Translations under genes and position numbers: made by a program | Assembly: GCA_963705295.1 (NCBI GenBank) | Contig: OY970065.1 | Coordinates: 480,001 to 544,000, forward strand | DNA length: 64,000 bases | Reading direction: 5' to 3' | DNA from: Parachlamydiales bacterium | GTDB lineage: Bacteria > Chlamydiota > Chlamydiia > Chlamydiales > Rhabdochlamydiaceae | The notes under the pieces: generated by a model | What the model saw: the letters and a program-made list of their open reading frames with translations, nothing else | The model's database searches: none | Told to the model about the DNA's origin: nothing | Shown here: one piece after another, positions 1 through 64,000 of the stretch | Position numbering within the stretch: the first letter of the stretch is position 1 | Layout: every line of letters starts with the position of its first letter

Positions 1-12
1 ACTCTTTAGATT

Positions 13-1416
13 ATGGAAAAGCAAAATTTCGATCTCGTTGTGATTGGTTCAGGTCCCGGCGGTTATGTCGCTGCAATCAAAGCAGCACAAACGGGGAAAA
101 AAGTTGCGCTCATTGAGAAGGGAGAGCTTGGAGGAACGTGTCTCAATGTCGGATGTATCCCCACGAAAACCTTAATTGCAAATGCCCAGGTTTTGGAAAA
201 AATCAAACATGCCGCAGACTTTGGAATTACCACAGGGCCGATTTCGATCGATTACAAAAAAATGAAAGAGAGAAAAGATGGTGTTGTTGCAAAAATTCGG
301 AAAGGTCTCGAAGGGCTCATTAAATCCAATGGGATCGTAATTCTCCGGGGCACCGCCCAGTTTACTTCTCCGAAAGAACTCAAAGTGATGGGCCAAGACA
401 ACACTCTCATCCATGCAGAAAATATCATCCTTGCTTCCGGTTCAGAACCTGTCGATGTCGCTGCTTTCCCGTGCGATCACAAACAGATTTTCAACTCGAC
501 CTCGATTCTAGAATTGACACAGCTTCCCAAAACCTTGGTCGTCATTGGTGGTGGTTACATCGGTTGTGAATTTGCATCTCTCTTTGCTGAACTCGGGGTG
601 AAGGTGACCGTCGTCGAAGCGCTCCCTTCTATTGTCGCTTTCCAAGGCAAAGCAGTCTCCGATGCGTTAACCGCAGCCTTTAAAAAGCAGGGGATCGATG
701 TTCAAACCAACGTGACCGTCGAGAAAATCGATAAAAATGAAAAAGGAGTCACCCTTCATTTGAAAGATCGCGAGCCGATGAGTGCAGACATCGCTCTCGT
801 CTCCATTGGTCGGAAAGTTGTTTCTCAACACCTTGGTCTTGAACAGGCAGGTGTCTTAACTTCCCCACGAGGCGAGATCATCGTCAATGACAAAATGGAA
901 ACCTCCGTACCTGGTATCTACGCCATCGGAGATGTGACCGGAAAAGTCATGCTCGCTCACGTCGCCTCTCATCAAGGGATCGTCGCTGCCATCAATGCCA
1001 CAGGAGGCGATGCAGTGATGCATTACAATGCAGTTCCGGCCGTCATCTTCACTCTCCCTGAAATTGCAACCGTCGGTCTCACCGAGGAACAAGCCATAGA
1101 AAAAGGATACCCGGCTAAAGTCGGCAAATTCCCTTTTCTCGCCCTCGGAAAATCGATCGCCACCGGAGAAACCGATGGATTTGCTCAAGTTGTCTTCGAT
1201 AAAAAAACCGGACAAATCTTAGGAGCTCAAGTCGTCGGTTCAGAAGCCTCTAATTTGATTGCCGAAATGGCCCTCGCCATTGCCAATGAACTCACGGTCG
1301 AGTGCGTGACCGAAACGATCCATGCCCATCCCACCCTGCCAGAAGCATGGCACGAGGCCGCTCTGCTAGCCTTAGATACGCCTATCCATTTACCTAGAAA
1401 GAGTGCTCGCTCTTAA
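13..1416 (+). CDS. lpdA: Dihydrolipoamide dehydrogenase (E3)
   Basis: GSGPGG FAD motif, GGTCLNVGCIP redox disulfide, GGGYIG NAD motif, C-terminal HAHPT. Confidence 0.97.
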   Translation: MEKQNFDLVVIGSGPGGYVAAIKAAQTGKKVALIEKGELGGTCLNVGCIPTKTLIANAQVLEKIKHAADFGITTGPISIDYKKMKERKDGVVAKIRKGLEGLIKSNGIVILRGTAQFTSPKELKVMGQDNTLIHAENIILASGSEPVDVAAFPCDHKQIFNSTSILELTQLPKTLVVIGGGYIGCEFASLFAELGVKVTVVEALPSIVAFQGKAVSDALTAAFKKQGIDVQTNVTVEKIDKNEKGVTLHLKDREPMSADIALVSIGRKVVSQHLGLEQAGVLTSPRGEIIVNDKMETSVPGIYAIGDVTGKVMLAHVASHQGIVAAINATGGDAVMHYNAVPAVIFTLPEIATVGLTEEQAIEKGYPAKVGKFPFLALGKSIATGETDGFAQVVFDKKTGQILGAQVVGSEASNLIAEMALAIANELTVECVTETIHAHPTLPEAWHEAALLALDTPIHLPRKSARS

Positions 1417-3295
1417 CCCATTCAACCAGCGATACAGCGCGGGCCACATCCTCCCGTGTTAATTGAGGGCATCCAATAAGCTCCAGCCTTCTGAGATAGG
1501 ATAAGGATTTAATGAGAAGGAGAAGAGTTTCAATGGTAATATTACAACTACTCAGCTTAAGTTCTTGTAAGGGAAGATGAGACAGAAAAATAAAGGCTCT
1601 ATCGGATAGATTGCGACAACTTGACAGATTGAGTTTTTGTAATGAAATCAATCTTCCTGCTAAGAATGCAACACCAAGATCTGTGACACCCGGGGTGCTT
1701 AAAATAGAGAGATTCCTCAAACGGGTAAGACCGGCTATATGGATCAAACCGGCATCGGTCATCCAATCATTAGTACCAAGATCTAGGTCTATGAGTTTCT
1801 CCAGTTTGCCAATGAAAGAAAGCGCCTTATCCGTTAGCTTGTTGCAACAAGCTAGATCAAGTATTTTTAGATTAGGTAAACACTCTACGAGAGTCCTGAT
1901 ATCATTATCCGTGAGATTTATATTACACTCCAGTCCGAGTTTTTTTAGTTGGATCATTCTTGGAAAAAAGAGCACATTTCCCAGATTAGATGCGAAAAGA
2001 TTCATAATCCGTAATTGGGAAAGAGTCTGAAAAGATGTGAATGCAGGATCTTCAAATCTTATTTCTCGACAGTTTTGAATACTGAGCTCCCTTAAATCTG
2101 TCAGTCGTGAAAACGAAGCAACATGAGCATCTGAAATTTTGATGCTTTCGAGTCTAAGTTCTGTCAGTTTTTTGAGTTGTGTTAGAGCGGCTAAATCGAC
2201 CTGAGAAACCTGTCCGCAGCCCGTAAAACGAAAACTACGGAGATAAGTAAATTGCGCTATTAAAATCAATAATCCTGTATCACTAAACTCATTGCACCGA
2301 CTAATATCTAATTGCTGCAAGAGCGTGAGTGTTGAAAGGGCCGTTAAAATATTCCCATTAAAATTCTGAATCTGTTCGAATTTAAGGATTCGAAGATCCG
2401 TTAATGTAGAAAGAACTGTGAGGTCATTGCCTTCTATTTTTCCGCGATTGACGTAAGGAAGCTTAAGAGTTTGCAATGAGGAGAAGTTGAGAACAATCTT
2501 CTTTAATAGCTCACCTGTGAGGCAGAGACAACCTTCAAAATTAAGAATAGGGAGATTTCCACGATGCTTTTCGAGAAATTCTAAAATTTCTTTTTCTGTT
2601 TTAAAGCGGGAAAGTACTCCCCTATTATAACCAGATAAAGCTTCTTCAATTGTAGGGTCTGTCACTGCTAATCTGTGATAAATTGTCGTAGCAATTCCCC
2701 ACTGTTCAGGCGTCATTTCTGGGATCGTTTCTATCAATATTTTTCTTGCCTGGTTGGAAACAGAGGTCATCCTCAGTTGATCGGTTTGGCAAATAAAATC
2801 TAGTAAGCTATCTACTTCCATATCGGGGAAAGCCGATTTTCCGTGCTCGAGAATGTTCAACATGAGTCGAAAGTTGCTGAGAGAAACGTCTTTGATTTCT
2901 AAGGCATCACTGCTCCCCTCTCGAAAACTGCCATAAAACATTCTTCGAAAGAATTCGCTGGCGTGAGCAAGCCAGGTTTTAAAATGTCCTGGATAAACAT
3001 GAGTTTGCCCTTCTATTTTTAAGCTGAAGGGTGTGAGGTGTTTTTTATCTTCTTCTCTTTCCATGCGGGGCAGAACTTCAGCACAAATTCTCAAAGCAGC
3101 TAAGACAGTGGGTGGTTTAGAAAATTGCACGGCGTACGCCCAACAGTTATGGACAATGGATGGAAGGAGCTCGGTCGAGGTTTTGTTTAGAAATGCATCT
3201 TGAACAGAGCGTGCAGTTCTACCAAGAAAGGATAAATCAGGAAGTTCTCCTTCCCACGGTTTTGCCAATAATGAGAGATTAGTTAGTTGAGTCAT
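1394..3295 (-). CDS. BTB/POZ-domain plus leucine-rich-repeat protein, candidate host-directed effector
   Basis: BTB-like segment HFKTWLAHASEFFRRMFYGSFREG...IKDVSLSNFRLML, followed by many Cys-containing LRRs (e.g. LKILDLACCNKLTDKAL, LQKLNLSSCRNLSDRAF). Confidence 0.85.
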   Translation of the reverse strand: MTQLTNLSLLAKPWEGELPDLSFLGRTARSVQDAFLNKTSTELLPSIVHNCWAYAVQFSKPPTVLAALRICAEVLPRMEREEDKKHLTPFSLKIEGQTHVYPGHFKTWLAHASEFFRRMFYGSFREGSSDALEIKDVSLSNFRLMLNILEHGKSAFPDMEVDSLLDFICQTDQLRMTSVSNQARKILIETIPEMTPEQWGIATTIYHRLAVTDPTIEEALSGYNRGVLSRFKTEKEILEFLEKHRGNLPILNFEGCLCLTGELLKKIVLNFSSLQTLKLPYVNRGKIEGNDLTVLSTLTDLRILKFEQIQNFNGNILTALSTLTLLQQLDISRCNEFSDTGLLILIAQFTYLRSFRFTGCGQVSQVDLAALTQLKKLTELRLESIKISDAHVASFSRLTDLRELSIQNCREIRFEDPAFTSFQTLSQLRIMNLFASNLGNVLFFPRMIQLKKLGLECNINLTDNDIRTLVECLPNLKILDLACCNKLTDKALSFIGKLEKLIDLDLGTNDWMTDAGLIHIAGLTRLRNLSILSTPGVTDLGVAFLAGRLISLQKLNLSSCRNLSDRAFIFLSHLPLQELKLSSCNITIETLLLLIKSLSYLRRLELIGCPQLTREDVARAVSLVEWVKSEHSF

Positions 3296-3414
3296 AATTT
3301 AAAATTAAGATTATATCAAAATAGCGCCTTTAATACTATTAATACATATGTCATTTAAAATGAGCCGCTTAACAAATTCTTGTTCCTTAAGGTCCCGACA
3401 CTTATTCTAAGAGG

Positions 3415-4341
3415 ATGCATGATAAATTGAAGGTTTTGAACAAACTCCCGGAAAATCCTGAAAAGGGGATGGGTAGATTTCCATCCTGGCTCCACCGAAC
3501 CATCCCGAAAGGTGGAAATCTTTTCAAGACCGATACCATTGTCAAAAAGTACCGACTGAATACCGTATGTGAAGAAGCCAAATGTCCGAATAGGCTCCAC
3601 TGTTATTCTCACAAGACAGCGACGTTTCTAGCGCTCGGAAAAGCGTGCACGAGAAATTGTGGGTTTTGCGATATCGACTTTACCAAAAGTCCCCTGCAGC
3701 CAGAGGAAGATGAGCCGGAGCGGATCGCCGCTTCTGTTCAAGAACTCGGTTTGAAACATGTGGTCATCACCATGGTGGCAAGGGACGATCTTTCCGATGG
3801 AGGATCTCTCCATTTAGCTAAAATTATACGAGCTGTGCGTGCGGCAAATCCCGGTTGTACTATGGAAGTCTTAACTTCGGATTTTAATGGCAATATCGAT
3901 GCCTTAGATGTGGTTCTGGATGAACATCCCGAGGTTTTCAATCATAATATCGAAACCGTCAGAGCCATGACCCAGCGCGTCCGCCATAAAGCGACGTATG
4001 ATCGAACCCTGTCCGTTCTGCACCATGCAAAACAATCAGAGAAAGTTCCTCTCGTCAAATCAGGTCTCATGGTAGGACTGGGCGAAACCGATGAACAGAT
4101 CTTTGAAACGCTCCGAGATCTAAAACATGCCGGATGCGACATCGTCACCATCGGCCACTATCTTCAAGCCAACATCCGAAAACTCACCGTCAAATCATTC
4201 ATCACCCCAGAGCAATTCAAACAGTACGAAGATTATGGTTACAGTCTAGGCATATCGCAAATGTACTGCGGCCCTTTCGTCCGCTCCTCCTTCAATGCCG
4301 GCGAACTCATCGCATTATTAACCCGAGAGGTCAAAAGGTGA
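3415..4341 (+). CDS. lipA: Lipoyl synthase
   Basis: CEEAKCPNRLHC and CTRNCGFC cluster motifs, HNIETV, PFVRSS. Confidence 0.97.
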   Translation: MHDKLKVLNKLPENPEKGMGRFPSWLHRTIPKGGNLFKTDTIVKKYRLNTVCEEAKCPNRLHCYSHKTATFLALGKACTRNCGFCDIDFTKSPLQPEEDEPERIAASVQELGLKHVVITMVARDDLSDGGSLHLAKIIRAVRAANPGCTMEVLTSDFNGNIDALDVVLDEHPEVFNHNIETVRAMTQRVRHKATYDRTLSVLHHAKQSEKVPLVKSGLMVGLGETDEQIFETLRDLKHAGCDIVTIGHYLQANIRKLTVKSFITPEQFKQYEDYGYSLGISQMYCGPFVRSSFNAGELIALLTREVKR

Positions 4342-4488
4342 CAACCTGCTTGCTGCACTCCTGCCCGATCGATCCTCCTCCTCGGCCTAGCCTCCGGCTA
4401 TGGTCCTCGTCGGTCGGACCGCTAACGCTTCGATCGGGCAGGAGTTCGCTGGCGCATGTTGTCACCTTTTGACCTCTCGGGTTAATAA
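4315..4488. mobile_element. MITE-like palindromic element (family A)
   Basis: Perfect 31-bp inverted repeat (4315-4345 / 4458-4488) with TTAA near both ends, and a nested 16-bp inverted repeat (4357-4372 / 4430-4445). Confidence 0.75.
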
Positions 4489-4528
4489 AATAAACCTGGG
4501 GTTCAACCATAAACATAGGTAACACTTT

Positions 4529-5962
4529 TCATTCTAAAAGCTGGCTAAAATCAATCACCTTATCAAAATAACTTTGATCCAAAACGGTATCTTCAACCCC
4601 ATTAACATGAATTAGAACAGGCCTTACTGAAAACCGTTTAGGCACTTTTAGCCGTTTTATCTTTTGTTCCACTTCTTCAATGACTGGCATCCCTATAGAA
4701 TTTTTAGAAAACTTAACCTCACAAACGTATAAGGTATTAAAACGTGTCTGGATCATATAGTCCACTTGACAGCCTTCTCGTCTTGCAGCTGGTTTTTGAA
4801 AAAAAGGTCCGTCCATTACGATTTCTTCTAAAGGAACCCCTATCATTTTCCACAGAATTTTACGATTATGCGAAACAAGATTTTCGAATTGCAGTGCCAT
4901 AACACAATCCCATGCTGGAAGACTGGCCAACATTGAACTTGTGAACGTACCTCTATCAATTTTTGCTTGATTCGGAGCAATATATTTTAGATAAAATCTC
5001 AGGTAATTATCACTTAGACGATAGCGGCTTAATTTACCCTCTTTCCCATCCTGTAAATGCCATGTGAAATCTCTTTGTACAAAGCCGGCTTTGACAAGAT
5101 CATTAAGATGTTTAGTGTAGGTCCCTCCTAAGTGTTTTTTCAGTTCCTTGCAAATTTGCAACAAATCTTTGGGCCCATCCGCTAAGCACTTCACAATTTC
5201 CTTATGTTGAGCATTACTTTTAGAAAAAACATCAGAAAATATCTCCTCAAACTCTTTTACAAGCAAGCCGCCTTTTGTAAAACAAAGATTACGAATATTT
5301 TGTTCTGCTGAAAGATTTGGTCTAATCTGCTCAAGATAAAAAGGAATTCCCCCAGTGACAGAAAGAAGTTTGAATTTTTCAAAGGAAGAGACTTTTTTCT
5401 CCTTAGGATGCCAAAAGGCATTACAGACGTTTAATGGAAGCTCCTCAAGCACTAAATCAATTGCAATCCTTCCAACAAACCCAGTGTTGCTTAGTATATT
5501 ATCCTCTATCCAAGAAGAAATCGATCCACAAAAAATAAGAATCAGGCGAGGATTTTTACTAAAATACATATCCCATGAATTTTTCAATTTTCCTAAAAAT
5601 TCGGGATCTTTACTTCCCATCCAGGAAATTTCATCCAAAACAACCAAGACACGTCCTTGCTGAGTATGTTTAGAGAGATGCCAAAACATGTTTCCCCAAT
5701 CATCCGGACTAATCCCTGGTATTCCTGCTCTTGAAAGCTGCCGCGTAAATTCATCCCTCTGCAATTGTGCTGTCGTTTTACGACTCGGAGGCGTACCTGT
5801 AAAAAAAAGGCTCTTCATTCCTTTGCCAAACTCAGCGAGAAGTCTACTTTTCCCAATCCGTCTTCTTCCACGAACCACGATTAGGCTTGCACTTCTAGCG
5901 CTTAATAATCCCTTAAGACGCTCCATTTCAATTTCGCGACCAATAAACGGTAGTTCTTTCAT
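4529..5962 (-). CDS. AAA+ (archaeal-type) ATPase with probable wHTH and C-terminal PD-(D/E)XK-like (DUF234-type) domain
   Basis: Walker A GRRRIGKS, Walker B VVLDEI, GGIPFYL, C-terminal QVD...CEVKF. Confidence 0.85.
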   Translation of the reverse strand: MKELPFIGREIEMERLKGLLSARSASLIVVRGRRRIGKSRLLAEFGKGMKSLFFTGTPPSRKTTAQLQRDEFTRQLSRAGIPGISPDDWGNMFWHLSKHTQQGRVLVVLDEISWMGSKDPEFLGKLKNSWDMYFSKNPRLILIFCGSISSWIEDNILSNTGFVGRIAIDLVLEELPLNVCNAFWHPKEKKVSSFEKFKLLSVTGGIPFYLEQIRPNLSAEQNIRNLCFTKGGLLVKEFEEIFSDVFSKSNAQHKEIVKCLADGPKDLLQICKELKKHLGGTYTKHLNDLVKAGFVQRDFTWHLQDGKEGKLSRYRLSDNYLRFYLKYIAPNQAKIDRGTFTSSMLASLPAWDCVMALQFENLVSHNRKILWKMIGVPLEEIVMDGPFFQKPAARREGCQVDYMIQTRFNTLYVCEVKFSKNSIGMPVIEEVEQKIKRLKVPKRFSVRPVLIHVNGVEDTVLDQSYFDKVIDFSQLLE

Positions 5963-5999
5963 TAATCTAAAATTATACTGAGAGTGCCCTTATAAATCA

Positions 6000-6085
6000 A
6001 GCAGCAAATATACATTTGCACATTTACTGCTAATTTTTATAGAGTCAAAAAACAGCAGCAAACATGCATTTGCACATTTACTGCT
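6000..6085. repeat. Two direct copies of a 32-bp imperfect palindrome upstream of the ATPase gene (possible operator)
   Basis: AGCAGCAAAYATRCATTTGCACATTTACTGCT at 6000-6031 and 6054-6085 (30/32 identical). Confidence 0.8.
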
Positions 6086-7688
6086 GATATCTGTGTGTCT
6101 CTGTGGTTTCATCTTCGAGATAAGCGAAGCGGAAGTCGAGTTGGAAGAGATAGTTTAGATGGACATTTTTGACGTAGGGTTGCTCGAGGTAGGCGGCTCT
6201 GGCATCGGTTAGGGGGATGGAAGGCATTTCATCGATGAAGATTTCTTCGGCTGCTTCGAGATGCTTCCATTTTTCTTCTTCGGTTGCTGCATTGTAGCAC
6301 GCTTCGGCGTGACGGATGTAATCGGTGTTTTCCCAGCCGGTATAATTGGGTTGGGTATTTTTGAGTTTGAAAATGTCGAGGAGGTTGGCGGGGTCGTCGT
6401 ATTGCATGAGCCAGCCGTACCGGGCGATTTCATGTTCGTTGTTGTAGAATTTTCGGATAAAGATGGGAGAATCGGTTCCTTCGGCTATGGCTTTGATGCC
6501 GAGGTTTTCGAGCCACATTTGTTGGATGGCTTGGATGACCTTGGACCAAAGGTTGTTCGAAACGTAATTGAGTGTGATGACAGGAAACTGGTCTTTGGTG
6601 ATGCCGAGTTGTTCGAGTCCCTTCGCGAAGTGTTCTTTGGCTTTGGTGATATCATTATCTTGAAACCACGGGTGCCATTTCTCTTTTTTTAGAATTTTGG
6701 GGATAAGTCCGAGGGAAGGCGATGGGTTATCAAAATGCAGGACATCTTGCATGATTTTATGACGATCGATCGCGTAGGCGAGGGCTTTTCGGATATGGGC
6801 GTTATTTAAAGGGAATTTATTGGTGTTGAAGAAAAGCCAGTGTGTTCCTGCGCCTTCAATCCAATGAAGGGCGTTTTTTTCTTTAAGTGCGGGAATGGCA
6901 TCGGGGGAGATTTTGGAGAGCGGTTCGCCGAGCCAATCGATTTCACCTTTCTCAAACATGAGAAGAGCGGTTCCTTGGTCTTTCACAATGAAATAATCGA
7001 TTTCATCGAGCCGAGTTTGGTCGGCATTCCAATAGAGGGGATTTTTTTCCAATACGATTTGATTTTGGAAATGGTACTTTTTGAGTCTGAAAGGTCCAGA
7101 GCAGACAAAATGGTTGTAGTCGAGGGGGCTGTAACGCATGCTTTTGTGGACGGGCAAAAAGATCGTATTGATCAGGATATTGAGAAAATTCCGGTGTGGT
7201 TTTTCCAGCTGAATGACGAGGGTTTTATCATCGGGTGAGGTGATTCCGACTTGGTCGATCGACACGGTTCCTAAAACGGCCTCTTTGGCGTTCTTTATAA
7301 AATAAAATAAGTTGGTGTTGGCGGAAGAATAGGCGGGGGTGAGAGCTGCTTTCCAGGTCTCTTCAAAATCGTGGGCTTTAATCGAAGAGCCGTCCGACCA
7401 GAGGCAGTCGCGGATGTGAAATGTATACGTTTGGAAATCTTTTGATACTTCGTAAGATGTGGCTAAATCGAGCTGAGGAGCCAGATTTTGATCCAAATAA
7501 ACAAGCCCTGAAAAGAGCATACGGACGACGCCTTGACTTGCCATATCGACTCCTTTCCGCGGATCCATGGAGTTGATATCCGAACCAAGACAAGTTCGAA
7601 GTGTCTGCCGGGGTGCATGTTGCTGCTCATTTTGACATGCAGTTAGCACTACAAGAAATAAAAACAAAAAACCGATTTTGCGATACAC
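6078..7688 (-). CDS. oppA: Oligopeptide ABC substrate-binding lipoprotein (OppA family)
   Basis: Signal peptide with lipobox LTAC; SMDPR, LFSGL, WSDG, SGPF, KNPLYW, IRKALAYAIDR motifs of SBP family 5. Confidence 0.9.
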   Translation of the reverse strand: MYRKIGFLFLFLVVLTACQNEQQHAPRQTLRTCLGSDINSMDPRKGVDMASQGVVRMLFSGLVYLDQNLAPQLDLATSYEVSKDFQTYTFHIRDCLWSDGSSIKAHDFEETWKAALTPAYSSANTNLFYFIKNAKEAVLGTVSIDQVGITSPDDKTLVIQLEKPHRNFLNILINTIFLPVHKSMRYSPLDYNHFVCSGPFRLKKYHFQNQIVLEKNPLYWNADQTRLDEIDYFIVKDQGTALLMFEKGEIDWLGEPLSKISPDAIPALKEKNALHWIEGAGTHWLFFNTNKFPLNNAHIRKALAYAIDRHKIMQDVLHFDNPSPSLGLIPKILKKEKWHPWFQDNDITKAKEHFAKGLEQLGITKDQFPVITLNYVSNNLWSKVIQAIQQMWLENLGIKAIAEGTDSPIFIRKFYNNEHEIARYGWLMQYDDPANLLDIFKLKNTQPNYTGWENTDYIRHAEACYNAATEEEKWKHLEAAEEIFIDEMPSIPLTDARAAYLEQPYVKNVHLNYLFQLDFRFAYLEDETTETHRYQQ

Positions 7689-7734
7689 TTGGGCTACAAA
7701 TTCTAGGGTAATTTTTATTTATTTTCAATGGGTG

Positions 7735-10677
7735 TTATTGAAACCTAGCCCATTTGAAATCGATGAGGGTGTGGTTGGGCTCTAAGAGTAGGTATTTCTT
7801 TTTCATGAATTGTAGGCAGGTTTCGAAAAGAGGGATGATCGGCATTTCATCGATCAAGATTTGCTCGATACGGATGAGGAGCTCGATTTGCTTTCCTTTT
7901 TCCGTTTCGAGCTGGGCCTCATGCAGCAGGGCTTGCAGGTCAGGATGCGACCATTTGCTGAAATTCATAGGCTCTTCCGGATTGGCAAAGAAATTCAAGG
8001 TGTAGAAAGGGTCGTTGACCCACGGTTGCCAACGGATGAGGGCGATTTGAAAGTCACCGGTTGTCAGTTTGGAGAAGATCGTTTTATAATCGTATCCTTG
8101 GATGGTGGTCGAAATTCCCAATTTTTTTTCCCATTCCGATGATAAAAACTCAGCCGCTGCTTTTCCGAAGACCGTTCGTTGGGTAAACCCAATATTGAGG
8201 GAGGAGAGGGGGATCCCTAACTCTTCGAGACCCTCGGATAAGAGTTTTTGAGCATTTCCTGTTTTGAAAAGAGAAGGATTAGGGGTTTGGCAATGGGATG
8301 TCGGAAGGGGGGAGTAGGCTGGTTTTTTTGGATATTTTAGATTTTCTAAGAGTTGCAGACGATCGATTGCCAAGGCGAGAGCTTTTCGGATTTTATTATT
8401 TTTAAGAATAGGATGGCGCGTATTGCAAACACACCAGTAGAGACCGTGGTCAGGATGAACCATCACTTCATCATCTTCTGTAGGAGTGTAACTATTATTC
8501 CAAGCTCCAAGAGGAGCACCCAGCCATTGAATTTTGTTTTGATAAAACATCTCTTCCGTCTGAGAGTGGTGGCTCGCCGTGATTAAAATCCGGTCCAAAT
8601 GGATGCGTGATATTTCCCAATAATGGGGATTTTTCACAAAGACATAACTGCTATCTCTCTGATTATATTCGATTTTAAAAGGGCCATTACAGACGTAATG
8701 GTTCCCTTCTTCGAAAGGCCAATTCGGTTCATTGATGTCAATTTGGCGGCAAACAGGGGAGAAGAGTGGATGGGCAAGATATTCAAGAAAATTGAGGGAA
8801 GGCGATTCTAATTCTATTTTTAAAGTTAAATCGTCTAAGGCATGAATTCCGAGCTGGTTCATCGCGGCAGCTCCCTTCTTGACGGCTTCGGCATTTTTGA
8901 TGATATAAAAGAGGTAGGCAAAAGCCGTATTGAAACGGGGGGAGACGATTTTTTTCCAAGCGTACTCAAAATCGTAACTGGTGAGAGGTTCTCCGTTAGA
9001 CCAAACGGTGGGACGGAGCCGGAAAAGATAGGTTTTTCGGTCTTCAGAAATCTCCACTTCGTGGGCAATTCCGTTCTCAAGAGACCCTTTCGAACTAATC
9101 CGCATGAGCCCTTCAAAGAGCATCTTTAAAACAAGGGCAGAAACGCCGTCTCCTCCAATTCTCGGATCTAGAGAGCTGACGGGATTTTCTAGGCCGAGGC
9201 GCAAAACTTGAGTTTTTTTAACTTCGTCCCGCCAATAAATCAGCAATTTATCGAGAGACTCGATGAAAAGATTCTGTAGGTGGCTTGTTTCTGTCTCGAG
9301 AAGGTAACCGACAAGATAAGAGTCGTTGAGGGTGAGGGCGATGGAAGCTTTTTTAACTTCGGGTAAATCGAAGGATAAAAGATGGTCTTTGGCTATTTCA
9401 TAAAAAGGGCCGTGCGGGATGCGGAGCATCACGATAAAAAGGTGATCTTTTCTCGAGCTTTTTAGGATATATTGAAAAGAATCGAGTAGAGGCAATTCCG
9501 AAATGTGCAAAAACAGCTGCAGCATGGTTTTTAAAATAGGGAGAGGAAGAATCGCTTGCATCTCGATAGGCGTGATCGAATAAAAGACATTTTCGATCAG
9601 CTCAGGAGAGAGCCCAGGAAGGGCATTTTTAAGAGTGTGCAACGTCTCTTCTTGTTTGATTAGAATGCCGCCATTGAAATCTCGAAATTCGCCGATATTC
9701 TCCTTCAAATAATTCCCTATTTTTTGCCGGGCAGCAAAAAAGTTTAAGGAACCGTCGCTCCTCAAGATGGTGGGATGAGGTGTTAGAAGAATTTTGAAAA
9801 TATAAGCAAAAATAGGTTGATGATCTTTCAGGTATTTCACCAATTGTTTTCTCTCTAGAATGAATTGAGAGAACGAACTCCGTTGTTTGATGAGATTGTC
9901 TACAGAAGCTGTCTCATGATTCTCGACTCGGACACAAATCGCCGTGAAGACAAAATCTTCCGCCGTTTGCATATCAAAAGAGATCATGATCTGGGGGAGG
10001 TCGGTGCTCTGATCGATTTCTTGGCTCAACGTTAAAATGTTGCGCAAGACCTCTTCTTGATTCCGAGTCATAAATACAGCCGGAACGACCCGTTCGATGC
10101 GGGAGAGGAGCTCTTCCTCGAGCCCCAGTTTCAATTTTTTGATCTCAGATAGAGTAAAGTACTGGCTACTGTTTTTTTCGAATTCGACATAGAGGGTCTT
10201 GATCCGATCTTCAGCGCCTTGAAAGGTATAAATGGACCCTTTGACAATTTTTAGATCGGGTAAGAATTTTTGGACAGCCTTCAAAAGTTGTTCCTGATCG
10301 AAGAGTTCATACCGATTCAGATAGATCTGGACTAAAATGCCCACGACCCATTTTGAACCAAATGGAAATTCTAATTGCGTCGGCAAGATTCTCAGGGATA
10401 AATAACGGGTTTTAGGTGAAAGAGAGACGAGACTGAGCAATTTCTTCTTTTTGAAATATTGAGAAGAAAGGAGACGGAAAAGATGGTCAGCCGATCTTTT
10501 CTGAGTGAAATCGTGATCAAAGTAGGCAATCAGCCGATCCCGTTCCTTGAAAATGGTCCGATCCAAAAGTTGAGGGAAGCGATCGATCAATTCTTGAAGC
10601 TTCTGATCTAAAATTGTTAATTTGTTTACTTCCACAGGTAAAACGTATTCTAGCGAACGGTTCATTTTCTCCAACAA
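7735..10677 (-). CDS. Giant fusion protein: about 490-aa unassigned N-terminal region plus C-terminal OppA-type (family 5) peptide-binding domain, no signal peptide
   Basis: SBP5 motifs from about aa 490 (SLDPR, LFEGL, WSNG, CNGPF, KNPHYW, RKALALAIDR). The N-terminus is hydrophilic. Likely start is ATG 10665, after GGAG. Confidence 0.85.
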   Translation of the reverse strand: MLEKMNRSLEYVLPVEVNKLTILDQKLQELIDRFPQLLDRTIFKERDRLIAYFDHDFTQKRSADHLFRLLSSQYFKKKKLLSLVSLSPKTRYLSLRILPTQLEFPFGSKWVVGILVQIYLNRYELFDQEQLLKAVQKFLPDLKIVKGSIYTFQGAEDRIKTLYVEFEKNSSQYFTLSEIKKLKLGLEEELLSRIERVVPAVFMTRNQEEVLRNILTLSQEIDQSTDLPQIMISFDMQTAEDFVFTAICVRVENHETASVDNLIKQRSSFSQFILERKQLVKYLKDHQPIFAYIFKILLTPHPTILRSDGSLNFFAARQKIGNYLKENIGEFRDFNGGILIKQEETLHTLKNALPGLSPELIENVFYSITPIEMQAILPLPILKTMLQLFLHISELPLLDSFQYILKSSRKDHLFIVMLRIPHGPFYEIAKDHLLSFDLPEVKKASIALTLNDSYLVGYLLETETSHLQNLFIESLDKLLIYWRDEVKKTQVLRLGLENPVSSLDPRIGGDGVSALVLKMLFEGLMRISSKGSLENGIAHEVEISEDRKTYLFRLRPTVWSNGEPLTSYDFEYAWKKIVSPRFNTAFAYLFYIIKNAEAVKKGAAAMNQLGIHALDDLTLKIELESPSLNFLEYLAHPLFSPVCRQIDINEPNWPFEEGNHYVCNGPFKIEYNQRDSSYVFVKNPHYWEISRIHLDRILITASHHSQTEEMFYQNKIQWLGAPLGAWNNSYTPTEDDEVMVHPDHGLYWCVCNTRHPILKNNKIRKALALAIDRLQLLENLKYPKKPAYSPLPTSHCQTPNPSLFKTGNAQKLLSEGLEELGIPLSSLNIGFTQRTVFGKAAAEFLSSEWEKKLGISTTIQGYDYKTIFSKLTTGDFQIALIRWQPWVNDPFYTLNFFANPEEPMNFSKWSHPDLQALLHEAQLETEKGKQIELLIRIEQILIDEMPIIPLFETCLQFMKKKYLLLEPNHTLIDFKWARFQ

Positions 10678-10762
10678 TCAAATAATTTGCATTAAATGGG
10701 GGGTGTCCTGTAAATTTGATGGCAATCAAGCTGCCGCTGCAGCAAATTTAATGGAGGTTGTT

Positions 10763-11131
10763 ATGAAAACAATGCAACAAGCCAGAGGGACTGACCCGCA
10801 AGTCCAAGCGATGATGGATGAAATGATATCCCATCCAGCTTGGCTGGGCGATATGACCGGGGTTGAAGCTGAAACCCTTTTGCGTCAGAAGCCATCGTTC
10901 ACCTACTTGTTAAGACAAGGTGAAAAAGGAGATCATTTTTATCTCTCGTATGTCAATGGCACCAATTTTATCCATCTTCCCATTACGATCCTCTACTCTA
11001 CTCACCAATGGTTTTATCAAAACTCTTACCCACACTTCGCGAAAGATTTGGTCACTTTTATACCTGATATTATGCACCAAGAAGCAGCAGAGTGTCATCC
11101 ACTTGAGCAATTCGTAATAATGAACTCATAA
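10763..11131 (+). CDS. Small SH2-like domain protein
   Basis: AWLGDMTGVEAETLLRQKPSFTYLLRQGEKGDHFYLSYV...HLPI follows the SH2 pattern (W.G, EAE.LL, FLVR-like YLLR, Y.LS, H..I). GGAGG RBS before ATG 10763. Confidence 0.7.
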   Translation: MKTMQQARGTDPQVQAMMDEMISHPAWLGDMTGVEAETLLRQKPSFTYLLRQGEKGDHFYLSYVNGTNFIHLPITILYSTHQWFYQNSYPHFAKDLVTFIPDIMHQEAAECHPLEQFVIMNS

Positions 11132-11133
11132 TA

Positions 11134-12468
11134 TTGGATCGAACGAATTTTAGACGTTTTTTAGAGATTTGTTTTCCTGTAATTCTGTTTCTATTCTTAA
11201 TCAATATTACAGGTTATATTGAAAGACTCTTGCTGGCTGATTTTTCAGGGGAGGCACTAGCAGGAGGTCTGAATGGGTTTTTCTTAGCTCGCGTTTTCCA
11301 AACAGCCTGTCTTGCCGTCATTGTTGTCGGTCAGTCATTTGTTGGCCTTTATCATGGGGCTGATCAAGAAAAAAATATTGGGCCTTGCATCTGGCAACTC
11401 ATTTGGTTTTCGGTTCTCTCTACGCTGGTTGTGATTCCACTGGGTTTCTCCGTTGAATGGATTTTATTCAAAAATACTTCAATTTCTAATTCTGAATCTA
11501 ATTATTTTAAACTACTTTGTGTTTTTAATTTTCTGTTTCCTTTAACAAATGCTCTTTCTGCATTCTATTTTGGAAGAGGTATCCTCAAGCCTATCGTCTT
11601 TTTAACCTTGTTTTCTTGCATCCTCAATGTCGTTTTAGATTTGGTTCTAATCTTTGGTTGGGACTTCATTCCTCCTTTAGGGACGACCGGTGCGGCTCTT
11701 GGCAAAGTCATATCCCAAGCTGTTTTATGCCTGAACTTGGCGCTCCTTTTCCTTTCAAAAACGAACCGAGAGAAATTTGGGACCAACCTGTGGAAATTTT
11801 CTCCACGCCTCTTTTGGCATTATATCCGCCCAGGTCTCCATCGTGCCTTGGGGGCTTTCCCAGCCCTGGGTGACTGGGTTCTTGTCTCCCGCTTCATGTC
11901 TCTAAAAAGTGAGCAACACCTGCTTGTCTTTTCGATTGGTAGTACGGTTTTCTACTTTTTGGCTTTTATTGGGGATGGACTATTCCAGACCATGGTGACC
12001 GTAGCCTCAAATTTGATGGGGAAAAAGGAATATTCTAAGCTCTGGAGCTCATTTTTTTCGGGATTCATTCTCCTGGTCGTATTCGGACTTTGTCTCGTTA
12101 TTCCCTTTTTCTTATTTCCTCAGATCATTACAAACTGTTTTAGGAGTTCGTCCTTTTACGGTAATTTACTCGAGTCGTTTGGACAAATGTCGCCTTGGTT
12201 ACTCCTCGCTATTATAGCCTATGGATTGAACGCCCTGGCTTTAGGGCTCGTTGTCGCTGCTAGGGACACCCTCTTTTTATTCTGGTTCTATTGCGGAATG
12301 TGGCTGGTGAGTTTCGTCCCCATCTATTGTTCTATGGAATGGCTCCATTTCCCTCCTGAAACCTTCTGGGCCCTTGTGATGTGCACCAATTTGGTTGCAT
12401 GCTCTATGTTTCTATGGCGAGGATCCAAAGAGAAATGGCAGATCGACAATTGGGCACCTGTAAACTAA
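11134..12468 (+). CDS. MATE family transporter
   Basis: About 12 hydrophobic segments; LNVVLDLVLIFG...PPLGTTGAALG is a MATE hallmark. Confidence 0.88.
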   Translation: MDRTNFRRFLEICFPVILFLFLINITGYIERLLLADFSGEALAGGLNGFFLARVFQTACLAVIVVGQSFVGLYHGADQEKNIGPCIWQLIWFSVLSTLVVIPLGFSVEWILFKNTSISNSESNYFKLLCVFNFLFPLTNALSAFYFGRGILKPIVFLTLFSCILNVVLDLVLIFGWDFIPPLGTTGAALGKVISQAVLCLNLALLFLSKTNREKFGTNLWKFSPRLFWHYIRPGLHRALGAFPALGDWVLVSRFMSLKSEQHLLVFSIGSTVFYFLAFIGDGLFQTMVTVASNLMGKKEYSKLWSSFFSGFILLVVFGLCLVIPFFLFPQIITNCFRSSSFYGNLLESFGQMSPWLLLAIIAYGLNALALGLVVAARDTLFLFWFYCGMWLVSFVPIYCSMEWLHFPPETFWALVMCTNLVACSMFLWRGSKEKWQIDNWAPVN

Positions 12469-12519
12469 TTTTTTAAATTATTCTTTACTATCTTAATAAC
12501 TTCCTGTTAAAGAAAAAAT

Positions 12520-13812
12520 TTGACAGGAGAACGAATCGAGATGTCTTCAGGGAAAGGAACCGATCTTATTGATCGGGTCGCTTGTATTGTTTTAGCAGGA
12601 GGTCAAGGGACGAGACTCTTTCCTCTGACGCAGACACGGTGTAAACCTGCAGTCGGATTTGGAGGTCGGTATCGACTCATCGATATACCACTTTCCAATG
12701 CTTTAAACTCAAAACTTACAAAGCTTTTTGTTATTTCTCAGTATTTTGCATCCAATCTTCATCAACATATTTTAGCGACCTATAAATTCGATATGTTTCA
12801 AAAAGGGGACATTTCGCTCCTTTGTCCGGAAGAGGATGTTGGGAAAAAAGTCTGGTTTGAAGGAACTGCAGACGCTGTTCGAAAAAATCTCCAACACATC
12901 ATGAAATCTCCAGCCGAGTACTTTTTGATTCTTTCGGGAGATCAATTGTACAACATCGATCTTGCCGATTTGTTGAACTATGCGAGAGAAAAAGATGCCG
13001 ATCTTGTCATTGCTTCGCTCCATGTTCAAGAACCTGAAGCCAAGCGGATGGGCTTGCTCCGTGTCGATAGTGATCTGCATGTGAAAGAATTTAAAGAAAA
13101 ACCAAAAGAAAAAGATGTTCTTGGGTCTTTGTGCACAACCCATAAAAACAAGTCGTGTTACTTAGCCTCGATGGGGATTTATGTTTTTAAAAGAGATGTT
13201 CTCGTTTCACTCCTGCAGGAACAACCCGGAAACGATTTTGGCCACCATCTAATCCCTTACCAAGCGAGTAAAGGGGGAACCTATGCTTATATCTACGATG
13301 GTTATTGGGTCGATATCGGTACCATTGCTTCATTTTTCGAAGCCAATATGAGTCTTTTAGATCAAAAAAACTGTCTCCAAACCTACAATGAATCGAATCC
13401 CATTTATACACGTCCACACCACCTTCCCAGTCCTCTTGTCATCCAGACGAAAATCAATCGATCCTTCATCAGTCAGGGAGCGATCATTGAAGCGGATGAA
13501 ATCGATCATAGTATCTTAGGGGTACGGTGCCGTGTTGGGAAAGGGACAAAGATTCGAAATTCGGTTCTCATGGGTCATCAGTCTTATACGCCACCATCCC
13601 ATCAACAACCGCCTCTTCCCAAGGAGTTTACGATCGGAGAAAACTGTCTCATCGAAAAGTCGATCATCGATGAACACACCCGCATCGGAGACAATGTCCG
13701 ACTCGTCAATGAAAAGAAATTAGAAAATTATGATGGAGATGGGGTCTACATCCGTGACGGAATCATCATCGTCACGAGTGGTACACAGCTCCCAGATGGT
13801 TTTTCAATTTGA
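12520..13812 (+). CDS. glgC: Glucose-1-phosphate adenylyltransferase
   Basis: LAGGQGTRLFPLT..RCKPAV.FGGRYRLID, GTADAV, ASMGIY, YWVDIGT. Alternative start is ATG 12541. Confidence 0.96.
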   Translation: MTGERIEMSSGKGTDLIDRVACIVLAGGQGTRLFPLTQTRCKPAVGFGGRYRLIDIPLSNALNSKLTKLFVISQYFASNLHQHILATYKFDMFQKGDISLLCPEEDVGKKVWFEGTADAVRKNLQHIMKSPAEYFLILSGDQLYNIDLADLLNYAREKDADLVIASLHVQEPEAKRMGLLRVDSDLHVKEFKEKPKEKDVLGSLCTTHKNKSCYLASMGIYVFKRDVLVSLLQEQPGNDFGHHLIPYQASKGGTYAYIYDGYWVDIGTIASFFEANMSLLDQKNCLQTYNESNPIYTRPHHLPSPLVIQTKINRSFISQGAIIEADEIDHSILGVRCRVGKGTKIRNSVLMGHQSYTPPSHQQPPLPKEFTIGENCLIEKSIIDEHTRIGDNVRLVNEKKLENYDGDGVYIRDGIIIVTSGTQLPDGFSI

Positions 13813-16281
13813 AGGCGCGATGGCCTCGACAACTCCTGTCAACGGGTTTAAGAAAACCTTCGGTGCCAAAACTCTCCCTTCTGTGAAATCAAAGAGATCA
13901 TCGAGACTTCCTGCGATCCTTTCATAAGACGCCTTAGGAAGGGGTTTAAGATTCCAATTTTCAATGATGAACCTTAAGACAGAGGTATGATCGGTCGTCA
14001 CATGGCTCATATAATTGTCTTTCGCCCAGGGTGAGATGACAAAAAACGGGAGTCTCTGTGCATGTCCCGCGCGCAGATCGGCCTCTGGGATACCTGCTTT
14101 GACACCCCGTCTTGCAATCTGTCCTTTTGGGTCGAGTTTCGGATTCACTTCCCAAGCGGAACTTTTAACTAAAGGTGGCGGTACATGGTCGTATGTTCCG
14201 TTTCCTTCATCCCATTGGATAAAAATAGCTGTTTCGTCCCAGAAGGGTGAGTTCATCAGTTTGGTGACAAGATTAACGAGCGCAATCTGGTTATCGAGGG
14301 CATTAGAATTGGTCCGATGACCATTTTGATAGGTCGGCAACCGGATATACGAGACCGCCGGTAGAACACCAATATCGAGGGCATTGAAGAAATCATCAAT
14401 ATCGTAATTGTGATTCGCTTGATCTTGTTTTCCAACATTTTCTAGCGAACTATAAGGTGCCAAGTGAGGATTGGACGTCGAAGCGAAATAATCGAAAGGG
14501 TGATCCCCATCTAAATAATCGATCTGAGGTCCTACGATTTGAGCAATGACATTCGTGGATCCGGCGGGAGGCGTAAAATTAAGAGAGGTATGGAACAATA
14601 AAACCAGATTATTAAATTCTGGCATGATGGCTTGGAGCTCCGCAATCACGGAGGGTGGAAATAAAGCTTGATAAGGGAGAACAATCGCATTCGGGTCGCT
14701 CAGTGATTGTTTGGGCAGCCACCCACCTCTGAAACATCCCCACGTCACATTTTTCTTGTTGAGACGATCTCCAATATTTTTAACCTTAGGATTGATCAGG
14801 TTGGAAGTAAATTGCTGTGCAAATTGCACAACGCCTGAAACACCCGGGAATTGAATGGATGCCCTAAATGTAGGATCCGTTTGAAACCAAAAAATCAAAA
14901 ATTCTAAGATCGATAGATCATTTTTCGATGCAACCCAGTTGTAGAGGACAGTATTGTTAAATGTCGCCAGAATATCGCCCCACTTAACAAATTGAACACC
15001 CTCTGGAATCGGAGGCAATTGAGGATTAGCGCTCGCTGTATTGGCGATGGCTGTGAGAAGATTGACATCGATGAGAAGATCGGGAAACTCTGGAATCAGT
15101 TCAGAATTATTGCCCGATCCCCAGTTGATATTGCCGATAATACTTTCACCATATCCTGTGGTAAAGTTTCTATCACTGGTCGCATAGAACTGAGCGTAAT
15201 TCCAAAGTCCTGTAAACGTATTTCCATCCCAATAATCCATCGCAATGTTGGCACCTTGCCCATAGGTCGCATCGAATGATTTTTGGACACCTCCAACGGT
15301 GTAGAGGATGGGTGGTGGTGTCGTTTGTTTATAGACAAACCGGTCCATCAATCCATTATCGACATCGATTTGTGTCCGGGTATATCCATTCGATTCAAAA
15401 TTGGTGAGTTCTTGGTTTGGAGCCAGTCTTGTCGGATTTACTCTTCCACTTCCATTTTGGCCGATATTCCGGTTCGTTGTGAGGTAATTTCCTCCTGTCA
15501 AAGGATCAATGGTTAAGAGATTATCGGGTATTTCTGTATCTTCTTTGGGGAAGAAAGGTGTTTCTCCGGGCAGATTTGCTGCGAAAGGATAGGTCCCAAA
15601 CATCGCATCAAAAGGAACATTTTCATTGAGAATGACAACTACATGTTGGATGGGAGTCGTCGTTTTTTTGTGATCTTTAATTTTCACCCCTGTCATTGAC
15701 TTGGATGGCAGCGAGGGAATCCATCCCTCCGGAGCCTCGGGGAATTCTAGTCGTTCAAAATGAGAAGTGACGCTTTTAACATTAAAATGGACCTTTGCAG
15801 AAGAGCTCGCTTTAAATGTGATGACAAAATGGTACCGAATTCTTTCACCTTGTTGAAGAACATCAAAGACGGGCGACTCTACACTAAGGCTCGATTTAAC
15901 TTTTTTCCCTTTACAAGTTCGAAGAGGTGGCTCTGGCTCCAATGTGCAGACATCAAAGATATGTTCATCTCCAACACAGAGGATCTTAGGATCTGGCAAA
16001 TCGCCATTGAAAATATATTTCTTCAGCTCTGCAGCTACCGTCGTAAACTCACCTTCTCTCACGCGGTATCTAAAAGAAACACTTTCGAGTTTCGCATTTT
16101 TTGGAATCTTAAAGGAGACGTCTACGGTAGCTGCTCCATTTTGTGGAATAACAAGAGTGATTTTTCCGTTTTTCTCTCCAAAGGTTTGTCCTTTATCATT
16201 TTCTACCTTCCATTTTAAATCGTTGTTGGAAGCAAAAAGGAAGGTAAAACAACTGAGCATTAAACAAAGAAGTATTTTCAT
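13804..16281 (-). CDS. Secreted phosphoesterase of the phospholipase C / acid phosphatase AcpA family, with N-terminal extension
   Basis: Signal peptide; IQHVVVILNENVPFDAMFGTYP, NGLMDRF, LPAVSY, WDEGNGTYDHVPPP, ISPWAK, DHTSVLRFI. Confidence 0.85.
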   Translation of the reverse strand: MKILLCLMLSCFTFLFASNNDLKWKVENDKGQTFGEKNGKITLVIPQNGAATVDVSFKIPKNAKLESVSFRYRVREGEFTTVAAELKKYIFNGDLPDPKILCVGDEHIFDVCTLEPEPPLRTCKGKKVKSSLSVESPVFDVLQQGERIRYHFVITFKASSSAKVHFNVKSVTSHFERLEFPEAPEGWIPSLPSKSMTGVKIKDHKKTTTPIQHVVVILNENVPFDAMFGTYPFAANLPGETPFFPKEDTEIPDNLLTIDPLTGGNYLTTNRNIGQNGSGRVNPTRLAPNQELTNFESNGYTRTQIDVDNGLMDRFVYKQTTPPPILYTVGGVQKSFDATYGQGANIAMDYWDGNTFTGLWNYAQFYATSDRNFTTGYGESIIGNINWGSGNNSELIPEFPDLLIDVNLLTAIANTASANPQLPPIPEGVQFVKWGDILATFNNTVLYNWVASKNDLSILEFLIFWFQTDPTFRASIQFPGVSGVVQFAQQFTSNLINPKVKNIGDRLNKKNVTWGCFRGGWLPKQSLSDPNAIVLPYQALFPPSVIAELQAIMPEFNNLVLLFHTSLNFTPPAGSTNVIAQIVGPQIDYLDGDHPFDYFASTSNPHLAPYSSLENVGKQDQANHNYDIDDFFNALDIGVLPAVSYIRLPTYQNGHRTNSNALDNQIALVNLVTKLMNSPFWDETAIFIQWDEGNGTYDHVPPPLVKSSAWEVNPKLDPKGQIARRGVKAGIPEADLRAGHAQRLPFFVISPWAKDNYMSHVTTDHTSVLRFIIENWNLKPLPKASYERIAGSLDDLFDFTEGRVLAPKVFLNPLTGVVEAIAPSN

Positions 16282-16344
16282 GGCCTAAGAATGTAAATTA
16301 AAACTTTATTTGAAGTCAACCCTGTTATATTGCATTCTAGATTT

Positions 16345-17085
16345 ATGAAAGTTTGGGCAATAGCGGATCTCCATTTAGCGATCAGTGTCCCTTCTAAAAA
16401 CATGGCTATTTTTGGTCCGGAATGGGAAGGGTACATGGAGAAAATAGCAGCTGCATGGAAAGAACAAATAGGTGGCGAAGATCTGGTACTCCTTCCAGGA
16501 GACATCACTTGGGCCATGAAACTCGAGGAGGCCAAAATCGATTTAGAGTGGATCGCCGATCTTCCAGGAACAAAAGTGATGATCCGTGGAAATCACGATT
16601 ACTGGTGGAGTTCTGCAAAAAAAATGTCTGAAAATTTTCCACCTTCGGTTCACTTCATTCATAACACGGCTTTTCATTGGAGAGACATTGCCATTGGTGG
16701 AACGAGACTTTGGGATACGCCGGAATATAACTTTAATGGCTACGTCCATTTCCAAGAAAACCCCAAAGCAAAACCGGCCGAAAAAGAAGAAGAAAAAGAC
16801 ACGGCTATTTTTGAGAGAGAGTTAGAGCGACTCCGCCTCAGTCTGAAACAGATGAACCCTCAAGCTAAAGTCAAAATTGTGATGACCCACTATCCTCCGA
16901 TTGGGGCCGATCTTGAACGGTCACGTACATCAACCATTTTGGAAGAGTTTGGAATTCAGATCTGCCTCTTTGGTCACTTGCATAATCTCCGAAAGGACAA
17001 ACCCCTATTTGGCACGATTCGAGGAATTCAATATCATCTAACAGCGGCTGACTACTTAGATTTTAAACCACTCCGCATTCTTTAA
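16345..17085 (+). CDS. Calcineurin-like metallophosphoesterase (conserved in chlamydiae)
   Basis: ADLH, PGDITW, GNHD, THYPP, GHLH motifs. Confidence 0.9.
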   Translation: MKVWAIADLHLAISVPSKNMAIFGPEWEGYMEKIAAAWKEQIGGEDLVLLPGDITWAMKLEEAKIDLEWIADLPGTKVMIRGNHDYWWSSAKKMSENFPPSVHFIHNTAFHWRDIAIGGTRLWDTPEYNFNGYVHFQENPKAKPAEKEEEKDTAIFERELERLRLSLKQMNPQAKVKIVMTHYPPIGADLERSRTSTILEEFGIQICLFGHLHNLRKDKPLFGTIRGIQYHLTAADYLDFKPLRIL

Positions 17086-18000
17086 AATTTCACCTAGCAA
17101 GAGAAGATCGGGATCATTCGAATCAATCGGTCTATCAAGAGGAATATCTTGACGTTTTGTGAACCGAGCTTGCAACTGCTCTTCATCGTCATCTTTTTCA
17201 ACAAAATGACAATAATCCGCGACAATCGCCAAAAGTTCTTGGAAATCTTCTTCTGTTTCGAGATAGTCTACACTCAGTTGGCATGTTTTTTGAAACAAAA
17301 TGGGATCGGCATGATGGACCAAAAAAGCCGCCATTTCTAATATGAGATCGAGATCAGGAGCTTCTTCGAGTTTTTTCAATAGCTCGGTGAAAGCAATATT
17401 TCCTTCATGGGAATCAATCTCGATTAAAAGCCGGGCCTGGAGAAAATCAAACCAAATCGGATCAGAAATAAACGGATAAAAACTCTTAATCAACTCCGAA
17501 TGAGCATCGAGTTGATCAGAAATGTAATCGAAAAGAAACGGTTCTAGATCGTGACCGACATGTGCACAAATTGTTAAAAAAGCAGCTTTAGGATCTTGAT
17601 CAGATTCTTCTAAGATTTCTATGATTCGTTCCAAAATATTGGAAATATTTTTATCCTCGGACGGATAAAAGTGGATCCGATAGTCGAGCTCATCACAGAC
17701 AATAGAAAGGGTCTCTTTTTCAGGAAGGAGACGTCTCCAAAGTTCAAAAAGGATCAGGTAAATGGGGCCTTTATTTTCATCTTGTGGACATACACTCTGC
17801 GTGAGCTCTTCTGGGCTATGACTGGTTTCGGCTAGTAAAAGAAAATTTTCTTCCGAAAGGGGAAGTCCCAATTCGTTCAGTCGTTCAAAAAGGGTGGCCG
17901 ACGATAATTCTCGGTAATCTTCGACTTCCCATGGAGCGGTAACCTTTTCTGGATGAAGAGATAACCAATTATAATAAGCTTTTGTAAATATCGGACGCAT
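17056..18000 (-). CDS. Conserved chlamydial hypothetical protein (acidic, helical)
   Basis: 314-aa ORF. WEVEDYR..S...LFERL and YL.LFELWRRL.PE resemble, from memory, a chlamydial family found next to pseudopilin genes. Confidence 0.6.
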   Translation of the reverse strand: MRPIFTKAYYNWLSLHPEKVTAPWEVEDYRELSSATLFERLNELGLPLSEENFLLLAETSHSPEELTQSVCPQDENKGPIYLILFELWRRLLPEKETLSIVCDELDYRIHFYPSEDKNISNILERIIEILEESDQDPKAAFLTICAHVGHDLEPFLFDYISDQLDAHSELIKSFYPFISDPIWFDFLQARLLIEIDSHEGNIAFTELLKKLEEAPDLDLILEMAAFLVHHADPILFQKTCQLSVDYLETEEDFQELLAIVADYCHFVEKDDDEEQLQARFTKRQDIPLDRPIDSNDPDLLLLGEILKNAEWFKI

Positions 18001-18057
18001 AGCACAAAATTTTATCTAAAGATGAAAAATAAGTAAACTTATAGCAATAATAGGAGA

Positions 18058-18441
18058 ATGTCTAGAAAACGCCCCTTTTTCCTTTTAGAAATTATCATTG
18101 CCATCGCCCTCATAACCATGTTCTCTGGATATTTTCTCCGCTCCTCTTTGATCTATTTAAAAAAAGAACGAACCGTCCTGCTAGATCTCGAGTTTGAAAG
18201 GCTCCGCCAATTGCACCGTATGCACGTGATCCAAACCTGTTGGCAAACTATTGAAACCATGAAACCAGGGGAAAAACACCCCCATAATAAACAGGTCGAA
18301 CTGACTGTGGACAAAAAAACTTATCAACGCTCTTTTACCATGACAGCCCATCTCAGCGAATCAAAAAACAAATACTACGATCTCATCCTCGATGACGGAA
18401 AGGATTACCACTTTTTCATCGAAAAATCAAAATCCCCCTGA
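18058..18441 (+). CDS. Pseudopilin-like protein (type II secretion/type IV prepilin-type N-terminus)
   Basis: KRPFFLLEIIIAIALI: basic leader, F.LLE motif, hydrophobic helix. Confidence 0.6.
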   Translation: MSRKRPFFLLEIIIAIALITMFSGYFLRSSLIYLKKERTVLLDLEFERLRQLHRMHVIQTCWQTIETMKPGEKHPHNKQVELTVDKKTYQRSFTMTAHLSESKNKYYDLILDDGKDYHFFIEKSKSP

Positions 18442-18450
18442 AAAATTTCT

Positions 18451-18582
18451 TATCCTGCATATCCTGCCGCCGAAGGCGATCCTTCATATCTTGTTCTCCT
18501 AGAAATGAACAAGATCAGTTACTATTTTTTGAGAGATAACAGGATAAACAGGATCGCCTTCGGCGGCAGGATATGCAGGATA
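18451..18582. repeat. REP-like palindromic element (family B)
   Basis: Perfect 33-bp inverted repeat TATCCTGCATATCCTGCCGCCGAAGGCGATCCT (18451-18483 / 18550-18582) between convergent genes. Confidence 0.85.
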
Positions 18583-18972
18583 TTAGGAAAGATAAAAGGA
18601 TCTTTTGTATTCCAGTTTTCTTTTGCCAAAGTTAACTAACAAACCTATTTGAATATTTGTCACTTTTAGATAGTTAATCAATTGAGCTTGGTGTTCAGGT
18701 AATAAATATTCGCAACATTTAAGCTCAATAATTACTTTTTCATCAACAATAAGATCGGGAATAAATAAGCCTACTCTTTGATTTTTGAAAAGGACTTCAA
18801 AAACTTTGTCGGTAGAAACTTTTAATCCTTGTTCAATCAATGAGATAATGAGAGAGTTTTTATAGACAGACTCCAAAAATCCAGAACCGAGGGCATTCAT
18901 TACTTCGAAACAGCACTTCAAAATATTTTCTGTTAAATCACAATGTAATAATTGTTCTGTGCGGTCATGCAT
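18583..18972 (-). CDS. GxxExxY protein (PD-(D/E)XK-like fold)
   Basis: LGSGFLESVY, PDLIVDEKVIIELK, HQAQLINYLK, GLLVNFG. Confidence 0.92.
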   Translation of the reverse strand: MHDRTEQLLHCDLTENILKCCFEVMNALGSGFLESVYKNSLIISLIEQGLKVSTDKVFEVLFKNQRVGLFIPDLIVDEKVIIELKCCEYLLPEHQAQLINYLKVTNIQIGLLVNFGKRKLEYKRSFYLS

Positions 18973-19706
18973 TAGAGACCCAGGAAAGATAGATCGCCGT
19001 GGGCTTTTTCTAGGTGTTCGGGGAGGTCGATGCCGAAGCCATCGTAATGGGTGGTATGGACTTTGATTTTGAGGCCGTGGTAGAGGAAGTTGAGTTGTTC
19101 GAGCTGCTCTGCGTCGGAAATGAAGGAGAGGGGTAGAGAGACCAGTTTGAGAAGAAATGCGCGGGTGTAGGCATAGATTCCGATGTGTTTGTAGTAGATT
19201 TTTTCTTGAAGATCTCGGTGGTAAGGGATGGGTGATCGGGAGAAAAAGAGGGCGTTGTCACGGGAGTCTGTGACGACTTTGGCGATGTGAGGGGAGGTGA
19301 TTTCTTCTTGTTTTTGGATTCTTTTTTTAAGGGTCCAGGCTTCGGCATTGTCTTCGTCGATTGTTTTTAAGAGCTCTTCGATCATCTTCTCGTGAAGAAA
19401 AGGTTCATCCCCTTGCCAACAGACAAAAACATCTCCGTCGATGGCATCTCTTTGGACCAGTTCGGATAGCCGCATGGTGCCGGAAGGACAAGACTCCGAA
19501 GTCATGAGATACGATCCACCAAATGTATCGACAACGGAGGCTGTTTCTTCCGAGTCGACAGCGATGGTGACCGAGTCGAATAAAGAGACCGATTGAGCGG
19601 CCTCCCAGACCCATTGGATGAGGGGTTTATTGTGCAGCATGGCAAGAATTTTTCGGGGAAAGCGGGTCGATTTAAGGCGTGCGGGTATGACACATGAAAT
19701 CTTCAT
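18972..19706 (-). CDS. kdsB: 3-deoxy-manno-octulosonate cytidylyltransferase
   Basis: IPARLKSTRFPRK, QGDEP, FSRSPIP, HIGIYAY, EQLEQL. Confidence 0.95.
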   Translation of the reverse strand: MKISCVIPARLKSTRFPRKILAMLHNKPLIQWVWEAAQSVSLFDSVTIAVDSEETASVVDTFGGSYLMTSESCPSGTMRLSELVQRDAIDGDVFVCWQGDEPFLHEKMIEELLKTIDEDNAEAWTLKKRIQKQEEITSPHIAKVVTDSRDNALFFSRSPIPYHRDLQEKIYYKHIGIYAYTRAFLLKLVSLPLSFISDAEQLEQLNFLYHGLKIKVHTTHYDGFGIDLPEHLEKAHGDLSFLGL

Positions 19707-20652
19707 AATAGTGCTCGATTGTTTTTTTTAGACCTTGTTGCAGGTCGTGTTTGGGGTTCCATCCTAAGCTTTTGATTTTAGTGCAATCGATGGCATAACG
19801 GAGGTCGTGGCCTGGTCTATCGGGAACAAAAGTGATGACCGGTTTTTTGTCTAAATAGGGTGCAAGCGTGTTGATGATGAGATGGAGAAGATCGATATTG
19901 CGGAGTTCTGTTTGTCCGCCGATGTCGTAGACTTCTCCTGAAATACCTTTTTCCAAAATCAGCCAAAGGGCATCGGCATGATCTTCGACATAGAGCCAGT
20001 CGCGGATATTGAGGCCTTGCCCATAGACGGGTAGGGGTTTGCCGTGGATACAGTTTGTCACCATGAGGGGAATAAATTTTTCGACATTCTGGTAAGGCCC
20101 ATAGTTGTTGCTGGAGTGGGACAAAGTTGTGGATAAATTGTACGTATGACCCCAGGCACGGACTAAATGGTCAGAAGCAGCCTTCGAGGCGGCGTAAGGC
20201 GAATTGGGCAGGTAGTTGGATTGTTCATTGAAGTACCCCTTTTCAATCGATCCGTAAACCTCATCTGTTGAAATGTGATGGAAATGGATCTGAGGCATAC
20301 TGCGCACGACTTCTAAGAGTTGAAAGGTTCCCAAGATATTTGTCTCAATAAATTGGTGCGGGTGTTGGATACTCCTGTCGACATGGCTTTCAGCTGCAAA
20401 ATGGACAATGGCTTCGATCCGATGATCTTGACATAAGTTTTTTACAAGAGATGTATCGGAGATATTTCCTTGAACAAAAATATGGCGCGGATCTTTGAGA
20501 AAATCAGCCATGTTTTTTTCATGTCCCGCATAGGTGAGAAGATCCAGATTGATAACGGTTTCGATTTCTGGGAAGCAGCGGAGTCCATACCGGATGAAAG
20601 CGGAACCAATGAATCCGGCTCCTCCTGTGACTAAGATTTTTTTAAACCGCAT
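19672..20652 (-). CDS. rfbB: dTDP-glucose 4,6-dehydratase
   Basis: TGGAGFIG, HFAAESHVDRSI, ISTDEVYG, YAASK, DRPGHDLRY. Confidence 0.96.
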   Translation of the reverse strand: MRFKKILVTGGAGFIGSAFIRYGLRCFPEIETVINLDLLTYAGHEKNMADFLKDPRHIFVQGNISDTSLVKNLCQDHRIEAIVHFAAESHVDRSIQHPHQFIETNILGTFQLLEVVRSMPQIHFHHISTDEVYGSIEKGYFNEQSNYLPNSPYAASKAASDHLVRAWGHTYNLSTTLSHSSNNYGPYQNVEKFIPLMVTNCIHGKPLPVYGQGLNIRDWLYVEDHADALWLILEKGISGEVYDIGGQTELRNIDLLHLIINTLAPYLDKKPVITFVPDRPGHDLRYAIDCTKIKSLGWNPKHDLQQGLKKTIEHYYEDFMCHTRTP

Positions 20653-21502
20653 GAAAAAAATCCTCTAGAGCAAGTTCCCAGGGACGTGCCTGAAATCCTA
20701 AAAGGGCTTCAATCTTAGATGTATCTAGAGCAGAGTAAGCGGGCCTCTTGGCACCTTGAGAGAAACTGGAAGCGGTTATGGGAATCACTTCACGGCATCT
20801 GACAGGGAAGCCTGCAAGGTGAGCCATCTCAACGAGTTTTTGGGCCATCTCGAATCGAGAAGTCTCACCTCGGTTCGCAAAATGAAAAATTCCTGAATGA
20901 CAGAGGAGTGAAAGAATGGCTTTGGCTAAATCATCGACATAGGTAGGTCGGTTTTTTTGGTCACTGACAACAGAAATTTTTTCCTCGTGCTGAATTTTTT
21001 CCAAAAGGTACGAGAGAAAATTTTTGCCGCCTTTCCCAAAAATCCACGATGTTCTCAATACGCATCCGCTGGGATAGACATCTAAAAGCCGTTTTTCACC
21101 TTCGTGTTTTGTTTTCGCATAGATGCTTAAGGGTTGGCAGGCATCGGTTTCTTGAAACGGCCGAGATCCATCGGGTCCGAAAACATAATCGGATGACAAA
21201 TGGAGAAGTTTGAGATCAAAATGGTGAGCGACAATGGCTAAATTTTCAGGTCCAATTGCATTCACAAGGTGGGCTTTTTCTGGCTCATGTTCTGCCTGAT
21301 CCACCTGGGTGTAGGCAGCGCAATTGATGATATGGGTGATATTTTTTGCTGCGTGTGTGTGGAGAAAATTTCGGATTTGATGGGGCGAGGCGATATCGAC
21401 GACGTCATGCGAGGTGGAGACATGGTCGATCCCCTGTCGGAGACATTCTCTTTGAACTGCTGCAGCGACGAGTCCTTTAGATCCTGTGATCCACAGTTTC
21501 AT
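20642..21502 (-). CDS. rfbD: dTDP-4-dehydrorhamnose reductase
   Basis: NCAAYTQVDQAE, SSDYVF, YAKTK, RPAYSALD. Confidence 0.94.
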   Translation of the reverse strand: MKLWITGSKGLVAAAVQRECLRQGIDHVSTSHDVVDIASPHQIRNFLHTHAAKNITHIINCAAYTQVDQAEHEPEKAHLVNAIGPENLAIVAHHFDLKLLHLSSDYVFGPDGSRPFQETDACQPLSIYAKTKHEGEKRLLDVYPSGCVLRTSWIFGKGGKNFLSYLLEKIQHEEKISVVSDQKNRPTYVDDLAKAILSLLCHSGIFHFANRGETSRFEMAQKLVEMAHLAGFPVRCREVIPITASSFSQGAKRPAYSALDTSKIEALLGFQARPWELALEDFFHAV

Positions 21503-22029
21503 AAGTTTTTAAAAAAAGGGGAGTTTTGATCGCGTGCTGAAATCACTGGTTTATCAACAGGCCACGAGATTTTTATCTCGGGGTCATCAAAACGGAACGT
21601 TCGTTCGGTTTGAGGATTATAAGAACTGCTGACCTTGTAAAGAACATGCGCTCCTTCATCGCTGATAACGGAGAACCCATGGGCAAAACCGATCGGAATG
21701 TAAAGTTGCTCATGTTTCGTAGCATCGAGATAGACCCCTTCCCATTTCCCAAAATAAGGAGAATCGGGCCTGATATCGACCGCTACATCGAAAATTTTTC
21801 CTTGCATGACCGAAACCAGCTTGGCTTGACCCGGATCTGTTTGAAAGTGCATTCCGCGGATCACATTTTTTTTTGAAAAAGAGATGTTGTCCTGGACAAA
21901 CTCACAAGGGATGCCGTAATCGACATACCGCGATTTTTGGTAACATTCCTTGAAAAACCCCCGATCGTCATCGGAGACATTGATCCGGATGAGTTTTAGG
22001 CCGGGAAGTGAAAGATCCTCTATTTCCAT
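21499..22029 (-). CDS. rfbC: dTDP-4-dehydrorhamnose 3,5-epimerase
   Basis: DDRGFF, QDNISFS, RGMHFQ, DVAVDIR, GFAHGF. Confidence 0.95.
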   Translation of the reverse strand: MEIEDLSLPGLKLIRINVSDDDRGFFKECYQKSRYVDYGIPCEFVQDNISFSKKNVIRGMHFQTDPGQAKLVSVMQGKIFDVAVDIRPDSPYFGKWEGVYLDATKHEQLYIPIGFAHGFSVISDEGAHVLYKVSSSYNPQTERTFRFDDPEIKISWPVDKPVISARDQNSPFFKNL

Positions 22030-22108
22030 GAAATTATTAACAGTGTAGTTAACAATTGCATTTTTTTGAATGAAGATTTACCATATTTATCTTATTTTGG
22101 AGATTTTC

Positions 22109-23314
22109 ATGCAAGTCATCCGTAATTTAGGACATGTTGTGGGAGGAACTCTCCTGATTGCTGCCACCATGATAGGGGTGGGGATGTTGGGACTTCCGAT
22201 CGCGACAGGACCAGGTGGGTTTTTACCGGCAACCTTTATCTATCTCATCACTTGGTTTTTCATGCTCTGCACGGGACTCCTTCTTTTAGAAGTATGTGCC
22301 TGGATGCCTCCCGATGCCAACCTGATTACCATGACACATAGGCTTCTTGGACCCGTGGGTAAAGCGATTTGCTGGGCGGTCTATTTATTTCTTTTCTTTA
22401 CGGCCATGATCGCTCACGTTTCAGTGGGTGGAAGCACCCTTACAGATCTCCTAAATTCGAGCTTTGGCACTAATTTGCCTCAGGAAATGGCGATGGTGAT
22501 TTATGTCCTCATTTTTTCACCCATTGTCTATCTCGGGACTCGTTCGGTGGATCGGTTCAATCTTGTGATGATGACCGGTATCTTAATAACCTATCTCCTT
22601 TTTATCATTGCCGCTGCTTCAAAGGTCCAACCAAAGCTTTTAACGTTTGTCAATTGGAGTCAAGCATGGCCAGCCTTGCCTGTCTTGTTCACCGCTTTTA
22701 CCTATCAGTTGATCATTCCGACGATGATGACATACATGAATAGGGATGTCAAAAAAGTCAGGCTTTCGATCATTTTGGGAAGTTCCATTCCTTTAGTCGT
22801 TTATCTGATCTGGGAGATGCTCATTTTGGGAATCATTCCCGTCGACAAACTGATTGTGGCTAAACTCCAAGGTCAATCGGCTGTGATGCCTCTCAAAGAA
22901 TTATTAATGAGCCCTTGGATTTTTACCGTTGGAAGTTATTTTGCCTTTTTTGTCTTGACCACCTCTTACATCGCCCTTTCCTTAGCATTTCTTGACTTCT
23001 TAGCCGACGGTCTTAAAGTGAAAAAAGAAGGGATGAAAAAAGTAGCACTTTGTCTTGCCATCTTCGTTCCACCGACCATCATTGCGCTGATTTATCCAGG
23101 CATTTTTATCACAGCACTCGAGTATGCTGGCGGTATCAGCTGCGCGCTTCTTTTTGGACTGCTCCCTCCTGTCATGGCCTGGGTCGGAAGATATATCAAA
23201 AAGTATGAATACCATGCTCAGATACCCGGTGGTAAGTTATCTTTGAGCATTCTGATGCTCTTTGTTTTCTGTGAACTCTTTTTACAAGTCATGAATCAAG
23301 TGCATAAATTGTAA
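22109..23314 (+). CDS. tyrP: Aromatic amino acid permease (TyrP/Mtr family)
   Basis: GGTLLIAATMIGVGMLGLP, TGLLLLEV, about 11 TM segments; GGAG RBS before ATG 22109. Confidence 0.85.
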   Translation: MQVIRNLGHVVGGTLLIAATMIGVGMLGLPIATGPGGFLPATFIYLITWFFMLCTGLLLLEVCAWMPPDANLITMTHRLLGPVGKAICWAVYLFLFFTAMIAHVSVGGSTLTDLLNSSFGTNLPQEMAMVIYVLIFSPIVYLGTRSVDRFNLVMMTGILITYLLFIIAAASKVQPKLLTFVNWSQAWPALPVLFTAFTYQLIIPTMMTYMNRDVKKVRLSIILGSSIPLVVYLIWEMLILGIIPVDKLIVAKLQGQSAVMPLKELLMSPWIFTVGSYFAFFVLTTSYIALSLAFLDFLADGLKVKKEGMKKVALCLAIFVPPTIIALIYPGIFITALEYAGGISCALLFGLLPPVMAWVGRYIKKYEYHAQIPGGKLSLSILMLFVFCELFLQVMNQVHKL

Positions 23315-24256
23315 ATGAACGAAAAAACAATTTTAGTGACGGGTGGTGCGGGTTTTCTCGGTTCGCATCTATGTGAGAAACTTCTTGCACGGGGTCACCG
23401 GGTTGTTTGTCTCGATAATTTCTTCACCGGATCGAAAGAAAATATTGCCCCTTTTTTAAAAAATTCTTTATTTAGTCTGATCGATCACGATGTCTGTAAT
23501 CCATTTCACATGAAAGTCGATGAGATTTATAATCTCGCGTGTCCTGCATCTCCGATCCATTATCAATCCGATCCTGTCCGAACGACGAAAACCGGAGTTT
23601 TGGGTGCGATCAACATGCTCAGCCTGGCGCACGCAAATCAAGCGAAAATCTTGCAAGCTTCGACGAGCGAAGTTTATGGTGACCCACAGGTCCACCCGCA
23701 ACATGAAGGGTATTGGGGAAATGTCAATCCTATCGGGAGAAGATCGTGCTACGATGAGAGTAAACGGCTTGCTGAAACGTTATTCATGGACTACTTCTGG
23801 CAACATAATCTTCCGATCAAATTGGCCCGTATTTTCAATACGTATGGTCCCAACATGCACCCAGAAGATGGAAGGGTTGTTTCCAATTTCATTGTACAAG
23901 CTCTTCAAGGCAAACCTTTGACGATCTATGGGGATGGAAGCCAGACCCGATCTTTCTGCTATGTCGATGATTTAGTGGACGGGTTGATGACCCTCATGTC
24001 GACCGATCTCGCCATTACGGGCCCCATCAATTTTGGAAATCCTTCCGAATTCCGGATTCTCGAGCTTGCTGAGCTGGTATTAAAAATGACCGGTTCTTCC
24101 TCGAAGATTATTTTTCATCCACTCCCCTTGGATGATCCGAAGCAACGAAAACCCGATATTACTTTGGCCAGAAATACCCTTGCATGGGCGCCCAAGATTT
24201 CTCTTGAAGAGGGACTCTCCTCGACGATAGCTTATTTTAAGAAAATTATTCTTTAA
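23315..24256 (+). CDS. UDP-glucuronate decarboxylase (UDP-xylose synthase family)
   Basis: [42 protein letters not shown]. Confidence 0.92.
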
Positions 24257-27137
24257 CCTTTTCTTTTCCTTTACCACTTCCCATTCGGACAAGTTCATTC
24301 AGGCGGCTTTCGGCCATCTCCGATATCCCTTGAACAATTTTAACCAGCTGGTGGTGGAGAGAAATAACAGGGTGCTGCGGGGCAGGCGATTGTTTGGTTT
24401 TCTTTTTAACAAGGGTAAAACCACGTATCTCATCCATCGCTTCTTGATCGACTCTTTTTCCGTGGGCGGCTAGTTCAATAGCCTGCATACGCCAAGCAAT
24501 ACCGGAAGGGTTTTGTCCTGTAGCGTGTCGAAACCGATCAGGATATTGAGCTCCGTAGCCGATATTCAACTCGGCGACGACCCTTTGATGTTCAGGAGTC
24601 TCTTGGTGGTCTCTGGAGGCTCTATAATCTTCTAAATTGTGGATCATTCTGAGTTGTCCAAACCTCTGAGCATGGAGAAGTTTCTCGATATGCTCATCTA
24701 AAAATTGAGCCAAGGTTAAAATATTGTCGCCGAGTGCAGAAAGGTTTTTTGTCTCTGGAGATTCGATGAGACATTCTAGAGCTTGCTTGAGGAGTTTTAA
24801 GGTATAGAGAATGTCACCGCATATCGCTGCTTTAACAGGATCCATCGACACTGTCGTCATCAACTTTTCCGCTTTACTGAGGCATCTTTCCAAAATAGAA
24901 ATAGGAGTTTCTAGGGAGTCTCTAAAAAAGGGTGTGAAAGGATGGACCGCCGTTTCTTTTGGTCTCCCCTGAAAATACGAAGTGGTGTCGCCGGAAGGAA
25001 ACTGTGGCAGTAAGATTTTTAGACACGAAAATGTACTATCCATCAGCTTAATAAGATCTCTGAATTCCACTTTCTCCGATAAAAGCCACTGAAGAGCTAA
25101 AGGCACGGGAAATTGATGTTCGCTTAAGAAAAGTTGACTGGTAAATGGGTATCGATGGAATACGGTGCCATAACGGACCGCCTCCAAAACATCTGCCGGT
25201 TTATTGATTTGGCGAGCCATTTCTACGTGATCATGACTAAATTCATCTGTCTTTAAACAGGAAGTGATCGCTTGTTCGGTCATGATACAGCACGGCTTGA
25301 CAGTCGCGTAGGTGAGATAAGGGAGAAACCGTGTATTTTCTTCTCGGATAGCTTTTCTCAAAAGATGGGCGGAAGACAATAAAATCGCATGATGGTGGGC
25401 CACATGTTTCAAGCTATCCGCAGCAAATTCTGTCGGAGCCTTGAGGGTAGAAATAAAAAGCCTCTGAAGATGGAATGGATGACTCGGCTTCATCTTCTCT
25501 TCTTGAGGAGGAAGAGGTTGAGGAGCGGGTAGATCCTCTTCTTTAAATGTTAAATCGAACTTGATAGAAGGTTGCCGTCTTTTTTTGGGTGGATGAAAAA
25601 GGGTGGTGAAAGCAGAAGAAGGTGGAGAAGTATCTTTAATCTCTTCCAGTTTTAATGTCTTTAGAACAGTCTCTAGAACGGTGAGTCCTTGGTAAAAAGA
25701 TTGGAGAAGAACGGAAAGCTGGAAAACCAGTCGATAGCTTAAGAGAATTCCCTTTTCCAATTCTTCCATGCTCTCGCGACGCTGGGCACTTTTTTTCAGT
25801 TTTTCAAACTCCGCTCTACTATGGACCCGGGATTTTTGTTTTGCTTCTTCTAAACGCTTTAACTCCTCTATTAATCTCCGTTGCTGAAAAGCCAATTGTT
25901 GAAAACTATCAGCGAGTTTTGATGAATTTGCAAGCATTTCCAAGCTATCTTCCAAACTCCTTGTCTTAGCTCCGTCCCCAAGGACCATTTTCATTAGATT
26001 GCCACCGAGAGAGAGATTTCCAAGCAGTGCTTCTTTCTCTTCTGTAGGAGAATGTGTTTGATCAAAAATGGGGGGCTTTTCCTCTTGCTGAATCCGCTCA
26101 GTCTGCTCTTTCGATAAACATGAAGAAAATAAATCTAAACGGTCGTGGCATGATTGTTTTAAAAGAGTAATTTGTTTCTTTAAGAACGATAAATCGTCTA
26201 AAAATTGACGGATTGCAGAAAACAATACGGGGGAAGTATCTCCCATGAGCTCCATAATCCATTCAAATTGCTCATGAAAAATTCTCTTCCTTGCTTGATA
26301 GACACGGAGCAATCGTTCCATCCGCTCGAAGAACAGTTTATTATCATGAAAGGTTTCTCGAACCGGATCAGGACACCTTTCACTTTTTGCTGCTTTGCAT
26401 AGTGCTGCTAATTCTTTTCTCTTTGTAGAGGGGTGGAACTCTTTTTGAATACCCATCATCTCGACATCCATCACAGCAAGTGTTTGGTCCATAAAAAGTT
26501 GGAAATGCCGGATAAAATAAGGACAGTTTTCAGAAGGTGGTTTTTCTTTGGCCTCCAGCTTTCCTAGAGCTTGAGCAAAGGTTTTCCCGTTAAATTCAGG
26601 TCCTGACATGAAGAATTTTAGTGCCTGCTTGAGACTCTCTGCATGAGGCTCCTTTAAAATGGGAGCCACTTGAGGAAATCGACTCTCAAGGTGTTTGAGC
26701 AAGGCTTGAAACCGTTTTCCATTGTCAGCCCTAAATGCATCGAGGGTTAGGTAGTCTAAAAAACCTGCAAAAATTTTGATGCTTTCATGAGGTAGGTGGC
26801 ATTTCTTTTCTAAATCAGAAAAGAAGGCGATCGTGAAGCATAAAATCGCATCGCGGATCTGCATATTTTCGAGATCAGGATGGGCCGCTTCTTTCAACGC
26901 AGACCACGTCGTTTCCCGTGGGGGTCTTAGATTTTGAAGCATCAGCCCAATCAACGATCTCCGGACTTCTTCTTTTTTGGTCTGGGTGGCGAAATCTCCT
27001 TCGGTCAAAACGGGAAGTTGGATCGTACCCGTCGGGTCGACGGCTTCTTGGATAGCTCCCCGTAAAGAAGGATCGGTCATCAATCCCTTCAATAAATCGG
27101 TAAATACATTAGTGCCTAGTTTTATTGGTGGGCTCAT
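24246..27137 (-). CDS. Large hypothetical helical/coiled-coil protein, possible effector
   Basis: 963-aa ORF with no recognised domain. It has a coiled-coil segment ([18 protein letters not shown]) and a Pro-rich linker containing PPKKRR. Confidence 0.6.
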
Positions 27138-27274
27138 AAACGCTAACTATTTTACTTTATTAACCCGTTTAACTCCATTTAATGCTCAGGTAGCAATAAA
27201 AATATTGATTTATATTGGGCTCAGGCAGAAAATTGGTGCAATTACTTTAAGAATGACTAAAAAAAGGAGTTTTT

Positions 27275-27562
27275 ATGAGTGGATCAGTTCAACTTTCTGC
27301 AGATCGTCCTCAAGCCCATCCGTTGGTGGTCAATTTAACAAAACATTCTGCCTGGCTTGCCGATCTTAATATCAGTGACTTATCGATTGTCCCTGATGGA
27401 GACAAGTTTAATTTTAATTTTCGTGTTGACGGAAAGATAAGAACAGTCACTTTTAACGCTGACCTAAAGAGTGGCAAGTTGCGTTTCAAAAATGGTCAAC
27501 CGCACGAATGCGAAACTGTAGAAGAATTAATTCAGGAAATTTTCCACCATTGCAGAGCATAG
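27275..27562 (+). CDS. Small protein paralogous to the SH2-like protein at 10763, with an internal deletion
   Basis: AGGAG RBS. Aligns by eye: HSAWLADL/HPAWLGDM, GDKF/GDHF, NGQPH/NSYPH, LIQEIFH/FIPDIMH. Confidence 0.7.
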   Translation: MSGSVQLSADRPQAHPLVVNLTKHSAWLADLNISDLSIVPDGDKFNFNFRVDGKIRTVTFNADLKSGKLRFKNGQPHECETVEELIQEIFHHCRA

Positions 27563-27586
27563 TTTTTGTTGTCTGCGGAGGGGCAA

Positions 27587-29014
27587 ATGGCAGCAAAAGT
27601 GAATCAAGATTACGGTCATGAAAGTTCCTTTCAAGGGTCTTTGGACGATCGGTATCAGCAGCTAACGAAACATCCTTCCGGCAGTGTGAAGGAGCTGGGT
27701 TCGATCGTTTGGCCGTTGGTGTTGTCGCTTCTCTCGACAAGTCTGATGGGGTTTTGTAACCGACTTTTTCTATCTCATTATTCGATAGAAGCCCTTGAGG
27801 CATCGGTCAGCGCAATGAACTTGGCACTTCTGTTTCAAATTCCGTGCATGAGAATCACCTCCATTGCGCAGGTTTTAGTGGCTCGTCTTTCTGGGGCACA
27901 ACAATTTAATAAAATTGGCAGTGTTATTTGGCAGATGATCTGGTTTTCCCTGATCACGATGGTTGCAACGGTTCCACTCGGTCTGGTTACTGGTCATTTC
28001 TTCTTCCGAAATACCGTTATAGAGGCAGCCGGGAGTCTTTATTTTGCCTCGCTGATGTTTGGTAATTTCTTATTTCCACTGGGTGCAGCATTGGCCTCTT
28101 TTTTTACCGGAATCGGTAATACGCGCATGATCATTGCCATGACGCTGATGGCCCATGTTTTGCATGTAACCCTCGATTATTTCCTCATTTTTGGAATTCC
28201 TGGATTTTTAGACCCACAAGGAGCTTTTGGTGCTGCTGTAGCAACGATTGTGGCCGAAGGATTTTATTGTTTGCTTCTTTTCGTGCTCTTCTTAAGAAAG
28301 AGAGAGCAAAAATTTTATGGCACTTCCGCGTGGCCTCTGCAGTTTTCTGTTTTGAAAGAAGGGATCGTGCTCGGTCTTCCTAGAGCGATCTCGAAGTTGC
28401 TCATTTTAGCGGCTTGGGCAGCATCTGTAGCCATTTTGACCTACAAGGGAGGAGATTACCTCCTTTCGTTTTCGCTAGGAGCAAGTATTTTTACCTTATT
28501 TTCCTGTTTTAACGAGGGTATTGGTCAAGGTCTGATGACGGTGGTCTCTTTTTATTTGACAGCAGAGAAAAAGCAATCTCTTTTTACGATTCTACGCTCG
28601 GCGGTGATTTTATTGATCGGTGGACTGGCTCTCCTTGCAGGGTTCTTGATCATCTTCCCTGATCTGATCGTTAAGACGTTTTTTGCAAATCAACTTTCTA
28701 CCGATCAAGCACAAATTCTGCTTGCATCGTGTTACGGCCTCTGGTTCTTTTTTCTTTCCGAGGGAGTCTCTTGGATTGGGTATAGCATTCTCAATGCTTA
28801 CAAAGACACCAAGTTCATCATGATTTATACGACTTGCACGGTCTTTGTCTTCAATTACCTTCCTCTCTATTTAGCGTTTCATGTGGGGAATTGGCCTGCT
28901 GAAAGAATTTGGTGGCTTATGGGGATTCCGTGTTTAGCATCTGCGCTGGCCTATATCTTTCGGATCCGGCATAAATTTTCTGGCTTTGAGAAATTCATGG
29001 AGAGATCTTTATGA
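27587..29014 (+). CDS. MATE family transporter
   Basis: LHVTLDYFLIFG...PQGAFGAAVAT; shares IWQ.IWFS with the first MATE; GGAGGG RBS before ATG 27587. Confidence 0.9.
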   Translation: MAAKVNQDYGHESSFQGSLDDRYQQLTKHPSGSVKELGSIVWPLVLSLLSTSLMGFCNRLFLSHYSIEALEASVSAMNLALLFQIPCMRITSIAQVLVARLSGAQQFNKIGSVIWQMIWFSLITMVATVPLGLVTGHFFFRNTVIEAAGSLYFASLMFGNFLFPLGAALASFFTGIGNTRMIIAMTLMAHVLHVTLDYFLIFGIPGFLDPQGAFGAAVATIVAEGFYCLLLFVLFLRKREQKFYGTSAWPLQFSVLKEGIVLGLPRAISKLLILAAWAASVAILTYKGGDYLLSFSLGASIFTLFSCFNEGIGQGLMTVVSFYLTAEKKQSLFTILRSAVILLIGGLALLAGFLIIFPDLIVKTFFANQLSTDQAQILLASCYGLWFFFLSEGVSWIGYSILNAYKDTKFIMIYTTCTVFVFNYLPLYLAFHVGNWPAERIWWLMGIPCLASALAYIFRIRHKFSGFEKFMERSL

Positions 29015-32000
29015 ATCTATCCACCTCCCATCTCCACTGGCTTGAATCTTTTAAATCTCATTTGGTTCCTTTAACGGAAGAAAGTCGTGAGAAAATCGCT
29101 GAGACGTTATTCAAAATTCCGACACCTCAGCAACAATTTGAAGATCAAGATGATTTTTTAAACTGGATCGGTGAATCGATTCCTTGCATGCAATGGACGA
29201 TCCAAGAAACCTATCCGAGTTCTCTGTCCATTTATTTTCTTTTCAAGCCTTCCAAAGATATTTCGCTGGACGAATTCCTTTTAGATTATCTTCGAAAATG
29301 GATTTTGCCTGATAAGCACCTCCGTCTATTTTCTTTTTGTAGCCATCCTTTTAGGTTGAATGGGCAAGGCGAGTTTACTGTCTTAGAAGCCCACTTTTTC
29401 GTCCATGAACAATCGACAGCAAAACTGCTTCAGGATACCCTTCCCTCCCTGCAAAAGGAGATAACTTTTCTTTTGAATTTTCCCTCTTTTTGCAAAGATT
29501 TCCTCGAGCTGAAGATCGTGACGTATCCCGATCGTCCGGTACTCCTGCTCAATAAACTGACGGAGATTTCAAAAAAACATCACAAAAAACTCGAATCCGA
29601 CCTATTTTCAGAAATGGGCCGCTTCTTGGTCCTTTCGTCGGCCGAATTTAAAAAGAGAAGATCTTCCCACACAGTGCTTCGGATCATTTTTTCACACGAT
29701 TTATTGAAGAAGAAAATTCTCAAAGAGGTGAGGCTTTTTCCAGAGAAAAGACAACTTTCTGTCCGGCTTCTTTCCTCTGAGCTGATGTTCCCTTTCGGAA
29801 ATAAAACCGTCTTAGGACTTGCGATTGTTCTCCATCTTCCCGACCCTTACGAGTATTTTGATGAGCAACATATCCTTCTAGCGATTCAACAACTCTCATC
29901 GTTGATGCAAATTGTGCAGGGATCGTTTTACGCCTCCCAAACATCGCACGATACGGTTCGATCACTCTATGTTGAGATCGAAAAAAGAGATGGGACCGAT
30001 TTCACCCTTCAAGAACGAAAATTAATTCAAGCACATCTAGAAGAAAAACTCAAAGAGAGAATCGAGAAATTATCCCCTTCCATTTTTATGATGGGAAATG
30101 CTGAAGAGGTGATGAAAAACATTTTCATGTTAAGCGGCGAGCTCAATTCTCCGTTTGATATCCCTCAGGTCATCATATCGCTCGAGAAACAGACAACAAC
30201 CGATCTCTATTTCACGATCGTCCTTGTTCGCTCGCGAAAACCGTCCGACCCTTCTTTGCAACACTATTTTGCGAACATCGAAGATGATATCACCTTTTTA
30301 CCGGAGAAAGAACAAGTTGTCGGTTATTTGCCCATGGACCGAGTCAAGGAGGCGTGTGTTTTCCAATTAAAAATTCCACGCTTTCCATTTACCCGGTGCG
30401 ACTCTTCCACAAATTTTTATCTTGCCCGAAAAAAAATTCTCACTCTTCTCACCCAAGTTCTCGGCGAGGTTCGGGATTACAATGGAGGGATGCTCCTAAA
30501 ACAGGGAGAAGTTCTCTCACAACTGAAGATCAACCTCCCGTTTGTTTCTGCCGAACTCCTTGAAAATCTTTTCTATTCGATCACACCGATCGAAATGCAG
30601 GCGATTTTACCGTTTCCTGTGCTCCAAGATTTTTTAACAGCCGCCTTAGAAATGACCCAAAAAGAGTTGCCAAAACGAGAAAGTTATGGTTGCTCGATGC
30701 AGCAAAAAGAAGGGTATTCGTTTGCGATTTTGCGTGCGAACGACTTTTCTCTCAAGGGATGTATTGAGGAGGCACTGAGAAAAAATACAGCCGTTGTTTC
30801 ATTTTCCATCTCGTATCAAGAGAGCCTTTTGATCGGCTATCTTTACACGTCTCATGACTTGCAAAATCAAATGAGCTTTTGCACGGCTATTCGAGAAGGA
30901 ATCGAAGAATGGAATAAGAAAATCAAAAAGCTCAGAGTTCTACGTCTCCATTTCAACGATTGGTCTTACTCGTTGGATCCAAGAATGGGAGGCGACACCG
31001 TTTCTTCCATTATTTTGAAAGGTCTCTTTGAAGGGCTGACAAGGCGCGGGAAAGATGGGACTCTCGCTTTGGCCGCTGCTGAAAGAGTTGAAGTCTCCGA
31101 TGATCTCAAGCATTACACGTTCCATTTGAGAAAATCGTTTTGGTCGAATGGCGATCCCGTTTTAGCTCACGATTTTGAATATGCGTGGAAAAAGATTCTT
31201 TCTCCTCATTTTAATACTTCTTTCGCTTACCATTTCTATCCGATCAAAAATGCAGCAGCCGTCAAAAAAGGGCAATTGCCCATCGATCAACTTGGAATCA
31301 GTTGTCTCAATGAGGCAACGCTTCGCGTAGAACTCGAAGAACCGTGCTCGTATTTCTTAGAGCTCTTATCCCATGCTATTTTTTCACCCGTCAATCACCG
31401 TGTCGATCAAAAACATCCCAATTGGTTCACAAGAGAGGGAGAAGCGTATATCTGCAATGGACCGTTTTATCTTTTAAAATCCCATCCGCATTGGGGTCGG
31501 TACGAGCTGGCGAAAAATCCCCGCTACTGGGATGCAGGAGAAGTCGAGCTCGATAAAATCATTCTTCTCAAAGCCGATATTCCGACCGCTCTAGAAATGT
31601 ATAAACGAGATGAGATTGATTGGATTGGAAGACCAGCAAGCCCTTGGGATGGATCGTATTCGTCGTCGTGCAATGAAACCGTCCACATCTCGAGCACCTA
31701 CACCGTCTATTGGTACGTTTTCAATGTGCAACGATATCCGTTCCATAATAAAAACCTTCGAAAAGCCATTCACCACTTGATCGACCGAAAAGAACTCCTC
31801 GATACATACGGAGGCATCGGAACACCTGCCGTGACACCTCTCCCCATCTCTCATACCCAGCACAGTCACCTTCCCATTCCCAAAAGTTCCCCCGAGCTGG
31901 CTCTCGCCTATTTTGAAAAAGCTTTGGAAGAACTCCATCTTCAGCGCGAACAATTTCCCCCCATCGGCCTCATGTGTCCGACAGGTGGCACTCGGTACCA

Positions 32001-32430
32001 AATGGCTCAAGCGATCAAAAAGAAAATCGAAGAAACCCTCCAGATCCCGTGTTATATCGAAACGTATCCATGGGGAGTCCTCTTCGAAAAGATGACCCAA
32101 GGAGAGCACCATATCGGAGCCATGGGATGGACAGCTCTTGTCGACGATCCACTTTACACCTTAAACGCGTTCAAACACGTCCACGAGAGAATTAACTTTT
32201 CTAAATGGGAACATCCTCGTTACAAAGAACTCCTTGATAGCGCCAATCGGGAGCTCGACCCCCAAAAACGTCGCCATATCATCGGAGAGAGCGAAGCTCT
32301 TCTCATCGAAGAAGTTCCCCTGATGCCTTTCTATTACGAGATGCAACAATACGCCAAGAAGAGTCATGTTAAACTCCCAGCAAACTGGGAAGTCAAAGAC
32401 ATCGACTTCAAATGGATCTCAATGGTCTAA
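29011..32430 (+). CDS. Giant fusion protein: about 640-aa unassigned N-terminal region plus OppA-type domain, no signal peptide; paralog of 7735-10677
   Basis: SBP5 motifs from about aa 643 (SLDPR, LFEGL, WSNG, CNGPF, KNPRYW). Start overlaps the MATE stop region. Confidence 0.85.
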   Translation: MNLSTSHLHWLESFKSHLVPLTEESREKIAETLFKIPTPQQQFEDQDDFLNWIGESIPCMQWTIQETYPSSLSIYFLFKPSKDISLDEFLLDYLRKWILPDKHLRLFSFCSHPFRLNGQGEFTVLEAHFFVHEQSTAKLLQDTLPSLQKEITFLLNFPSFCKDFLELKIVTYPDRPVLLLNKLTEISKKHHKKLESDLFSEMGRFLVLSSAEFKKRRSSHTVLRIIFSHDLLKKKILKEVRLFPEKRQLSVRLLSSELMFPFGNKTVLGLAIVLHLPDPYEYFDEQHILLAIQQLSSLMQIVQGSFYASQTSHDTVRSLYVEIEKRDGTDFTLQERKLIQAHLEEKLKERIEKLSPSIFMMGNAEEVMKNIFMLSGELNSPFDIPQVIISLEKQTTTDLYFTIVLVRSRKPSDPSLQHYFANIEDDITFLPEKEQVVGYLPMDRVKEACVFQLKIPRFPFTRCDSSTNFYLARKKILTLLTQVLGEVRDYNGGMLLKQGEVLSQLKINLPFVSAELLENLFYSITPIEMQAILPFPVLQDFLTAALEMTQKELPKRESYGCSMQQKEGYSFAILRANDFSLKGCIEEALRKNTAVVSFSISYQESLLIGYLYTSHDLQNQMSFCTAIREGIEEWNKKIKKLRVLRLHFNDWSYSLDPRMGGDTVSSIILKGLFEGLTRRGKDGTLALAAAERVEVSDDLKHYTFHLRKSFWSNGDPVLAHDFEYAWKKILSPHFNTSFAYHFYPIKNAAAVKKGQLPIDQLGISCLNEATLRVELEEPCSYFLELLSHAIFSPVNHRVDQKHPNWFTREGEAYICNGPFYLLKSHPHWGRYELAKNPRYWDAGEVELDKIILLKADIPTALEMYKRDEIDWIGRPASPWDGSYSSSCNETVHISSTYTVYWYVFNVQRYPFHNKNLRKAIHHLIDRKELLDTYGGIGTPAVTPLPISHTQHSHLPIPKSSPELALAYFEKALEELHLQREQFPPIGLMCPTGGTRYQMAQAIKKKIEETLQIPCYIETYPWGVLFEKMTQGEHHIGAMGWTALVDDPLYTLNAFKHVHERINFSKWEHPRYKELLDSANRELDPQKRRHIIGESEALLIEEVPLMPFYYEMQQYAKKSHVKLPANWEVKDIDFKWISMV

Positions 32431-32431
32431 C

Positions 32432-32580
32432 TATCCTGCTTATCCTGCCGCCCCTATCTTTTCTTCGGGGCGATCGTGCGCATCCTGTCATCCTTTTTCA
32501 TATAATGTGATTTACTACTTAAGAGAACAGGATATGCAGGATCGCCCCCAGTTCCTGGGGTCGGCAGGATAAGCAGGATA
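32432..32580. repeat. REP-like palindromic element (family B)
   Basis: Perfect 19-bp terminal inverted repeat TATCCTGCTTATCCTGCCG (32432-32450 / 32562-32580) with further internal ATCCTG/CAGGAT units, between convergent genes. Confidence 0.82.
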
Positions 32581-32582
32581 AA

Positions 32583-35498
32583 TTATCGTAGGGATTTAGT
32601 TTGAAGCTCTCGCCATTTTTTGATCACCTGGGCAGCGATGGGGCCACCTTCGCGACCTCCTTGTCGGAAACGGAGAAAAACGGCGACAACAAGCTCTGGG
32701 TCGTCGAAAATCTTTCCTGAAGGATAAGAGATGGCTCCAAACCAGATGTTGCCTTTCATAAGTGCAGAATCTTCCCTCGATACCGTTTGTTTATAACGGA
32801 CCTGAGCCGTTCCCGTTTTGGCGATCATGTAAGAGTGCATCTCGTGATAATCGTGAACACAGGATGGGTGATCATAGAAAGGGCGCATGATCGAAGGCCG
32901 GCCTGATCCTCGTGGTCCATTCACAACCTGCCACATCCCTCGTGTTATTTTATTAAAGACCTCAGGGGGAAACGGAATAGTTCTGATCGTCTCCGTGCTT
33001 TTCTTTAACAAATGAGGTCGAACAACCGTCCCTTGATTTGCGATAGCCGAAAGCATCACGGCAGTCTGTAAGGGTGTTACCTCTAAGGTATGTTGTCCGA
33101 TGGCGAAGGAGTATAGTCCTGTCTTGTTTTGATCGAGATCGTTTGGAATATTTCCTTTCGATTCATTAGGAAGATCGACACCTGTTTTCTCACCAAAATT
33201 AAAGGCTTTTGCAGCTAAGGCTAAATGATGGGGTTGTTCTAAGTAATCTCCTGCAAGCAGTGCAAAATAGACGTTGCTCGATTGCTCGAAGGCTCCAATC
33301 AAATCGAGTTTTCCCATTCCTCCGTAAGAGCTGCGCGGGAGAATGCCTCCCTTGTAGAGGCGATGAAGGGTCGTTCCATCAAGAAAATGTCCCACTACTT
33401 GTTTTGCTGGATTAGGTCGACTATCTGCTCGAGAATCATCGATGATGGTTAAAAAATCGAAATCTTTTTGTTTTTGATATCTTTCAAGAAGCACTTGATA
33501 CGCCGTGACTATTTTAAAAACCGAACCTTGCGCGCTCGTTTGCCGAAAAGACTGAGAACGTGAAAATCCATATCCATAGGGGGGATAAAAGGCTGAAGCG
33601 AGATGTTTTTCGGGTTTTGTCAGTTCATCGAAAGACCGAAGGGTTTTTAAATAACCAATGGCGAGCGGCATGGCCAACCCTTCAATCTGCTTGCTTAAAG
33701 AGGTTGTTTCGAGGGTTTTTCCGCGGAGGAATTCTTTCAGATAATCAAAATAAGGTTGGAGATGGTCAGCTGAAACAGGAATCTGTCCCGTGAGTGTTGC
33801 ATAGAGAAAGAGGGGTTTGTAATTATTCCAGAAAGCAGTGAATAATTTTTGTTCAATCCGGTCGAGATAATCGATGTACGGCCTTGCATACCGTTTGTGC
33901 TCTTTTTCCTCTTTCCTCTTCCGTTTGATGTAAGATTTAAAATGAGCTTCCCGCCATGTTGCAAAATCGAGCTCGTGGAACAGATCTTGGATCTCTTCTT
34001 GAATTTGACCGAGCAGCCTCATCGCTTGTTGTTGATGAGTGTAATGGTGATTCAAGGAAATAGATCCCAGAGTTGCAAGGAGATCGGTACTCAGTCTTTC
34101 TTTCGGCGCAATCAAATGGCACAGATTGATAGCGAGAATCTGATCATCTTCGATGAGCGATTGAAGGAGGGGATGCCGAGAGCCGTGCTCTTGAATTTCT
34201 AGAGCCACCTTAATATCGGTGACTTGATCCATCACTTTTTTGACTTTTTCGGAAATGATAATTTGAAGATATTTTTCCCACGAAAGATCAATTTTTTCTT
34301 CCACATATTTTCCCTGAATAAATGAAAAATACTCCTTCTCCAAGGGACGTCTCCCTTCCCAAATCGCGCTGATGTATCCCTCATTTTCGAGCCATTTTCT
34401 CACGCGAGATTCTTTTTCTTTTTTGAGGTCGGGGTCTCTCGTCGGGATAAAATCATTCGGATCAAAGCGGGGATACGATGCGAGAGCCACAATTTCTCCC
34501 GTTTTTGGAATCATCGCTACGACAGCACCACCGCGCATTTCAGCTTCTGGTCCTTCACTCGCAGCGAGTAATTTTTCAGCAAAATCTTGAAGCTCGGATG
34601 AAATTGTAAGTGTCAACTTATCTCCAGCCTTTGCACTTCTTGATCCCGGCAATTCTTGAAGGCAATTCCCTTTGATATCGATTTCAAAAAGATGTTTCCC
34701 GCAAACTCCCCGAAGAGCCTCTTCATAAAAGGCTTCTATTCCTGACTTCCCGATGAGATCGTTCATTGTATACGCTTTTTCTTGCAACTCGGTGAACCTT
34801 GCAGAGACTTCTTCGGGAGAACTAAATCCCTCAGGGAGAAAAGGATTTTCATTTCGACTACGATCGATAATATATTTTTCCAAGGTCCTCAGTTCATGAG
34901 CAATCTTCAAATACTGCTGGGCATCGATTTTCCCCAAGTAACCGAGGACATCGCATCCAACTTTTCCCTGCGGGTAGTACCTTCGGCACGTCCTCTCCGC
35001 CTGCAGTCCCAACCAATCTTTTTCAAGCATTCGCAAACGGTAGTATTGTTCTTCCGATAGATCTTCTTTGATGACGAATGGAGTATGGGGAAGAAGAGCC
35101 GCTTTTCCATGAATGATATCTTCGACCCTCGTCCTGTCAACGCCGAGTTCTTGGCTCAGCATGAGAGCGAGTTCGCCGATATATTTTGACCGTGCAGCAA
35201 TTCTTACCCGCTTACCACTCTCATCTCTCTTCCACTGAGACGTCGGTATCTGCCGAATGTCTGCATACCGCACCGAAGCATTGTATTGAATTTTATTGAC
35301 CGCTAGAGGGATCCCGAATCGATCGTAGATCGTGGCCCGATCGGCCTTTTCAATCGTCACTCGTCTCTGCGGTTTTTTTGCCTGTTCCACATGCACTTCA
35401 TGCTGAACAACCGATAAGTACCAAACTCTCACCAAAATGAGAATCAAACAAAGCGAAATGAAATGGAGAACTCGATTGGTCTTGTCCGAAATCGGCAT
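32583..35498 (-). CDS. mrdA: Penicillin-binding protein 2 (chlamydial type, with large insertions)
   Basis: N-terminal TM, RATIYDRFG, GKSGIE, SVFK (SxxK), SSN, KTGT motifs. Confidence 0.9.
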   Translation of the reverse strand: MPISDKTNRVLHFISLCLILILVRVWYLSVVQHEVHVEQAKKPQRRVTIEKADRATIYDRFGIPLAVNKIQYNASVRYADIRQIPTSQWKRDESGKRVRIAARSKYIGELALMLSQELGVDRTRVEDIIHGKAALLPHTPFVIKEDLSEEQYYRLRMLEKDWLGLQAERTCRRYYPQGKVGCDVLGYLGKIDAQQYLKIAHELRTLEKYIIDRSRNENPFLPEGFSSPEEVSARFTELQEKAYTMNDLIGKSGIEAFYEEALRGVCGKHLFEIDIKGNCLQELPGSRSAKAGDKLTLTISSELQDFAEKLLAASEGPEAEMRGGAVVAMIPKTGEIVALASYPRFDPNDFIPTRDPDLKKEKESRVRKWLENEGYISAIWEGRRPLEKEYFSFIQGKYVEEKIDLSWEKYLQIIISEKVKKVMDQVTDIKVALEIQEHGSRHPLLQSLIEDDQILAINLCHLIAPKERLSTDLLATLGSISLNHHYTHQQQAMRLLGQIQEEIQDLFHELDFATWREAHFKSYIKRKRKEEKEHKRYARPYIDYLDRIEQKLFTAFWNNYKPLFLYATLTGQIPVSADHLQPYFDYLKEFLRGKTLETTSLSKQIEGLAMPLAIGYLKTLRSFDELTKPEKHLASAFYPPYGYGFSRSQSFRQTSAQGSVFKIVTAYQVLLERYQKQKDFDFLTIIDDSRADSRPNPAKQVVGHFLDGTTLHRLYKGGILPRSSYGGMGKLDLIGAFEQSSNVYFALLAGDYLEQPHHLALAAKAFNFGEKTGVDLPNESKGNIPNDLDQNKTGLYSFAIGQHTLEVTPLQTAVMLSAIANQGTVVRPHLLKKSTETIRTIPFPPEVFNKITRGMWQVVNGPRGSGRPSIMRPFYDHPSCVHDYHEMHSYMIAKTGTAQVRYKQTVSREDSALMKGNIWFGAISYPSGKIFDDPELVVAVFLRFRQGGREGGPIAAQVIKKWRELQTKSLR

Positions 35499-35519
35499 CC
35501 CTTCAATATAATAGGAAGC

Positions 35520-36440
35520 ATGCGATATTTCAACCTAGACCCCTCGGTACGAGATAAAAAAAACCTTCTAGAACTATTAAAATGGAAGTTGACCACCACT
35601 CCAGCGCGGTGGCCTAAAAAAGTTGAGAACGATTTTACTCCCGAGATTCGAATGGAGGTTGAAGAGGGAGAAGTTTTTGTCACGTTTGTCAACCATTCGA
35701 CTGTGCTCATCCAATTGCCTGGAATAAATATTTTGACCGATCCGGTTTTTTCTGAAGTTGCGGGTCCCTTTTCCCTGCTCGGTCCAAGACGTGTGAGGTC
35801 AACTGGCATTGCTTTAGAAAAGCTTCCTAAGATCGATGTCATCCTGATTAGCCATAATCACTACGACCATATGGATATTCCGACGCTAAGAAAACTCGAA
35901 CAAAGGGACCATCCTGTCTTTATCGTCCCTCTTCGAAACAGGCAATTTCTTGCACGATTAGAAAATATCATAGAGCTGGATTGGTGGGAGCACCATATCT
36001 TTGCTGACGTTTCGATCGGACTCACTCCTGCCCAACATTGGTCAAGACGTGGTCTCTTAGATCATTGTAAATCTTTATGGGGAGGATTTATGATCTTGGC
36101 GCGGCACCATAAGATTTTTTTCGCTGGCGATACGGGATATAGTAGTCATTTCAAAATGATCCGTGAGAAGTATGGAGCTGTTGATCTGAGCCTGCTTCCG
36201 ATTGGAGCTTATGAACCCCGGTGGTTCTTGCGCGAATTCCATATGGATCCCGAAGAAGCCGTCCAAGCACACCTCGATCTCGACTCAACCTTAAGCCTCG
36301 GAATCCATCACGGCACATTCTGCTTGACCGATGAAGGGATCAACGATCCGATTTTGCATTTAAACAGAAATCTGGCTTCGAGAAATATTCCGGAAACTTC
36401 TTTCATTGCTCTCAAAAATGGACAAACCATTAGAATATAA
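35520..36440 (+). CDS. MBL-fold metallo-hydrolase (NAPE-PLD/RomA-like)
   Basis: TDPVFS, SHNHYDHMD, PAQHWSRR, FAGDTGY, PIGAYEPRW, HHGTF. Confidence 0.9.
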   Translation: MRYFNLDPSVRDKKNLLELLKWKLTTTPARWPKKVENDFTPEIRMEVEEGEVFVTFVNHSTVLIQLPGINILTDPVFSEVAGPFSLLGPRRVRSTGIALEKLPKIDVILISHNHYDHMDIPTLRKLEQRDHPVFIVPLRNRQFLARLENIIELDWWEHHIFADVSIGLTPAQHWSRRGLLDHCKSLWGGFMILARHHKIFFAGDTGYSSHFKMIREKYGAVDLSLLPIGAYEPRWFLREFHMDPEEAVQAHLDLDSTLSLGIHHGTFCLTDEGINDPILHLNRNLASRNIPETSFIALKNGQTIRI

Positions 36441-36494
36441 CCTTCTCATTAAGAAATAGTTAGCTAGCGATTGCACACGAAAATCGAGTAAATT

Positions 36495-37328
36495 ATGTCA
36501 GAAACTTCGAGTTCCTTACTTGGAGTAGGACGGGTACAATCTCCCTATAGTGCTCGGATTCTATCTTTATGGAACGATTTTCGTGATAAGGTTATTTCGC
36601 ATTTTCCACCCTCTCGCAATTTGCATAAAAATCCAGAGGCATATCTTACAGAGCTTCAAGATCTCTATGAAAAAGATGCATACAATTCTCTTTCCATTGA
36701 GGGATATCAAGTCAACGAAGAACTTATTGAGAGGGTGCAGAATAATAAATGGAATCCAGAAGAGCATCCTTCCGATTTATTGGAAAGAAATGCATTGGCA
36801 GCAAGAGGATATTACGAGGCGTTTCTAGATGTGAAAAAAAGCATTCTTTCCATTTTCCAAGGAAATAACCCAGGAGATGTCTTAGAAAAAGACTTGAAAA
36901 GGTGGTATCAACATCTTTTTTTCCCTACGGCAAGGGCTGGAATTATACGGGAGGAAGATCTCCTGGGTTATCGAAAGGGACCTGTTTATATTCGTAATTC
37001 CCGTCATATTCCTCCTCCAAAAGAGGCCTTAATTGACGCCATGGAAACTTTATTTGATTGTTTGAAAAATGAACAACACCCTGCTGTACGTGCTGTGCTC
37101 GGACACTATATATTTGTCTATATTCATCCCTACATGGATGGGAATGGACGTCTCGGGAGATTCGTCATGAATGCCATGTTTGTCCCTGGAGGTTATCCGT
37201 GGACGATTATTCGCGTTGAAAACCGAGCGAAATATCTCAATGCTTTAGAAATTGCTGGAACAGATCGGAATATCGAGCCCTTTGCTCAATTTGTTGCAGA
37301 GGAAATGTTTCCTAACTCTCATCCTTGA
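36495..37328 (+). CDS. Fic-domain protein (possibly N-terminally truncated)
   Basis: Intact Fic motif HPYMDGNGRLGR; SLSIEG motif. Confidence 0.9.
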   Translation: MSETSSSLLGVGRVQSPYSARILSLWNDFRDKVISHFPPSRNLHKNPEAYLTELQDLYEKDAYNSLSIEGYQVNEELIERVQNNKWNPEEHPSDLLERNALAARGYYEAFLDVKKSILSIFQGNNPGDVLEKDLKRWYQHLFFPTARAGIIREEDLLGYRKGPVYIRNSRHIPPPKEALIDAMETLFDCLKNEQHPAVRAVLGHYIFVYIHPYMDGNGRLGRFVMNAMFVPGGYPWTIIRVENRAKYLNALEIAGTDRNIEPFAQFVAEEMFPNSHP

Positions 37329-37794
37329 GACGTTCCTCGAAGATTTTTAGCAGCCTCTGCAATTCGGTACTGCTTTCTTGAAAATCGCGTATACGAACTT
37401 TTTTCTTTTGTCTTTTTTTCATTAGGCCGGATAAAAACTCTTCTACGGTGAGGGCTTTAGCGCCTCGTTGCTTCGCTTTTCGGAGGAGATCTCGGTCGGA
37501 GGAGACGGCGACTTCTTGGGAGGGATTTATTGCATTGCTGATCGCCTCAAGGATATAATCATCCGCGGTCTGATTGTGGGGCGTGTAGATCATTGCCAGA
37601 GAACCGAGATTGCGACGGAGGGCTTCCGGGGGATCTTTTTCTCGCCCATCAAAGACGATGGTGGCTTCGTAGTTATAAAGAACCATCGACCGATTTAAGG
37701 CAGACAGAAGCTGCCTTTCATTTTGCTTCATCATCCGGTAGTTTTTCGTAATCCGAAAAAGAAGATTGTACCCGTCGATCCAGTAGTGCATCAT
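37312..37794 (-). CDS. NYN-domain protein (YacP-like RNase)
   Basis: IDGYNL, IVFDG, TADDYI, VSSDR. Confidence 0.88.
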   Translation of the reverse strand: MMHYWIDGYNLLFRITKNYRMMKQNERQLLSALNRSMVLYNYEATIVFDGREKDPPEALRRNLGSLAMIYTPHNQTADDYILEAISNAINPSQEVAVSSDRDLLRKAKQRGAKALTVEEFLSGLMKKRQKKKVRIRDFQESSTELQRLLKIFEERLKDES

Positions 37795-37873
37795 TCTATT
37801 AATACTTTTTTTTACAAAAGAAGTACATCATGAAGATCCCCCTTGGAAAAAAGGGGCGGGTAGGGTAAATTTA

Positions 37874-38034
37874 TTAACCGGAAGCTTAAAAAAGATGACA
37901 AAGAGCGCTAGCGAGGCAAAGCCAGATTGATTCTCGCGAGGAATAACATTCTTGAATACGAAGGATTCCGAGCGAGAATCGATATGGCGAAGCCGTAGCA
38001 AGCTATTTGGCACCTTTTTTAGGCTTCCGGTTAA
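37874..38034. mobile_element. MITE-like palindromic element (family A-related)
   Basis: 33-bp imperfect terminal inverted repeat beginning TTAACCGGAAGC (4 mismatches) and internal GATTCTCGC/GCGAGAATC inverted repeat. Confidence 0.7.
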
Positions 38035-38039
38035 CCTGT

Positions 38040-38110
38040 GCGCCTGTAGTTCAATGGTAGAACCGTAGCCTTCCAAGCTACTTGTGTCAGTTCGATTCTG
38101 ATCAGGCGCT
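38040..38110 (+). tRNA. tRNA-Gly (TCC)
   Basis: Acceptor stem GCGCCTG/CAGGCGC, anticodon arm GTAGC-CTTCCAA-GCTAC, TTCGA T-loop; no encoded CCA. Confidence 0.93.
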
Positions 38111-38194
38111 CATTTATAAACTAAATTTTTAACCAAGACCGAAATCTTCCTGACAAGGGGATGCCGTGTCGAATGTAACTACGAGGGACAAGGC

Positions 38195-38996
38195 TTGGCA
38201 ACAGCACAAGAACAAGAAAGTATTGTAAGCGTTAAGGAATTATTAGAATGTGGTGCCCATTTTGGTCACCAGAAGCACCGTTGGAACCCGAAGATGAAAC
38301 GTTATATCTTCGAGGAGCGCAACGGAATCTACATCATCGATCTCGCCAAAACGGTTCAACAAATCCGGAAATGCGGTTGAGATCGTCAAAGAAAATGTCT
38401 CCAAGAGAAAATCGATCCTTTTTGTCGGAACAAAAAAACAGGCAAAAAGCGTTGTGCGCGAGTGTGCTGAAGCGTGCGGTGAATTTTACGTTTGCGAACG
38501 TTGGCTCGGTGGAATGCTGACCAACCTCTCAACGATCCGGCAATCGGTCAAAACCTTAGAACGGATTGAGAAACGGATCGCGACAGGCGGCGAAGGTTTC
38601 ACGAAGAAAGAGATGATCATGATGACGAAAGAGCAGATCAAACTTGATAGAAACCTTTCGGGAATTCGCGCGATGCGCAAACCTCCTGGTCTCCTTATCG
38701 TTGTCGATCCAAGCCGTGAGCACATTGCGGTGGCAGAAGCCAACAAACTGGGGATTCCTGTCATGGCTCTCGTGGACACGAATTGCGACCCCGATCCAAT
38801 TGATTACGTTATTGCCTGCAATGACGATGCCTTAAAGAGCATTAAACTCATTCTACAAGCTCTGACTCAAGCGATCATCGACAAGAAAAATGAGATGAAC
38901 ATTGCGAAAGTCAAAGGTGAAGAAGCAGCTGAGGAAGCTGGAGAAGAAGAGCTCACGATTGATGAAGAAGAAGAACAAGGTGAGGAACTCCCATGA
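38195..38996 (+). CDS. rpsB: 30S ribosomal protein S2, split by a +1 frameshift near 38368
   Basis: GAHFGHQ..RWNPKM in one frame. [19 protein letters not shown] and DTNCDP follow in the +1 frame. Confidence 0.92.
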
Positions 38997-39841
38997 CAAA
39001 AATCACGCCTGAAATGGTCAAAGAACTCCGGGAGAGAACCGGGGTTGGAATGGGTAAATGTAAAGAAGCCCTCGAACATGCTCAGGGCGATATGGAGAAA
39101 GCGATTGACTATCTCCGCAAAGCTGGAATGGCCTCTGCTGTTAAAAAAGAGGGCAGGGAAACGCGCGAAGGGATGATTGCGACGGCAGAAGGGAAAGACT
39201 CCCTTGCTTTAGTTGAGATCAATGCGGAGACCGATTTCGTTGTTCAAAACGACCGGTTCCGGCATTTTGCTCATGAAATTGCTCTAGAAGCTGCGGAGAC
39301 AAAACCTTCTTCTGTGGAAAATTTTCTTGGGCAAAAATTGAGAAAAGATTCTTCTGTGACCCTCGATCAACACCGTGCGATTGTCATGCAGAGTCTCGGC
39401 GAAAATATTAAAGTCAGACGTCTTCAACTCTTTCCAAAATCGTCGAGCCACTCTCTCGGAATTTATTCCCACATGGGTGGAAAGATTGTGACTTTGGTCG
39501 AGCTAGAAGGGGGTGCTGGACAGGAAGCTTTAGCGCGAGAAATCGCGATGCATGTCGCTGCTGAATCTCCTGACTATTTGACACAAGACGAAGTGCCTGC
39601 TGATGTGAAAGCTCGCGAAGAAGAGATTGCACGGGCGCAAGTGACTGGAAAACCTGCACAGATTATCGATAAAATTGTTGAAGGGAAAATTAAAGCTTTT
39701 TACGATCAAGTCTGTCTGCTTAAACAAAAGTTTGTGAAAGACAATACAATCACCGTTGAAGCTTTGGTCGAAAAAGAGGCAAAACGTCTCGGAAAACCGA
39801 TTAAAATTCGCCGTTTTGTACGTTGGAAAGTAGGGGAATAA
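38993..39841 (+). CDS. tsf: Elongation factor Ts
   Basis: VKELRERTG, ETDFV, IAMHVAA. Confidence 0.97.
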   Translation: MTKITPEMVKELRERTGVGMGKCKEALEHAQGDMEKAIDYLRKAGMASAVKKEGRETREGMIATAEGKDSLALVEINAETDFVVQNDRFRHFAHEIALEAAETKPSSVENFLGQKLRKDSSVTLDQHRAIVMQSLGENIKVRRLQLFPKSSSHSLGIYSHMGGKIVTLVELEGGAGQEALAREIAMHVAAESPDYLTQDEVPADVKAREEEIARAQVTGKPAQIIDKIVEGKIKAFYDQVCLLKQKFVKDNTITVEALVEKEAKRLGKPIKIRRFVRWKVGE

Positions 39842-39847
39842 TCCCTC

Positions 39848-40570
39848 ATGAAAAAAAAGGCACTCTATAAACGAGTTCTTCTCAAACTCTCCGGTGAAGC
39901 CCTTATGGGAACGGAGAAGTTTGGAATCGATCATTCTGCGTGTAAGAAAATTGCCTCCGAAGTGAAAGAAATCCACAAAATGGGGATCCAAATCGGGATC
40001 GTTGTGGGGGGAGGCAATATTTTCCGTGGAACGCAGGCCGAAGCCTTCGGTTTTTTAAGAACTCCAGCAGACCATATCGGAATGATTGCCACTACGATCA
40101 ATGGCCTTGTTCTGCAGCAAGCTTTGGCTGCTTTAGGTTGTGAATGCCATGTGATGAGCGCATTCGATACCGACTCGATCATTGAAAAATACCATTGGCA
40201 AACGGCTCTAGCCCACCTTGAAAAGGGTGCGATTGTTATTTTTGTCGGAGGAACAGGCAATCCGTATTTCACAACCGATACAGCAGCCGCTCTCCGTGCC
40301 AGTGAAATCAATGCAGAAATTCTTTTAAAAGCGACTAAGGTCGACGGTATCTATGACAAAGATCCTTTAAAATTTCCCAAGGCGACCCACTTTAAACAAC
40401 TCACCTACGCCGATGTTCTCACAAAAAAACTTCATGTCATGGACTCTACAGCGATAGCCCTTTGCCGTGAAAATCAAATACCGATCCATGTGTTTAACCT
40501 TTTCAAAAAAGGGTCCCTCCTTTTAGCCGTTACAGAAGGAAAGGGTGGTTCTCTAGTCGTAGGAGATTAA
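39848..40570 (+). CDS. pyrH: UMP kinase
   Basis: LLKLSGEAL, GGGNIFRG, GNPYFTTDTAA. Confidence 0.97.
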   Translation: MKKKALYKRVLLKLSGEALMGTEKFGIDHSACKKIASEVKEIHKMGIQIGIVVGGGNIFRGTQAEAFGFLRTPADHIGMIATTINGLVLQQALAALGCECHVMSAFDTDSIIEKYHWQTALAHLEKGAIVIFVGGTGNPYFTTDTAAALRASEINAEILLKATKVDGIYDKDPLKFPKATHFKQLTYADVLTKKLHVMDSTAIALCRENQIPIHVFNLFKKGSLLLAVTEGKGGSLVVGD

Positions 40571-40571
40571 T

Positions 40572-41123
40572 ATGTCATTCGAAGAACAAGTCAAAGCAAA
40601 AATGCAGGCGACTGTCGATCATTTTAAAAATGAACTCAAAAACCTTCGAACCAACCGGGCCAATCCTGGAATGGTTGAGGGGGTTGTTGTCGATGTCTAT
40701 GGCGCTCAGATGAAGGTGAAAGAACTCGCAAACATCACAACGCCAGAACCTCGTCAAATTTTGATCACCCCGTTCGATCCTCAAACGGCAGGTGCCATCG
40801 CTAAAGGGATTGAGAAAGCCAACTTGAATCTCCAGCCCGTTTTAGAAGGGCATGCCATTCGGATCAATGTTCCACCCATGGATCAAGCGATGCGGCATGA
40901 GATCGTTAAGCAAGGCAAGAAAAAGGCCGAAGATATAAAGATCGCCCTACGTGAAATCCGGCGTAAAAGCAACGAAGGGATCAAGAAACAGAAAGCCGAT
41001 GGGGAAATTACCGAAGACGCCATGAAGAAGCTCGAGAAAAGTGTTCAGGAACTGACCGACAAATCGTGCAAGACCGTCGACGACCTGTTTGCTGCCAAAG
41101 AAAAGGAAATCATGGCGGTTTAA
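40572..41123 (+). CDS. frr: Ribosome recycling factor
   Basis: LRTNRANP, KEKEIM; follows pyrH. Confidence 0.96.
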   Translation: MSFEEQVKAKMQATVDHFKNELKNLRTNRANPGMVEGVVVDVYGAQMKVKELANITTPEPRQILITPFDPQTAGAIAKGIEKANLNLQPVLEGHAIRINVPPMDQAMRHEIVKQGKKKAEDIKIALREIRRKSNEGIKKQKADGEITEDAMKKLEKSVQELTDKSCKTVDDLFAAKEKEIMAV

Positions 41124-41160
41124 TGCGAATTTTGCTTACCATGATACTCCCTGGAAATTT

Positions 41161-41235
41161 GGCCCCATCGTCTAGCCCGGTCTAGGACACCAGATTTTCA
41201 TTCTGATAACAGGGGTTCGAATCCCCTTGGGGTCA
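41161..41235 (+). tRNA. tRNA-Glu (TTC)
   Basis: GGCCCCA/TGGGGTC acceptor stem, anticodon loop TTTTCAT, GGTTCGAATCC. Confidence 0.93.
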
Positions 41236-41240
41236 TTTTT

Positions 41241-41313
41241 GAGACTTTAGCTCAGTCGGTAGAGCACCTCACTTTTAATGAGGGGGTCGATGGTTCGAGT
41301 CCATCAAGTCTCA
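41241..41313 (+). tRNA. tRNA-Lys (TTT)
   Basis: GAGACTT/AAGTCTC acceptor stem, CCTCA-CTTTTAA-TGAGG anticodon arm, GGTTCGAGTCC. Confidence 0.94.
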
Positions 41314-41402
41314 TTTTAATGAGAGTTGAACAAGCCAACGGTTTGGCTTGTGTATGGATCTCGAAGTGAAGAAGCTTGCGACTGAACCGGCGGGTTTACC
41401 CG

Positions 41403-41419
41403 GAGTCCATCAAGTCTCA
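41403..41419 (+). repeat. Direct repeat of the tRNA-Lys 3' end (att-like)
   Basis: GAGTCCATCAAGTCTCA is identical to 41297-41313. Confidence 0.85.
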
Positions 41420-41436
41420 CACTTTCATTAACACCG

Positions 41437-42072
41437 CTACTGGTCGCCCTCGTCTCCCTGGTCTTGCTCAACAGGCGGTGCCATATTAACGTTCACAACC
41501 ACGGGGACCTGGACGGTTGGAAAACCAGGGTTAAGCAAAACGTAGCCGCTGGGAATACTTGAAATGTACCATCCCGGAACTTGCCATTCGGGCAAGAATA
41601 CGAAACCAGCACCGAATCCCCAGTAAACCCCACCAAACCAGAACGGCGAGGCCCAGGCCGCACCGTACCAAAAGCCGGGTCCACCCCAAATGATGGGATG
41701 TCCTCTACCAAAATGGGAGTGGTAATAGTGATCATCAAACCGTCCGTGATGATAATGACCCCGAGCATCCCTGTGTTCGCGGGATCGCTGCTCGTTGCGT
41801 TCATGGCGCGCCTGATGTTCATGCCCCGATCTTTCATGTCCATGGGACGATGACTCTCGCCTTGATTCTGGCCTTGACTCTCGTCTCGACTCTGGTCTTG
41901 TCCCTGGTCTTGATTCTCGTCTCGATCCTCCTCCTCTTGATTCTGGTCTAGACTCTCCTCTCGACCCTCCTCCTCCTGATTCTGGCCTTGATCCTCTCGA
42001 AAGCTCATCCGCGAATCCCGGAGCCGTGAAGGCAGTGACGGAAAGGGCAAGCATTAAAACAAAGTTCTTCAT
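41437..42072 (-). CDS. Secreted low-complexity protein (R-x-E-S repeats, His-rich and Gly/aromatic-rich segments)
   Basis: Signal peptide MKNFVLMLALSVTAFTAPGFA, tandem RPES/RRES/RGES units, GGAGAG RBS. Confidence 0.7.
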   Translation of the reverse strand: MKNFVLMLALSVTAFTAPGFADELSRGSRPESGGGGSRGESRPESRGGGSRRESRPGTRPESRRESRPESRRESSSHGHERSGHEHQARHERNEQRSREHRDARGHYHHGRFDDHYYHSHFGRGHPIIWGGPGFWYGAAWASPFWFGGVYWGFGAGFVFLPEWQVPGWYISSIPSGYVLLNPGFPTVQVPVVVNVNMAPPVEQDQGDEGDQ

Positions 42073-42159
42073 TTTCTCTCCTATAGGTTGGGTCGGCTAA
42101 ACCCCTGTTAGAGCTTTCTATAGCAGCCCCCCTACAAAGCTGTAAATAAAATATTTCAA

Positions 42160-42813
42160 TCAATCCAAAACATCAAGTCTGAACACTTCAGCCAAATCCA
42201 GATCGGATTCCGAAGTAATCTTGATATTTCTTTCTTCTCCCAAGACGACCGCTACGGGGTGACCCAGTTCTAAAACAAGCTGACAATCATCGGTGGCTCC
42301 GAGTTGTTTTGTTTTTTGATGAGCTTCTAAAATAAGGGGATAATGAAAAGTTTGAGGTGTCTGTCCTCTCCAAAACCTCCGTCGGTCTGGAATGGCATGA
42401 ATCCAGTTCCCATCCGTGGTGACAATCGTATCGGCAGATGGAATACACGTATCGACAGCCCTGTGCTTTAAGACAGCCTCTCTGTTTCTTTCCAAAATTT
42501 CTTTGCTAACAAAAGGGCGTACACCGTCGTGGATCATCACATAATCGGTATCGCAGACAAGTAAGGCTTTATAAACCGATTCTTGTCTTGTAGCTCCACC
42601 CTTAACGATTTTCACATCTTCAATAACTTCGGAGACCCAATCCGCATGGACAACCAAAATAATCTCTTCAAAAATCCCACTCTCAAAAAATGTTTCCAAT
42701 GGATGTTGATAGACTTTTCGAGCACCCAGCCTATGAAACTGCTTAGGTAAAGAGCTCCCAAAACGGTCTCCTGATCCTCCCATAAGGAGGATTGCTGTAA
42801 AACGTTGTTTCAT
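42160..42813 (-). CDS. ispD: 2-C-methyl-D-erythritol 4-phosphate cytidylyltransferase (IspD/TarI family)
   Basis: GGSGDRF..PKQF, GGATRQESV, IHDGVRPF, QTPQ, TDD, NIKIT. Confidence 0.9.
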   Translation of the reverse strand: MKQRFTAILLMGGSGDRFGSSLPKQFHRLGARKVYQHPLETFFESGIFEEIILVVHADWVSEVIEDVKIVKGGATRQESVYKALLVCDTDYVMIHDGVRPFVSKEILERNREAVLKHRAVDTCIPSADTIVTTDGNWIHAIPDRRRFWRGQTPQTFHYPLILEAHQKTKQLGATDDCQLVLELGHPVAVVLGEERNIKITSESDLDLAEVFRLDVLD

Positions 42814-44580
42814 TTCTGCATTTTAATGAAACCGTGTAAAATGTGCAGCATGCTTAGAACGATATCGAATTTTTTAACCGGTTATGCTCTCGGATTTCAT
42901 TACGAACGAACCCAATTTGAAGAAGAAGCAACTTTGCGGGGAGGAAGCCATTATTTTACCGCCAGTCTTCAAATTTCTCAATTGTTACAATTGAATGACC
43001 TCATCCAAATTCTCCCTTTAAATGCTAGAAGGGTCCAAGTCTGGTCAGGGCGGCTCACCCTTCTGAGTATTCCTCTTTATCTTTACTTGGCCTACAGGCG
43101 TGAGAACCATGATCAAAATCTCAGGCGGAAAATTACTACCCCACGACCTTATTTTATCGATTTCATTGTCGAACGAACAGGGACAGTGGTTCGCATTTGC
43201 TGGGTTGCGATGGGAATTTTTACGACACTCAAAATCGATCGATTTTTAGGAACCGGGATTTTGATGGGAATGGCTATAAAGTGGACCCCACAATATCTGA
43301 GTACTGTTTTGTCTGCTTTCTCCGTGGTATCGACCATCACCTTACTGGGTAAGGGGAATGTTCTTATTCGAGCTAGAAATTTCTTTTATATTTTCTCATT
43401 CTTTTGCAGCTTGAAAGGGCTTTCTCTCAGTCAAATGGGACAAAAAAAAGTCGACGGCTGGCTTCATAACATCATCGATTTAGGACCCACTCTTACAGAG
43501 ATCGAAAGGCCTTGCTGGGAAAAAAGGATTTTGAATTACGAACAAATCCTGGAAATTCTGGATGGCCGATCTAGCCAATATGAGATTGATCCTGCGCACT
43601 GTAGTAAAGAGACGTTTGATCCAAAGAATTTTCCGACATGTCACAATTTTGGAAAATTATTGGAGTTATTCGATCAAATCGATTGGGGAAAAAAATATCA
43701 ATGTATCTTGCTCAAACTGAAGTCGGATCGAAGATTTTTGACTTTTTTAAATCGAGAAAATATCGATGCCGATTTGGAAAAGAGTATCGAAATACTCGCT
43801 AGCCGAAAAGGGATAACAAAAGAAAAATACGTAATCCAATGGACCCGCGAGCAATTAGAGCTACTTGTGAACGGCCTGAGCAGGAAAATTCCGGTTCCAG
43901 GAGAAAAGCATGAACTTGAAAAAAGCATTGAGAATTGTTCGTATATTTTACCTTACTTGAGTCATCTAAAAGATCCCATCGAACTTGAAGATACTCTTTT
44001 AGAGCTTGCCATCGAGGGCGGTTTTTATTGCACGCAAGGGATCAAAATGACAACAGATTTGCTTTTGGACAGGGTTATCCAGGCCGGATCAAATCTCAGC
44101 ACACCGGCCGAAATTTACGAATTCAAGTTGAAAAGACTCCTTCAAAGGGCTCGTTTTATTATTTTAGCCAATTTTTATAAGGATTTTTTCCCCATGGGAC
44201 ATGAATCCCTTAGGGATCTCCATTTATTTTCCCTCCTGATCGTCTACTTGGGATACGGATTTATTCCTCTCAAGTGCGACATCGGAAAAAACTTATTCCA
44301 TCTTTTGATATGGGAACTTTGTGGAATTTATCGGTCGTTGATTTTCTTTTTATACTACAAAATCCTCGACGATTTGGTGAAAGAAAATGGTGTTCAGCCC
44401 TTCTGGGATTATTTTAGAACCGAGCTTTTGAAAGACCTCACACCCACGCAAAAAGAACACATCGAAGAAATCTGCATGACCAACAATCACGGGGCATGGC
44501 CTCCCGATGAAACCCGGCACCGTTTCTACCGCCTCATGCTCGTCAGTTTACGCATCATCAGAGAGAAAACGTGCTCTTGA
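42805..44580 (+). CDS. Hypothetical membrane-associated protein
   Basis: 591-aa ORF with several N-terminal hydrophobic segments; true start uncertain (42826-42850). Confidence 0.55.
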   Translation: MFHFCILMKPCKMCSMLRTISNFLTGYALGFHYERTQFEEEATLRGGSHYFTASLQISQLLQLNDLIQILPLNARRVQVWSGRLTLLSIPLYLYLAYRRENHDQNLRRKITTPRPYFIDFIVERTGTVVRICWVAMGIFTTLKIDRFLGTGILMGMAIKWTPQYLSTVLSAFSVVSTITLLGKGNVLIRARNFFYIFSFFCSLKGLSLSQMGQKKVDGWLHNIIDLGPTLTEIERPCWEKRILNYEQILEILDGRSSQYEIDPAHCSKETFDPKNFPTCHNFGKLLELFDQIDWGKKYQCILLKLKSDRRFLTFLNRENIDADLEKSIEILASRKGITKEKYVIQWTREQLELLVNGLSRKIPVPGEKHELEKSIENCSYILPYLSHLKDPIELEDTLLELAIEGGFYCTQGIKMTTDLLLDRVIQAGSNLSTPAEIYEFKLKRLLQRARFIILANFYKDFFPMGHESLRDLHLFSLLIVYLGYGFIPLKCDIGKNLFHLLIWELCGIYRSLIFFLYYKILDDLVKENGVQPFWDYFRTELLKDLTPTQKEHIEEICMTNNHGAWPPDETRHRFYRLMLVSLRIIREKTCS

Positions 44581-44675
44581 GGATTTGTCGAAAATAGATA
44601 AATCTTTGAAAGAATTGACATTATTTGATCGTATATGTTTATATTTGATCATAACCTTTAACCAAGGAGATTTGT

Positions 44676-45260
44676 ATGATCAAGTTTTTCAAATTGTTTC
44701 TTTTGTCTCTCGGTATCTTATTTTCTGCATCCTCTCTAAATGCTTATGGAAATATAAACACTCTCACAATATCTAGTCGCTCAGAGGATAAAGAGAAAGA
44801 AAGACGGTATATTATTGCTACCCCAAAAAATTGGGATAGGGTGGATGTTAAAAAACCCATCGATTATAAATTTGTTCATTCCAGCAAACAGCGAGAATGC
44901 TATTTAGTTCTTTCCGGATTCGCAGGTCCAGTTAGCAAAAATACTATCCTCGATGAAATACTGGGTGCAGTTTCAGAAATTTATGGAGATAAATTTATAA
45001 GCAATCAAAATTATAACCATATAAATTTAGATGAAACAGAAGGTGCGACATTCTTCACTTTTGCTTGGGATAGTGGAAATTCCATTGATCTCGTGCATGC
45101 TTTGGCATTTCAAGATAGAGCTTCTAATGATTGCATACGTTGTTTTGTTTTTGTAGATAAGAGCTTCAATTCTATAAAGGAAATCGACTTTGAAAAAACC
45201 AATCTGTTAGAAGATTTTAGTGATTTTAATTCAAGAATTTCTTTTTCTAGGGGGAAATAA
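44676..45260 (+). CDS. Hypothetical secreted protein, AT-rich gene
   Basis: AGGAG RBS and signal peptide ending LNA. Confidence 0.65.
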   Translation: MIKFFKLFLLSLGILFSASSLNAYGNINTLTISSRSEDKEKERRYIIATPKNWDRVDVKKPIDYKFVHSSKQRECYLVLSGFAGPVSKNTILDEILGAVSEIYGDKFISNQNYNHINLDETEGATFFTFAWDSGNSIDLVHALAFQDRASNDCIRCFVFVDKSFNSIKEIDFEKTNLLEDFSDFNSRISFSRGK

Positions 45261-45301
45261 ATATTCTCAAATTCAGCTTGTCGCACCTATCTGATAGATT
45301 C

Positions 45302-46351
45302 CTATTCATTTAGAACAATCCCTTGGAGGGATTTGTGGATGAATTCGGCCCGTTTATGGGGAAGGTCGGGGATGTCGAAGGTTTTTTGTTGGAGGATGTG
45401 GGCGAGGTGGGCGTGCCGGCATTGGAAGAAGAGGGTATTGATGGTTTGGTTGGTGATGCCGGTGATCCAGCCGAGGTCTAGGCCGAGTTTGAGGAGGCTG
45501 AGGGCACCCAGGGCTTCTTTGGTTTGAAGTTGGTACGAATGGATGAGAAGGCCGTAAGCCCGGCTGACGAGATCTTTGATTTCAGGATTGCCTTCTTCTT
45601 TGAGATGAGAGCGGACGGTTTTTTCTGCAGCGGCGAGTTTGAGGGTCATGGTTTGCAGGGAGTGGAGGATGTTTTCTTCGGTGACTCCTAAGGTGTAGTG
45701 ATTTTTTAAAATGAGAATGTCGCCTATGAGGTCATTGATGTTTCCTTCGAGACTCATGGGGAGGATGTTTTCATCTTTCTGTTTCGAGATCATCTCGTGG
45801 AGCTGTCCTGTATGATGGAGAGCGGGAACATGAAGATAGAAAAAAGCCTGGAGAGCTGTTCCGCAAAGGAGTGAATCGGAGGTCAAATACCCAAATCGAG
45901 GGGAGAATGCGTACTCGATTTTTTTGCCAAGTTCGGTTTCTAAATTCGCCAGCTCTGTCCAAGCTGGGATGACATCTTTGGAGATGTCAAAGAGCCCTAT
46001 TTGCAAATGGTTTTTTATATTGATCAAAATGAGCGATCTGCCGGTATCATCTAAGATAAATCCTTGCCCTTTTCCGGCGTTTTGAAAGCTCTCTAAGCAA
46101 AGGAAATGTTCGAACACGAGCTCTTTGTCCAGCGAAGAGAGTGTTTCTGCGGGGTAATAGTGGGCAGATTTATTTTGAAGAGTTTCAACAAGCAGCTGAC
46201 CGGCGCTGTGCATCTCTTTTTCGGAAAGCTTCGGAGGAAATTTGTACCTTGCGAGGTTCCTTTGAAGCACGAGAGACGTGCCGAGCCAAATCGGATTTTT
46301 TTCTTCTTCCCAGAGGGTGTGTTGCAATAATGATGAAGGTAAACCGGTCAT
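45302..46351 (-). CDS. mcsB: McsB-family protein arginine kinase-like protein
   Basis: RNLA..FP, FGYLTS, LHVPAL, TLGVTEE, RAYGLL, RAEFI; downstream of mcsA. Confidence 0.88.
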   Translation of the reverse strand: MTGLPSSLLQHTLWEEEKNPIWLGTSLVLQRNLARYKFPPKLSEKEMHSAGQLLVETLQNKSAHYYPAETLSSLDKELVFEHFLCLESFQNAGKGQGFILDDTGRSLILINIKNHLQIGLFDISKDVIPAWTELANLETELGKKIEYAFSPRFGYLTSDSLLCGTALQAFFYLHVPALHHTGQLHEMISKQKDENILPMSLEGNINDLIGDILILKNHYTLGVTEENILHSLQTMTLKLAAAEKTVRSHLKEEGNPEIKDLVSRAYGLLIHSYQLQTKEALGALSLLKLGLDLGWITGITNQTINTLFFQCRHAHLAHILQQKTFDIPDLPHKRAEFIHKSLQGIVLNE

Positions 46352-46845
46352 TTTTCTTTTTCCCGAATCGCTTTAATCTGGTCACGGAGCCACGCAGCTT
46401 GTTCGTAGTTTTCACGCTTCAATGCGTCGTTGAGCGCTTCATTGAGAGAAGTCAGGCGCGAAGATAGAGTGATATCGACAGGTTTATCCGGTGATTTCCC
46501 AATATGGATGGCTTGTGTCCGTGTTGTGACGAGTTTTTTCTGCAGAGAAGAGGGCACTGCATCAGCAGCAACTAGATCTTGAATGAGAAAATCGGCAAAA
46601 ACATTGTAACACTCCATACACCCTAAAGGCTGCCCAGTTTGAACCGATTGTAGGGAAGTTCCACAGTTTCCGCAGAGAAGATGACCTTCTTTCTCTGTTT
46701 TGATGAGTTCTCCATGCAGCTTTTCTTGCAAAATGGGGCAATCAGCACACATTTCCGTGCACGTGATCACATCGCCGATGATTTCTTTATAGAGAACTTT
46801 CACGGGCCGCTTACATTGACTGCATTCAATAGGACGGTCGCTCAT
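46348..46845 (-). CDS. mcsA: McsA (CxxC motifs plus UVR domain)
   Basis: Four CxxC pairs, LGCMECY, ENYEQAAWLRDQIK. Confidence 0.9.
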   Translation of the reverse strand: MSDRPIECSQCKRPVKVLYKEIIGDVITCTEMCADCPILQEKLHGELIKTEKEGHLLCGNCGTSLQSVQTGQPLGCMECYNVFADFLIQDLVAADAVPSSLQKKLVTTRTQAIHIGKSPDKPVDITLSSRLTSLNEALNDALKRENYEQAAWLRDQIKAIREKEK

Positions 46846-46963
46846 ATACGGATCTATAAAAGCAAGAAATTAAAAAATATACTCTTTTCATCCGTAGACA
46901 AAAAAAGAATAGTGCGCTTATAGTTAATTTTCATTGGATAAACTTAACCCAAAGGGGATTGAT

Positions 46964-47290
46964 ATGAGAAAAAGTATGATTATAGCGCTGTCTTTCATGT
47001 GTGTGAGTTCTTTTGTAGGTGCAGAAGAGCAACCACAAGTTGCACAGAAAATGAACGATTGCAGCGACATGAGCATGGATATGCAAACTTTTGCTAACCA
47101 ACTCTCTTCTTCTAACAAGAGAATGTTCTGCGGTCAATTCAACAACCGTCAAAGAACTCAAGCGATGCAAACCACAGGCCAAAAGGATGCATCAGGAAAT
47201 ATGATGTCAGCTGACCAAGCTGTTCAAAAAGTTGCTGCTGATAGCAACATGACTCCAGCAAAAACTCCATCCGGTTGCCCAGTCAAGTAA
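46964..47290 (+). CDS. Small secreted Met/Gln-rich protein
   Basis: AGGGG RBS, signal peptide, three Cys in the mature part, followed by a hairpin. Confidence 0.65.
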   Translation: MRKSMIIALSFMCVSSFVGAEEQPQVAQKMNDCSDMSMDMQTFANQLSSSNKRMFCGQFNNRQRTQAMQTTGQKDASGNMMSADQAVQKVAADSNMTPAKTPSGCPVK

Positions 47291-47309
47291 ATCTAAGTAA
47301 ATTCTTTTT

Positions 47310-47334
47310 GCCCATCTCCGTCCAGGGGATGGGC
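47310..47334. terminator. Putative intrinsic terminator between convergent genes
   Basis: GCCCATCTCC-GTCCA-GGGGATGGGC hairpin. Confidence 0.55.
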
Positions 47335-47343
47335 TATTGCGTG

Positions 47344-48165
47344 CTATTCTGCATGATAGCTAAAAAATACCATATGTAAAAGGTTCACAGCAAAGTGGCA
47401 AATGATGCTGCTTTCGATGGTTCGAACATATTGATAAATGCTCCCATAAAAAACTCCCGCTAGAAAAACAAATCCGAGCATGCCGAGTGAGGGTGACCAC
47501 CCGACGTGAAAGAATGTAAATAGGAGTGATGCTCCTAGAATACCAGTGAGATGGGCTAAGACTCCTCCTTTCATACTTTTAAAAATTTCCTCTTGGACAA
47601 AACCTCGAAAAAAAGCCTCTTCGGGCAAGACAACAAGGAAAAGATTGGTCGCGATCCGAAGAAAGAAATGAGACGGAATTTTAAATTGCCACGTTATTGT
47701 CCCAGAATGGAGCGCTAAAGATGCAAGGATGACCACGGCAAGGAAGGTTAGGGGCACGGCTCGAACGGCTGTATGGTACCATTGTGCGGGGGTTTGAAGG
47801 AGAGGGAGTAAAAAAGCCAAAATAAACAGCCCCGTTAACGGTTTATCGTAATTGACCCAAAAATTTCCCGAGACATGCCAGTTATGAAAACCAGGAAGGA
47901 GATGGAAGCTGAGACCGGCTACTATTGCAATGGCGATGATGACTAATATGAGACGTGGCATTCCGCTGAGCGGTTTTCTCAAAAACCAAAAAATCACCAA
48001 AAGACTCAAAATGGGTACGAGTGAAAAAGGTTGAGCAACACTGGTGTGAAACGCTAAGATATAGGAAATGATAAAAAAGCCGCCCCAAAGCCATATCGAC
48101 TTATGGATCCAAAGGCTTAAGAAAGACATCATCAAAGTATAAAAAGCTAAATGGCATAATTCCAT
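47344..48165 (-). CDS. CPBP (Abi/CAAX) family intramembrane metalloprotease
   Basis: PEEAFFRG, FTFFH, HFAVN motifs; multiple TM segments. Confidence 0.9.
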   Translation of the reverse strand: MELCHLAFYTLMMSFLSLWIHKSIWLWGGFFIISYILAFHTSVAQPFSLVPILSLLVIFWFLRKPLSGMPRLILVIIAIAIVAGLSFHLLPGFHNWHVSGNFWVNYDKPLTGLFILAFLLPLLQTPAQWYHTAVRAVPLTFLAVVILASLALHSGTITWQFKIPSHFFLRIATNLFLVVLPEEAFFRGFVQEEIFKSMKGGVLAHLTGILGASLLFTFFHVGWSPSLGMLGFVFLAGVFYGSIYQYVRTIESSIICHFAVNLLHMVFFSYHAE

Positions 48166-48179
48166 TTGAATAAGGGTAC

Positions 48180-48851
48180 ATGCTTCGGAAAAAAAGTGGA
48201 AGTTTAGAATGGCTTGAGTTTGAGCTCTTCCAAGAGTTTCCAGAGCTCCAACATGGTGTTTTCTTGAGCAATGATTCCGAGAAGATTAAAAGCCAGTTTG
48301 GATGTCCGTTTTATTTTTGGAGACAGGTCCATGGGATTCATATCGAAGTCGTCCCATCGGAGAAACCTGATTTAGAATGTGATGGATTGATGACCCAGCA
48401 TCAAAATGCCGGACTTTTGATCAAACACGCCGATTGTCAAGCCGTCATTTTTTATGATCCGATCAAAAAAGCGATTGCTTCGATCCATGCGGGTTGGAGA
48501 GGAAATGTGCAAAATATCTATGGCGTCGCTGTTGCAAAAATGAGAAAAGAATACGGTACAAAACCAGAAAATCTCTTTGTCGGCGTCTCTCCCAGTTTAG
48601 GCCCTTGCTGTGCCCAGTTTATCCACTATGAAAAAGAAATTCCGAATAAATTCTGGACTTTTCAAACCAGGCCATTGTATTTTGATCTCTGGGAAATGGC
48701 TCGTATGCAATTATTGGAAGAAGGAGTGGTCGCGCATCATCTCGAAATATCACCGATCTGCACCTGTTGTTCTCCGGAAAACTTCCCTTCTTATCGGAGA
48801 GACAAGAAAGCGGATCGACTAGGAACTGCGGTAGCATTGAAAAAATTATGA
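48180..48851 (+). CDS. pgeF: YfiH/PgeF family protein (purine nucleoside phosphorylase / peptidoglycan editing factor)
   Basis: QVHG, DGL.T, ADC, HAGWRG, CTCC, SYRR. Confidence 0.88.
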   Translation: MLRKKSGSLEWLEFELFQEFPELQHGVFLSNDSEKIKSQFGCPFYFWRQVHGIHIEVVPSEKPDLECDGLMTQHQNAGLLIKHADCQAVIFYDPIKKAIASIHAGWRGNVQNIYGVAVAKMRKEYGTKPENLFVGVSPSLGPCCAQFIHYEKEIPNKFWTFQTRPLYFDLWEMARMQLLEEGVVAHHLEISPICTCCSPENFPSYRRDKKADRLGTAVALKKL

Positions 48852-49405
48852 AAAAATTTATTTTTGCCTCTGTCTGTTTATTCATCCATTCGGTTTTTGC
48901 TTATCCAGATTATGAGCAAGGCGGTTATGTGAACATTTTTGGCGGCGCAGCCTTTGCAAAGCGGGAAAAAATCGACCATGTAAAAACAAAATTGCATACT
49001 GGGTACGCTGCAGGGGGATCGCTCGGATATGTCACACCCTGGAATTTCAGTGTCGAAGGAGAATCGACCTACCGGAGACATACCATCAAAAAGGTTTACG
49101 ACCACGATCGGCATCTTCGAGCACGGGGGCATTTTTCATCTTTATCGTATATGGCCAATCTCATCTGCAAAAATCCCCTCCATTTTTGGCTTGAGCCGTA
49201 CTTAGGCGCAGGTATCGGATATGCCCATAGTCTCCATACCCTTAAAAGCCATGGAAAAAGAGGTTTTGCCTGGCAAGCCATGGGTGGAGTTGCCTTTGCC
49301 ATCGCCTACCATGTCGATTTCAATCTCGAATACCGATACTACCAGCCCAACGTTGAAGAATATCATTGCCAAAATGCCCTCCTTGGATTTAAGTTTATTT
49401 TTTAG
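48848..49405 (+). CDS. Small outer-membrane beta-barrel protein (OmpA-like/opacity type)
   Basis: Signal peptide, PYLGAGIG, FAWQAMGG, LEYRY, C-terminal F. Confidence 0.85.
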   Translation: MKKFIFASVCLFIHSVFAYPDYEQGGYVNIFGGAAFAKREKIDHVKTKLHTGYAAGGSLGYVTPWNFSVEGESTYRRHTIKKVYDHDRHLRARGHFSSLSYMANLICKNPLHFWLEPYLGAGIGYAHSLHTLKSHGKRGFAWQAMGGVAFAIAYHVDFNLEYRYYQPNVEEYHCQNALLGFKFIF

Positions 49406-49414
49406 AGGTCGTGT

Positions 49415-50401
49415 ATGAAAAAGTTTTTGCTCTGCTTTCTTGTTTGTCTTGGGTCTTTATCTGCAGGTTGTCACCTTTTTATCGCCCCCGGTAATAAAGT
49501 TGAAAAGGGGATATCGGAGTATTATCAATCATTCTATTCTTTTACAACCAACACAGTCACGCTGGAACCGTTCGTTGCAAATTTAGAAAAATATACGGTG
49601 CACTTTGCAAATCCAACTCAACCGAGTATTGAAGGATTTGTTGAAAAAAAGGGAAAGTTCGCCACGCTAGAATCAAAAATTGTTACTAATCCCAGTAGAA
49701 TTGCCGAATTAATAAAGAACAATCCACGCCTCGACAATGTTCATCTTGCTAATCTACAAGGTTATGGAACAACAGAAGTCATCTGGATCGATAAAAAGAA
49801 AAGGTATGCTATTTTAGGCGGCGGTGTAGCAAATAAAAACTTTGTTGATAGATCCTCGGCTGTTAATAAAAAGTATTTTCCGCAAGATTTAGCAGACAGA
49901 CTTTATCGAGACGTACAAAAAGATACAGTTTCATTTCGTCAGGGGAGCCGATTTGCTCCTAGGACGATCTACGTTTTAGGCGAGCCGAATTGTCCAGCTT
50001 GTCATGACCTCTACTATGCATTAAAACCTTTCGTCGATAACAAAGAATTATCGATCCACTGGAGCCTGGTCTTTTTCATTAAACCGTCTTCAAGGGGGAA
50101 AGGGGCTGCCATTCTCATGGGCCAGGTTCCACCCAATTCAGGTTATTCTCCCACACGGATCGGAGCTTGGAACTATAATGAACAACATTTTATCCTACCG
50201 GAAACCGGCGGTATCCCACCTGCGAAGGATGTCACACTTAAAACCGGTAGACAACTGAATCAAAACGAACTTTTCTTTCTCTCCAATGGATTTACATTCA
50301 CTCCCGTCATTTTTTTTAAAAATAAAGAGGGGACTGCTAACTTTACAGGAGGTACTCCTTCGAATGTGAATGCCTTTGTCAACAACTTATTTGTTTATTG
50401 A
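49415..50401 (+). CDS. Secreted thioredoxin-fold protein, DsbG/DsbC-like
   Basis: Signal peptide; IYVLGEPNCPACH (CxxC); FTP cis-Pro loop. Confidence 0.75.
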   Translation: MKKFLLCFLVCLGSLSAGCHLFIAPGNKVEKGISEYYQSFYSFTTNTVTLEPFVANLEKYTVHFANPTQPSIEGFVEKKGKFATLESKIVTNPSRIAELIKNNPRLDNVHLANLQGYGTTEVIWIDKKKRYAILGGGVANKNFVDRSSAVNKKYFPQDLADRLYRDVQKDTVSFRQGSRFAPRTIYVLGEPNCPACHDLYYALKPFVDNKELSIHWSLVFFIKPSSRGKGAAILMGQVPPNSGYSPTRIGAWNYNEQHFILPETGGIPPAKDVTLKTGRQLNQNELFFLSNGFTFTPVIFFKNKEGTANFTGGTPSNVNAFVNNLFVY

Positions 50402-51363
50402 TAGTAGTTGATAGCGAGAATCCAGGTGAGGAAATCGTAGGTGTCGTTAACATTACGACCTGCAATACTGAACCAAGGGCCAAAGACAAAGCCGAGATTG
50501 GCGTTGACATTGTACTCGACACCGGGAGCCAAGCTTAAATTTTCCGAAGAAGGAAAAACAGGCTTTGTCCCTCGAGGGCTGTGTCCTGAAAATCGATTCC
50601 GGTTGCTATGCTGATAAACGATATCTAGAGTAAAGCCCCAGCTCCTAGAGACACTGACTTCAAGTGCTTCCATAAGGAAAAATATATTGCCTGGATATAC
50701 AGTTCCTCGTGTTTCTGGAACACCTCCATAATAGTTGAACCCACGTACGTGAACGGGGGTTGATACATAGTAAGCGGTGTGCATTCTCCAATCTAAAAAG
50801 TAATATCCTCCGAGGTAAAACAATTTAGAAAAAACAAGACCGATACCGGGGAGCCAGTTTCCTGCGCCGCCGTAATCGGTTGCAAATTTTTTAGGATTTA
50901 AACGATCGTATTTACCAATGGGAATCGTCGCAGCAAGCCTGAGTTTTATTGCCGGAATCCATTCTTCATGGACTTCATTCAAGAGTTGGATGCCAAAGGT
51001 GAAGGGTAAATCTCCGACGCGCCATGCATGCTGCCCTTGGCTATTGTTATAAAGGCCTTGTAAGACAATATCTAATTCAGTCCCTGGTAAAATCCCTATG
51101 TTGGCAGTGGGTTGGATGAGGAGCTCTTTAAAATGTGGTGTTGAAACAGGACGCCAGTGTTTATTATAGACACCTTTTAAATCGTACCAGTAGAAGTATT
51201 GTTCAATGTTGAAGTGGCCTGGTTCCACAGCGTGTGCAGACGGTGTTATGAGAGGGCCCGAAAGCCAGGTTTCTGGCCTTGTTGGAGTGGGCGGAGGAAT
51301 TTCCCCAATCCTGGCTTGTAAAATGATCGGAAGAAAAAGAATGAAGACAATTTTTCTAAACAT
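50395..51363 (-). CDS. Putative outer-membrane beta-barrel channel
   Basis: Signal peptide, GPLITP, alternating beta strands, aromatic C-terminus. Confidence 0.65.
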   Translation of the reverse strand: MFRKIVFILFLPIILQARIGEIPPPTPTRPETWLSGPLITPSAHAVEPGHFNIEQYFYWYDLKGVYNKHWRPVSTPHFKELLIQPTANIGILPGTELDIVLQGLYNNSQGQHAWRVGDLPFTFGIQLLNEVHEEWIPAIKLRLAATIPIGKYDRLNPKKFATDYGGAGNWLPGIGLVFSKLFYLGGYYFLDWRMHTAYYVSTPVHVRGFNYYGGVPETRGTVYPGNIFFLMEALEVSVSRSWGFTLDIVYQHSNRNRFSGHSPRGTKPVFPSSENLSLAPGVEYNVNANLGFVFGPWFSIAGRNVNDTYDFLTWILAINYYQ

Positions 51364-53950
51364 ACGCAGTAAATGTAACATCAAAATTCTGTTTTTGTCG
51401 AGGAAGTTGAATGAAAGGTATGAGGATTTTTTGTGGTTCGTCGTGAAGGGTAATAATAGCCAGATCAGAAAGCTGTGTCATTTGCAGAGCGTCGATCGAA
51501 TCCAGAGCGACTTGACGTTTGAGAAAGATGAAATCGTCATTTCTCCTCAGTTGTAGTAATTCGATAAACTCAGGGCGGGCGAGATATTCATGGGTATGTT
51601 GAGTTGTTCCACCTGCAGGTAAATAATCACATTCGTTCCGATGTCGAAAAGGGGCCTCGCTCACTGCATGGTTCAAGTATTGCCACAATCCCGGTTGGTC
51701 TTCCACATGCACAATCCGGTCCATATCACAATCGATGATGCTGATTTTTTGGTTATGGAATTGGAGTAAATGTGCAAGATTGAAACAAAACTCAGAATCT
51801 TTTTTGCTGAGCAAAGCAACAACAGTCGGTTTGTCTTTTTTCCGCTCCAGTAAAAACGATGCAAGTTTGCGCACCGTTTGGAGGTCTTGATCGGGTATGT
51901 TATCAAAGGGAATTTCTCTCGAAGAAAGAGAACCAGAAATATGTCCGCCCATATGGAATACCGTCGATAGCGAGGTCGGTAGCCCTTTGATAAATTCCAA
52001 AAATAGAAAAAAGAGATAAAAAATCATTCCGATCAAAATTCCCCCACCGAGAGTTTTAAAAAAGATAAGAGGTGACTTTGGCTGTAGAGGGGATTCAGCT
52101 AAATCTAACGGTTTCGATTCGACTTGATAAAGATGACGAGAGAGGTTCTTTGTTTCTGCAATATTTGTCAGCCCTTCCATCATCCCTTGGGTGAGATCTG
52201 CTTTGAATTGGAGTCTTTTATCCAAGTGCCAAAGTTCCGGGATTTCCTGGAGGGTATTTTTGAGCTGCGAAATTTTATATTCGAGAACGTCTTTCTCTTT
52301 GAAAAGAAGATCTTTCATGACGGTATACAAAGAGGCGATTTTTTCTTGGATCAATTGAATCCGGATTTTCCCAAGTTCCAAAATTTGACTTAAATGAGAT
52401 TCTAAAAATCTTTTTTGGATGATCAGAGCTTCTTTGAGACGGTGGTGTTCTTTGCTGCTCCGATTGATCGAGTCACACAGCTCGGCTTCAATTTTCCCCG
52501 CTTTTTGAATTAAAAATTCTGTCACCGAGTCGGTCAGGAGGTTCGAAAGAGTACTGATTTCAAAATCGGGTTTATGGAGATGGTCTCGAAAGAAAATCAC
52601 CTGTTTCAACTGCGCTTGCAAATTATCCAATTGTTGGCAGTATTCGCCGAACAGTCTCCGTGCAGCCTCGATTGTCATGCCTCGAAAATCGGTTTCCAAT
52701 TTTTCAATATATTGACAACTTTCTTCGAGATTTTTTTGCCGGAGTGTTAAATGTTCGATTAAAAAATGGACGTGGGATGAGAGTTGTTCTTTATTGGATG
52801 GGGGTTGTTCATAGTGCCAAACTTGCTCCAGCACGGAGGTTGGGAGAGAATCTTCCGTACCGATTTTTTGGAGAATCGACCTTAAATCTTCGATTTGATG
52901 GGCAAATTGTTGTCCAAACTTCTCAACGAGTTTGGGATGAGCTTCCACAGGGATCGAGGTTTTTTCGATCATTCTCTTTTTCAACCCTTCCATTTCTACA
53001 TCGATGTTATCCACTCTTCCTCGGTACGATTGAAGAGGTTGTAGGAGCGATTCTATTTCTTTTTGGACCCCTAAGAAACCGTGTTTCATAAAGTTTTGTT
53101 TCATGAGAGCCACGTGTTCTTTCATATCGAGGTCGAGTTTTGCCCCCAGTTCATCTTGTCTTTTTTCGAGATATTTGATTTGGGCTCCAATCACCGTTTT
53201 ATTTTCTTCGATGAGAAATTCTTCATATTTCGACATGAGGGTATTGATGAGGTCGGCTGCTAAGTGACGATTTTTATGAGCGAACTGTAATAAGAGAATA
53301 TTTTTGTCTTCTTGAAGACGTTTAATACCGATGTTTCTTCTCAGTTCTTGAACCATTCCCCTTCTAGGGTGAAATGTGATTCGATAATTTTTATTCAACT
53401 TTAAAGAATGAGGAACTTTAGAAAGAGTAAAGGTAACCCCTTGAAATGAAACGGGCTCACAGACTTTTCCTTTTAGTCCATCTATTTCGAATGTATGGAG
53501 AGAGGTGAATCTTAAATCCGAGGAAATCGTTTTTTCACCTTCATAAGAAACATTTTTGAAAGTAAAACCGTCATGATCAGGAGTTTTTAATCCCAGTTCT
53601 GTCAGTAAATTATTCCTGATCGTCTTGAGACGAGTATCCATCTTGACTTCGGCCTGAAGACCGAGCTCTTCGATCGTTTTCGTCAAAACTGCTCGGGAAA
53701 GAATCAGATAAGCAGTTGTTTCCTCGGAGCCCGTACTGGAAAAGGAACGGATGAAATTTTTAAAATCGACCCCTTGCTCAACTCGGGGGATCCCTTGTTT
53801 GAATGTCGCTGAGGCCTCATACCGAGGAGGAATAAAGAGAAAATTTAAGAAAAGAAAAATAGACCCTAATAAACTGAGTCGAAGAAGGGTTCTTTTTTTC
53901 TTTTCAAAAACTTTTTTCAGATCATCCCAAGCAATATAGTAATCTCTCAT
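51356..53950 (-). CDS. Polysaccharide co-polymerase (Wzc/GumC-like) with degenerate kinase domain
   Basis: Two TM segments flanking a large coiled-coil region; C-terminal NLA..L, IIDCD, PGLWQYL, LPAG; downstream of wza. Confidence 0.8.
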   Translation of the reverse strand: MRDYYIAWDDLKKVFEKKKRTLLRLSLLGSIFLFLNFLFIPPRYEASATFKQGIPRVEQGVDFKNFIRSFSSTGSEETTAYLILSRAVLTKTIEELGLQAEVKMDTRLKTIRNNLLTELGLKTPDHDGFTFKNVSYEGEKTISSDLRFTSLHTFEIDGLKGKVCEPVSFQGVTFTLSKVPHSLKLNKNYRITFHPRRGMVQELRRNIGIKRLQEDKNILLLQFAHKNRHLAADLINTLMSKYEEFLIEENKTVIGAQIKYLEKRQDELGAKLDLDMKEHVALMKQNFMKHGFLGVQKEIESLLQPLQSYRGRVDNIDVEMEGLKKRMIEKTSIPVEAHPKLVEKFGQQFAHQIEDLRSILQKIGTEDSLPTSVLEQVWHYEQPPSNKEQLSSHVHFLIEHLTLRQKNLEESCQYIEKLETDFRGMTIEAARRLFGEYCQQLDNLQAQLKQVIFFRDHLHKPDFEISTLSNLLTDSVTEFLIQKAGKIEAELCDSINRSSKEHHRLKEALIIQKRFLESHLSQILELGKIRIQLIQEKIASLYTVMKDLLFKEKDVLEYKISQLKNTLQEIPELWHLDKRLQFKADLTQGMMEGLTNIAETKNLSRHLYQVESKPLDLAESPLQPKSPLIFFKTLGGGILIGMIFYLFFLFLEFIKGLPTSLSTVFHMGGHISGSLSSREIPFDNIPDQDLQTVRKLASFLLERKKDKPTVVALLSKKDSEFCFNLAHLLQFHNQKISIIDCDMDRIVHVEDQPGLWQYLNHAVSEAPFRHRNECDYLPAGGTTQHTHEYLARPEFIELLQLRRNDDFIFLKRQVALDSIDALQMTQLSDLAIITLHDEPQKILIPFIQLPRQKQNFDVTFTAYV

Positions 53951-55014
53951 GGTACGTTGACTCCGATCCGTCTGACTCCACCCGTGATAAGGTCAATATT
54001 GACGAACGTCGGTGTCAATTGCGACATAAATCGGTTCCATTCGGTGAAAGGAGTCGCAGCAACATAGACGATATCGCCCGGGATGAGGAGCATACTATCC
54101 GACGGAAGATGAATCACATGATCCCAAGTGAGAGTGTAAATCTTTGGGTTGAGAATATTCCCCCGAATAATTTGAATGTACGATTTATTACCCGTATACG
54201 GAATACCACCTGCCTCGCCCAGCGCCTGACGGACCGTCATGAAACCATTGGGCATGTCGACAATCCGTTCCTTTCCGACTTCTCCGAGGACCATGAGTGT
54301 GGAAGCTGAAGGATCGGCAACGTAGATTTTGTCACCGCCGCGGAGAACGATATTTTGCGACATATCTCCCTCTTTGAGGAGTTTGTATAGGTCAACTGGG
54401 AGCATGGTGTTGTCTCGAACAACATAACTTTTAAAGAGGTTGGCATTCGATGGAACTTTCGCCTTACAGAGGGCTTCAAAAAGCCTCAGTTTTCCATCGA
54501 CAGGGAGGCCCGGCGTTGAAACCATACCTGCCAGTTCGACTTTTCTTTCGAGTCGATCTTTATACGAGAGAAAAACCTGAACATCGCGGATTTGCGACGA
54601 ATACAGCGATTGAATTTTTTGCGACGCTTCCTCGAGCGTCAACCCTTGGACGCAAATCGGTTCGAGATCAGGCATCCGAATTTTTCCCTCATGGACCCGA
54701 AAACCCACCGTCGATCCAATCGCCTCGATCGATGCAGAGATATCCGAACGGGTCGGATGGTAAACAGCGATATACAAAACATCTCCATCCTGAATCGTAT
54801 CTTGATACTCATCGAGAAGCTCCGGAGGAAATTCTTCAAAGCTTTTCCCTTCGAGCTGTAAAATCGAAAATTTACCTTGTCTAATCTTGTACGAATCCAT
54901 TACAAATTCATCTGCACCGACGACATCCCTTCCCTTATAGGGAGGATTCCCGCAACCAAAAAACAATAAAACCGTGCAGATAAAGATAAGATACATAAAA
55001 ATGTAGTCGATCAT
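53947..55014 (-). CDS. wza: Polysaccharide export lipoprotein (Wza-like)
   Basis: Lipobox FFGC, I.DGD.L, GLTLEE, SLBB repeats, PGDIVYV, WNRF..Q. Confidence 0.88.
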   Translation of the reverse strand: MIDYIFMYLIFICTVLLFFGCGNPPYKGRDVVGADEFVMDSYKIRQGKFSILQLEGKSFEEFPPELLDEYQDTIQDGDVLYIAVYHPTRSDISASIEAIGSTVGFRVHEGKIRMPDLEPICVQGLTLEEASQKIQSLYSSQIRDVQVFLSYKDRLERKVELAGMVSTPGLPVDGKLRLFEALCKAKVPSNANLFKSYVVRDNTMLPVDLYKLLKEGDMSQNIVLRGGDKIYVADPSASTLMVLGEVGKERIVDMPNGFMTVRQALGEAGGIPYTGNKSYIQIIRGNILNPKIYTLTWDHVIHLPSDSMLLIPGDIVYVAATPFTEWNRFMSQLTPTFVNIDLITGGVRRIGVNVP

Positions 55015-55037
55015 TACTCAGGAATTATTTTTGCGCA

Positions 55038-55979
55038 ATGTCGATCTTCATCACGGGTATCGCAGGTTTCATCGGTTTTCACGTTGCAGAGGCTCTTCGG
55101 AAAAGGGGTCATGCGGTTGTTGGGTGTGATAATTTCAACAATTATTATGATCCCCAGTTAAAGCGGGACCGAGCCGCTCTTTTACCCGGCGTCAAAATCG
55201 TCGATGCCGATATCCGGAGTACGTCTCTCCTAGATCAACTCCTTCGGGAAAATGGAGTCACCCATTTTGTCCATCTAGCAGCACAGGCAGGTGTCCGCTT
55301 TCCCCATCCGGAGAGTTATGTCTCCAACAATCTCGAGGGGTTTGTTTCTGTCCTTGAGGCACTCCGGAGGCACCCCCACATTCCTCTTACTTACGCCTCT
55401 TCATCGTCTGTCTATGGACTCAACACAAAAATCCCGTTCTCCGAAGACGATACGACCGACATTCCTTCCAGTCTGTATGGAGCGACCAAAAAATCAAATG
55501 AACTGATTGCCCATTCGTATCACCATCTCTATGGTCTCTCCACGACGGGACTCCGGTTCTTTACAGTTTATGGCCCCTGGGGACGGCCCGACATGGCTTA
55601 TTTTTCATTTGCTACATCTATTCTGCAGGGAAAACCTCTCCAACTTTTCAATCACGGAAAGATGCAGCGCGACTTCACCTATATCGATGATATTGTCTCT
55701 GGAATTCTCGCCGCTATCGATCTGGCTGCGCCGCATGCGATTTTTAATCTGGGAAATCATCAACCCGAAGAAGTTCTTCGCTTAGTCGAACTGCTTGAGA
55801 AAAATCTCAAAAAATCAGCCCTAAAAGAATTTGTTGGCCCGCGTGTCGGAGAAATTCAAACAACCTTTGCCGATATCAAGAAAAGTCGTGAAGCTCTCGG
55901 GTTTTCTCCAAAGGTCTCCCTGGAAGAGGGGATTCAAAGGTTTGTTGATTGGTACCGATATTACTACAAAATTTCATGA
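55038..55979 (+). CDS. UDP-glucuronate 4-epimerase family NAD-dependent epimerase
   Basis: TGIAGFIG, HLAAQAGVR, ASSSSVYG, YGATKK, RFFTVYGPWGRPDMA. Confidence 0.92.
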   Translation: MSIFITGIAGFIGFHVAEALRKRGHAVVGCDNFNNYYDPQLKRDRAALLPGVKIVDADIRSTSLLDQLLRENGVTHFVHLAAQAGVRFPHPESYVSNNLEGFVSVLEALRRHPHIPLTYASSSSVYGLNTKIPFSEDDTTDIPSSLYGATKKSNELIAHSYHHLYGLSTTGLRFFTVYGPWGRPDMAYFSFATSILQGKPLQLFNHGKMQRDFTYIDDIVSGILAAIDLAAPHAIFNLGNHQPEEVLRLVELLEKNLKKSALKEFVGPRVGEIQTTFADIKKSREALGFSPKVSLEEGIQRFVDWYRYYYKIS

Positions 55980-57414
55980 CCGTCTCAGGCAAATATTTCA
56001 ACAAATCCGAGGCGATCATGCAGTACGATGTTAAATGGGCTGCTGCCGTCTCTCCGGAAACACCATGAAGATAAACTCCCAAGCAAGCCGCCTGAAGAGG
56101 CTCGAGTTTTTGGGCAAGAAGTCCCGCTAAAATCCCTGTGAGAACATCTCCAGAGCCGGCTGTTGCCATCCCCGGGTCTCCTTCAGCGACGATGAGGGGT
56201 TTCAGTTTAGGATGAAAAATCACCGTGGGCGCTCCTTTTAGAATAAGAGTGGTCTTATTGCGGTCAGCAAACTCTTGACACAGCTTTAGAGTCGGTTCTT
56301 TCTTTAAAAAAGCTTTCATTTCCCCATGATGCGGAGAAAGAATAGAATTCTTGGGGATCTTCCATGACCGATTCTTGGCCAAAAAATAGAGTGCATCGGC
56401 ATCTAAGACAGCGGGAAGATTTAATTTAGGAAGCAAGCTCTTCAGCACCGCTTCGACCTCTTCGGTTCTTCCAAGTCCTGGACCCACAAAAAAAGCCGCA
56501 GCCCGTTTTGATTCTTCCATCACCCGTTTCAGACTATAATCTTCGTGAATGACCTCTGCGAGAAGTCGATTTGTAGGAGTCTCTTCCATCGAAAATAACC
56601 TGACAATCCCTGCTCCGCTGCGTAAGACCCCTGCTGTCGCTAAGGCCGAAGCACCCGGCATATGAGGAGATCCCCCAATCCCAAGAACATAGCCGGCTTG
56701 ATATTTATGACGGGATCGTTGAATCCGGGGCATTTCAAGACTGCTTCGATCAAGTAAGGTCGCCTCTTCCTTAGCCTTTCCAACAAATTCCTCTGGAAGA
56801 CCGATATCCACACATCTCAGATCACCGATATGATCCCAACCTTTTCCAATAAAGAAACCGAGCTTTGGCAGGCCTAAATAAATCGTCTCTTTTGCCTCTA
56901 TGGCGACAGAGAGAACTTCACCCGTCGATCCATTTAATCCCGATGGAATATCAATCGCTAAAATAGGGAGTTTTGTTTGAAGAGCCCACTCAATACCTTT
57001 TTTCAAAGCCCCTTCAGCTTTTCCTTTAAATCCAGTACCCACAAGTCCATCTAAAATAACAGAACACTGCTTCGTATCGAATGTTGTTTCGACAACGCCA
57101 CCCTTGTCGATGAATTGCTCGTATCTTTCAAGGCAAAGTTGTGACGACCCTTCCAAGGGGAAAATCCGAATGGCATGAACAAAAAATCCTTTTCCGAGAA
57201 GAAGTCTCCCAGCTGTATACGCATCGCCGGCTTTATTTCCTTTGCCTACCAAAAGCATAACACGCTTTGGCAAATACCGTTTGTAAATGTACTCTTCGAC
57301 AGCAAGCGAAATTCCTTCTGCCGCTTTATCCATGAAAGTTCCAGGATCGTAACCTGCTTTAAAACACAGCTTCTCGATCCGCTGCATCTCTTCTGATGTT
57401 ACAACTTTGGTCAC
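55876..57414 (-). CDS. nnr: Bifunctional NAD(P)H-hydrate epimerase/dehydratase
   Basis: GKGNKAGD, DIPSG, GPGLG, DADAL, SPHHGE, LKG, AGSGDVLTG. Confidence 0.92.
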   Translation of the reverse strand: MTKVVTSEEMQRIEKLCFKAGYDPGTFMDKAAEGISLAVEEYIYKRYLPKRVMLLVGKGNKAGDAYTAGRLLLGKGFFVHAIRIFPLEGSSQLCLERYEQFIDKGGVVETTFDTKQCSVILDGLVGTGFKGKAEGALKKGIEWALQTKLPILAIDIPSGLNGSTGEVLSVAIEAKETIYLGLPKLGFFIGKGWDHIGDLRCVDIGLPEEFVGKAKEEATLLDRSSLEMPRIQRSRHKYQAGYVLGIGGSPHMPGASALATAGVLRSGAGIVRLFSMEETPTNRLLAEVIHEDYSLKRVMEESKRAAAFFVGPGLGRTEEVEAVLKSLLPKLNLPAVLDADALYFLAKNRSWKIPKNSILSPHHGEMKAFLKKEPTLKLCQEFADRNKTTLILKGAPTVIFHPKLKPLIVAEGDPGMATAGSGDVLTGILAGLLAQKLEPLQAACLGVYLHGVSGETAAAHLTSYCMIASDLLKYLPETVMKFCSNIGTNQQTFESPLPGRPLEKTRELHDFS

Positions 57415-58403
57415 AGATGTTCTTCCTTGATGGCTCTTTGCAACAACATTTTCACTGCACCCTGCGGGTTCATGTTTTCGTATATAACCGCATATACAGC
57501 ATCTGTGATCGGCACTTCAATACCCGCTTTTTGAGCCAGTTGCCGAGCAGAGAACACCGTATAAGCTCCCTCCACTACCATACCGACTTTGGCTTTCGCT
57601 TGCTCCACATCTAACCCTTTTGCAATCCAATGTCCAAACGCATAGTTACGACTCAATTTCGATAGACATGTCACACATAAATCTCCAAGACCGGATAAAC
57701 CATTCAAGGTTTCTTGTTTTGCATTCTTCGTCACCGACAATTTTCGCATTTCGTGCAATCCCCTTGTCATGAGTGCAGCCTTTGTATTATCCCCAAATCC
57801 CAAACCATCCGAAATACCGCAAGCAATAGCAATGATATTTTTCATCGCTCCGCCAAAAGCAACTCCGTTGATATCTCCATTGGGATAAATCCGAAAGTAC
57901 GGAGTAGAAAAAAGATCGTGGATCTGATTCATCAAACTCGCCTCGTACGCAGAACAAACAATCGATGTCGGCAGCTTTGCAATCACTTCCTCTGCGTGGC
58001 TCGGGCCGCTCAAACACCCAACCCTCTCCTTCTTTCCCAGCACATCCACCACCACTTCGGGCAGCAAAAGACAACTATTTTGCTCAATCCCTTTCGATGT
58101 CACCACAATCGGACAATTCACACCCCCCATCTTCCTCACCTCTTCAAAGACCGGCCGAATTCCCATTGATGTAACCGATTCGACCAAGAATTCGATTCCT
58201 TCAAGAGCATCCCCAAGATCACTCGTAAACACGACTTTTTCATCAGCCTTGTATCCCGGTAATTTCGGATGCTCCCTTGTTTTTTTCAACCGCTCTGCAA
58301 CGTCTTTCTGCTTTGTCCACAGAACCACCTCATTCCCTTTCGACCCCAAAAGAGAAGCCAAGCAAAACCCCCAAGTTCCTGCCCCCAAATAACCGATTTT
58401 CAT
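57411..58403 (-). CDS. gpsA: NAD(P)H-dependent glycerol-3-phosphate dehydrogenase
   Basis: GAGTWG, SKGIE, SGPSHA, KNIIAIA, GLGDL, SRN, VEG. Confidence 0.96.
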   Translation of the reverse strand: MKIGYLGAGTWGFCLASLLGSKGNEVVLWTKQKDVAERLKKTREHPKLPGYKADEKVVFTSDLGDALEGIEFLVESVTSMGIRPVFEEVRKMGGVNCPIVVTSKGIEQNSCLLLPEVVVDVLGKKERVGCLSGPSHAEEVIAKLPTSIVCSAYEASLMNQIHDLFSTPYFRIYPNGDINGVAFGGAMKNIIAIACGISDGLGFGDNTKAALMTRGLHEMRKLSVTKNAKQETLNGLSGLGDLCVTCLSKLSRNYAFGHWIAKGLDVEQAKAKVGMVVEGAYTVFSARQLAQKAGIEVPITDAVYAVIYENMNPQGAVKMLLQRAIKEEHL

Positions 58404-58516
58404 TCTTTGCAGCCTAACATAATTTAGTTATCCGTAGGTAAAAAAATTAAGTTTGATATAAAAAAAATTATCATCTAAGATTTTCTTTAATCGCTTGGTT
58501 ATTTTAAGGAGACAGC

Positions 58517-59719
58517 ATGAAAAAATCGATATTTAGAACAGTCTTTGCATTTTTGGTTGCAGTTGGCATCTTGCCTACGATGCATCTGAACGGTTTTTGG
58601 CCAGAAGATGTCATAGAAGCATATTTTGAAAATCTCTCGGGCAAAAAAAATTCAGATTTAGTTTCTCAGTTTCAAAAAATAAAAGAATCGCTGTCAAAGC
58701 TAGATGACGGAGTTGACCTTCTGAAATCGAATTGTCCTGTAAAGCAAGGATGTATTCGAGTGCCTGCTCGAGGAAATATTCCCGCTGCCAAAATCTTTTT
58801 CAAGATGCAAGGCGAATCTAAAAAAGGAAATCCGACACTAGTTTTTATTCATGGCACAGCTCTATCCAGCGATTCATGGTTATGTCAACAAGCGGCTTTC
58901 TGCAAAGATTTTCAAACCATTTCTCTCGATTTAAGAGGTTCCGGACGATCTCAGCAGACAGATCCTAGGCTTATTCAATATTCCATGGAAGTATTTGCTG
59001 ATGATATCCATGCTGTTCTTCAGAAGTTAGGCATTAACGAGTTTGTCTATGTCGGGCATTCGTTAGGAGCAGGGCTTGGTATTTTTTATTCCGCACGTTA
59101 TCCAGGTGAGATCACGAAGCTTGTGCTCGTATCGGGCGATCCATTGTTATTCACACCTGATTGCGCTGCTTCTCCCACTTGCACAACTCCACCCTGTCCA
59201 ACCTGTTGGCCATTTCCCGCCTTCACCGTTTCATCTCTCGTAGCAGCCACAGAGTTTGTTGATACATTTGGTCCGGTTAGCTTTGCGATAACTGAAGCAT
59301 CTACGACGGCTTTAAACGAGAGCTGTCAATCAGAACTCGTGAATGCACAAGGATTACTTGTTACACAAGTCATCCAAACAGGGTTTCCTATATTCGTAAA
59401 TATTGTTGTAAATGCTGACGCAACCGATTTGAGATCTCTTCTGAATGGAATATCCGTTCCGACGCTAATTTGTGTCGGTAGTATCGATGCAACAGTTCCA
59501 CCAGGAGCTAGTTTCTACATGAATACCCAAATCCCCCATTCAATTCTTGCTGAATTTATTGGGAAAGGACATTTTTTAATGCAAACTGACTATAGGGCTT
59601 TTAATAAATTGCTTAGAAAATTTGTTAACGATAAAAAGCTTCCTGCTTTTCAACAAATTGCCGATCCTTGCGTTGTCTGCCCTCTATTACAACCTACCCG
59701 TTTCGATCCCTGTCTTTAA
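58517..59719 (+). CDS. Secreted alpha/beta hydrolase
   Basis: Signal peptide, FIHG, DLRGSGRS, GHSLG nucleophile elbow, GSID, GH. Confidence 0.9.
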   Translation: MKKSIFRTVFAFLVAVGILPTMHLNGFWPEDVIEAYFENLSGKKNSDLVSQFQKIKESLSKLDDGVDLLKSNCPVKQGCIRVPARGNIPAAKIFFKMQGESKKGNPTLVFIHGTALSSDSWLCQQAAFCKDFQTISLDLRGSGRSQQTDPRLIQYSMEVFADDIHAVLQKLGINEFVYVGHSLGAGLGIFYSARYPGEITKLVLVSGDPLLFTPDCAASPTCTTPPCPTCWPFPAFTVSSLVAATEFVDTFGPVSFAITEASTTALNESCQSELVNAQGLLVTQVIQTGFPIFVNIVVNADATDLRSLLNGISVPTLICVGSIDATVPPGASFYMNTQIPHSILAEFIGKGHFLMQTDYRAFNKLLRKFVNDKKLPAFQQIADPCVVCPLLQPTRFDPCL

Positions 59720-59765
59720 ATGTTATAAACTGAGAGAGCTGAGCTCTCCCAATAAAGGAGAATGA

Positions 59766-61370
59766 ATGAATAAAGTGCAATTAACAGTCTTGGTCTTGAT
59801 GGCCGTGTTTGGTAGCAACAATCTCCAAGCAAAAGAGCAAAAAAAATTCCAACAGTGCGATAAAACATTTAATACAGCCGAATGGCGATCTTTAAACCAT
59901 GATCACTGCAACTCACGAAACAATCCGCGCGAACACAAAATAAAACCGACCAATGTTGCTGGTCTGCAATTATTATGGCAGCACACAGAAGATCCTACTG
60001 CATCAGTGGAAGCATCTCCTGTCATTGCCGATGGTGTTGTGTATTATGCTGATATTAAGGGGAACGTTTTTGCGCGCAAAGCATCCAATGGTACTCTGAT
60101 ATGGCAGACAAATGTGGGAGCGGAAGTAGATGCGTCGCCTCTCATTGCAGAAGAGCATATTTACATCGCTGCGAATGATATCAAACTATATAAACTCCGC
60201 CGTTCAGATGGAGTTATAGTCGCATCGGTGATTATCGATCCTGTGGCACTTGCAACAGGTCAAGCTGGAATTCAAGCCTCTCCCGTGATCGTGGACGACT
60301 TGATCATTATTGGTGTATCTACAGGCAATAATTCAGAATTGACAACAGCAAACATTATCTTTCACGGAACCCTCAATGCCTTCAAAGCTGGATCTTTGGA
60401 TTTTGTTTGGAGTTTCAACCCAAGTCCCGCTAAGAAAAAAGATCTTACATTGAGTTCTGGTGTGGGAATTTGGTCGACTCCGGCTATCGATAAGAAAAGA
60501 AAATTACTCTATGTTGGAACTGGGAATACCATTCTGCCACCTGCAGCACCATTATCCGATTCTCTTTTGGCGATCGATTTTACAACAGGGACCTTGGTTT
60601 GGCAAAACGAATTTCTCGCGGGGGATGTTTATGGTTACACGCATCAATGTGGACCCGATAGAGATATAGGAGCCAGCCCCAATTTATTCACTGCTGAAAT
60701 AAAAGATAGCTCTGGTCAAAAACAAGCCCGTGATTTAGTCGGCGTTTGTGGCAAACAAGGGTTCTACCGAGCCATTGACCGTGACACTGGAGAAACCGTT
60801 TGGGAAACCGTCATTTCAAGTACAGGAACATTCTTTGGAAATCCGAGTGCTGCTGTTAATGGAAATACGATTTATGTAGCAGCATCCGAGGATCCGAATA
60901 ACTTGACGAGCGGATTTCTCGCTGTTCAGTTTCAACAATTTGGTGTTTGTAATGTATTAAGTGGATTTCTTGGCCTACCTTGCACAGGTATTTGCAATGA
61001 TCTCTTTGGTGCGGGAGCGAATCAATTATTAAATGCCATTTTGGGTGTTGGTCCGGATGGAGTAGCTCCAATAGGTATGGTTACAAACATCAAAGCTCTC
61101 AATACAGCCAATGGGAAAGTTAAATGGACCAATGTATCTCCGAGTGTCACCTTTGGATCGATTACCACAGCAAATGGCATCGTTTATCAAGGCAACCTGC
61201 TGGGGCAAATACGTTGTTTAGACGCTGAGTCTGGCACACTTCTGAAACAAATTAATACTGTTGTCTTTAATTTTGACTCACCTTTCAGTATTTCTCAAGG
61301 CAGATTATTCATAGGGCAGGGTGCAGAAGGATTAGGTAACGGTGGTATAGCAGTTTATTCGGTACCTTAA
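59766..61370 (+). CDS. Secreted PQQ-binding-like beta-propeller protein (polyvinyl-alcohol-dehydrogenase-like)
   Basis: Signal peptide, repeated A....G...W blades, GIWSTPAID, YVGTGN, DIGASP. Confidence 0.85.
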   Translation: MNKVQLTVLVLMAVFGSNNLQAKEQKKFQQCDKTFNTAEWRSLNHDHCNSRNNPREHKIKPTNVAGLQLLWQHTEDPTASVEASPVIADGVVYYADIKGNVFARKASNGTLIWQTNVGAEVDASPLIAEEHIYIAANDIKLYKLRRSDGVIVASVIIDPVALATGQAGIQASPVIVDDLIIIGVSTGNNSELTTANIIFHGTLNAFKAGSLDFVWSFNPSPAKKKDLTLSSGVGIWSTPAIDKKRKLLYVGTGNTILPPAAPLSDSLLAIDFTTGTLVWQNEFLAGDVYGYTHQCGPDRDIGASPNLFTAEIKDSSGQKQARDLVGVCGKQGFYRAIDRDTGETVWETVISSTGTFFGNPSAAVNGNTIYVAASEDPNNLTSGFLAVQFQQFGVCNVLSGFLGLPCTGICNDLFGAGANQLLNAILGVGPDGVAPIGMVTNIKALNTANGKVKWTNVSPSVTFGSITTANGIVYQGNLLGQIRCLDAESGTLLKQINTVVFNFDSPFSISQGRLFIGQGAEGLGNGGIAVYSVP

Positions 61371-61419
61371 GTGAGAAAGTTGAAAAATTATGACTACAAA
61401 AAAATTATAAGGAGAAACC

Positions 61420-63012
61420 ATGAATAAACATTTCACAATACTTGTTCTTCTGCTTGCATTACGAAGTTTTGGACTTCAAGCAGAAGAGTCATGTCAATGT
61501 CGAAAATTCTGTGATAAAACTTTTCGAACAGACAACTGGTTGTCTTTAAACCACGACCATTGCAATACACGGAATAATCCTCGCGAACGTGCGATTTCCA
61601 CCAAGAATGTCAATAAGTTGAAATTATTATGGGAGCAACCCGGTGCGCCCGGTGCGAGTGTCCAAGCACCTGCTGGTGTCGATAAAGGCATTGTTTACTA
61701 TGGAGATATTGCGGGAAACTTATTTGCTCGAAACACATCCGATGGATCTCTCGTTTGGCAAGTTAATATCGGTGCTGAAATCGAAACTGCACCGCTGATT
61801 ACGGAAAATTTCATTTATCTTGTGACCAGTAATGATTTGAAATTGAGGAAAATCAATAAATCAAACGGAGTGGAAGTTGCATCCGTTGTGATAGATCCAG
61901 TTGCTTTAGCTACGGGTCAAGCTGAAGTTCAAGCATCCCCCGTTCGTGTGAACGATCTGATCATTATTGGTGTCTCAACCAACAATAATACAGAGTTAAC
62001 TACTGCAAATATCATTTTCCATGGTACTTTGAATGCATTTAACTCAGACACACTCAATCTGAAATGGAGTTTTAATCCACAACCGATCATTGATAGCGAC
62101 CCGTCCCTTTCTGCGGGAGTTGGAATATGGTCGACACCTGCTATCGATAAAAAACGGAAACTTCTTTATGTAGGAACTGGAAACACCATCCTTCCTCCTG
62201 TTTCAAACAAGTCAGATTCTCTTCTTGCAATCAATTTCAAGAATGGAAAACTCGTCTGGCATCGCCGATTTGTTAAAGGCGATGTTTATGGTTATCTTCA
62301 TCAATGTGGCTCCGATCAAGACATCGGCGCTAGTCCAAATTTATTTACAGCCAATATAAAAGGACAATCTAGAGATTTAGTTGGTGTTTGTGGAAAGTCG
62401 GGCGTCTATCGGACATTCGATCGAGAGACAGGTGAGTTTATTTGGGAAACTATTATTTCCGATACAGGAACTTTTTTTGGAAATGCAAGTGCTGCTTTTT
62501 CAAATGGTACAATTTATGCCATCTGTAACGAAGATCCCAATAGTGTAACCAATGGAGCGCTTGCTGTTCAATTCCAACAATTCATTGTTTGCAGTGGTTT
62601 ATCAACAGGACCACAAGCTCCTTGTCTTGCAATTTGTGGAGCGCTTTTCGGAGAAGGTGCTCTCCTTGTATCAAATGCAGTTTTAGGTCTCGGACCTGAT
62701 GGAGTTTCACCCACTGGACTCATAACGAAAATAAAAGCTCTGAATGCTGCGACGGGGGCAGTTAAATGGACCGATATTTCGATGGGAGCAACTTTCGGTT
62801 CACTCACAGTTGCAAATGGAGTGCTTTATCATGGAAATATCCCAGGATTGCTCCGCTGTCTGGATGCGAAAACTGGTGCTCTTTTGAAAGAAATACCCAC
62901 CGTTCCTTTCAATTTTGCCTCTCCCTTTACTGTTTCTGATGGAAAGGTTTTCACCGGCCAAGGCGTCGATGGTTTGGGAAATACAGGTATCGCTGTTTAT
63001 TCTGTAAAATAA
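61420..63012 (+). CDS. Secreted PQQ-binding-like beta-propeller protein, tandem paralog
   Basis: Long identical stretches with the upstream gene, e.g. GVGIWSTPAIDKKRKLLYVGTGNTILPP. Confidence 0.85.
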   Translation: MNKHFTILVLLLALRSFGLQAEESCQCRKFCDKTFRTDNWLSLNHDHCNTRNNPRERAISTKNVNKLKLLWEQPGAPGASVQAPAGVDKGIVYYGDIAGNLFARNTSDGSLVWQVNIGAEIETAPLITENFIYLVTSNDLKLRKINKSNGVEVASVVIDPVALATGQAEVQASPVRVNDLIIIGVSTNNNTELTTANIIFHGTLNAFNSDTLNLKWSFNPQPIIDSDPSLSAGVGIWSTPAIDKKRKLLYVGTGNTILPPVSNKSDSLLAINFKNGKLVWHRRFVKGDVYGYLHQCGSDQDIGASPNLFTANIKGQSRDLVGVCGKSGVYRTFDRETGEFIWETIISDTGTFFGNASAAFSNGTIYAICNEDPNSVTNGALAVQFQQFIVCSGLSTGPQAPCLAICGALFGEGALLVSNAVLGLGPDGVSPTGLITKIKALNAATGAVKWTDISMGATFGSLTVANGVLYHGNIPGLLRCLDAKTGALLKEIPTVPFNFASPFTVSDGKVFTGQGVDGLGNTGIAVYSVK

Positions 63013-63016
63013 TAAA

Positions 63017-63036
63017 AGGCTGGAGAAATCCAGCCT
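63017..63036. terminator. Putative terminator hairpin
   Basis: AGGCTGGA-GAAA-TCCAGCCT directly after the stop, between convergent genes. Confidence 0.55.
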
Positions 63037-63080
63037 GTCTATCTTGTTAATCTTAGATACCTCTAATTTTATATAATTTT

Positions 63081-63623
63081 TTATATACAAGAAAAAGGGA
63101 GAACGATTCCACAAGAATAATCTTTTTGAATAGAAATGGGCATATATTTTAAACGGTCGTTTTTCAAATGCAAACCCCCACCGGGTTGAATATCAAATTG
63201 CACGCTTTTTAAGGAGGCATGGAGTCCCGTTCCGGTTTGTTTCAGGTAAGCTTCTTTGGCAACCCAAAGATCAAAAAAGGCTTTTCTCTGGTCCTTTAGA
63301 AGAGAAAATTGCTCTAGCTCGTTTTCTGTCAGGGCATCTTCTAAAATCTCTTGAAAGTCGAACGATGGGTCGTGGTATTCGATATCGATTCCTATTTCAT
63401 GTTGAAAGGAAAATGCAAAAACCATCAGATCTTTTGAATCCGAAGTGTTGAAATAGAGACCTGGGTAGTGGGGTTTTCCGTAAGGGCCCCGTGTAATTTG
63501 AATGGTGTTTGGATCTTGATTTAAAAGTTTACCCATCAATGCTTTCAACAAAGTCTGCTTGGGTTGTGAGGAGAATGCGACAGCTAAATAAATATCAAGA
63601 TTCGAGAGCTTGACGCAGTCCAT
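63081..63623 (-). CDS. 4'-phosphopantetheinyl transferase (Sfp type)
   Basis: YGKP, FNTS.S, IGIDIE, FFDLWVAKEAYLKQTGTG; AGGAG RBS before ATG 63623. Confidence 0.9.
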   Translation of the reverse strand: MDCVKLSNLDIYLAVAFSSQPKQTLLKALMGKLLNQDPNTIQITRGPYGKPHYPGLYFNTSDSKDLMVFAFSFQHEIGIDIEYHDPSFDFQEILEDALTENELEQFSLLKDQRKAFFDLWVAKEAYLKQTGTGLHASLKSVQFDIQPGGGLHLKNDRLKYMPISIQKDYSCGIVLPFSCI

Positions 63624-64000
63624 CGGCCACTCCTGCAATAAAAGGGTCAGAAAATAAAAAGTCATGGGCACCATCGATGAGATAACTTTTTAGATGGGGC
63701 ACCCATGGTTTAAGGCCATTAAATGGATCTGTGGATCCTTCCTTTGCTTTTAAAAGAGAGGCTTTTCCTTCATAGATGTGCGGTTCATAGGCGCTCAAGA
63801 GCTTTTGTGTTTGTCTCATCTCTGCGGCAATCGCCCTCCCTTCCTCAGAGTCAACCTCCAATCCGTAAGGGGCCAAAACATTATCCAAGATTTCGGGAGT
63901 GATTTCTCCACCGGCTTCATAGAAGGTGTCGATGAGGAAGATCTGCGCTTCAGAAACGAGCTGGTGAGCCATTTCGAGTGCGACGGTTCCCCCAAACGAC
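63595..64000 (-). CDS. C-terminal thioesterase domain of an NRPS/PKS-type protein (truncated by the window edge)
   Basis: The minus-strand frame from the edge reads SFGGTVALEMAHQL (GxSxG), then LIDT and DGAH; the gene overlaps the PPTase start. Confidence 0.8.
   Translation of the reverse strand, partial: SFGGTVALEMAHQLVSEAQIFLIDTFYEAGGEITPEILDNVLAPYGLEVDSEEGRAIAAEMRQTQKLLSAYEPHIYEGKASLLKAKEGSTDPFNGLKPWVPHLKSYLIDGAHDFLFSDPFIAGVADGLRQALES

Follow-up and report, generated by a model that had tools for sequence, protein, structure and literature searches.

SgrR-type regulators use a family-5 solute-binding protein (SBP) domain as a cytoplasmic ligand sensor. In the TRAP and TTT systems, extracytoplasmic binding proteins serve import by secondary transporters. 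In some aspartate kinases, the ACT regulatory part is a separate subunit. To our knowledge, no MATE transporter has been described with dedicated cytoplasmic partner proteins, and our literature searches found none. The available part of a study of the 180-kDa glutamate dehydrogenase calls the N-terminal segment of the enzyme a likely metabolic sensor (Lazaro et al. 2021, PMC8175468). According to the available text of Kaneko et al. 2018 (PMC6208348), bacterial SH2 domains have been characterised only in Legionella effectors, and chlamydiae are not mentioned in that text (0 occurrences).

The window, i.e., the whole stretch of 64,000 nucleotides that was analysed, comes from a Parachlamydiales bacterium and holds two paralogous copies of a three-gene set, putatively a functional unit, that is conserved in non-Chlamydiaceae chlamydiae. 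Each copy consists of genes for a fusion protein with an OppA-type SBP domain, a small SH2-family protein and a MATE transporter. An ORF check of the 64-kb window found both copies and all six of their ORFs, in the two different arrangements (one divergent, the other a tight operon) that an earlier note on this DNA had described. The features are as follows.

Fusion 1, of the short type: 7735-10677, minus strand, 980-aa ORF
Predicted ACT-like array at the N-terminus of fusion 1: residues 1-486, nt 9220-10677, minus strand
OppA-type family-5 SBP domain of fusion 1: residues 487-980, nt 7735-9219, minus strand
SH2-domain protein 1 (small1): 10751-11131, plus strand, 126 aa from the likely ATG
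MATE transporter 1: 11134-12468, plus strand, 444 aa, polytopic, 2 nt past the stop of small1
SH2-family protein 2 (small2): 27275-27562, plus strand, 95 aa, a degenerate member
MATE transporter 2: 27566-29014, plus strand, 482-aa ORF, 3 nt past the stop of small2
Fusion 2, of the long type: 29011-32430, plus strand, 1139 aa
Plain OppA-type lipoprotein SBP: 6078-7688, minus strand, 536 aa, hydrophobic N-terminus with lipobox

In copy 1, the fusion gene is divergent from the SH2 and MATE genes, with about 85 bp separating the likely starts, and fusion 1 is followed, 46 nt downstream, by the plain lipoprotein OppA gene. The junctions of copy 2 are tight, with the 3-nt gap between SH2 and MATE genes followed by a 4-nt overlap of the MATE stop with the start of fusion 2. 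Fusion 1 probably starts at 10665, since the stored identical protein has 976 aa. The longest ORF of small1 is 10622-11131 (plus strand), and its TTG start at 10622 would make it overlap the 5' end of fusion 1. The true start is most likely 10751, since the resulting 126 aa agrees with the lengths of the homologs and with the stored identical protein.

In each fusion, Pfam identifies SBP_bac_5 in the C-terminal half (196 and 200 bits against a cut-off of 32.4); it finds no domain in the first ~485 residues of fusion 1 or the first ~640 of fusion 2. Both transporters carry MatE in two stretches each (52.7 and 74.2 bits, cut-off 24.9). The paralogs have diverged strongly, as had been claimed. 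The fusions share 38% identity over 972 columns, N-terminal region included, and the MATEs 29% over 421 columns (E 2e-54). The pairwise match of the small proteins is marginal (17% identity, E 3e-4), and small2 is found by the SH2-family profile at E 2.5e-13. The 2.13-Mb genome encodes only two such fusions and three MatE-bearing genes, two of which adjoin the two fusions. Thus, chance adjacency is unlikely.

A lack of co-location in other genomes was one of two conditions that the earlier note had set for its own refutation, and the proposal survived this test. At least 7 of the 8 chlamydial families that the fusion loci represent show the linkage, despite rearrangements. In fusion-centred neighbourhoods from other genomes, fetched as ±8 kb, a MATE gene is present in 27/45, an SH2 gene in 26/45 and both in 23/45, and a MATE is absent within this distance from the other 18/45. 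Around the SH2 genes, a fusion is found in 35/40 loci, a MATE in 31/40 and both in 29/40. A paralog of the fusion that has no SBP domain has neither a MATE nor an SH2 gene at any of its 15 loci. Of the 55 fusion-MATE pairs, 31 are co-directional in the order fusion, SH2, MATE; in 15 the MATE gene is inverted, and in 3 the genes diverge as in copy 1. In all, the three genes stay adjacent in at least four different arrangements. The 31 co-directional sets have median gaps of -1 and -4 nt. Only three families recur widely across 85 loci (in 79, 65 and 58 of them). No fourth was found, the next family being present in 9/85 (12 of all 100 loci fetched, mostly those of the paralog). Because the sampled genomes are related, these counts of loci and genomes are not independent events.

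The genes also appear to have been duplicated together. The MATE tree reproduces exactly the long clade of the fusion tree (20 members, support 0.971) and the clade of the window's copy 1 (5 members, support 0.993). Both paralog types, long and short, co-occur in the same genomes. In the window's own family, the analyst's reading of the profile-search tables for 89 genomes gives a strong SH2 match with a module-type MATE in 29, SH2 alone in 1, MATE alone in 1 and neither in 58. Functional coupling of the module genes is strongly suggested, since the fusion and MATE share a paralog split and SH2 and MATE match in their distribution across genomes.

The three genes could also be linked simply because an ancestral order was inherited, without functional significance. 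Conserved synteny is a known trait of chlamydial genomes, and those sampled are related. However, the genes flanking the triad are not conserved, whereas those flanking the SBP-less paralog are, and the three genes keep their adjacency through the different arrangements described above. The duplication took in the whole unit, and genomes carry SH2 and MATE either jointly or not at all. This explanation is already disfavoured and we consider it very unlikely.

Some lineages keep the fusion without its partners. In family f3, the N-terminal domain occurs in 22/23 genomes and the SH2 protein in 0/23. A MATE match is found there in only 3/23 genomes, all of the weaker non-module class, and none of the 8 fetched f3 fusion loci has an SH2 or MATE gene. 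In genera g3, g5, g7 and g9 of the window's own family, the N-terminal domain occurs in 9/9, 10/12, 7/7 and 4/4 genomes, with no MATE profile matches and only two SH2 matches, both weak, in a single g5 genome and a single g7 genome. Therefore, the fusion also has an exporter-independent role. At three loci of another family, the fusion and MATE genes overlap and the SH2 gene is absent, and thus the adaptor is dispensable there.

The N-terminal region of the fusions appears, judged by its predicted structure, to be an array of three or four ACT-like modules that is closest to the sensor segment of the large glutamate dehydrogenases. The model has a pLDDT of 90.7, and its DSSP string shows four ACT-like units. 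The top Foldseek match is 7jsr, the 180-kDa glutamate dehydrogenase (probability 0.99, with a TM of only 0.13 over the whole model). VIA-align also finds this enzyme (Z 8.2) and ACT domains (Z 6-7.8), values that are middling for the tool. The Pfam ACT and GDH_ACT models match 0/65 N-terminal regions at E<=1, and therefore the ACT-like assignment rests on the predicted fold with middling Z-scores. The best match in both structure searches is to the glutamate dehydrogenase segment, but the chlamydial array is without such a sequence-level match and without a dehydrogenase domain; its partner is an SBP domain, except in the paralog, where the array is on its own and encoded behind an aspartate kinase gene. 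As a side observation and a lead only, the named language-model neighbours of the N-terminal region are the Pfam families that correspond to the glutamate dehydrogenase segment.

The SBP-less paralog of the array is encoded just after the gene of an aspartate kinase without ACT domains, both in this genome and at 12/15 other loci. The kinase has 253 aa and matches only positions 4-243 of models of ~407 residues, i.e., the catalytic domain, and the paralog has 580-760 aa with several ACT-like units. This pairing resembles an aspartate kinase with a separate ACT regulatory subunit. It differs from the known subunits in the length of the presumed regulatory protein and in its several ACT-like units. 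From the gene order at the 12/15 loci, the paralog may act with the kinase.

The fusion could likewise be mainly an allosteric metabolic regulator, which would sense amino acids or peptides and act on an enzyme or a pool, with the MATE and SH2 genes as co-regulated neighbours (e.g., for overflow export) whose products make no contact with it. The paralogy of its array to the protein after the ACT-less kinase fits such a role, as do the lineages that retain the fusion without SH2 or MATE and the 18/45 fusion loci with no MATE nearby. However, the junctions are overlapping or near zero in most co-directional sets, and the fusion and MATE trees have exactly the same paralog split. In addition, no metabolic enzyme gene was found to recur beside the fusions, and aspartate kinase occurs in 0/45 fusion loci. 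We regard a mainly metabolic role as possible, though unlikely.

The closest solved relatives of the fusion SBP domain are OppA (8are, 2.7e-83), DppE and the murein-peptide protein MppA. At 141 and 149 bits, the two fusions fall below the cut-off of 947 of the OppA equivalog NF011684. In a tree with 31 plain OppAs, the SBP domains of all 83 fusions group in a clade of their own (support 0.83), which points to a single fusion event. The other refuting condition in the earlier note was export of the fusions and their use with a standard Opp permease, and the proposal survived this test as well. A crude hydropathy scan gives a hydrophobic N-terminal stretch for 8/83 fusions, against 27/31 neighbouring plain OppAs, and no hydrophobic N-terminal 12-mer for either fusion in the window. 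No signal peptide, lipobox or hydrophobic segment was found in these two proteins, and the predicted ACT-like array is of a kind that occurs in cytoplasmic allosteric enzymes. Nothing in the sequences suggests that the fusions are exported. The fusions resemble SgrR-type regulators in their predicted use of a family-5 solute-binding domain inside the cytoplasm. They differ in having no DNA-binding domain, since Pfam finds SBP_bac_5 only, and in that the partner domains are ACT-like, so that any output would be via protein contacts. They resemble the TRAP and TTT systems in that a solute-binding protein is genetically coupled to a secondary, non-ABC transporter. Unlike in those systems, no export signal is present in the binding protein, and a MATE, from an exporting family, takes the place of a membrane part of the DctQM or TctAB type.

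It had also been pointed out that no oppBCDF genes lie near either copy. This stands, as 8/8 BPD_transp_1 permease matches in the genome are outside the window. It is not a distinctive feature of the fusions, since the three plain OppA genes of the genome are likewise without a nearby permease and the single OppBC-like permease pair is encoded far off. If the fusions were exported non-classically, they could act as binding proteins of unusual size for the standard Opp permease. Their SBP domain is a well-conserved OppA relative, the plain OppAs are also encoded far from the permease pair, and a plain OppA adjoins 26/79 fusions elsewhere, which is frequent but not constant. Against such a role, the fusions are without signal peptide or lipobox, as opposed to the signal-like N-termini of the 27/31 plain neighbours. 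Moreover, 485-640 of their residues form a predicted ACT-like array, as known from allosteric proteins of the cytoplasm, and a paralog of this array is tied to aspartate kinase. We consider this role extremely unlikely.

Both the sequence profile and the predicted fold identify the small protein, which the earlier note had called SH2-like, as a genuine SH2 domain. Small1 matches Pfam SH2 (PF00017) with 22.8 bits, above the gathering cut-off of 21 (22.1 bits for the long ORF), small2 has no Pfam match, and 8/26 family members pass the Pfam SH2 scan at E<=0.01. When the family profile is compared with PDB sequences, only SH2 chains are among the best 60 of 106 matches at E<=1 (best 5e-5). The model of the protein has a pLDDT of 86.3, and Foldseek gives 229 PDB matches at E<=1e-3. 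Every one among the matches listed is an SH2 domain, including those of SOCS1/2/4, Spt6, Grb14 and Src, with TM of 0.5-0.78. Both the FLVR-type Arg (R55) and the betaD His (H75) are present in small1. Across 73 members, with the betaB5 and betaD4 columns assigned by the analyst's reading of the HMMER alignment, the phosphate-binding Arg is present in 51/73 and the betaD His in 65/73. In small2, an internal deletion removes the strand that carries the FLVR Arg. The SH2 protein was found in 101/400 Chlamydiota genomes, which also contain further SH2-like ORFs of greater length. As a lead only, SH2 proteins of eukaryotes and giant viruses make up the non-chlamydial clusters that lie nearest to the SH2 protein in language-model features. 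The protein shares with the Legionella effectors a genuine SH2 fold in a bacterium, with the FLVR-type Arg and betaD His in most members. It differs from them as a stand-alone protein of ~120 aa whose gene shares a conserved operon with those for a transporter and a cytoplasmic binding protein, and the alphaA Arg is mostly replaced in the analyst's reading of the alignment.

Like the Legionella effectors, the SH2 protein might be a secreted type III effector that binds phosphotyrosine proteins of the host, and its place in the operon would then reflect co-regulation, not a shared machine. Chlamydiae infect amoebae and other eukaryotes. The confinement of characterised bacterial SH2 domains to Legionella effectors (in the available text of PMC6208348) also favors a secreted effector, as do the longer SH2-like ORFs and, as a lead, the eukaryotic and giant-virus clusters. 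On the other hand, the SH2 gene adjoins a fusion in the 35/40 SH2-centred loci, usually with overlapping junctions, and its presence tracks the module-type MATE. The SH2 protein diverges in step with the module, and in copy 2 it is degenerate in an intact operon. Furthermore, no chaperone or other host-interaction gene was found to recur in the loci. An effector role therefore seems quite improbable.

The module transporters resemble NorM/DinF-type MATE antiporters, with two MatE repeats and many hydrophobic segments. A profile of 59 sequences matches the solved transporters Aq128 (1.4e-25), NorM-NG (1.4e-20), NorM-VC (3e-20) and DinF-BH (6.6e-19) over about positions 10-450 of 455. They differ from such antiporters in their linkage to genes of putative cytoplasmic partners and in scoring 89.9 and 104.2 bits with TIGR00797 (NCBIfam), below its cut-off of 147.4, as divergent members.

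We favor a mechanism in which the cytoplasmic binding protein and the SH2 adaptor gate or load the NorM/DinF-type exporter. The fusion, with its ACT-like array and OppA-type family-5 binding domain and no output domain, would bind an amino-acid- or peptide-like ligand in the cytoplasm. Via the single-domain SH2 protein as adaptor, it would then either gate the MATE antiporter allosterically or hand the ligand over to it, and export would thereby depend on the cytoplasmic pool of the ligand. The analysis shows the domain identities, the lack of export signals, the conserved and frequently overlapping linkage, the paralog split common to fusion and MATE, and the joint occurrence of SH2 and MATE; from these we infer that the proteins touch, what the fusion binds, which way control runs and what the SH2 domain targets. 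Taken jointly, this mechanism and the conserved three-gene unit form a reading that we hold to be evenly balanced between right and wrong. The interpretation offered in the earlier note is partly supported as a whole, and the coupling of sensing to export and the peptide signalling that it proposed may apply. Its view that the module is undescribed agrees with our literature search, which found no published description of an SH2/MATE/cytoplasmic-OppA module. The module may therefore represent a hitherto undescribed means by which an exporter is controlled or loaded from the cytoplasmic side.

The window carries two copies of a three-gene module made up of a small SH2-family protein, a MATE transporter and a large fusion protein. 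The fusion protein combines a candidate N-terminal ACT-like array with a C-terminal OppA-type substrate-binding protein (SBP) domain. All six ORFs that the earlier note had assigned to these copies were found at their coordinates, listed here with the gene that borders copy 1.

6078-7688: plain lipoprotein OppA (exported type, without the N-terminal array), 46 nt downstream of fusion 1
7735-10677, minus strand: fusion 1 ORF, 980 aa, SBP_bac_5 in the C-terminal half (copy 1)
10622-11131, plus strand: small1 ORF, divergent from fusion 1 (copy 1)
11134-12468, plus strand: MATE 1 ORF, 444 aa, 2 nt past the small ORF (copy 1)
27275-27562, plus strand: small2 ORF, 95 aa (copy 2)
27566-29014, plus strand: MATE 2 ORF, 482 aa (copy 2)
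29011-32430, plus strand: fusion 2 ORF, 1139 aa, start overlapping the MATE stop by 4 nt (copy 2)

The arrangement around copy 1 is as described before, but that account had left out the plain OppA. The small1 gene is present, but its start is probably not at 10622; homolog lengths and an identical stored protein place it most likely at 10751 (126 aa). Pfam finds SBP_bac_5 in the C-terminal halves of the fusions (196 and 200 bits), MatE in both mid-sized proteins, SH2 in small1 just over the threshold (22.1 bits against 21), and nothing in the first ~485 and ~640 residues of the two fusions. The copies are paralogous and strongly diverged, as had been proposed. The fusions share 38% identity across their entire shared length, N-terminal part included, and the MATEs 29%. 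Between the two small proteins, pairwise alignment is only marginal; small2 is matched by the small-protein family profile (E 2.5e-13), and the alignment identifies it as a family member with an internal deletion.

The genome, one contig of 2.13 Mb, contains exactly two fusions, one SBP-less paralog (the N-terminal region alone), three plain OppAs and three MatE-bearing genes. Two of the three MATEs adjoin the two fusions, and this is therefore not a chance pattern. Among named homologs, the nearest belong to Rhabdochlamydiaceae MAGs. Promoter and terminator scans covered the divergent region of copy 1, the region upstream of copy 2 and that downstream of fusion 2. They returned no promoter-like site and a single terminator-like one, within the SH2-1 gene, which does not exceed the shuffled expectation. 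No RNA run was among those listed as sharing the sampled words; one soil-metagenome DNA run had a small share of them (0.07).

Several other genes lie near the two copies. A 963-aa ORF (24246-27137, minus strand), divergent from copy 2, matches neither Pfam nor NCBIfam. A tryptophan/tyrosine permease family transporter (22070-23314, plus strand, 324 bits) is located ~4 kb upstream of copy 2. In the clustered loci described below, the 963-aa ORF is not a recurrent module neighbour and the permease family gene has no recurrent linkage with the module. A sugar-nucleotide cluster (18972-22029, minus strand, and 23315-24256, plus strand) encodes a cytidylyltransferase, a dTDP-glucose dehydratase-like protein, an RmlD-like reductase, a dTDP-4-dehydrorhamnose epimerase and a further epimerase, a gene content that suggests synthesis of a rhamnose-containing surface glycan. 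There are also an 825-aa phosphoesterase-family (phospholipase C-like) protein (13804-16281, minus strand) and, downstream of the plain OppA, a 477-aa AAA/ATPase_2-type protein (4529-5962, minus strand).

The linkage of the three genes extends to other Chlamydiota. The N-terminal region of fusion 1 has a relative in 360 of 400 scored genomes (one further genome was not scorable) and in none of the 29 genomes of a family with 1.0-1.2 Mb genomes, which judging by this size is probably Chlamydiaceae. The matching ORFs fall into classes of ~650 aa (no SBP domain), ~1000 aa (fusion 1-like, the short type) and ~1150 aa (fusion 2-like, the long type). From the 150 matches listed, 60 loci were taken with ~8 kb on either side, spread over families and favouring long contigs. 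A MATE homolog is present in 27 of the 45 fusion loci, the small protein in 26 (profile search) and both in 23, while the 15 SBP-less loci, an internal control, carry neither. MATE linkage is seen in seven of the eight families represented by fusion loci, the exception being one chlamydial family, f3 (0/8 loci). In the reverse test, 40 previously unsampled loci centred on small-protein-profile matches contained a fusion in 35 cases, a MATE in 31 and both in 29, and several of the misses sit at contig ends. Thus, the co-location put forward in the earlier note is found well beyond this genome. Because the sampled genomes are related and were picked from the matches listed, these counts measure breadth and not independent events.

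Gene order varies among the loci. Among 55 fusion-MATE pairs, 31 are arranged fusion, small protein, MATE on one strand, 15 have fusion and small protein followed by an inverted MATE, and three are divergent as in copy 1; the order of copy 2 is found in none. The 31 co-directional sets have median gaps of -1 nt and -4 nt, with 26/31 and 28/31 junctions at most 20 nt or overlapping, although longest-ORF starts may exaggerate the overlaps. We clustered all ORFs from the 100 loci. In the 85 that are centred on a fusion or an SH2 gene, wide recurrence is limited to three families, SBP/fusion (79), small protein (65) and MATE (58), and the next family reaches 9/85. The next largest cluster overall covers 12 loci, 10 of them belonging to the SBP-less paralog, whose neighbourhood is conserved and of a housekeeping kind (rpsA, nusA, infB, rpe, efp). 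Since the flanks vary at the triad and are conserved at the SBP-less paralog, the triad moves as a unit. Local expansions also occur. Two or three tandem SH2 genes lie between fusion and MATE in the fetched loci L088 (4556-5900), L101 (7735-9696) and L105 (8032-9193). In locus L045 (G187:C1:46000-65999), the fusion has expanded to three genes in 12 kb (6812-9781, 9921-12923 and 15286-18297), and the only SH2-MATE pair follows the second of them.

The module has also been duplicated as a whole. Trees were inferred by maximum likelihood (FastTree, LG+gamma) for 57 fusions and for the 57 MATEs paired with them. The 20 long modules group as one clade of the fusion tree, and the MATE tree contains exactly this bipartition (support 0.971). 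The clade of five that includes copy 1 is likewise exact between the trees (support 0.993), and patristic distances of fusions and MATEs correlate with a Spearman coefficient of 0.92. Long and short module types coexist in several genomes, including this one, so the common split is not merely species phylogeny. In a tree with 31 plain OppAs, the 83 fusions all have their SBP domains in a single separate clade (support 0.83), which points to a single origin of the fusion, in an event that would have happened once.

The small-protein profile matches 101 of the 400 genomes and the MATE profile (E<=1e-40) 245, and the MATEs divide into a module class (E < ~1e-130, at triad loci) and a weaker, commoner class. 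When the two match tables are compared side by side for the 89 genomes of the organism's own family, 29 have a strong small-protein match and a module-class MATE, one has the small protein alone (a genome 85% complete), one the MATE alone and 58 neither. The three genes stay adjacent despite rearrangement, have duplicated jointly and are gained or lost jointly, and neutral synteny is a very improbable account of them. The N-terminal domain is present in 86 of the 89 genomes, hence in most of the 58 with neither partner. The fusion therefore persists alone in some genera and in f3, and this limits the claim that it exists solely to serve the exporter. It could instead be mainly a metabolic regulator, with the MATE and SH2 genes co-regulated and making no contact with it; given the joint history of the three genes, we consider this unlikely but worth keeping in mind.

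SH2 domains are regarded as a hallmark of eukaryotic tyrosine-kinase signalling. The earlier note had called the small protein SH2-like, and both profile and structure comparisons bear this out. When a profile of 26 members was searched against all PDB sequences, the best 60 of 106 matches (E<=1) were SH2-containing chains only, led by the p85-alpha SH2 (5e-5) and the SHP2 N-SH2; Pfam SH2 matches 8 of the 26 members individually. A Foldseek search with an AlphaFold model (pLDDT 86.3) gave 229 matches at E<=1e-3, and all those listed are SH2 domains, including SOCS1/2/4, Spt6, Grb14, Grb10 and Src. By our reading of the alignment, 51 of the 73 members keep the FLVR-type Arg and 65 keep the betaD His, and small2 is missing the strand with this Arg. 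One family member bears the automatic NCBI name 'SH2 domain-containing protein [Simkaniaceae bacterium]'. Candidate targets of the SH2 domain are a residue phosphorylated by one of the organism's own Hanks-type kinases, of which the genome has four, or a non-phosphorylated motif. A complex prediction for SH2 protein residues 17-126 with fusion 1 residues 91-980, alignments supplied, scored 0.00 against a mark of 0.32 and speaks neither for nor against contact. No fusion of the SH2 protein to the MATE or the large protein was found among proteins of 259-2000 aa, which is weak evidence.

The characterised bacterial SH2 domains are Legionella effectors. The chlamydial protein could likewise be a secreted effector, a role that we think quite unlikely. 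A second, unrelated-looking SH2-like protein of 248 aa is encoded elsewhere in this genome (G000:C1:1470976-1471722; locus L120 1976-2722, minus strand). The small-protein profile matches this protein in its C-terminal part (E 2e-4), Pfam finds nothing in it, and by our reading its motif is more canonical, with an Arg in the first helix. ORFs of 240-290 aa give weak matches to the profile in many chlamydial genomes, and a 734-aa ORF (genome G346) gives several. The 248-aa protein and these longer ORFs may be effectors.

The N-terminal region of the fusions has no Pfam, NCBIfam or PDB-sequence match, apart from histone H2B in the PDB sequences (E 0.3-1.8), which we took as chance. For a model from a 65-sequence alignment (pLDDT 90.7), Foldseek gives the M. 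smegmatis 180-kDa glutamate dehydrogenase as top match (probability 0.99, E 9e-7); the low whole-model TM score is as expected because the chain is flexible and multi-domain. VIA-align independently ranks the same enzyme first (Z 8.2), followed, for residues 57-156, by ACT domains (Z 6-7.8, middling by the tool's rating). Biotin and lipoate ligases, which VIA-align also listed (Z 5.7-7.1, several segments), were treated as sharing a common alpha/beta arrangement and not as homologs. Named language-model neighbours, which are leads only, are the GDH_ACT1/2/3, GDH_HM1 and GDH_2nd families (scores 0.76-0.86). Similar ACT variants are noted in aspartate kinases in the available part of PMC8175468. 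The model points to an ACT-like array, of which the first unit is absent in fusion 1.

The SBP-less paralog offers a view of what such an array may do:

L006 1285-3018, minus strand: SBP-less paralog, 578 aa, putative ACT-like array (own genome)
G000:C1:2002437-2004712 (L006 1285-3776), minus strand: aspartate kinase and SBP-less paralog pair
L060-L063, L065-L067, L070-L074: the pair in other genomes

The paralog's start overlaps the stop of the kinase gene by 4 nt. The 253-aa kinase matches aspartate kinase models over positions 4-243 of ~407 only and thus consists of the catalytic domain, the ACT regulatory part being absent. The genome has no other aspartate kinase; its one further AA_kinase-family match, a 242-aa ORF, is from its size presumably UMP kinase. 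The pair recurs in 12 of 15 SBP-less loci elsewhere and in none of 45 fusion loci. The pair resembles an aspartate kinase that has been split and whose regulatory subunit is very large. Gene order, together with what is generally known of aspartate kinases, is most simply read to mean that the array was ancestrally a separate allosteric subunit on a partner protein. Such an origin makes a regulatory, partner-binding role plausible for the fusions, and the pair is a testable model for the function of the N-terminal region.

Binding proteins of the OppA kind normally lie outside the cell and serve import. The closest solved relatives of the fusions' SBP domain are OppA (2.7e-83), DppE and the murein-peptide binder MppA, and all named fusions among the homologs seen are called peptide ABC transporter substrate-binding proteins. 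The earlier note had placed the fusions in the cytoplasm, and the export check agrees. A crude 12-residue hydropathy test detects a hydrophobic stretch at the N-terminus of 8 of 83 fusions, with both window fusions negative, versus 27 of 31 neighbouring plain OppAs; most of the signal-like plain OppAs carry a lipobox-like Cys. The lack of such a stretch, together with the ACT-like array, supports a cytoplasmic location, and the current name probably misleads. As previously stated, no permease is nearby, all eight permease-domain matches in the genome falling outside the window; this is equally true of the plain OppAs and does not discriminate. That the fusion is an exported binding protein for an Opp permease seems to us extremely improbable. 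In OppA/DppA, we take the first Asp of the W-x-x-D-x-x-D-P motif to bind the amino group of the peptide. A residue other than Asp occupies this position both in the fusions and in neighbouring plain chlamydial OppAs, and the position is therefore uninformative on ligand class. A plain periplasmic OppA adjoins 26 of 79 fusions, which prompts the speculation of a circuit for export, re-import and sensing of a peptide.

The third component is a true MATE and not another branch of the MOP superfamily, since its family profile matches the solved Aq128, NorM-NG, NorM-VC and DinF-BH over the full length; it scores under the TIGR00797 cut-off. In a crude hydropathy scan, each MATE has at least 10 hydrophobic segments and the other four module proteins none. 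The fusion and the SH2 protein are soluble and consist solely of modules that bind ligands or peptides; neither has an enzymatic or a DNA-binding output. We infer that this soluble pair acts on the MATE. In the scheme that we think most likely, the SBP cleft, the ACT-like units or both would let the fusion bind a compound of the cytoplasm that resembles an amino acid or a peptide. Fusion and SH2 adaptor would next either gate the MATE or deliver this compound to it. We hold this family of mechanisms to be about evenly poised between right and wrong. A more specific form, which we regard as rather unlikely, is an SH2 switch inside the bacterium. The SH2 protein would read phosphotyrosine, another anionic mark or a ligand on the sensor or the MATE, with the mark set by one of the organism's own Hanks-type kinases, and so couple a cytoplasmic receptor to a secondary exporter. 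This would amount to an 'inside-out' binding-protein-dependent efflux system.

We know of no system built like this combination of SH2 protein, MATE and cytoplasmic ACT-like/OppA fusion; each part is from a known domain family. Among the papers listed by full-text searches, which do not reach subscription-only articles, none describes this gene set or an SH2 protein of chlamydiae. The paper establishing bacterial SH2 domains is, in its available part, on Legionella and does not mention chlamydiae. If the three proteins cooperate, they represent a new way to control or load a secondary exporter, in which an import-type binding protein is used inside the cell and paired with an SH2 domain. Bacterial SH2 domains would then reach a second phylum beyond the Legionella effectors and enter a context that looks like housekeeping, and the SH2 switch, if true, would be the first SH2-phosphotyrosine signalling within a prokaryote and not on its host. 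Because the module was not found in the small-genome family, probably Chlamydiaceae, it marks a capacity that the animal pathogens lost or never gained. If the proposed role is true, the module would offer a way into the question of what the environmental chlamydiae release into host cells by export.

Follow-up and report, generated by a model that had tools for sequence, protein, structure and literature searches.

What does an SH2 domain do in a bacterium when it is encoded as a free-standing protein beside a transporter gene? The question is raised by an open reading frame at positions 10763–11131 (plus strand) of a 64,000-nt stretch of DNA, hereafter the window, from a Parachlamydiales bacterium whose genome assembly is a single contig of 2.13 Mb, 94.7% complete. 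According to the main text of a 2018 survey, confident bacterial SH2 domains occur in Legionellales only, where they are read as host-directed effectors, and chlamydiae go unmentioned in that text (PMC6208348). The same Legionella picture of bacterial SH2 domains is drawn in a second paper (PMC7542358). Our search of the literature, made largely among open-access papers, turned up no account of chlamydial SH2 domains or of the gene module described below.

The domain reported here is a known one; the gene module around it is undescribed. The chlamydial family extends SH2 domains to nine chlamydial families, with a conserved bacterial gene context, and with three clonable genes the function and ligand of an SH2 domain inside a prokaryote become directly testable. 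If the reading that we propose is true, this would be the first SH2 domain shown to act inside a bacterium.

The SH2 gene and its fold

The initial annotation of the locus, made from the sequence alone, described a 122-aa protein with YLLR at the FLVR position, whose stop lies 2 bp from a MATE ORF. Translation of 10763–11131 (plus strand) indeed gives 122 residues with YLLR at 48–51, and the distance of 2 bp separates the TAA ending at 11131 from the TTG that starts the MATE ORF at 11134. The ATG of the SH2 gene is preceded at 5 nt by GGAGG (10753–10757, plus strand), which resembles a ribosome-binding site; an alternative in-frame TTG at 10622 would yield 169 aa, and relatives of the protein begin at the ATG position. 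The downstream gene (11134–12468, plus strand) encodes a 444-aa MATE-family exporter that matches MatE at 52.7 bits in two stretches (cut-off 24.9) and TIGR00797 at 89.9 bits, below the cut-off of 147.4, and is thus a divergent member of its family. The spacing points to co-transcription of the SH2 and MATE genes. A promoter and terminator scan returned six promoter-like sites, with 6.0 expected, and nothing usable.

The fold of the protein (P0001) is that of an SH2 domain, contrary to the outcome that would have refuted the initial annotation. P0001 exceeds the gathering cut-off of PF00017 (22.9 bits against 21; E 9e-5), which 20 of 30 close relatives also match at E<=0.1, and a profile of 30 relatives finds the SH2 structures of PI3K p85 and PLC-gamma (best E 2e-4). 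Similarly, the AlphaFold model, computed from an alignment of 99 sequences (pLDDT 90.5, pTM 0.82), retrieves SH2-containing structures throughout among the matches listed by Foldseek (E 3.5e-6) and VIA-align. The top fold matches are SOCS2 and SOCS3 (Z 13.1 and 13.0; rmsd 2.6 Å over 104 residues for the best row), and the best PDB sequence match is SOCS4 (E 0.058). The model has a central antiparallel sheet with two helices packed around it, as in other SH2 domains, and includes a disordered, S/T/Q/P-rich N-terminus, an extra N-terminal helix (residues 12–22), alphaA (33–40) and a betaB strand that carries Arg51. The likeness to the SH2 domains of SOCS2, SOCS3 and SOCS4 includes the extra helix within the aligned range; P0001 differs from SOCS proteins in being bacterial, in having no SOCS box and in an identity of about 18%. 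No eukaryotic donor can be named, because Syk, ZAP-70, PLC-gamma and Spt6 give Z values within about 1 of those of SOCS. The Legionella proteins LeSH and RavO were not among the matches listed, namely those of the PDB sequence search, the best 60 of 110 profile matches and the 50 listed by Foldseek/VIA-align.

A stand-alone SH2 family in environmental Chlamydiota

Used as a single query, P0001 found matches in 76 of 400 sampled Chlamydiota genomes, and the SH2 family profile found them in 113, a number that includes a second SH2 group (see below) and weak matches. The DNA around the single-query matches listed makes up our set of 96 loci. It yielded 91 short sequences of the family, spread over 68 genomes, 27 genera and nine families, as well as 11 loci with longer SH2 proteins. 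P0001 therefore belongs to a stand-alone SH2 family of environmental Chlamydiota that spans nine families. The genomes are related, so that locus counts overstate independence. Short members remain beside the genes of the module down to 21–30% identity. In family f4, the SH2 profile gave a single match (E 9.5e-5).

Records with the neighbouring gene mostly carry Chlamydiota names in their titles (Parachlamydiales, Rhabdochlamydiaceae, Simkaniaceae), some being labeled Verrucomicrobia or uncultured bacterium, and the two nearest Atlas clusters are mostly Chlamydiota. A metagenome scan returned two 21-residue matches, a plasmid search returned no match, and word-index protein searches, which are insensitive, returned 3 and 12 matches. 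Automatic Pfam tagging already covers some family members. Four very long matches (P0034, P0035, P0082, P0085) were considered as members and dropped, having no SH2 match by Pfam. The 2018 survey lists two SH2 proteins of uncultured bacteria, K2BDF1 and K2EE31, for which its text reports no binding of phosphotyrosine (pTyr) peptides (PMC6208348). Both were absent from two supplementary files of that survey and from the accessions of ten clusters, and no tie to the chlamydial family was found there.

Conservation of the gene neighborhood

The steadiest neighbor of the SH2 gene was missed by the initial annotation. It is a gene on the minus strand (7735–10677), transcribed divergently from the SH2 gene, which encodes a 980-aa fusion of ACT-like repeats with an OppA-type domain. 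Among 85 loci with a short member, the fusion gene lies within 700 bp in 79, although among the 30 loci whose flanks span 1.5 kb, 20 were counted from the C-terminal OppA-type part alone. The MATE gene is found in 65 of the 85, both genes in 60 and either in 84. Where the flanks extend to 4 kb (55 loci), the N-terminal region of the fusion is present in 51 and MATE in 43; glgC, the next gene in the source window, is present in none, and a plain solute-binding protein gene (SBP) is frequent, not constant (21 of 55). In the window, this last gene lies directly downstream of the fusion gene and encodes an ordinary OppA-like lipoprotein (6078–7688, minus strand), as judged from Pfam and hydropathy. 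By contrast, the longer SH2 proteins have neither fusion nor MATE as a neighbor at any of their 11 loci.

All nine families show linkage to the module, and its genes come in at least four different orders or orientations. The commonest layout, in 35 loci, has the three genes on one strand, mostly as fusion-SH2-MATE. The fusion is reversed, as in the source window, in 11 loci, and MATE in 17: the adjoining MATE gene lies on the same strand in 48 of 65 loci and on the opposite strand in the other 17. The order SH2-MATE-fusion occurs at L116 and L117, both with a full-length SH2 gene. Gaps are short, at most 26 nt from the fusion stop to the SH2 ATG in 27 of 48 cases and at most 20 nt from the SH2 stop to the MATE start in 33 of 40, the latter figure being biased by the choice of the nearest start. 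The linkage to MATE is looser than that to the fusion, and three of the five closest relatives of P0001 (L002, L003, L005) have no MATE gene. Short members standing alone were seen at L112, L210 and L211. Among ten members outside the training set of the profile, seven adjoin fusion or MATE, one is cut by a contig end and two are alone.

The count was also made in the other direction, from the fusion, although it was drawn from the same genome collection and is not independent. The N-terminal region was present in 72 of 79 fusion-retrieved loci, of which 38 had an SH2 gene and 31 MATE. An SH2 gene was found in 29 of the 31 MATE-bearing loci; at 23 of the 72 fusion loci, there is room for an SH2 gene and none was detected. 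The fusion family exists independently of SH2, given this last count and the occurrence of its N-terminal region in 361 of the 400 sampled genomes.

The window holds a second trio, at 27275–32430 on the plus strand, which begins with a small SH2-family gene and continues with MATE and a long fusion. The first gene (27275–27562) is a degenerate, 95-aa member of the SH2 family (HHalign 96.3%, E 2e-9), which is without the alphaA-betaB stretch carrying the FLVR Arg and retains the motifs H-x-A-W, N-G and, at the C-terminus, I-x-H. It is followed after 3 bp by the second MATE gene (27566–29014), whose stop overlaps the start of a second ACT-like/OppA fusion (29011–32430; 1,139 aa); this fusion is the long form, with about 170 extra N-terminal residues. 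A 963-aa helical protein (24246–27137, minus strand) is encoded divergently from this trio.

Variation in the SH2 slot was observed elsewhere. The SH2 gene is repeated in tandem right after the fusion gene, in three copies at L137 and L150 and in two at L123 and L143, and L220 has two SH2 domains in one ORF. Small ORFs that occupy the slot at L048:4211–4615 and L077:8990–9349 align weakly to the family by HHalign (10% and 19%) and are possibly far-diverged members.

The ACT-like/OppA fusion and a stand-alone ACT-like protein beside aspartokinase

The fusion proteins are 980 to 1,200 aa long. In that of 7735–10677, SBP_bac_5 matches the C-terminal half (196 bits), and the region ahead of it has no Pfam or NCBIfam match. 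The best match of this N-terminal region (model pTM 0.46) is the large glutamate dehydrogenase, with a Foldseek E of 2.4e-7 and a modest VIA-align Z of 8.2 (rmsd 3.5 Å, 110 residues). Atlas features likewise place this enzyme best among named families (0.86), which is a lead only. SBP_bac_5 is the sole domain detected in the fusions; no catalytic dehydrogenase domain and no DNA-binding domain were found. The peak hydropathy of the N-terminus is 0.95, as against 2.41 for the neighboring OppA, and that of the whole protein is 1.45; a crude hydropathy scan found no signal or membrane helix, and the fusion probably stays in the cytoplasm. At L096:5230–10527, L099:5188–10398 and L106:5476–10551, the fusion is longer, about 1,700 aa, and its ACT-like region is followed by two SBP_bac_5 domains.

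The binding-protein fold has been reused as a cytoplasmic sensor in SgrR-type proteins, which are cytoplasmic and combine an SBP_bac_5 domain with a DNA-binding N-terminus. The fusion resembles SgrR as a putative cytoplasmic sensor with a periplasmic-binding-protein fold, and differs from it by its ACT-like N-terminus. GarA, a small FHA protein that regulates the large glutamate dehydrogenase mL-GDH180, offers a precedent: it is a phospho-reader fold that stands alone, and the enzyme on which it acts has an N-terminal ACT* segment (PMC8175468). Unlike that enzyme, the fusion has no dehydrogenase domain, and the ACT-like repeats share a chain with an OppA-type domain or lie beside aspartokinase, in addition to the modest Z value noted above.

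This second context was seen among 20 loci chosen at the head of the ACT-like match list (L225–L244): in 18 of them, a stand-alone ACT-like repeat protein of 580–670 aa is encoded right after a short, ACT-less aspartokinase. The source genome has it too, at L111:5219–7713 (G000:C1 about 2002218–2004712, minus strand). Its sole aspartokinase is 253 aa long and matches the catalytic part of the models only; elsewhere the enzyme has about 253–270 aa. The stand-alone ACT-like protein is probably a separately encoded regulatory subunit of the ACT-less aspartokinase, to judge from gene order and domain content, and this context of its paralogue also favors a cytoplasmic fusion. The ACT-like region, present in nearly all sampled genomes, was found in none of the 29 of family f4, which are small (1.0–1.2 Mb). 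More generally, the ACT-like family may be a cytoplasmic amino-acid-sensing scaffold to which the fusion adds peptide binding, and in environmental chlamydiae this unannotated family could form a layer of nutrient sensing.

An incomplete phosphate pocket

The pocket positions of P0001 were placed via sequence alignment to the PLC-gamma SH2 domain, and their names follow the usual Src numbering. They are G33 (alphaA2), R51 (betaB5), G53 (betaB7), Y60 (betaC3), H71 (betaD4) and P73 (betaD6). The survey distinguishes two types of pTyr pocket, betaB5+alphaA2 and betaB5+betaD6 (PMC6208348, section 10), and another paper likewise describes betaB5 as accompanied by one more basic residue, which stands at alphaA2 or betaD6 (PMC7530234). 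P0001, with G33 and P73, has neither. LeSH and RavO use Arg at both betaB5 and betaD6, according to the survey text, and the LeSH mutation R71L abolishes binding completely (PMC6208348); the chlamydial family has Pro at betaD6 in 53 of 91 short sequences, including Pro73 of P0001.

Across these 91 sequences, basic residues are rare at alphaA2 (2 sequences) and betaD6 (3); betaB7 is occupied by Gly in 75 and betaC3 by Tyr or Phe in 67. The FLVR Arg (betaB5) is present in 67 and lost in 24, and module linkage persists without it. Several positions are better conserved: W27 (89 sequences), N87 (87), L40 (84), H71 (82) and H24 (81). On quick trees made from few columns, the Arg changed at least three times, with one Arg-less clade of 22 rows that holds all 17 sequences of family f9 and remains within the module. 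Arg51 is intact in P0001 and in all 48 rows of its clade, so that a phosphate or carboxylate ligand is plausible. In addition, betaD3 is basic in 50 of the 91 (Ile in P0001), and the family may bind anions. The SH2 hallmarks claimed initially are thus borne out for the fold and the betaB5 Arg, and the second basic pocket residue is absent; the phosphotyrosine reading that they implied is doubtful on these grounds and from the loss of the FLVR Arg in the 24 sequences, even though Arg51 itself is present.

Other SH2 proteins

A second chlamydial SH2 group comprises proteins of 127–290 aa with a long BC-loop insert and a D-D-P motif, which are never beside the module (L110:4976–5722, minus strand; L156, L167, L169, L171–L177, L215, L217–L219, L221, L222). 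In the longer SH2 proteins, Arg is present at alphaA2 in 11 of 12 and at betaB5 in 12 of 12. The second group is a better candidate than the short family for a pTyr-binding effector. Larger architectures were also observed: a member of the same order encodes a 734-aa protein (L155:232–2436, minus strand) in which SH2 stretches occur four times, and two database proteins, P0067 and P0086, combine SH2 with a U-box or with a tyrosine phosphatase.

What the SH2 protein may do

A near-constant fusion neighbor and a frequent MATE gene suggest that an SH2 domain has been put to work inside the bacterium. With a probability of about 0.5, we read the protein as an intrabacterial, phosphotyrosine-independent partner of the module, a reading drawn from gene context and sequence alone. 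The initial annotation had proposed a role inside the bacterium from the MATE gene; the idea gains support mostly from the fusion gene that it did not name (79 of 85 loci), MATE giving weaker support (65 of 85), and the location is what we infer. The SH2 protein would be a small cytoplasmic subunit of the three-gene module and a non-canonical pTyr reader. The fusion would serve as cytoplasmic nutrient sensor, with ACT-like repeats for amino acids and an OppA-type domain for short peptides. Through its peptide groove, the SH2 domain would bind either the fusion or MATE on its cytoplasmic side, no phosphotyrosine being required, and this binding would couple the state of the sensor to export. 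We consider such specific sensor-to-exporter wiring doubtful. Somewhat better placed, though still tentative, is the broader idea that a eukaryote-type SH2 domain was taken up and made a housekeeping adaptor, independent of phosphotyrosine, that joins a phylum-wide and undescribed ACT-like nutrient sensor to a MATE exporter. For binding without pTyr, the SH2 domains of JAK-family proteins on receptor tails offer an analogy. JAK/TYK2 and Spt6 SH2 domains have no canonical pTyr binding and recognize an acidic residue or pSer/pThr instead, and in TYK2 the FLVR Arg is free to change (PMC7530234). These domains sit in large eukaryotic proteins, whereas P0001 is a free bacterial protein of 122 aa, and the analogy is functional only.

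The protein might alternatively be a type III-secreted effector for host phosphotyrosine or another host motif, lying beside sensor and exporter through shared regulation only, which we regard as rather unlikely. The characterized bacterial SH2 proteins that we found in print are Legionella effectors throughout (LeSH, LeSH1-5, LUSH, RavO, DoSH). According to the survey text, eight of ten tested were translocated; like the chlamydial family, they are bacterial, partly stand-alone, from intracellular organisms and endowed with Arg betaB5, and some do not bind pTyr (PMC6208348). A weak pocket is therefore no proof of an internal role, because some of these non-pTyr-binding proteins are still translocated. 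In keeping with an effector are a type III secretion export gene in the genome, the Arg betaB5 and His betaD4 that P0001 retains besides its disordered N-terminus, and the tandem duplications (L123, L137, L143, L150) and long branches. However, the chlamydial family differs from Legionella SH2 proteins by the lack of a 45-residue insert and by its fixed position next to the sensor-like fusion and MATE. This linkage holds across nine families and several rearrangements, with the fusion in the opposite direction in 11 loci. Moreover, the second basic pocket residue is almost never present, and the chlamydial SH2 group with the fuller pocket is the one that has no module neighbors. The composition of family N-termini (S/T/N/Q/P 0.36, as against 0.26 genome-wide and 0.37–0.39 in ankyrin/LRR proteins) was rejected as a secretion test, since MATE N-termini score 0.36 too; the bias is no higher than that of MATE.

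An intrabacterial role could instead depend on phosphate. Much as in the Spt6 SH2 domain, Arg51 would then bind pSer, pThr or a rare pTyr on fusion or MATE, and Hanks-type kinases of the bacterium itself would write the mark. The source genome has four Hanks-kinase matches and one FHA protein, Spt6 SH2 is among the sequence and fold matches of P0001, and it is described as binding pThr via the FLVR Arg (PMC7530234). In addition, the betaB5 Arg is present in 33 of 36 pairs with a short fusion and 14 of 35 with a long one, largely within one clade. Nevertheless, we hold this reading unlikely: the Arg was lost at least three times, including in all family f9 sequences, with linkage retained; betaB7 is Gly; and an unsystematic look at the loci showed no recurring kinase neighbor. 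Among the Tyr, Ser and Thr columns of the fusion, none tracks the Arg beyond kinship. Kinship explains the covariation of fusion columns with the Arg and likewise a mirror-distance correlation (rho 0.51), and both were set aside. In the 94.7% complete genome, GNVR (BY-kinase) and LMWPc (low-molecular-weight tyrosine phosphatase) had no match, which agrees with the pTyr-independent reading, but these blanks are weak because a PF00017 search with the same tool missed P0001 in its own genome. Finally, linkage might be passive, the SH2 gene having been captured once beside the fusion and spread laterally as a cassette, with no shared function. Lateral spread could account for the mixture of eight families in the 48-row clade, and degenerate copies, such as the 95-aa gene of the window and the barely alignable slot ORFs of L048 and L077, would fit it. 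Yet adjacency is kept down to 21–30% identity, the distance from the fusion stop to the SH2 ATG is small, as given above, and the module survives inversion and reordering that glgC does not, which makes a passive cassette very improbable.

Other genes of the window

Two further genes of the window were recorded. A 633-aa protein with BTB and LRR (1394–3295, minus strand) is a eukaryote-like effector candidate, and an 825-aa protein of the phosphoesterase family, phospholipase C-like, is encoded at 13804–16281 (minus strand) with a probable signal peptide.
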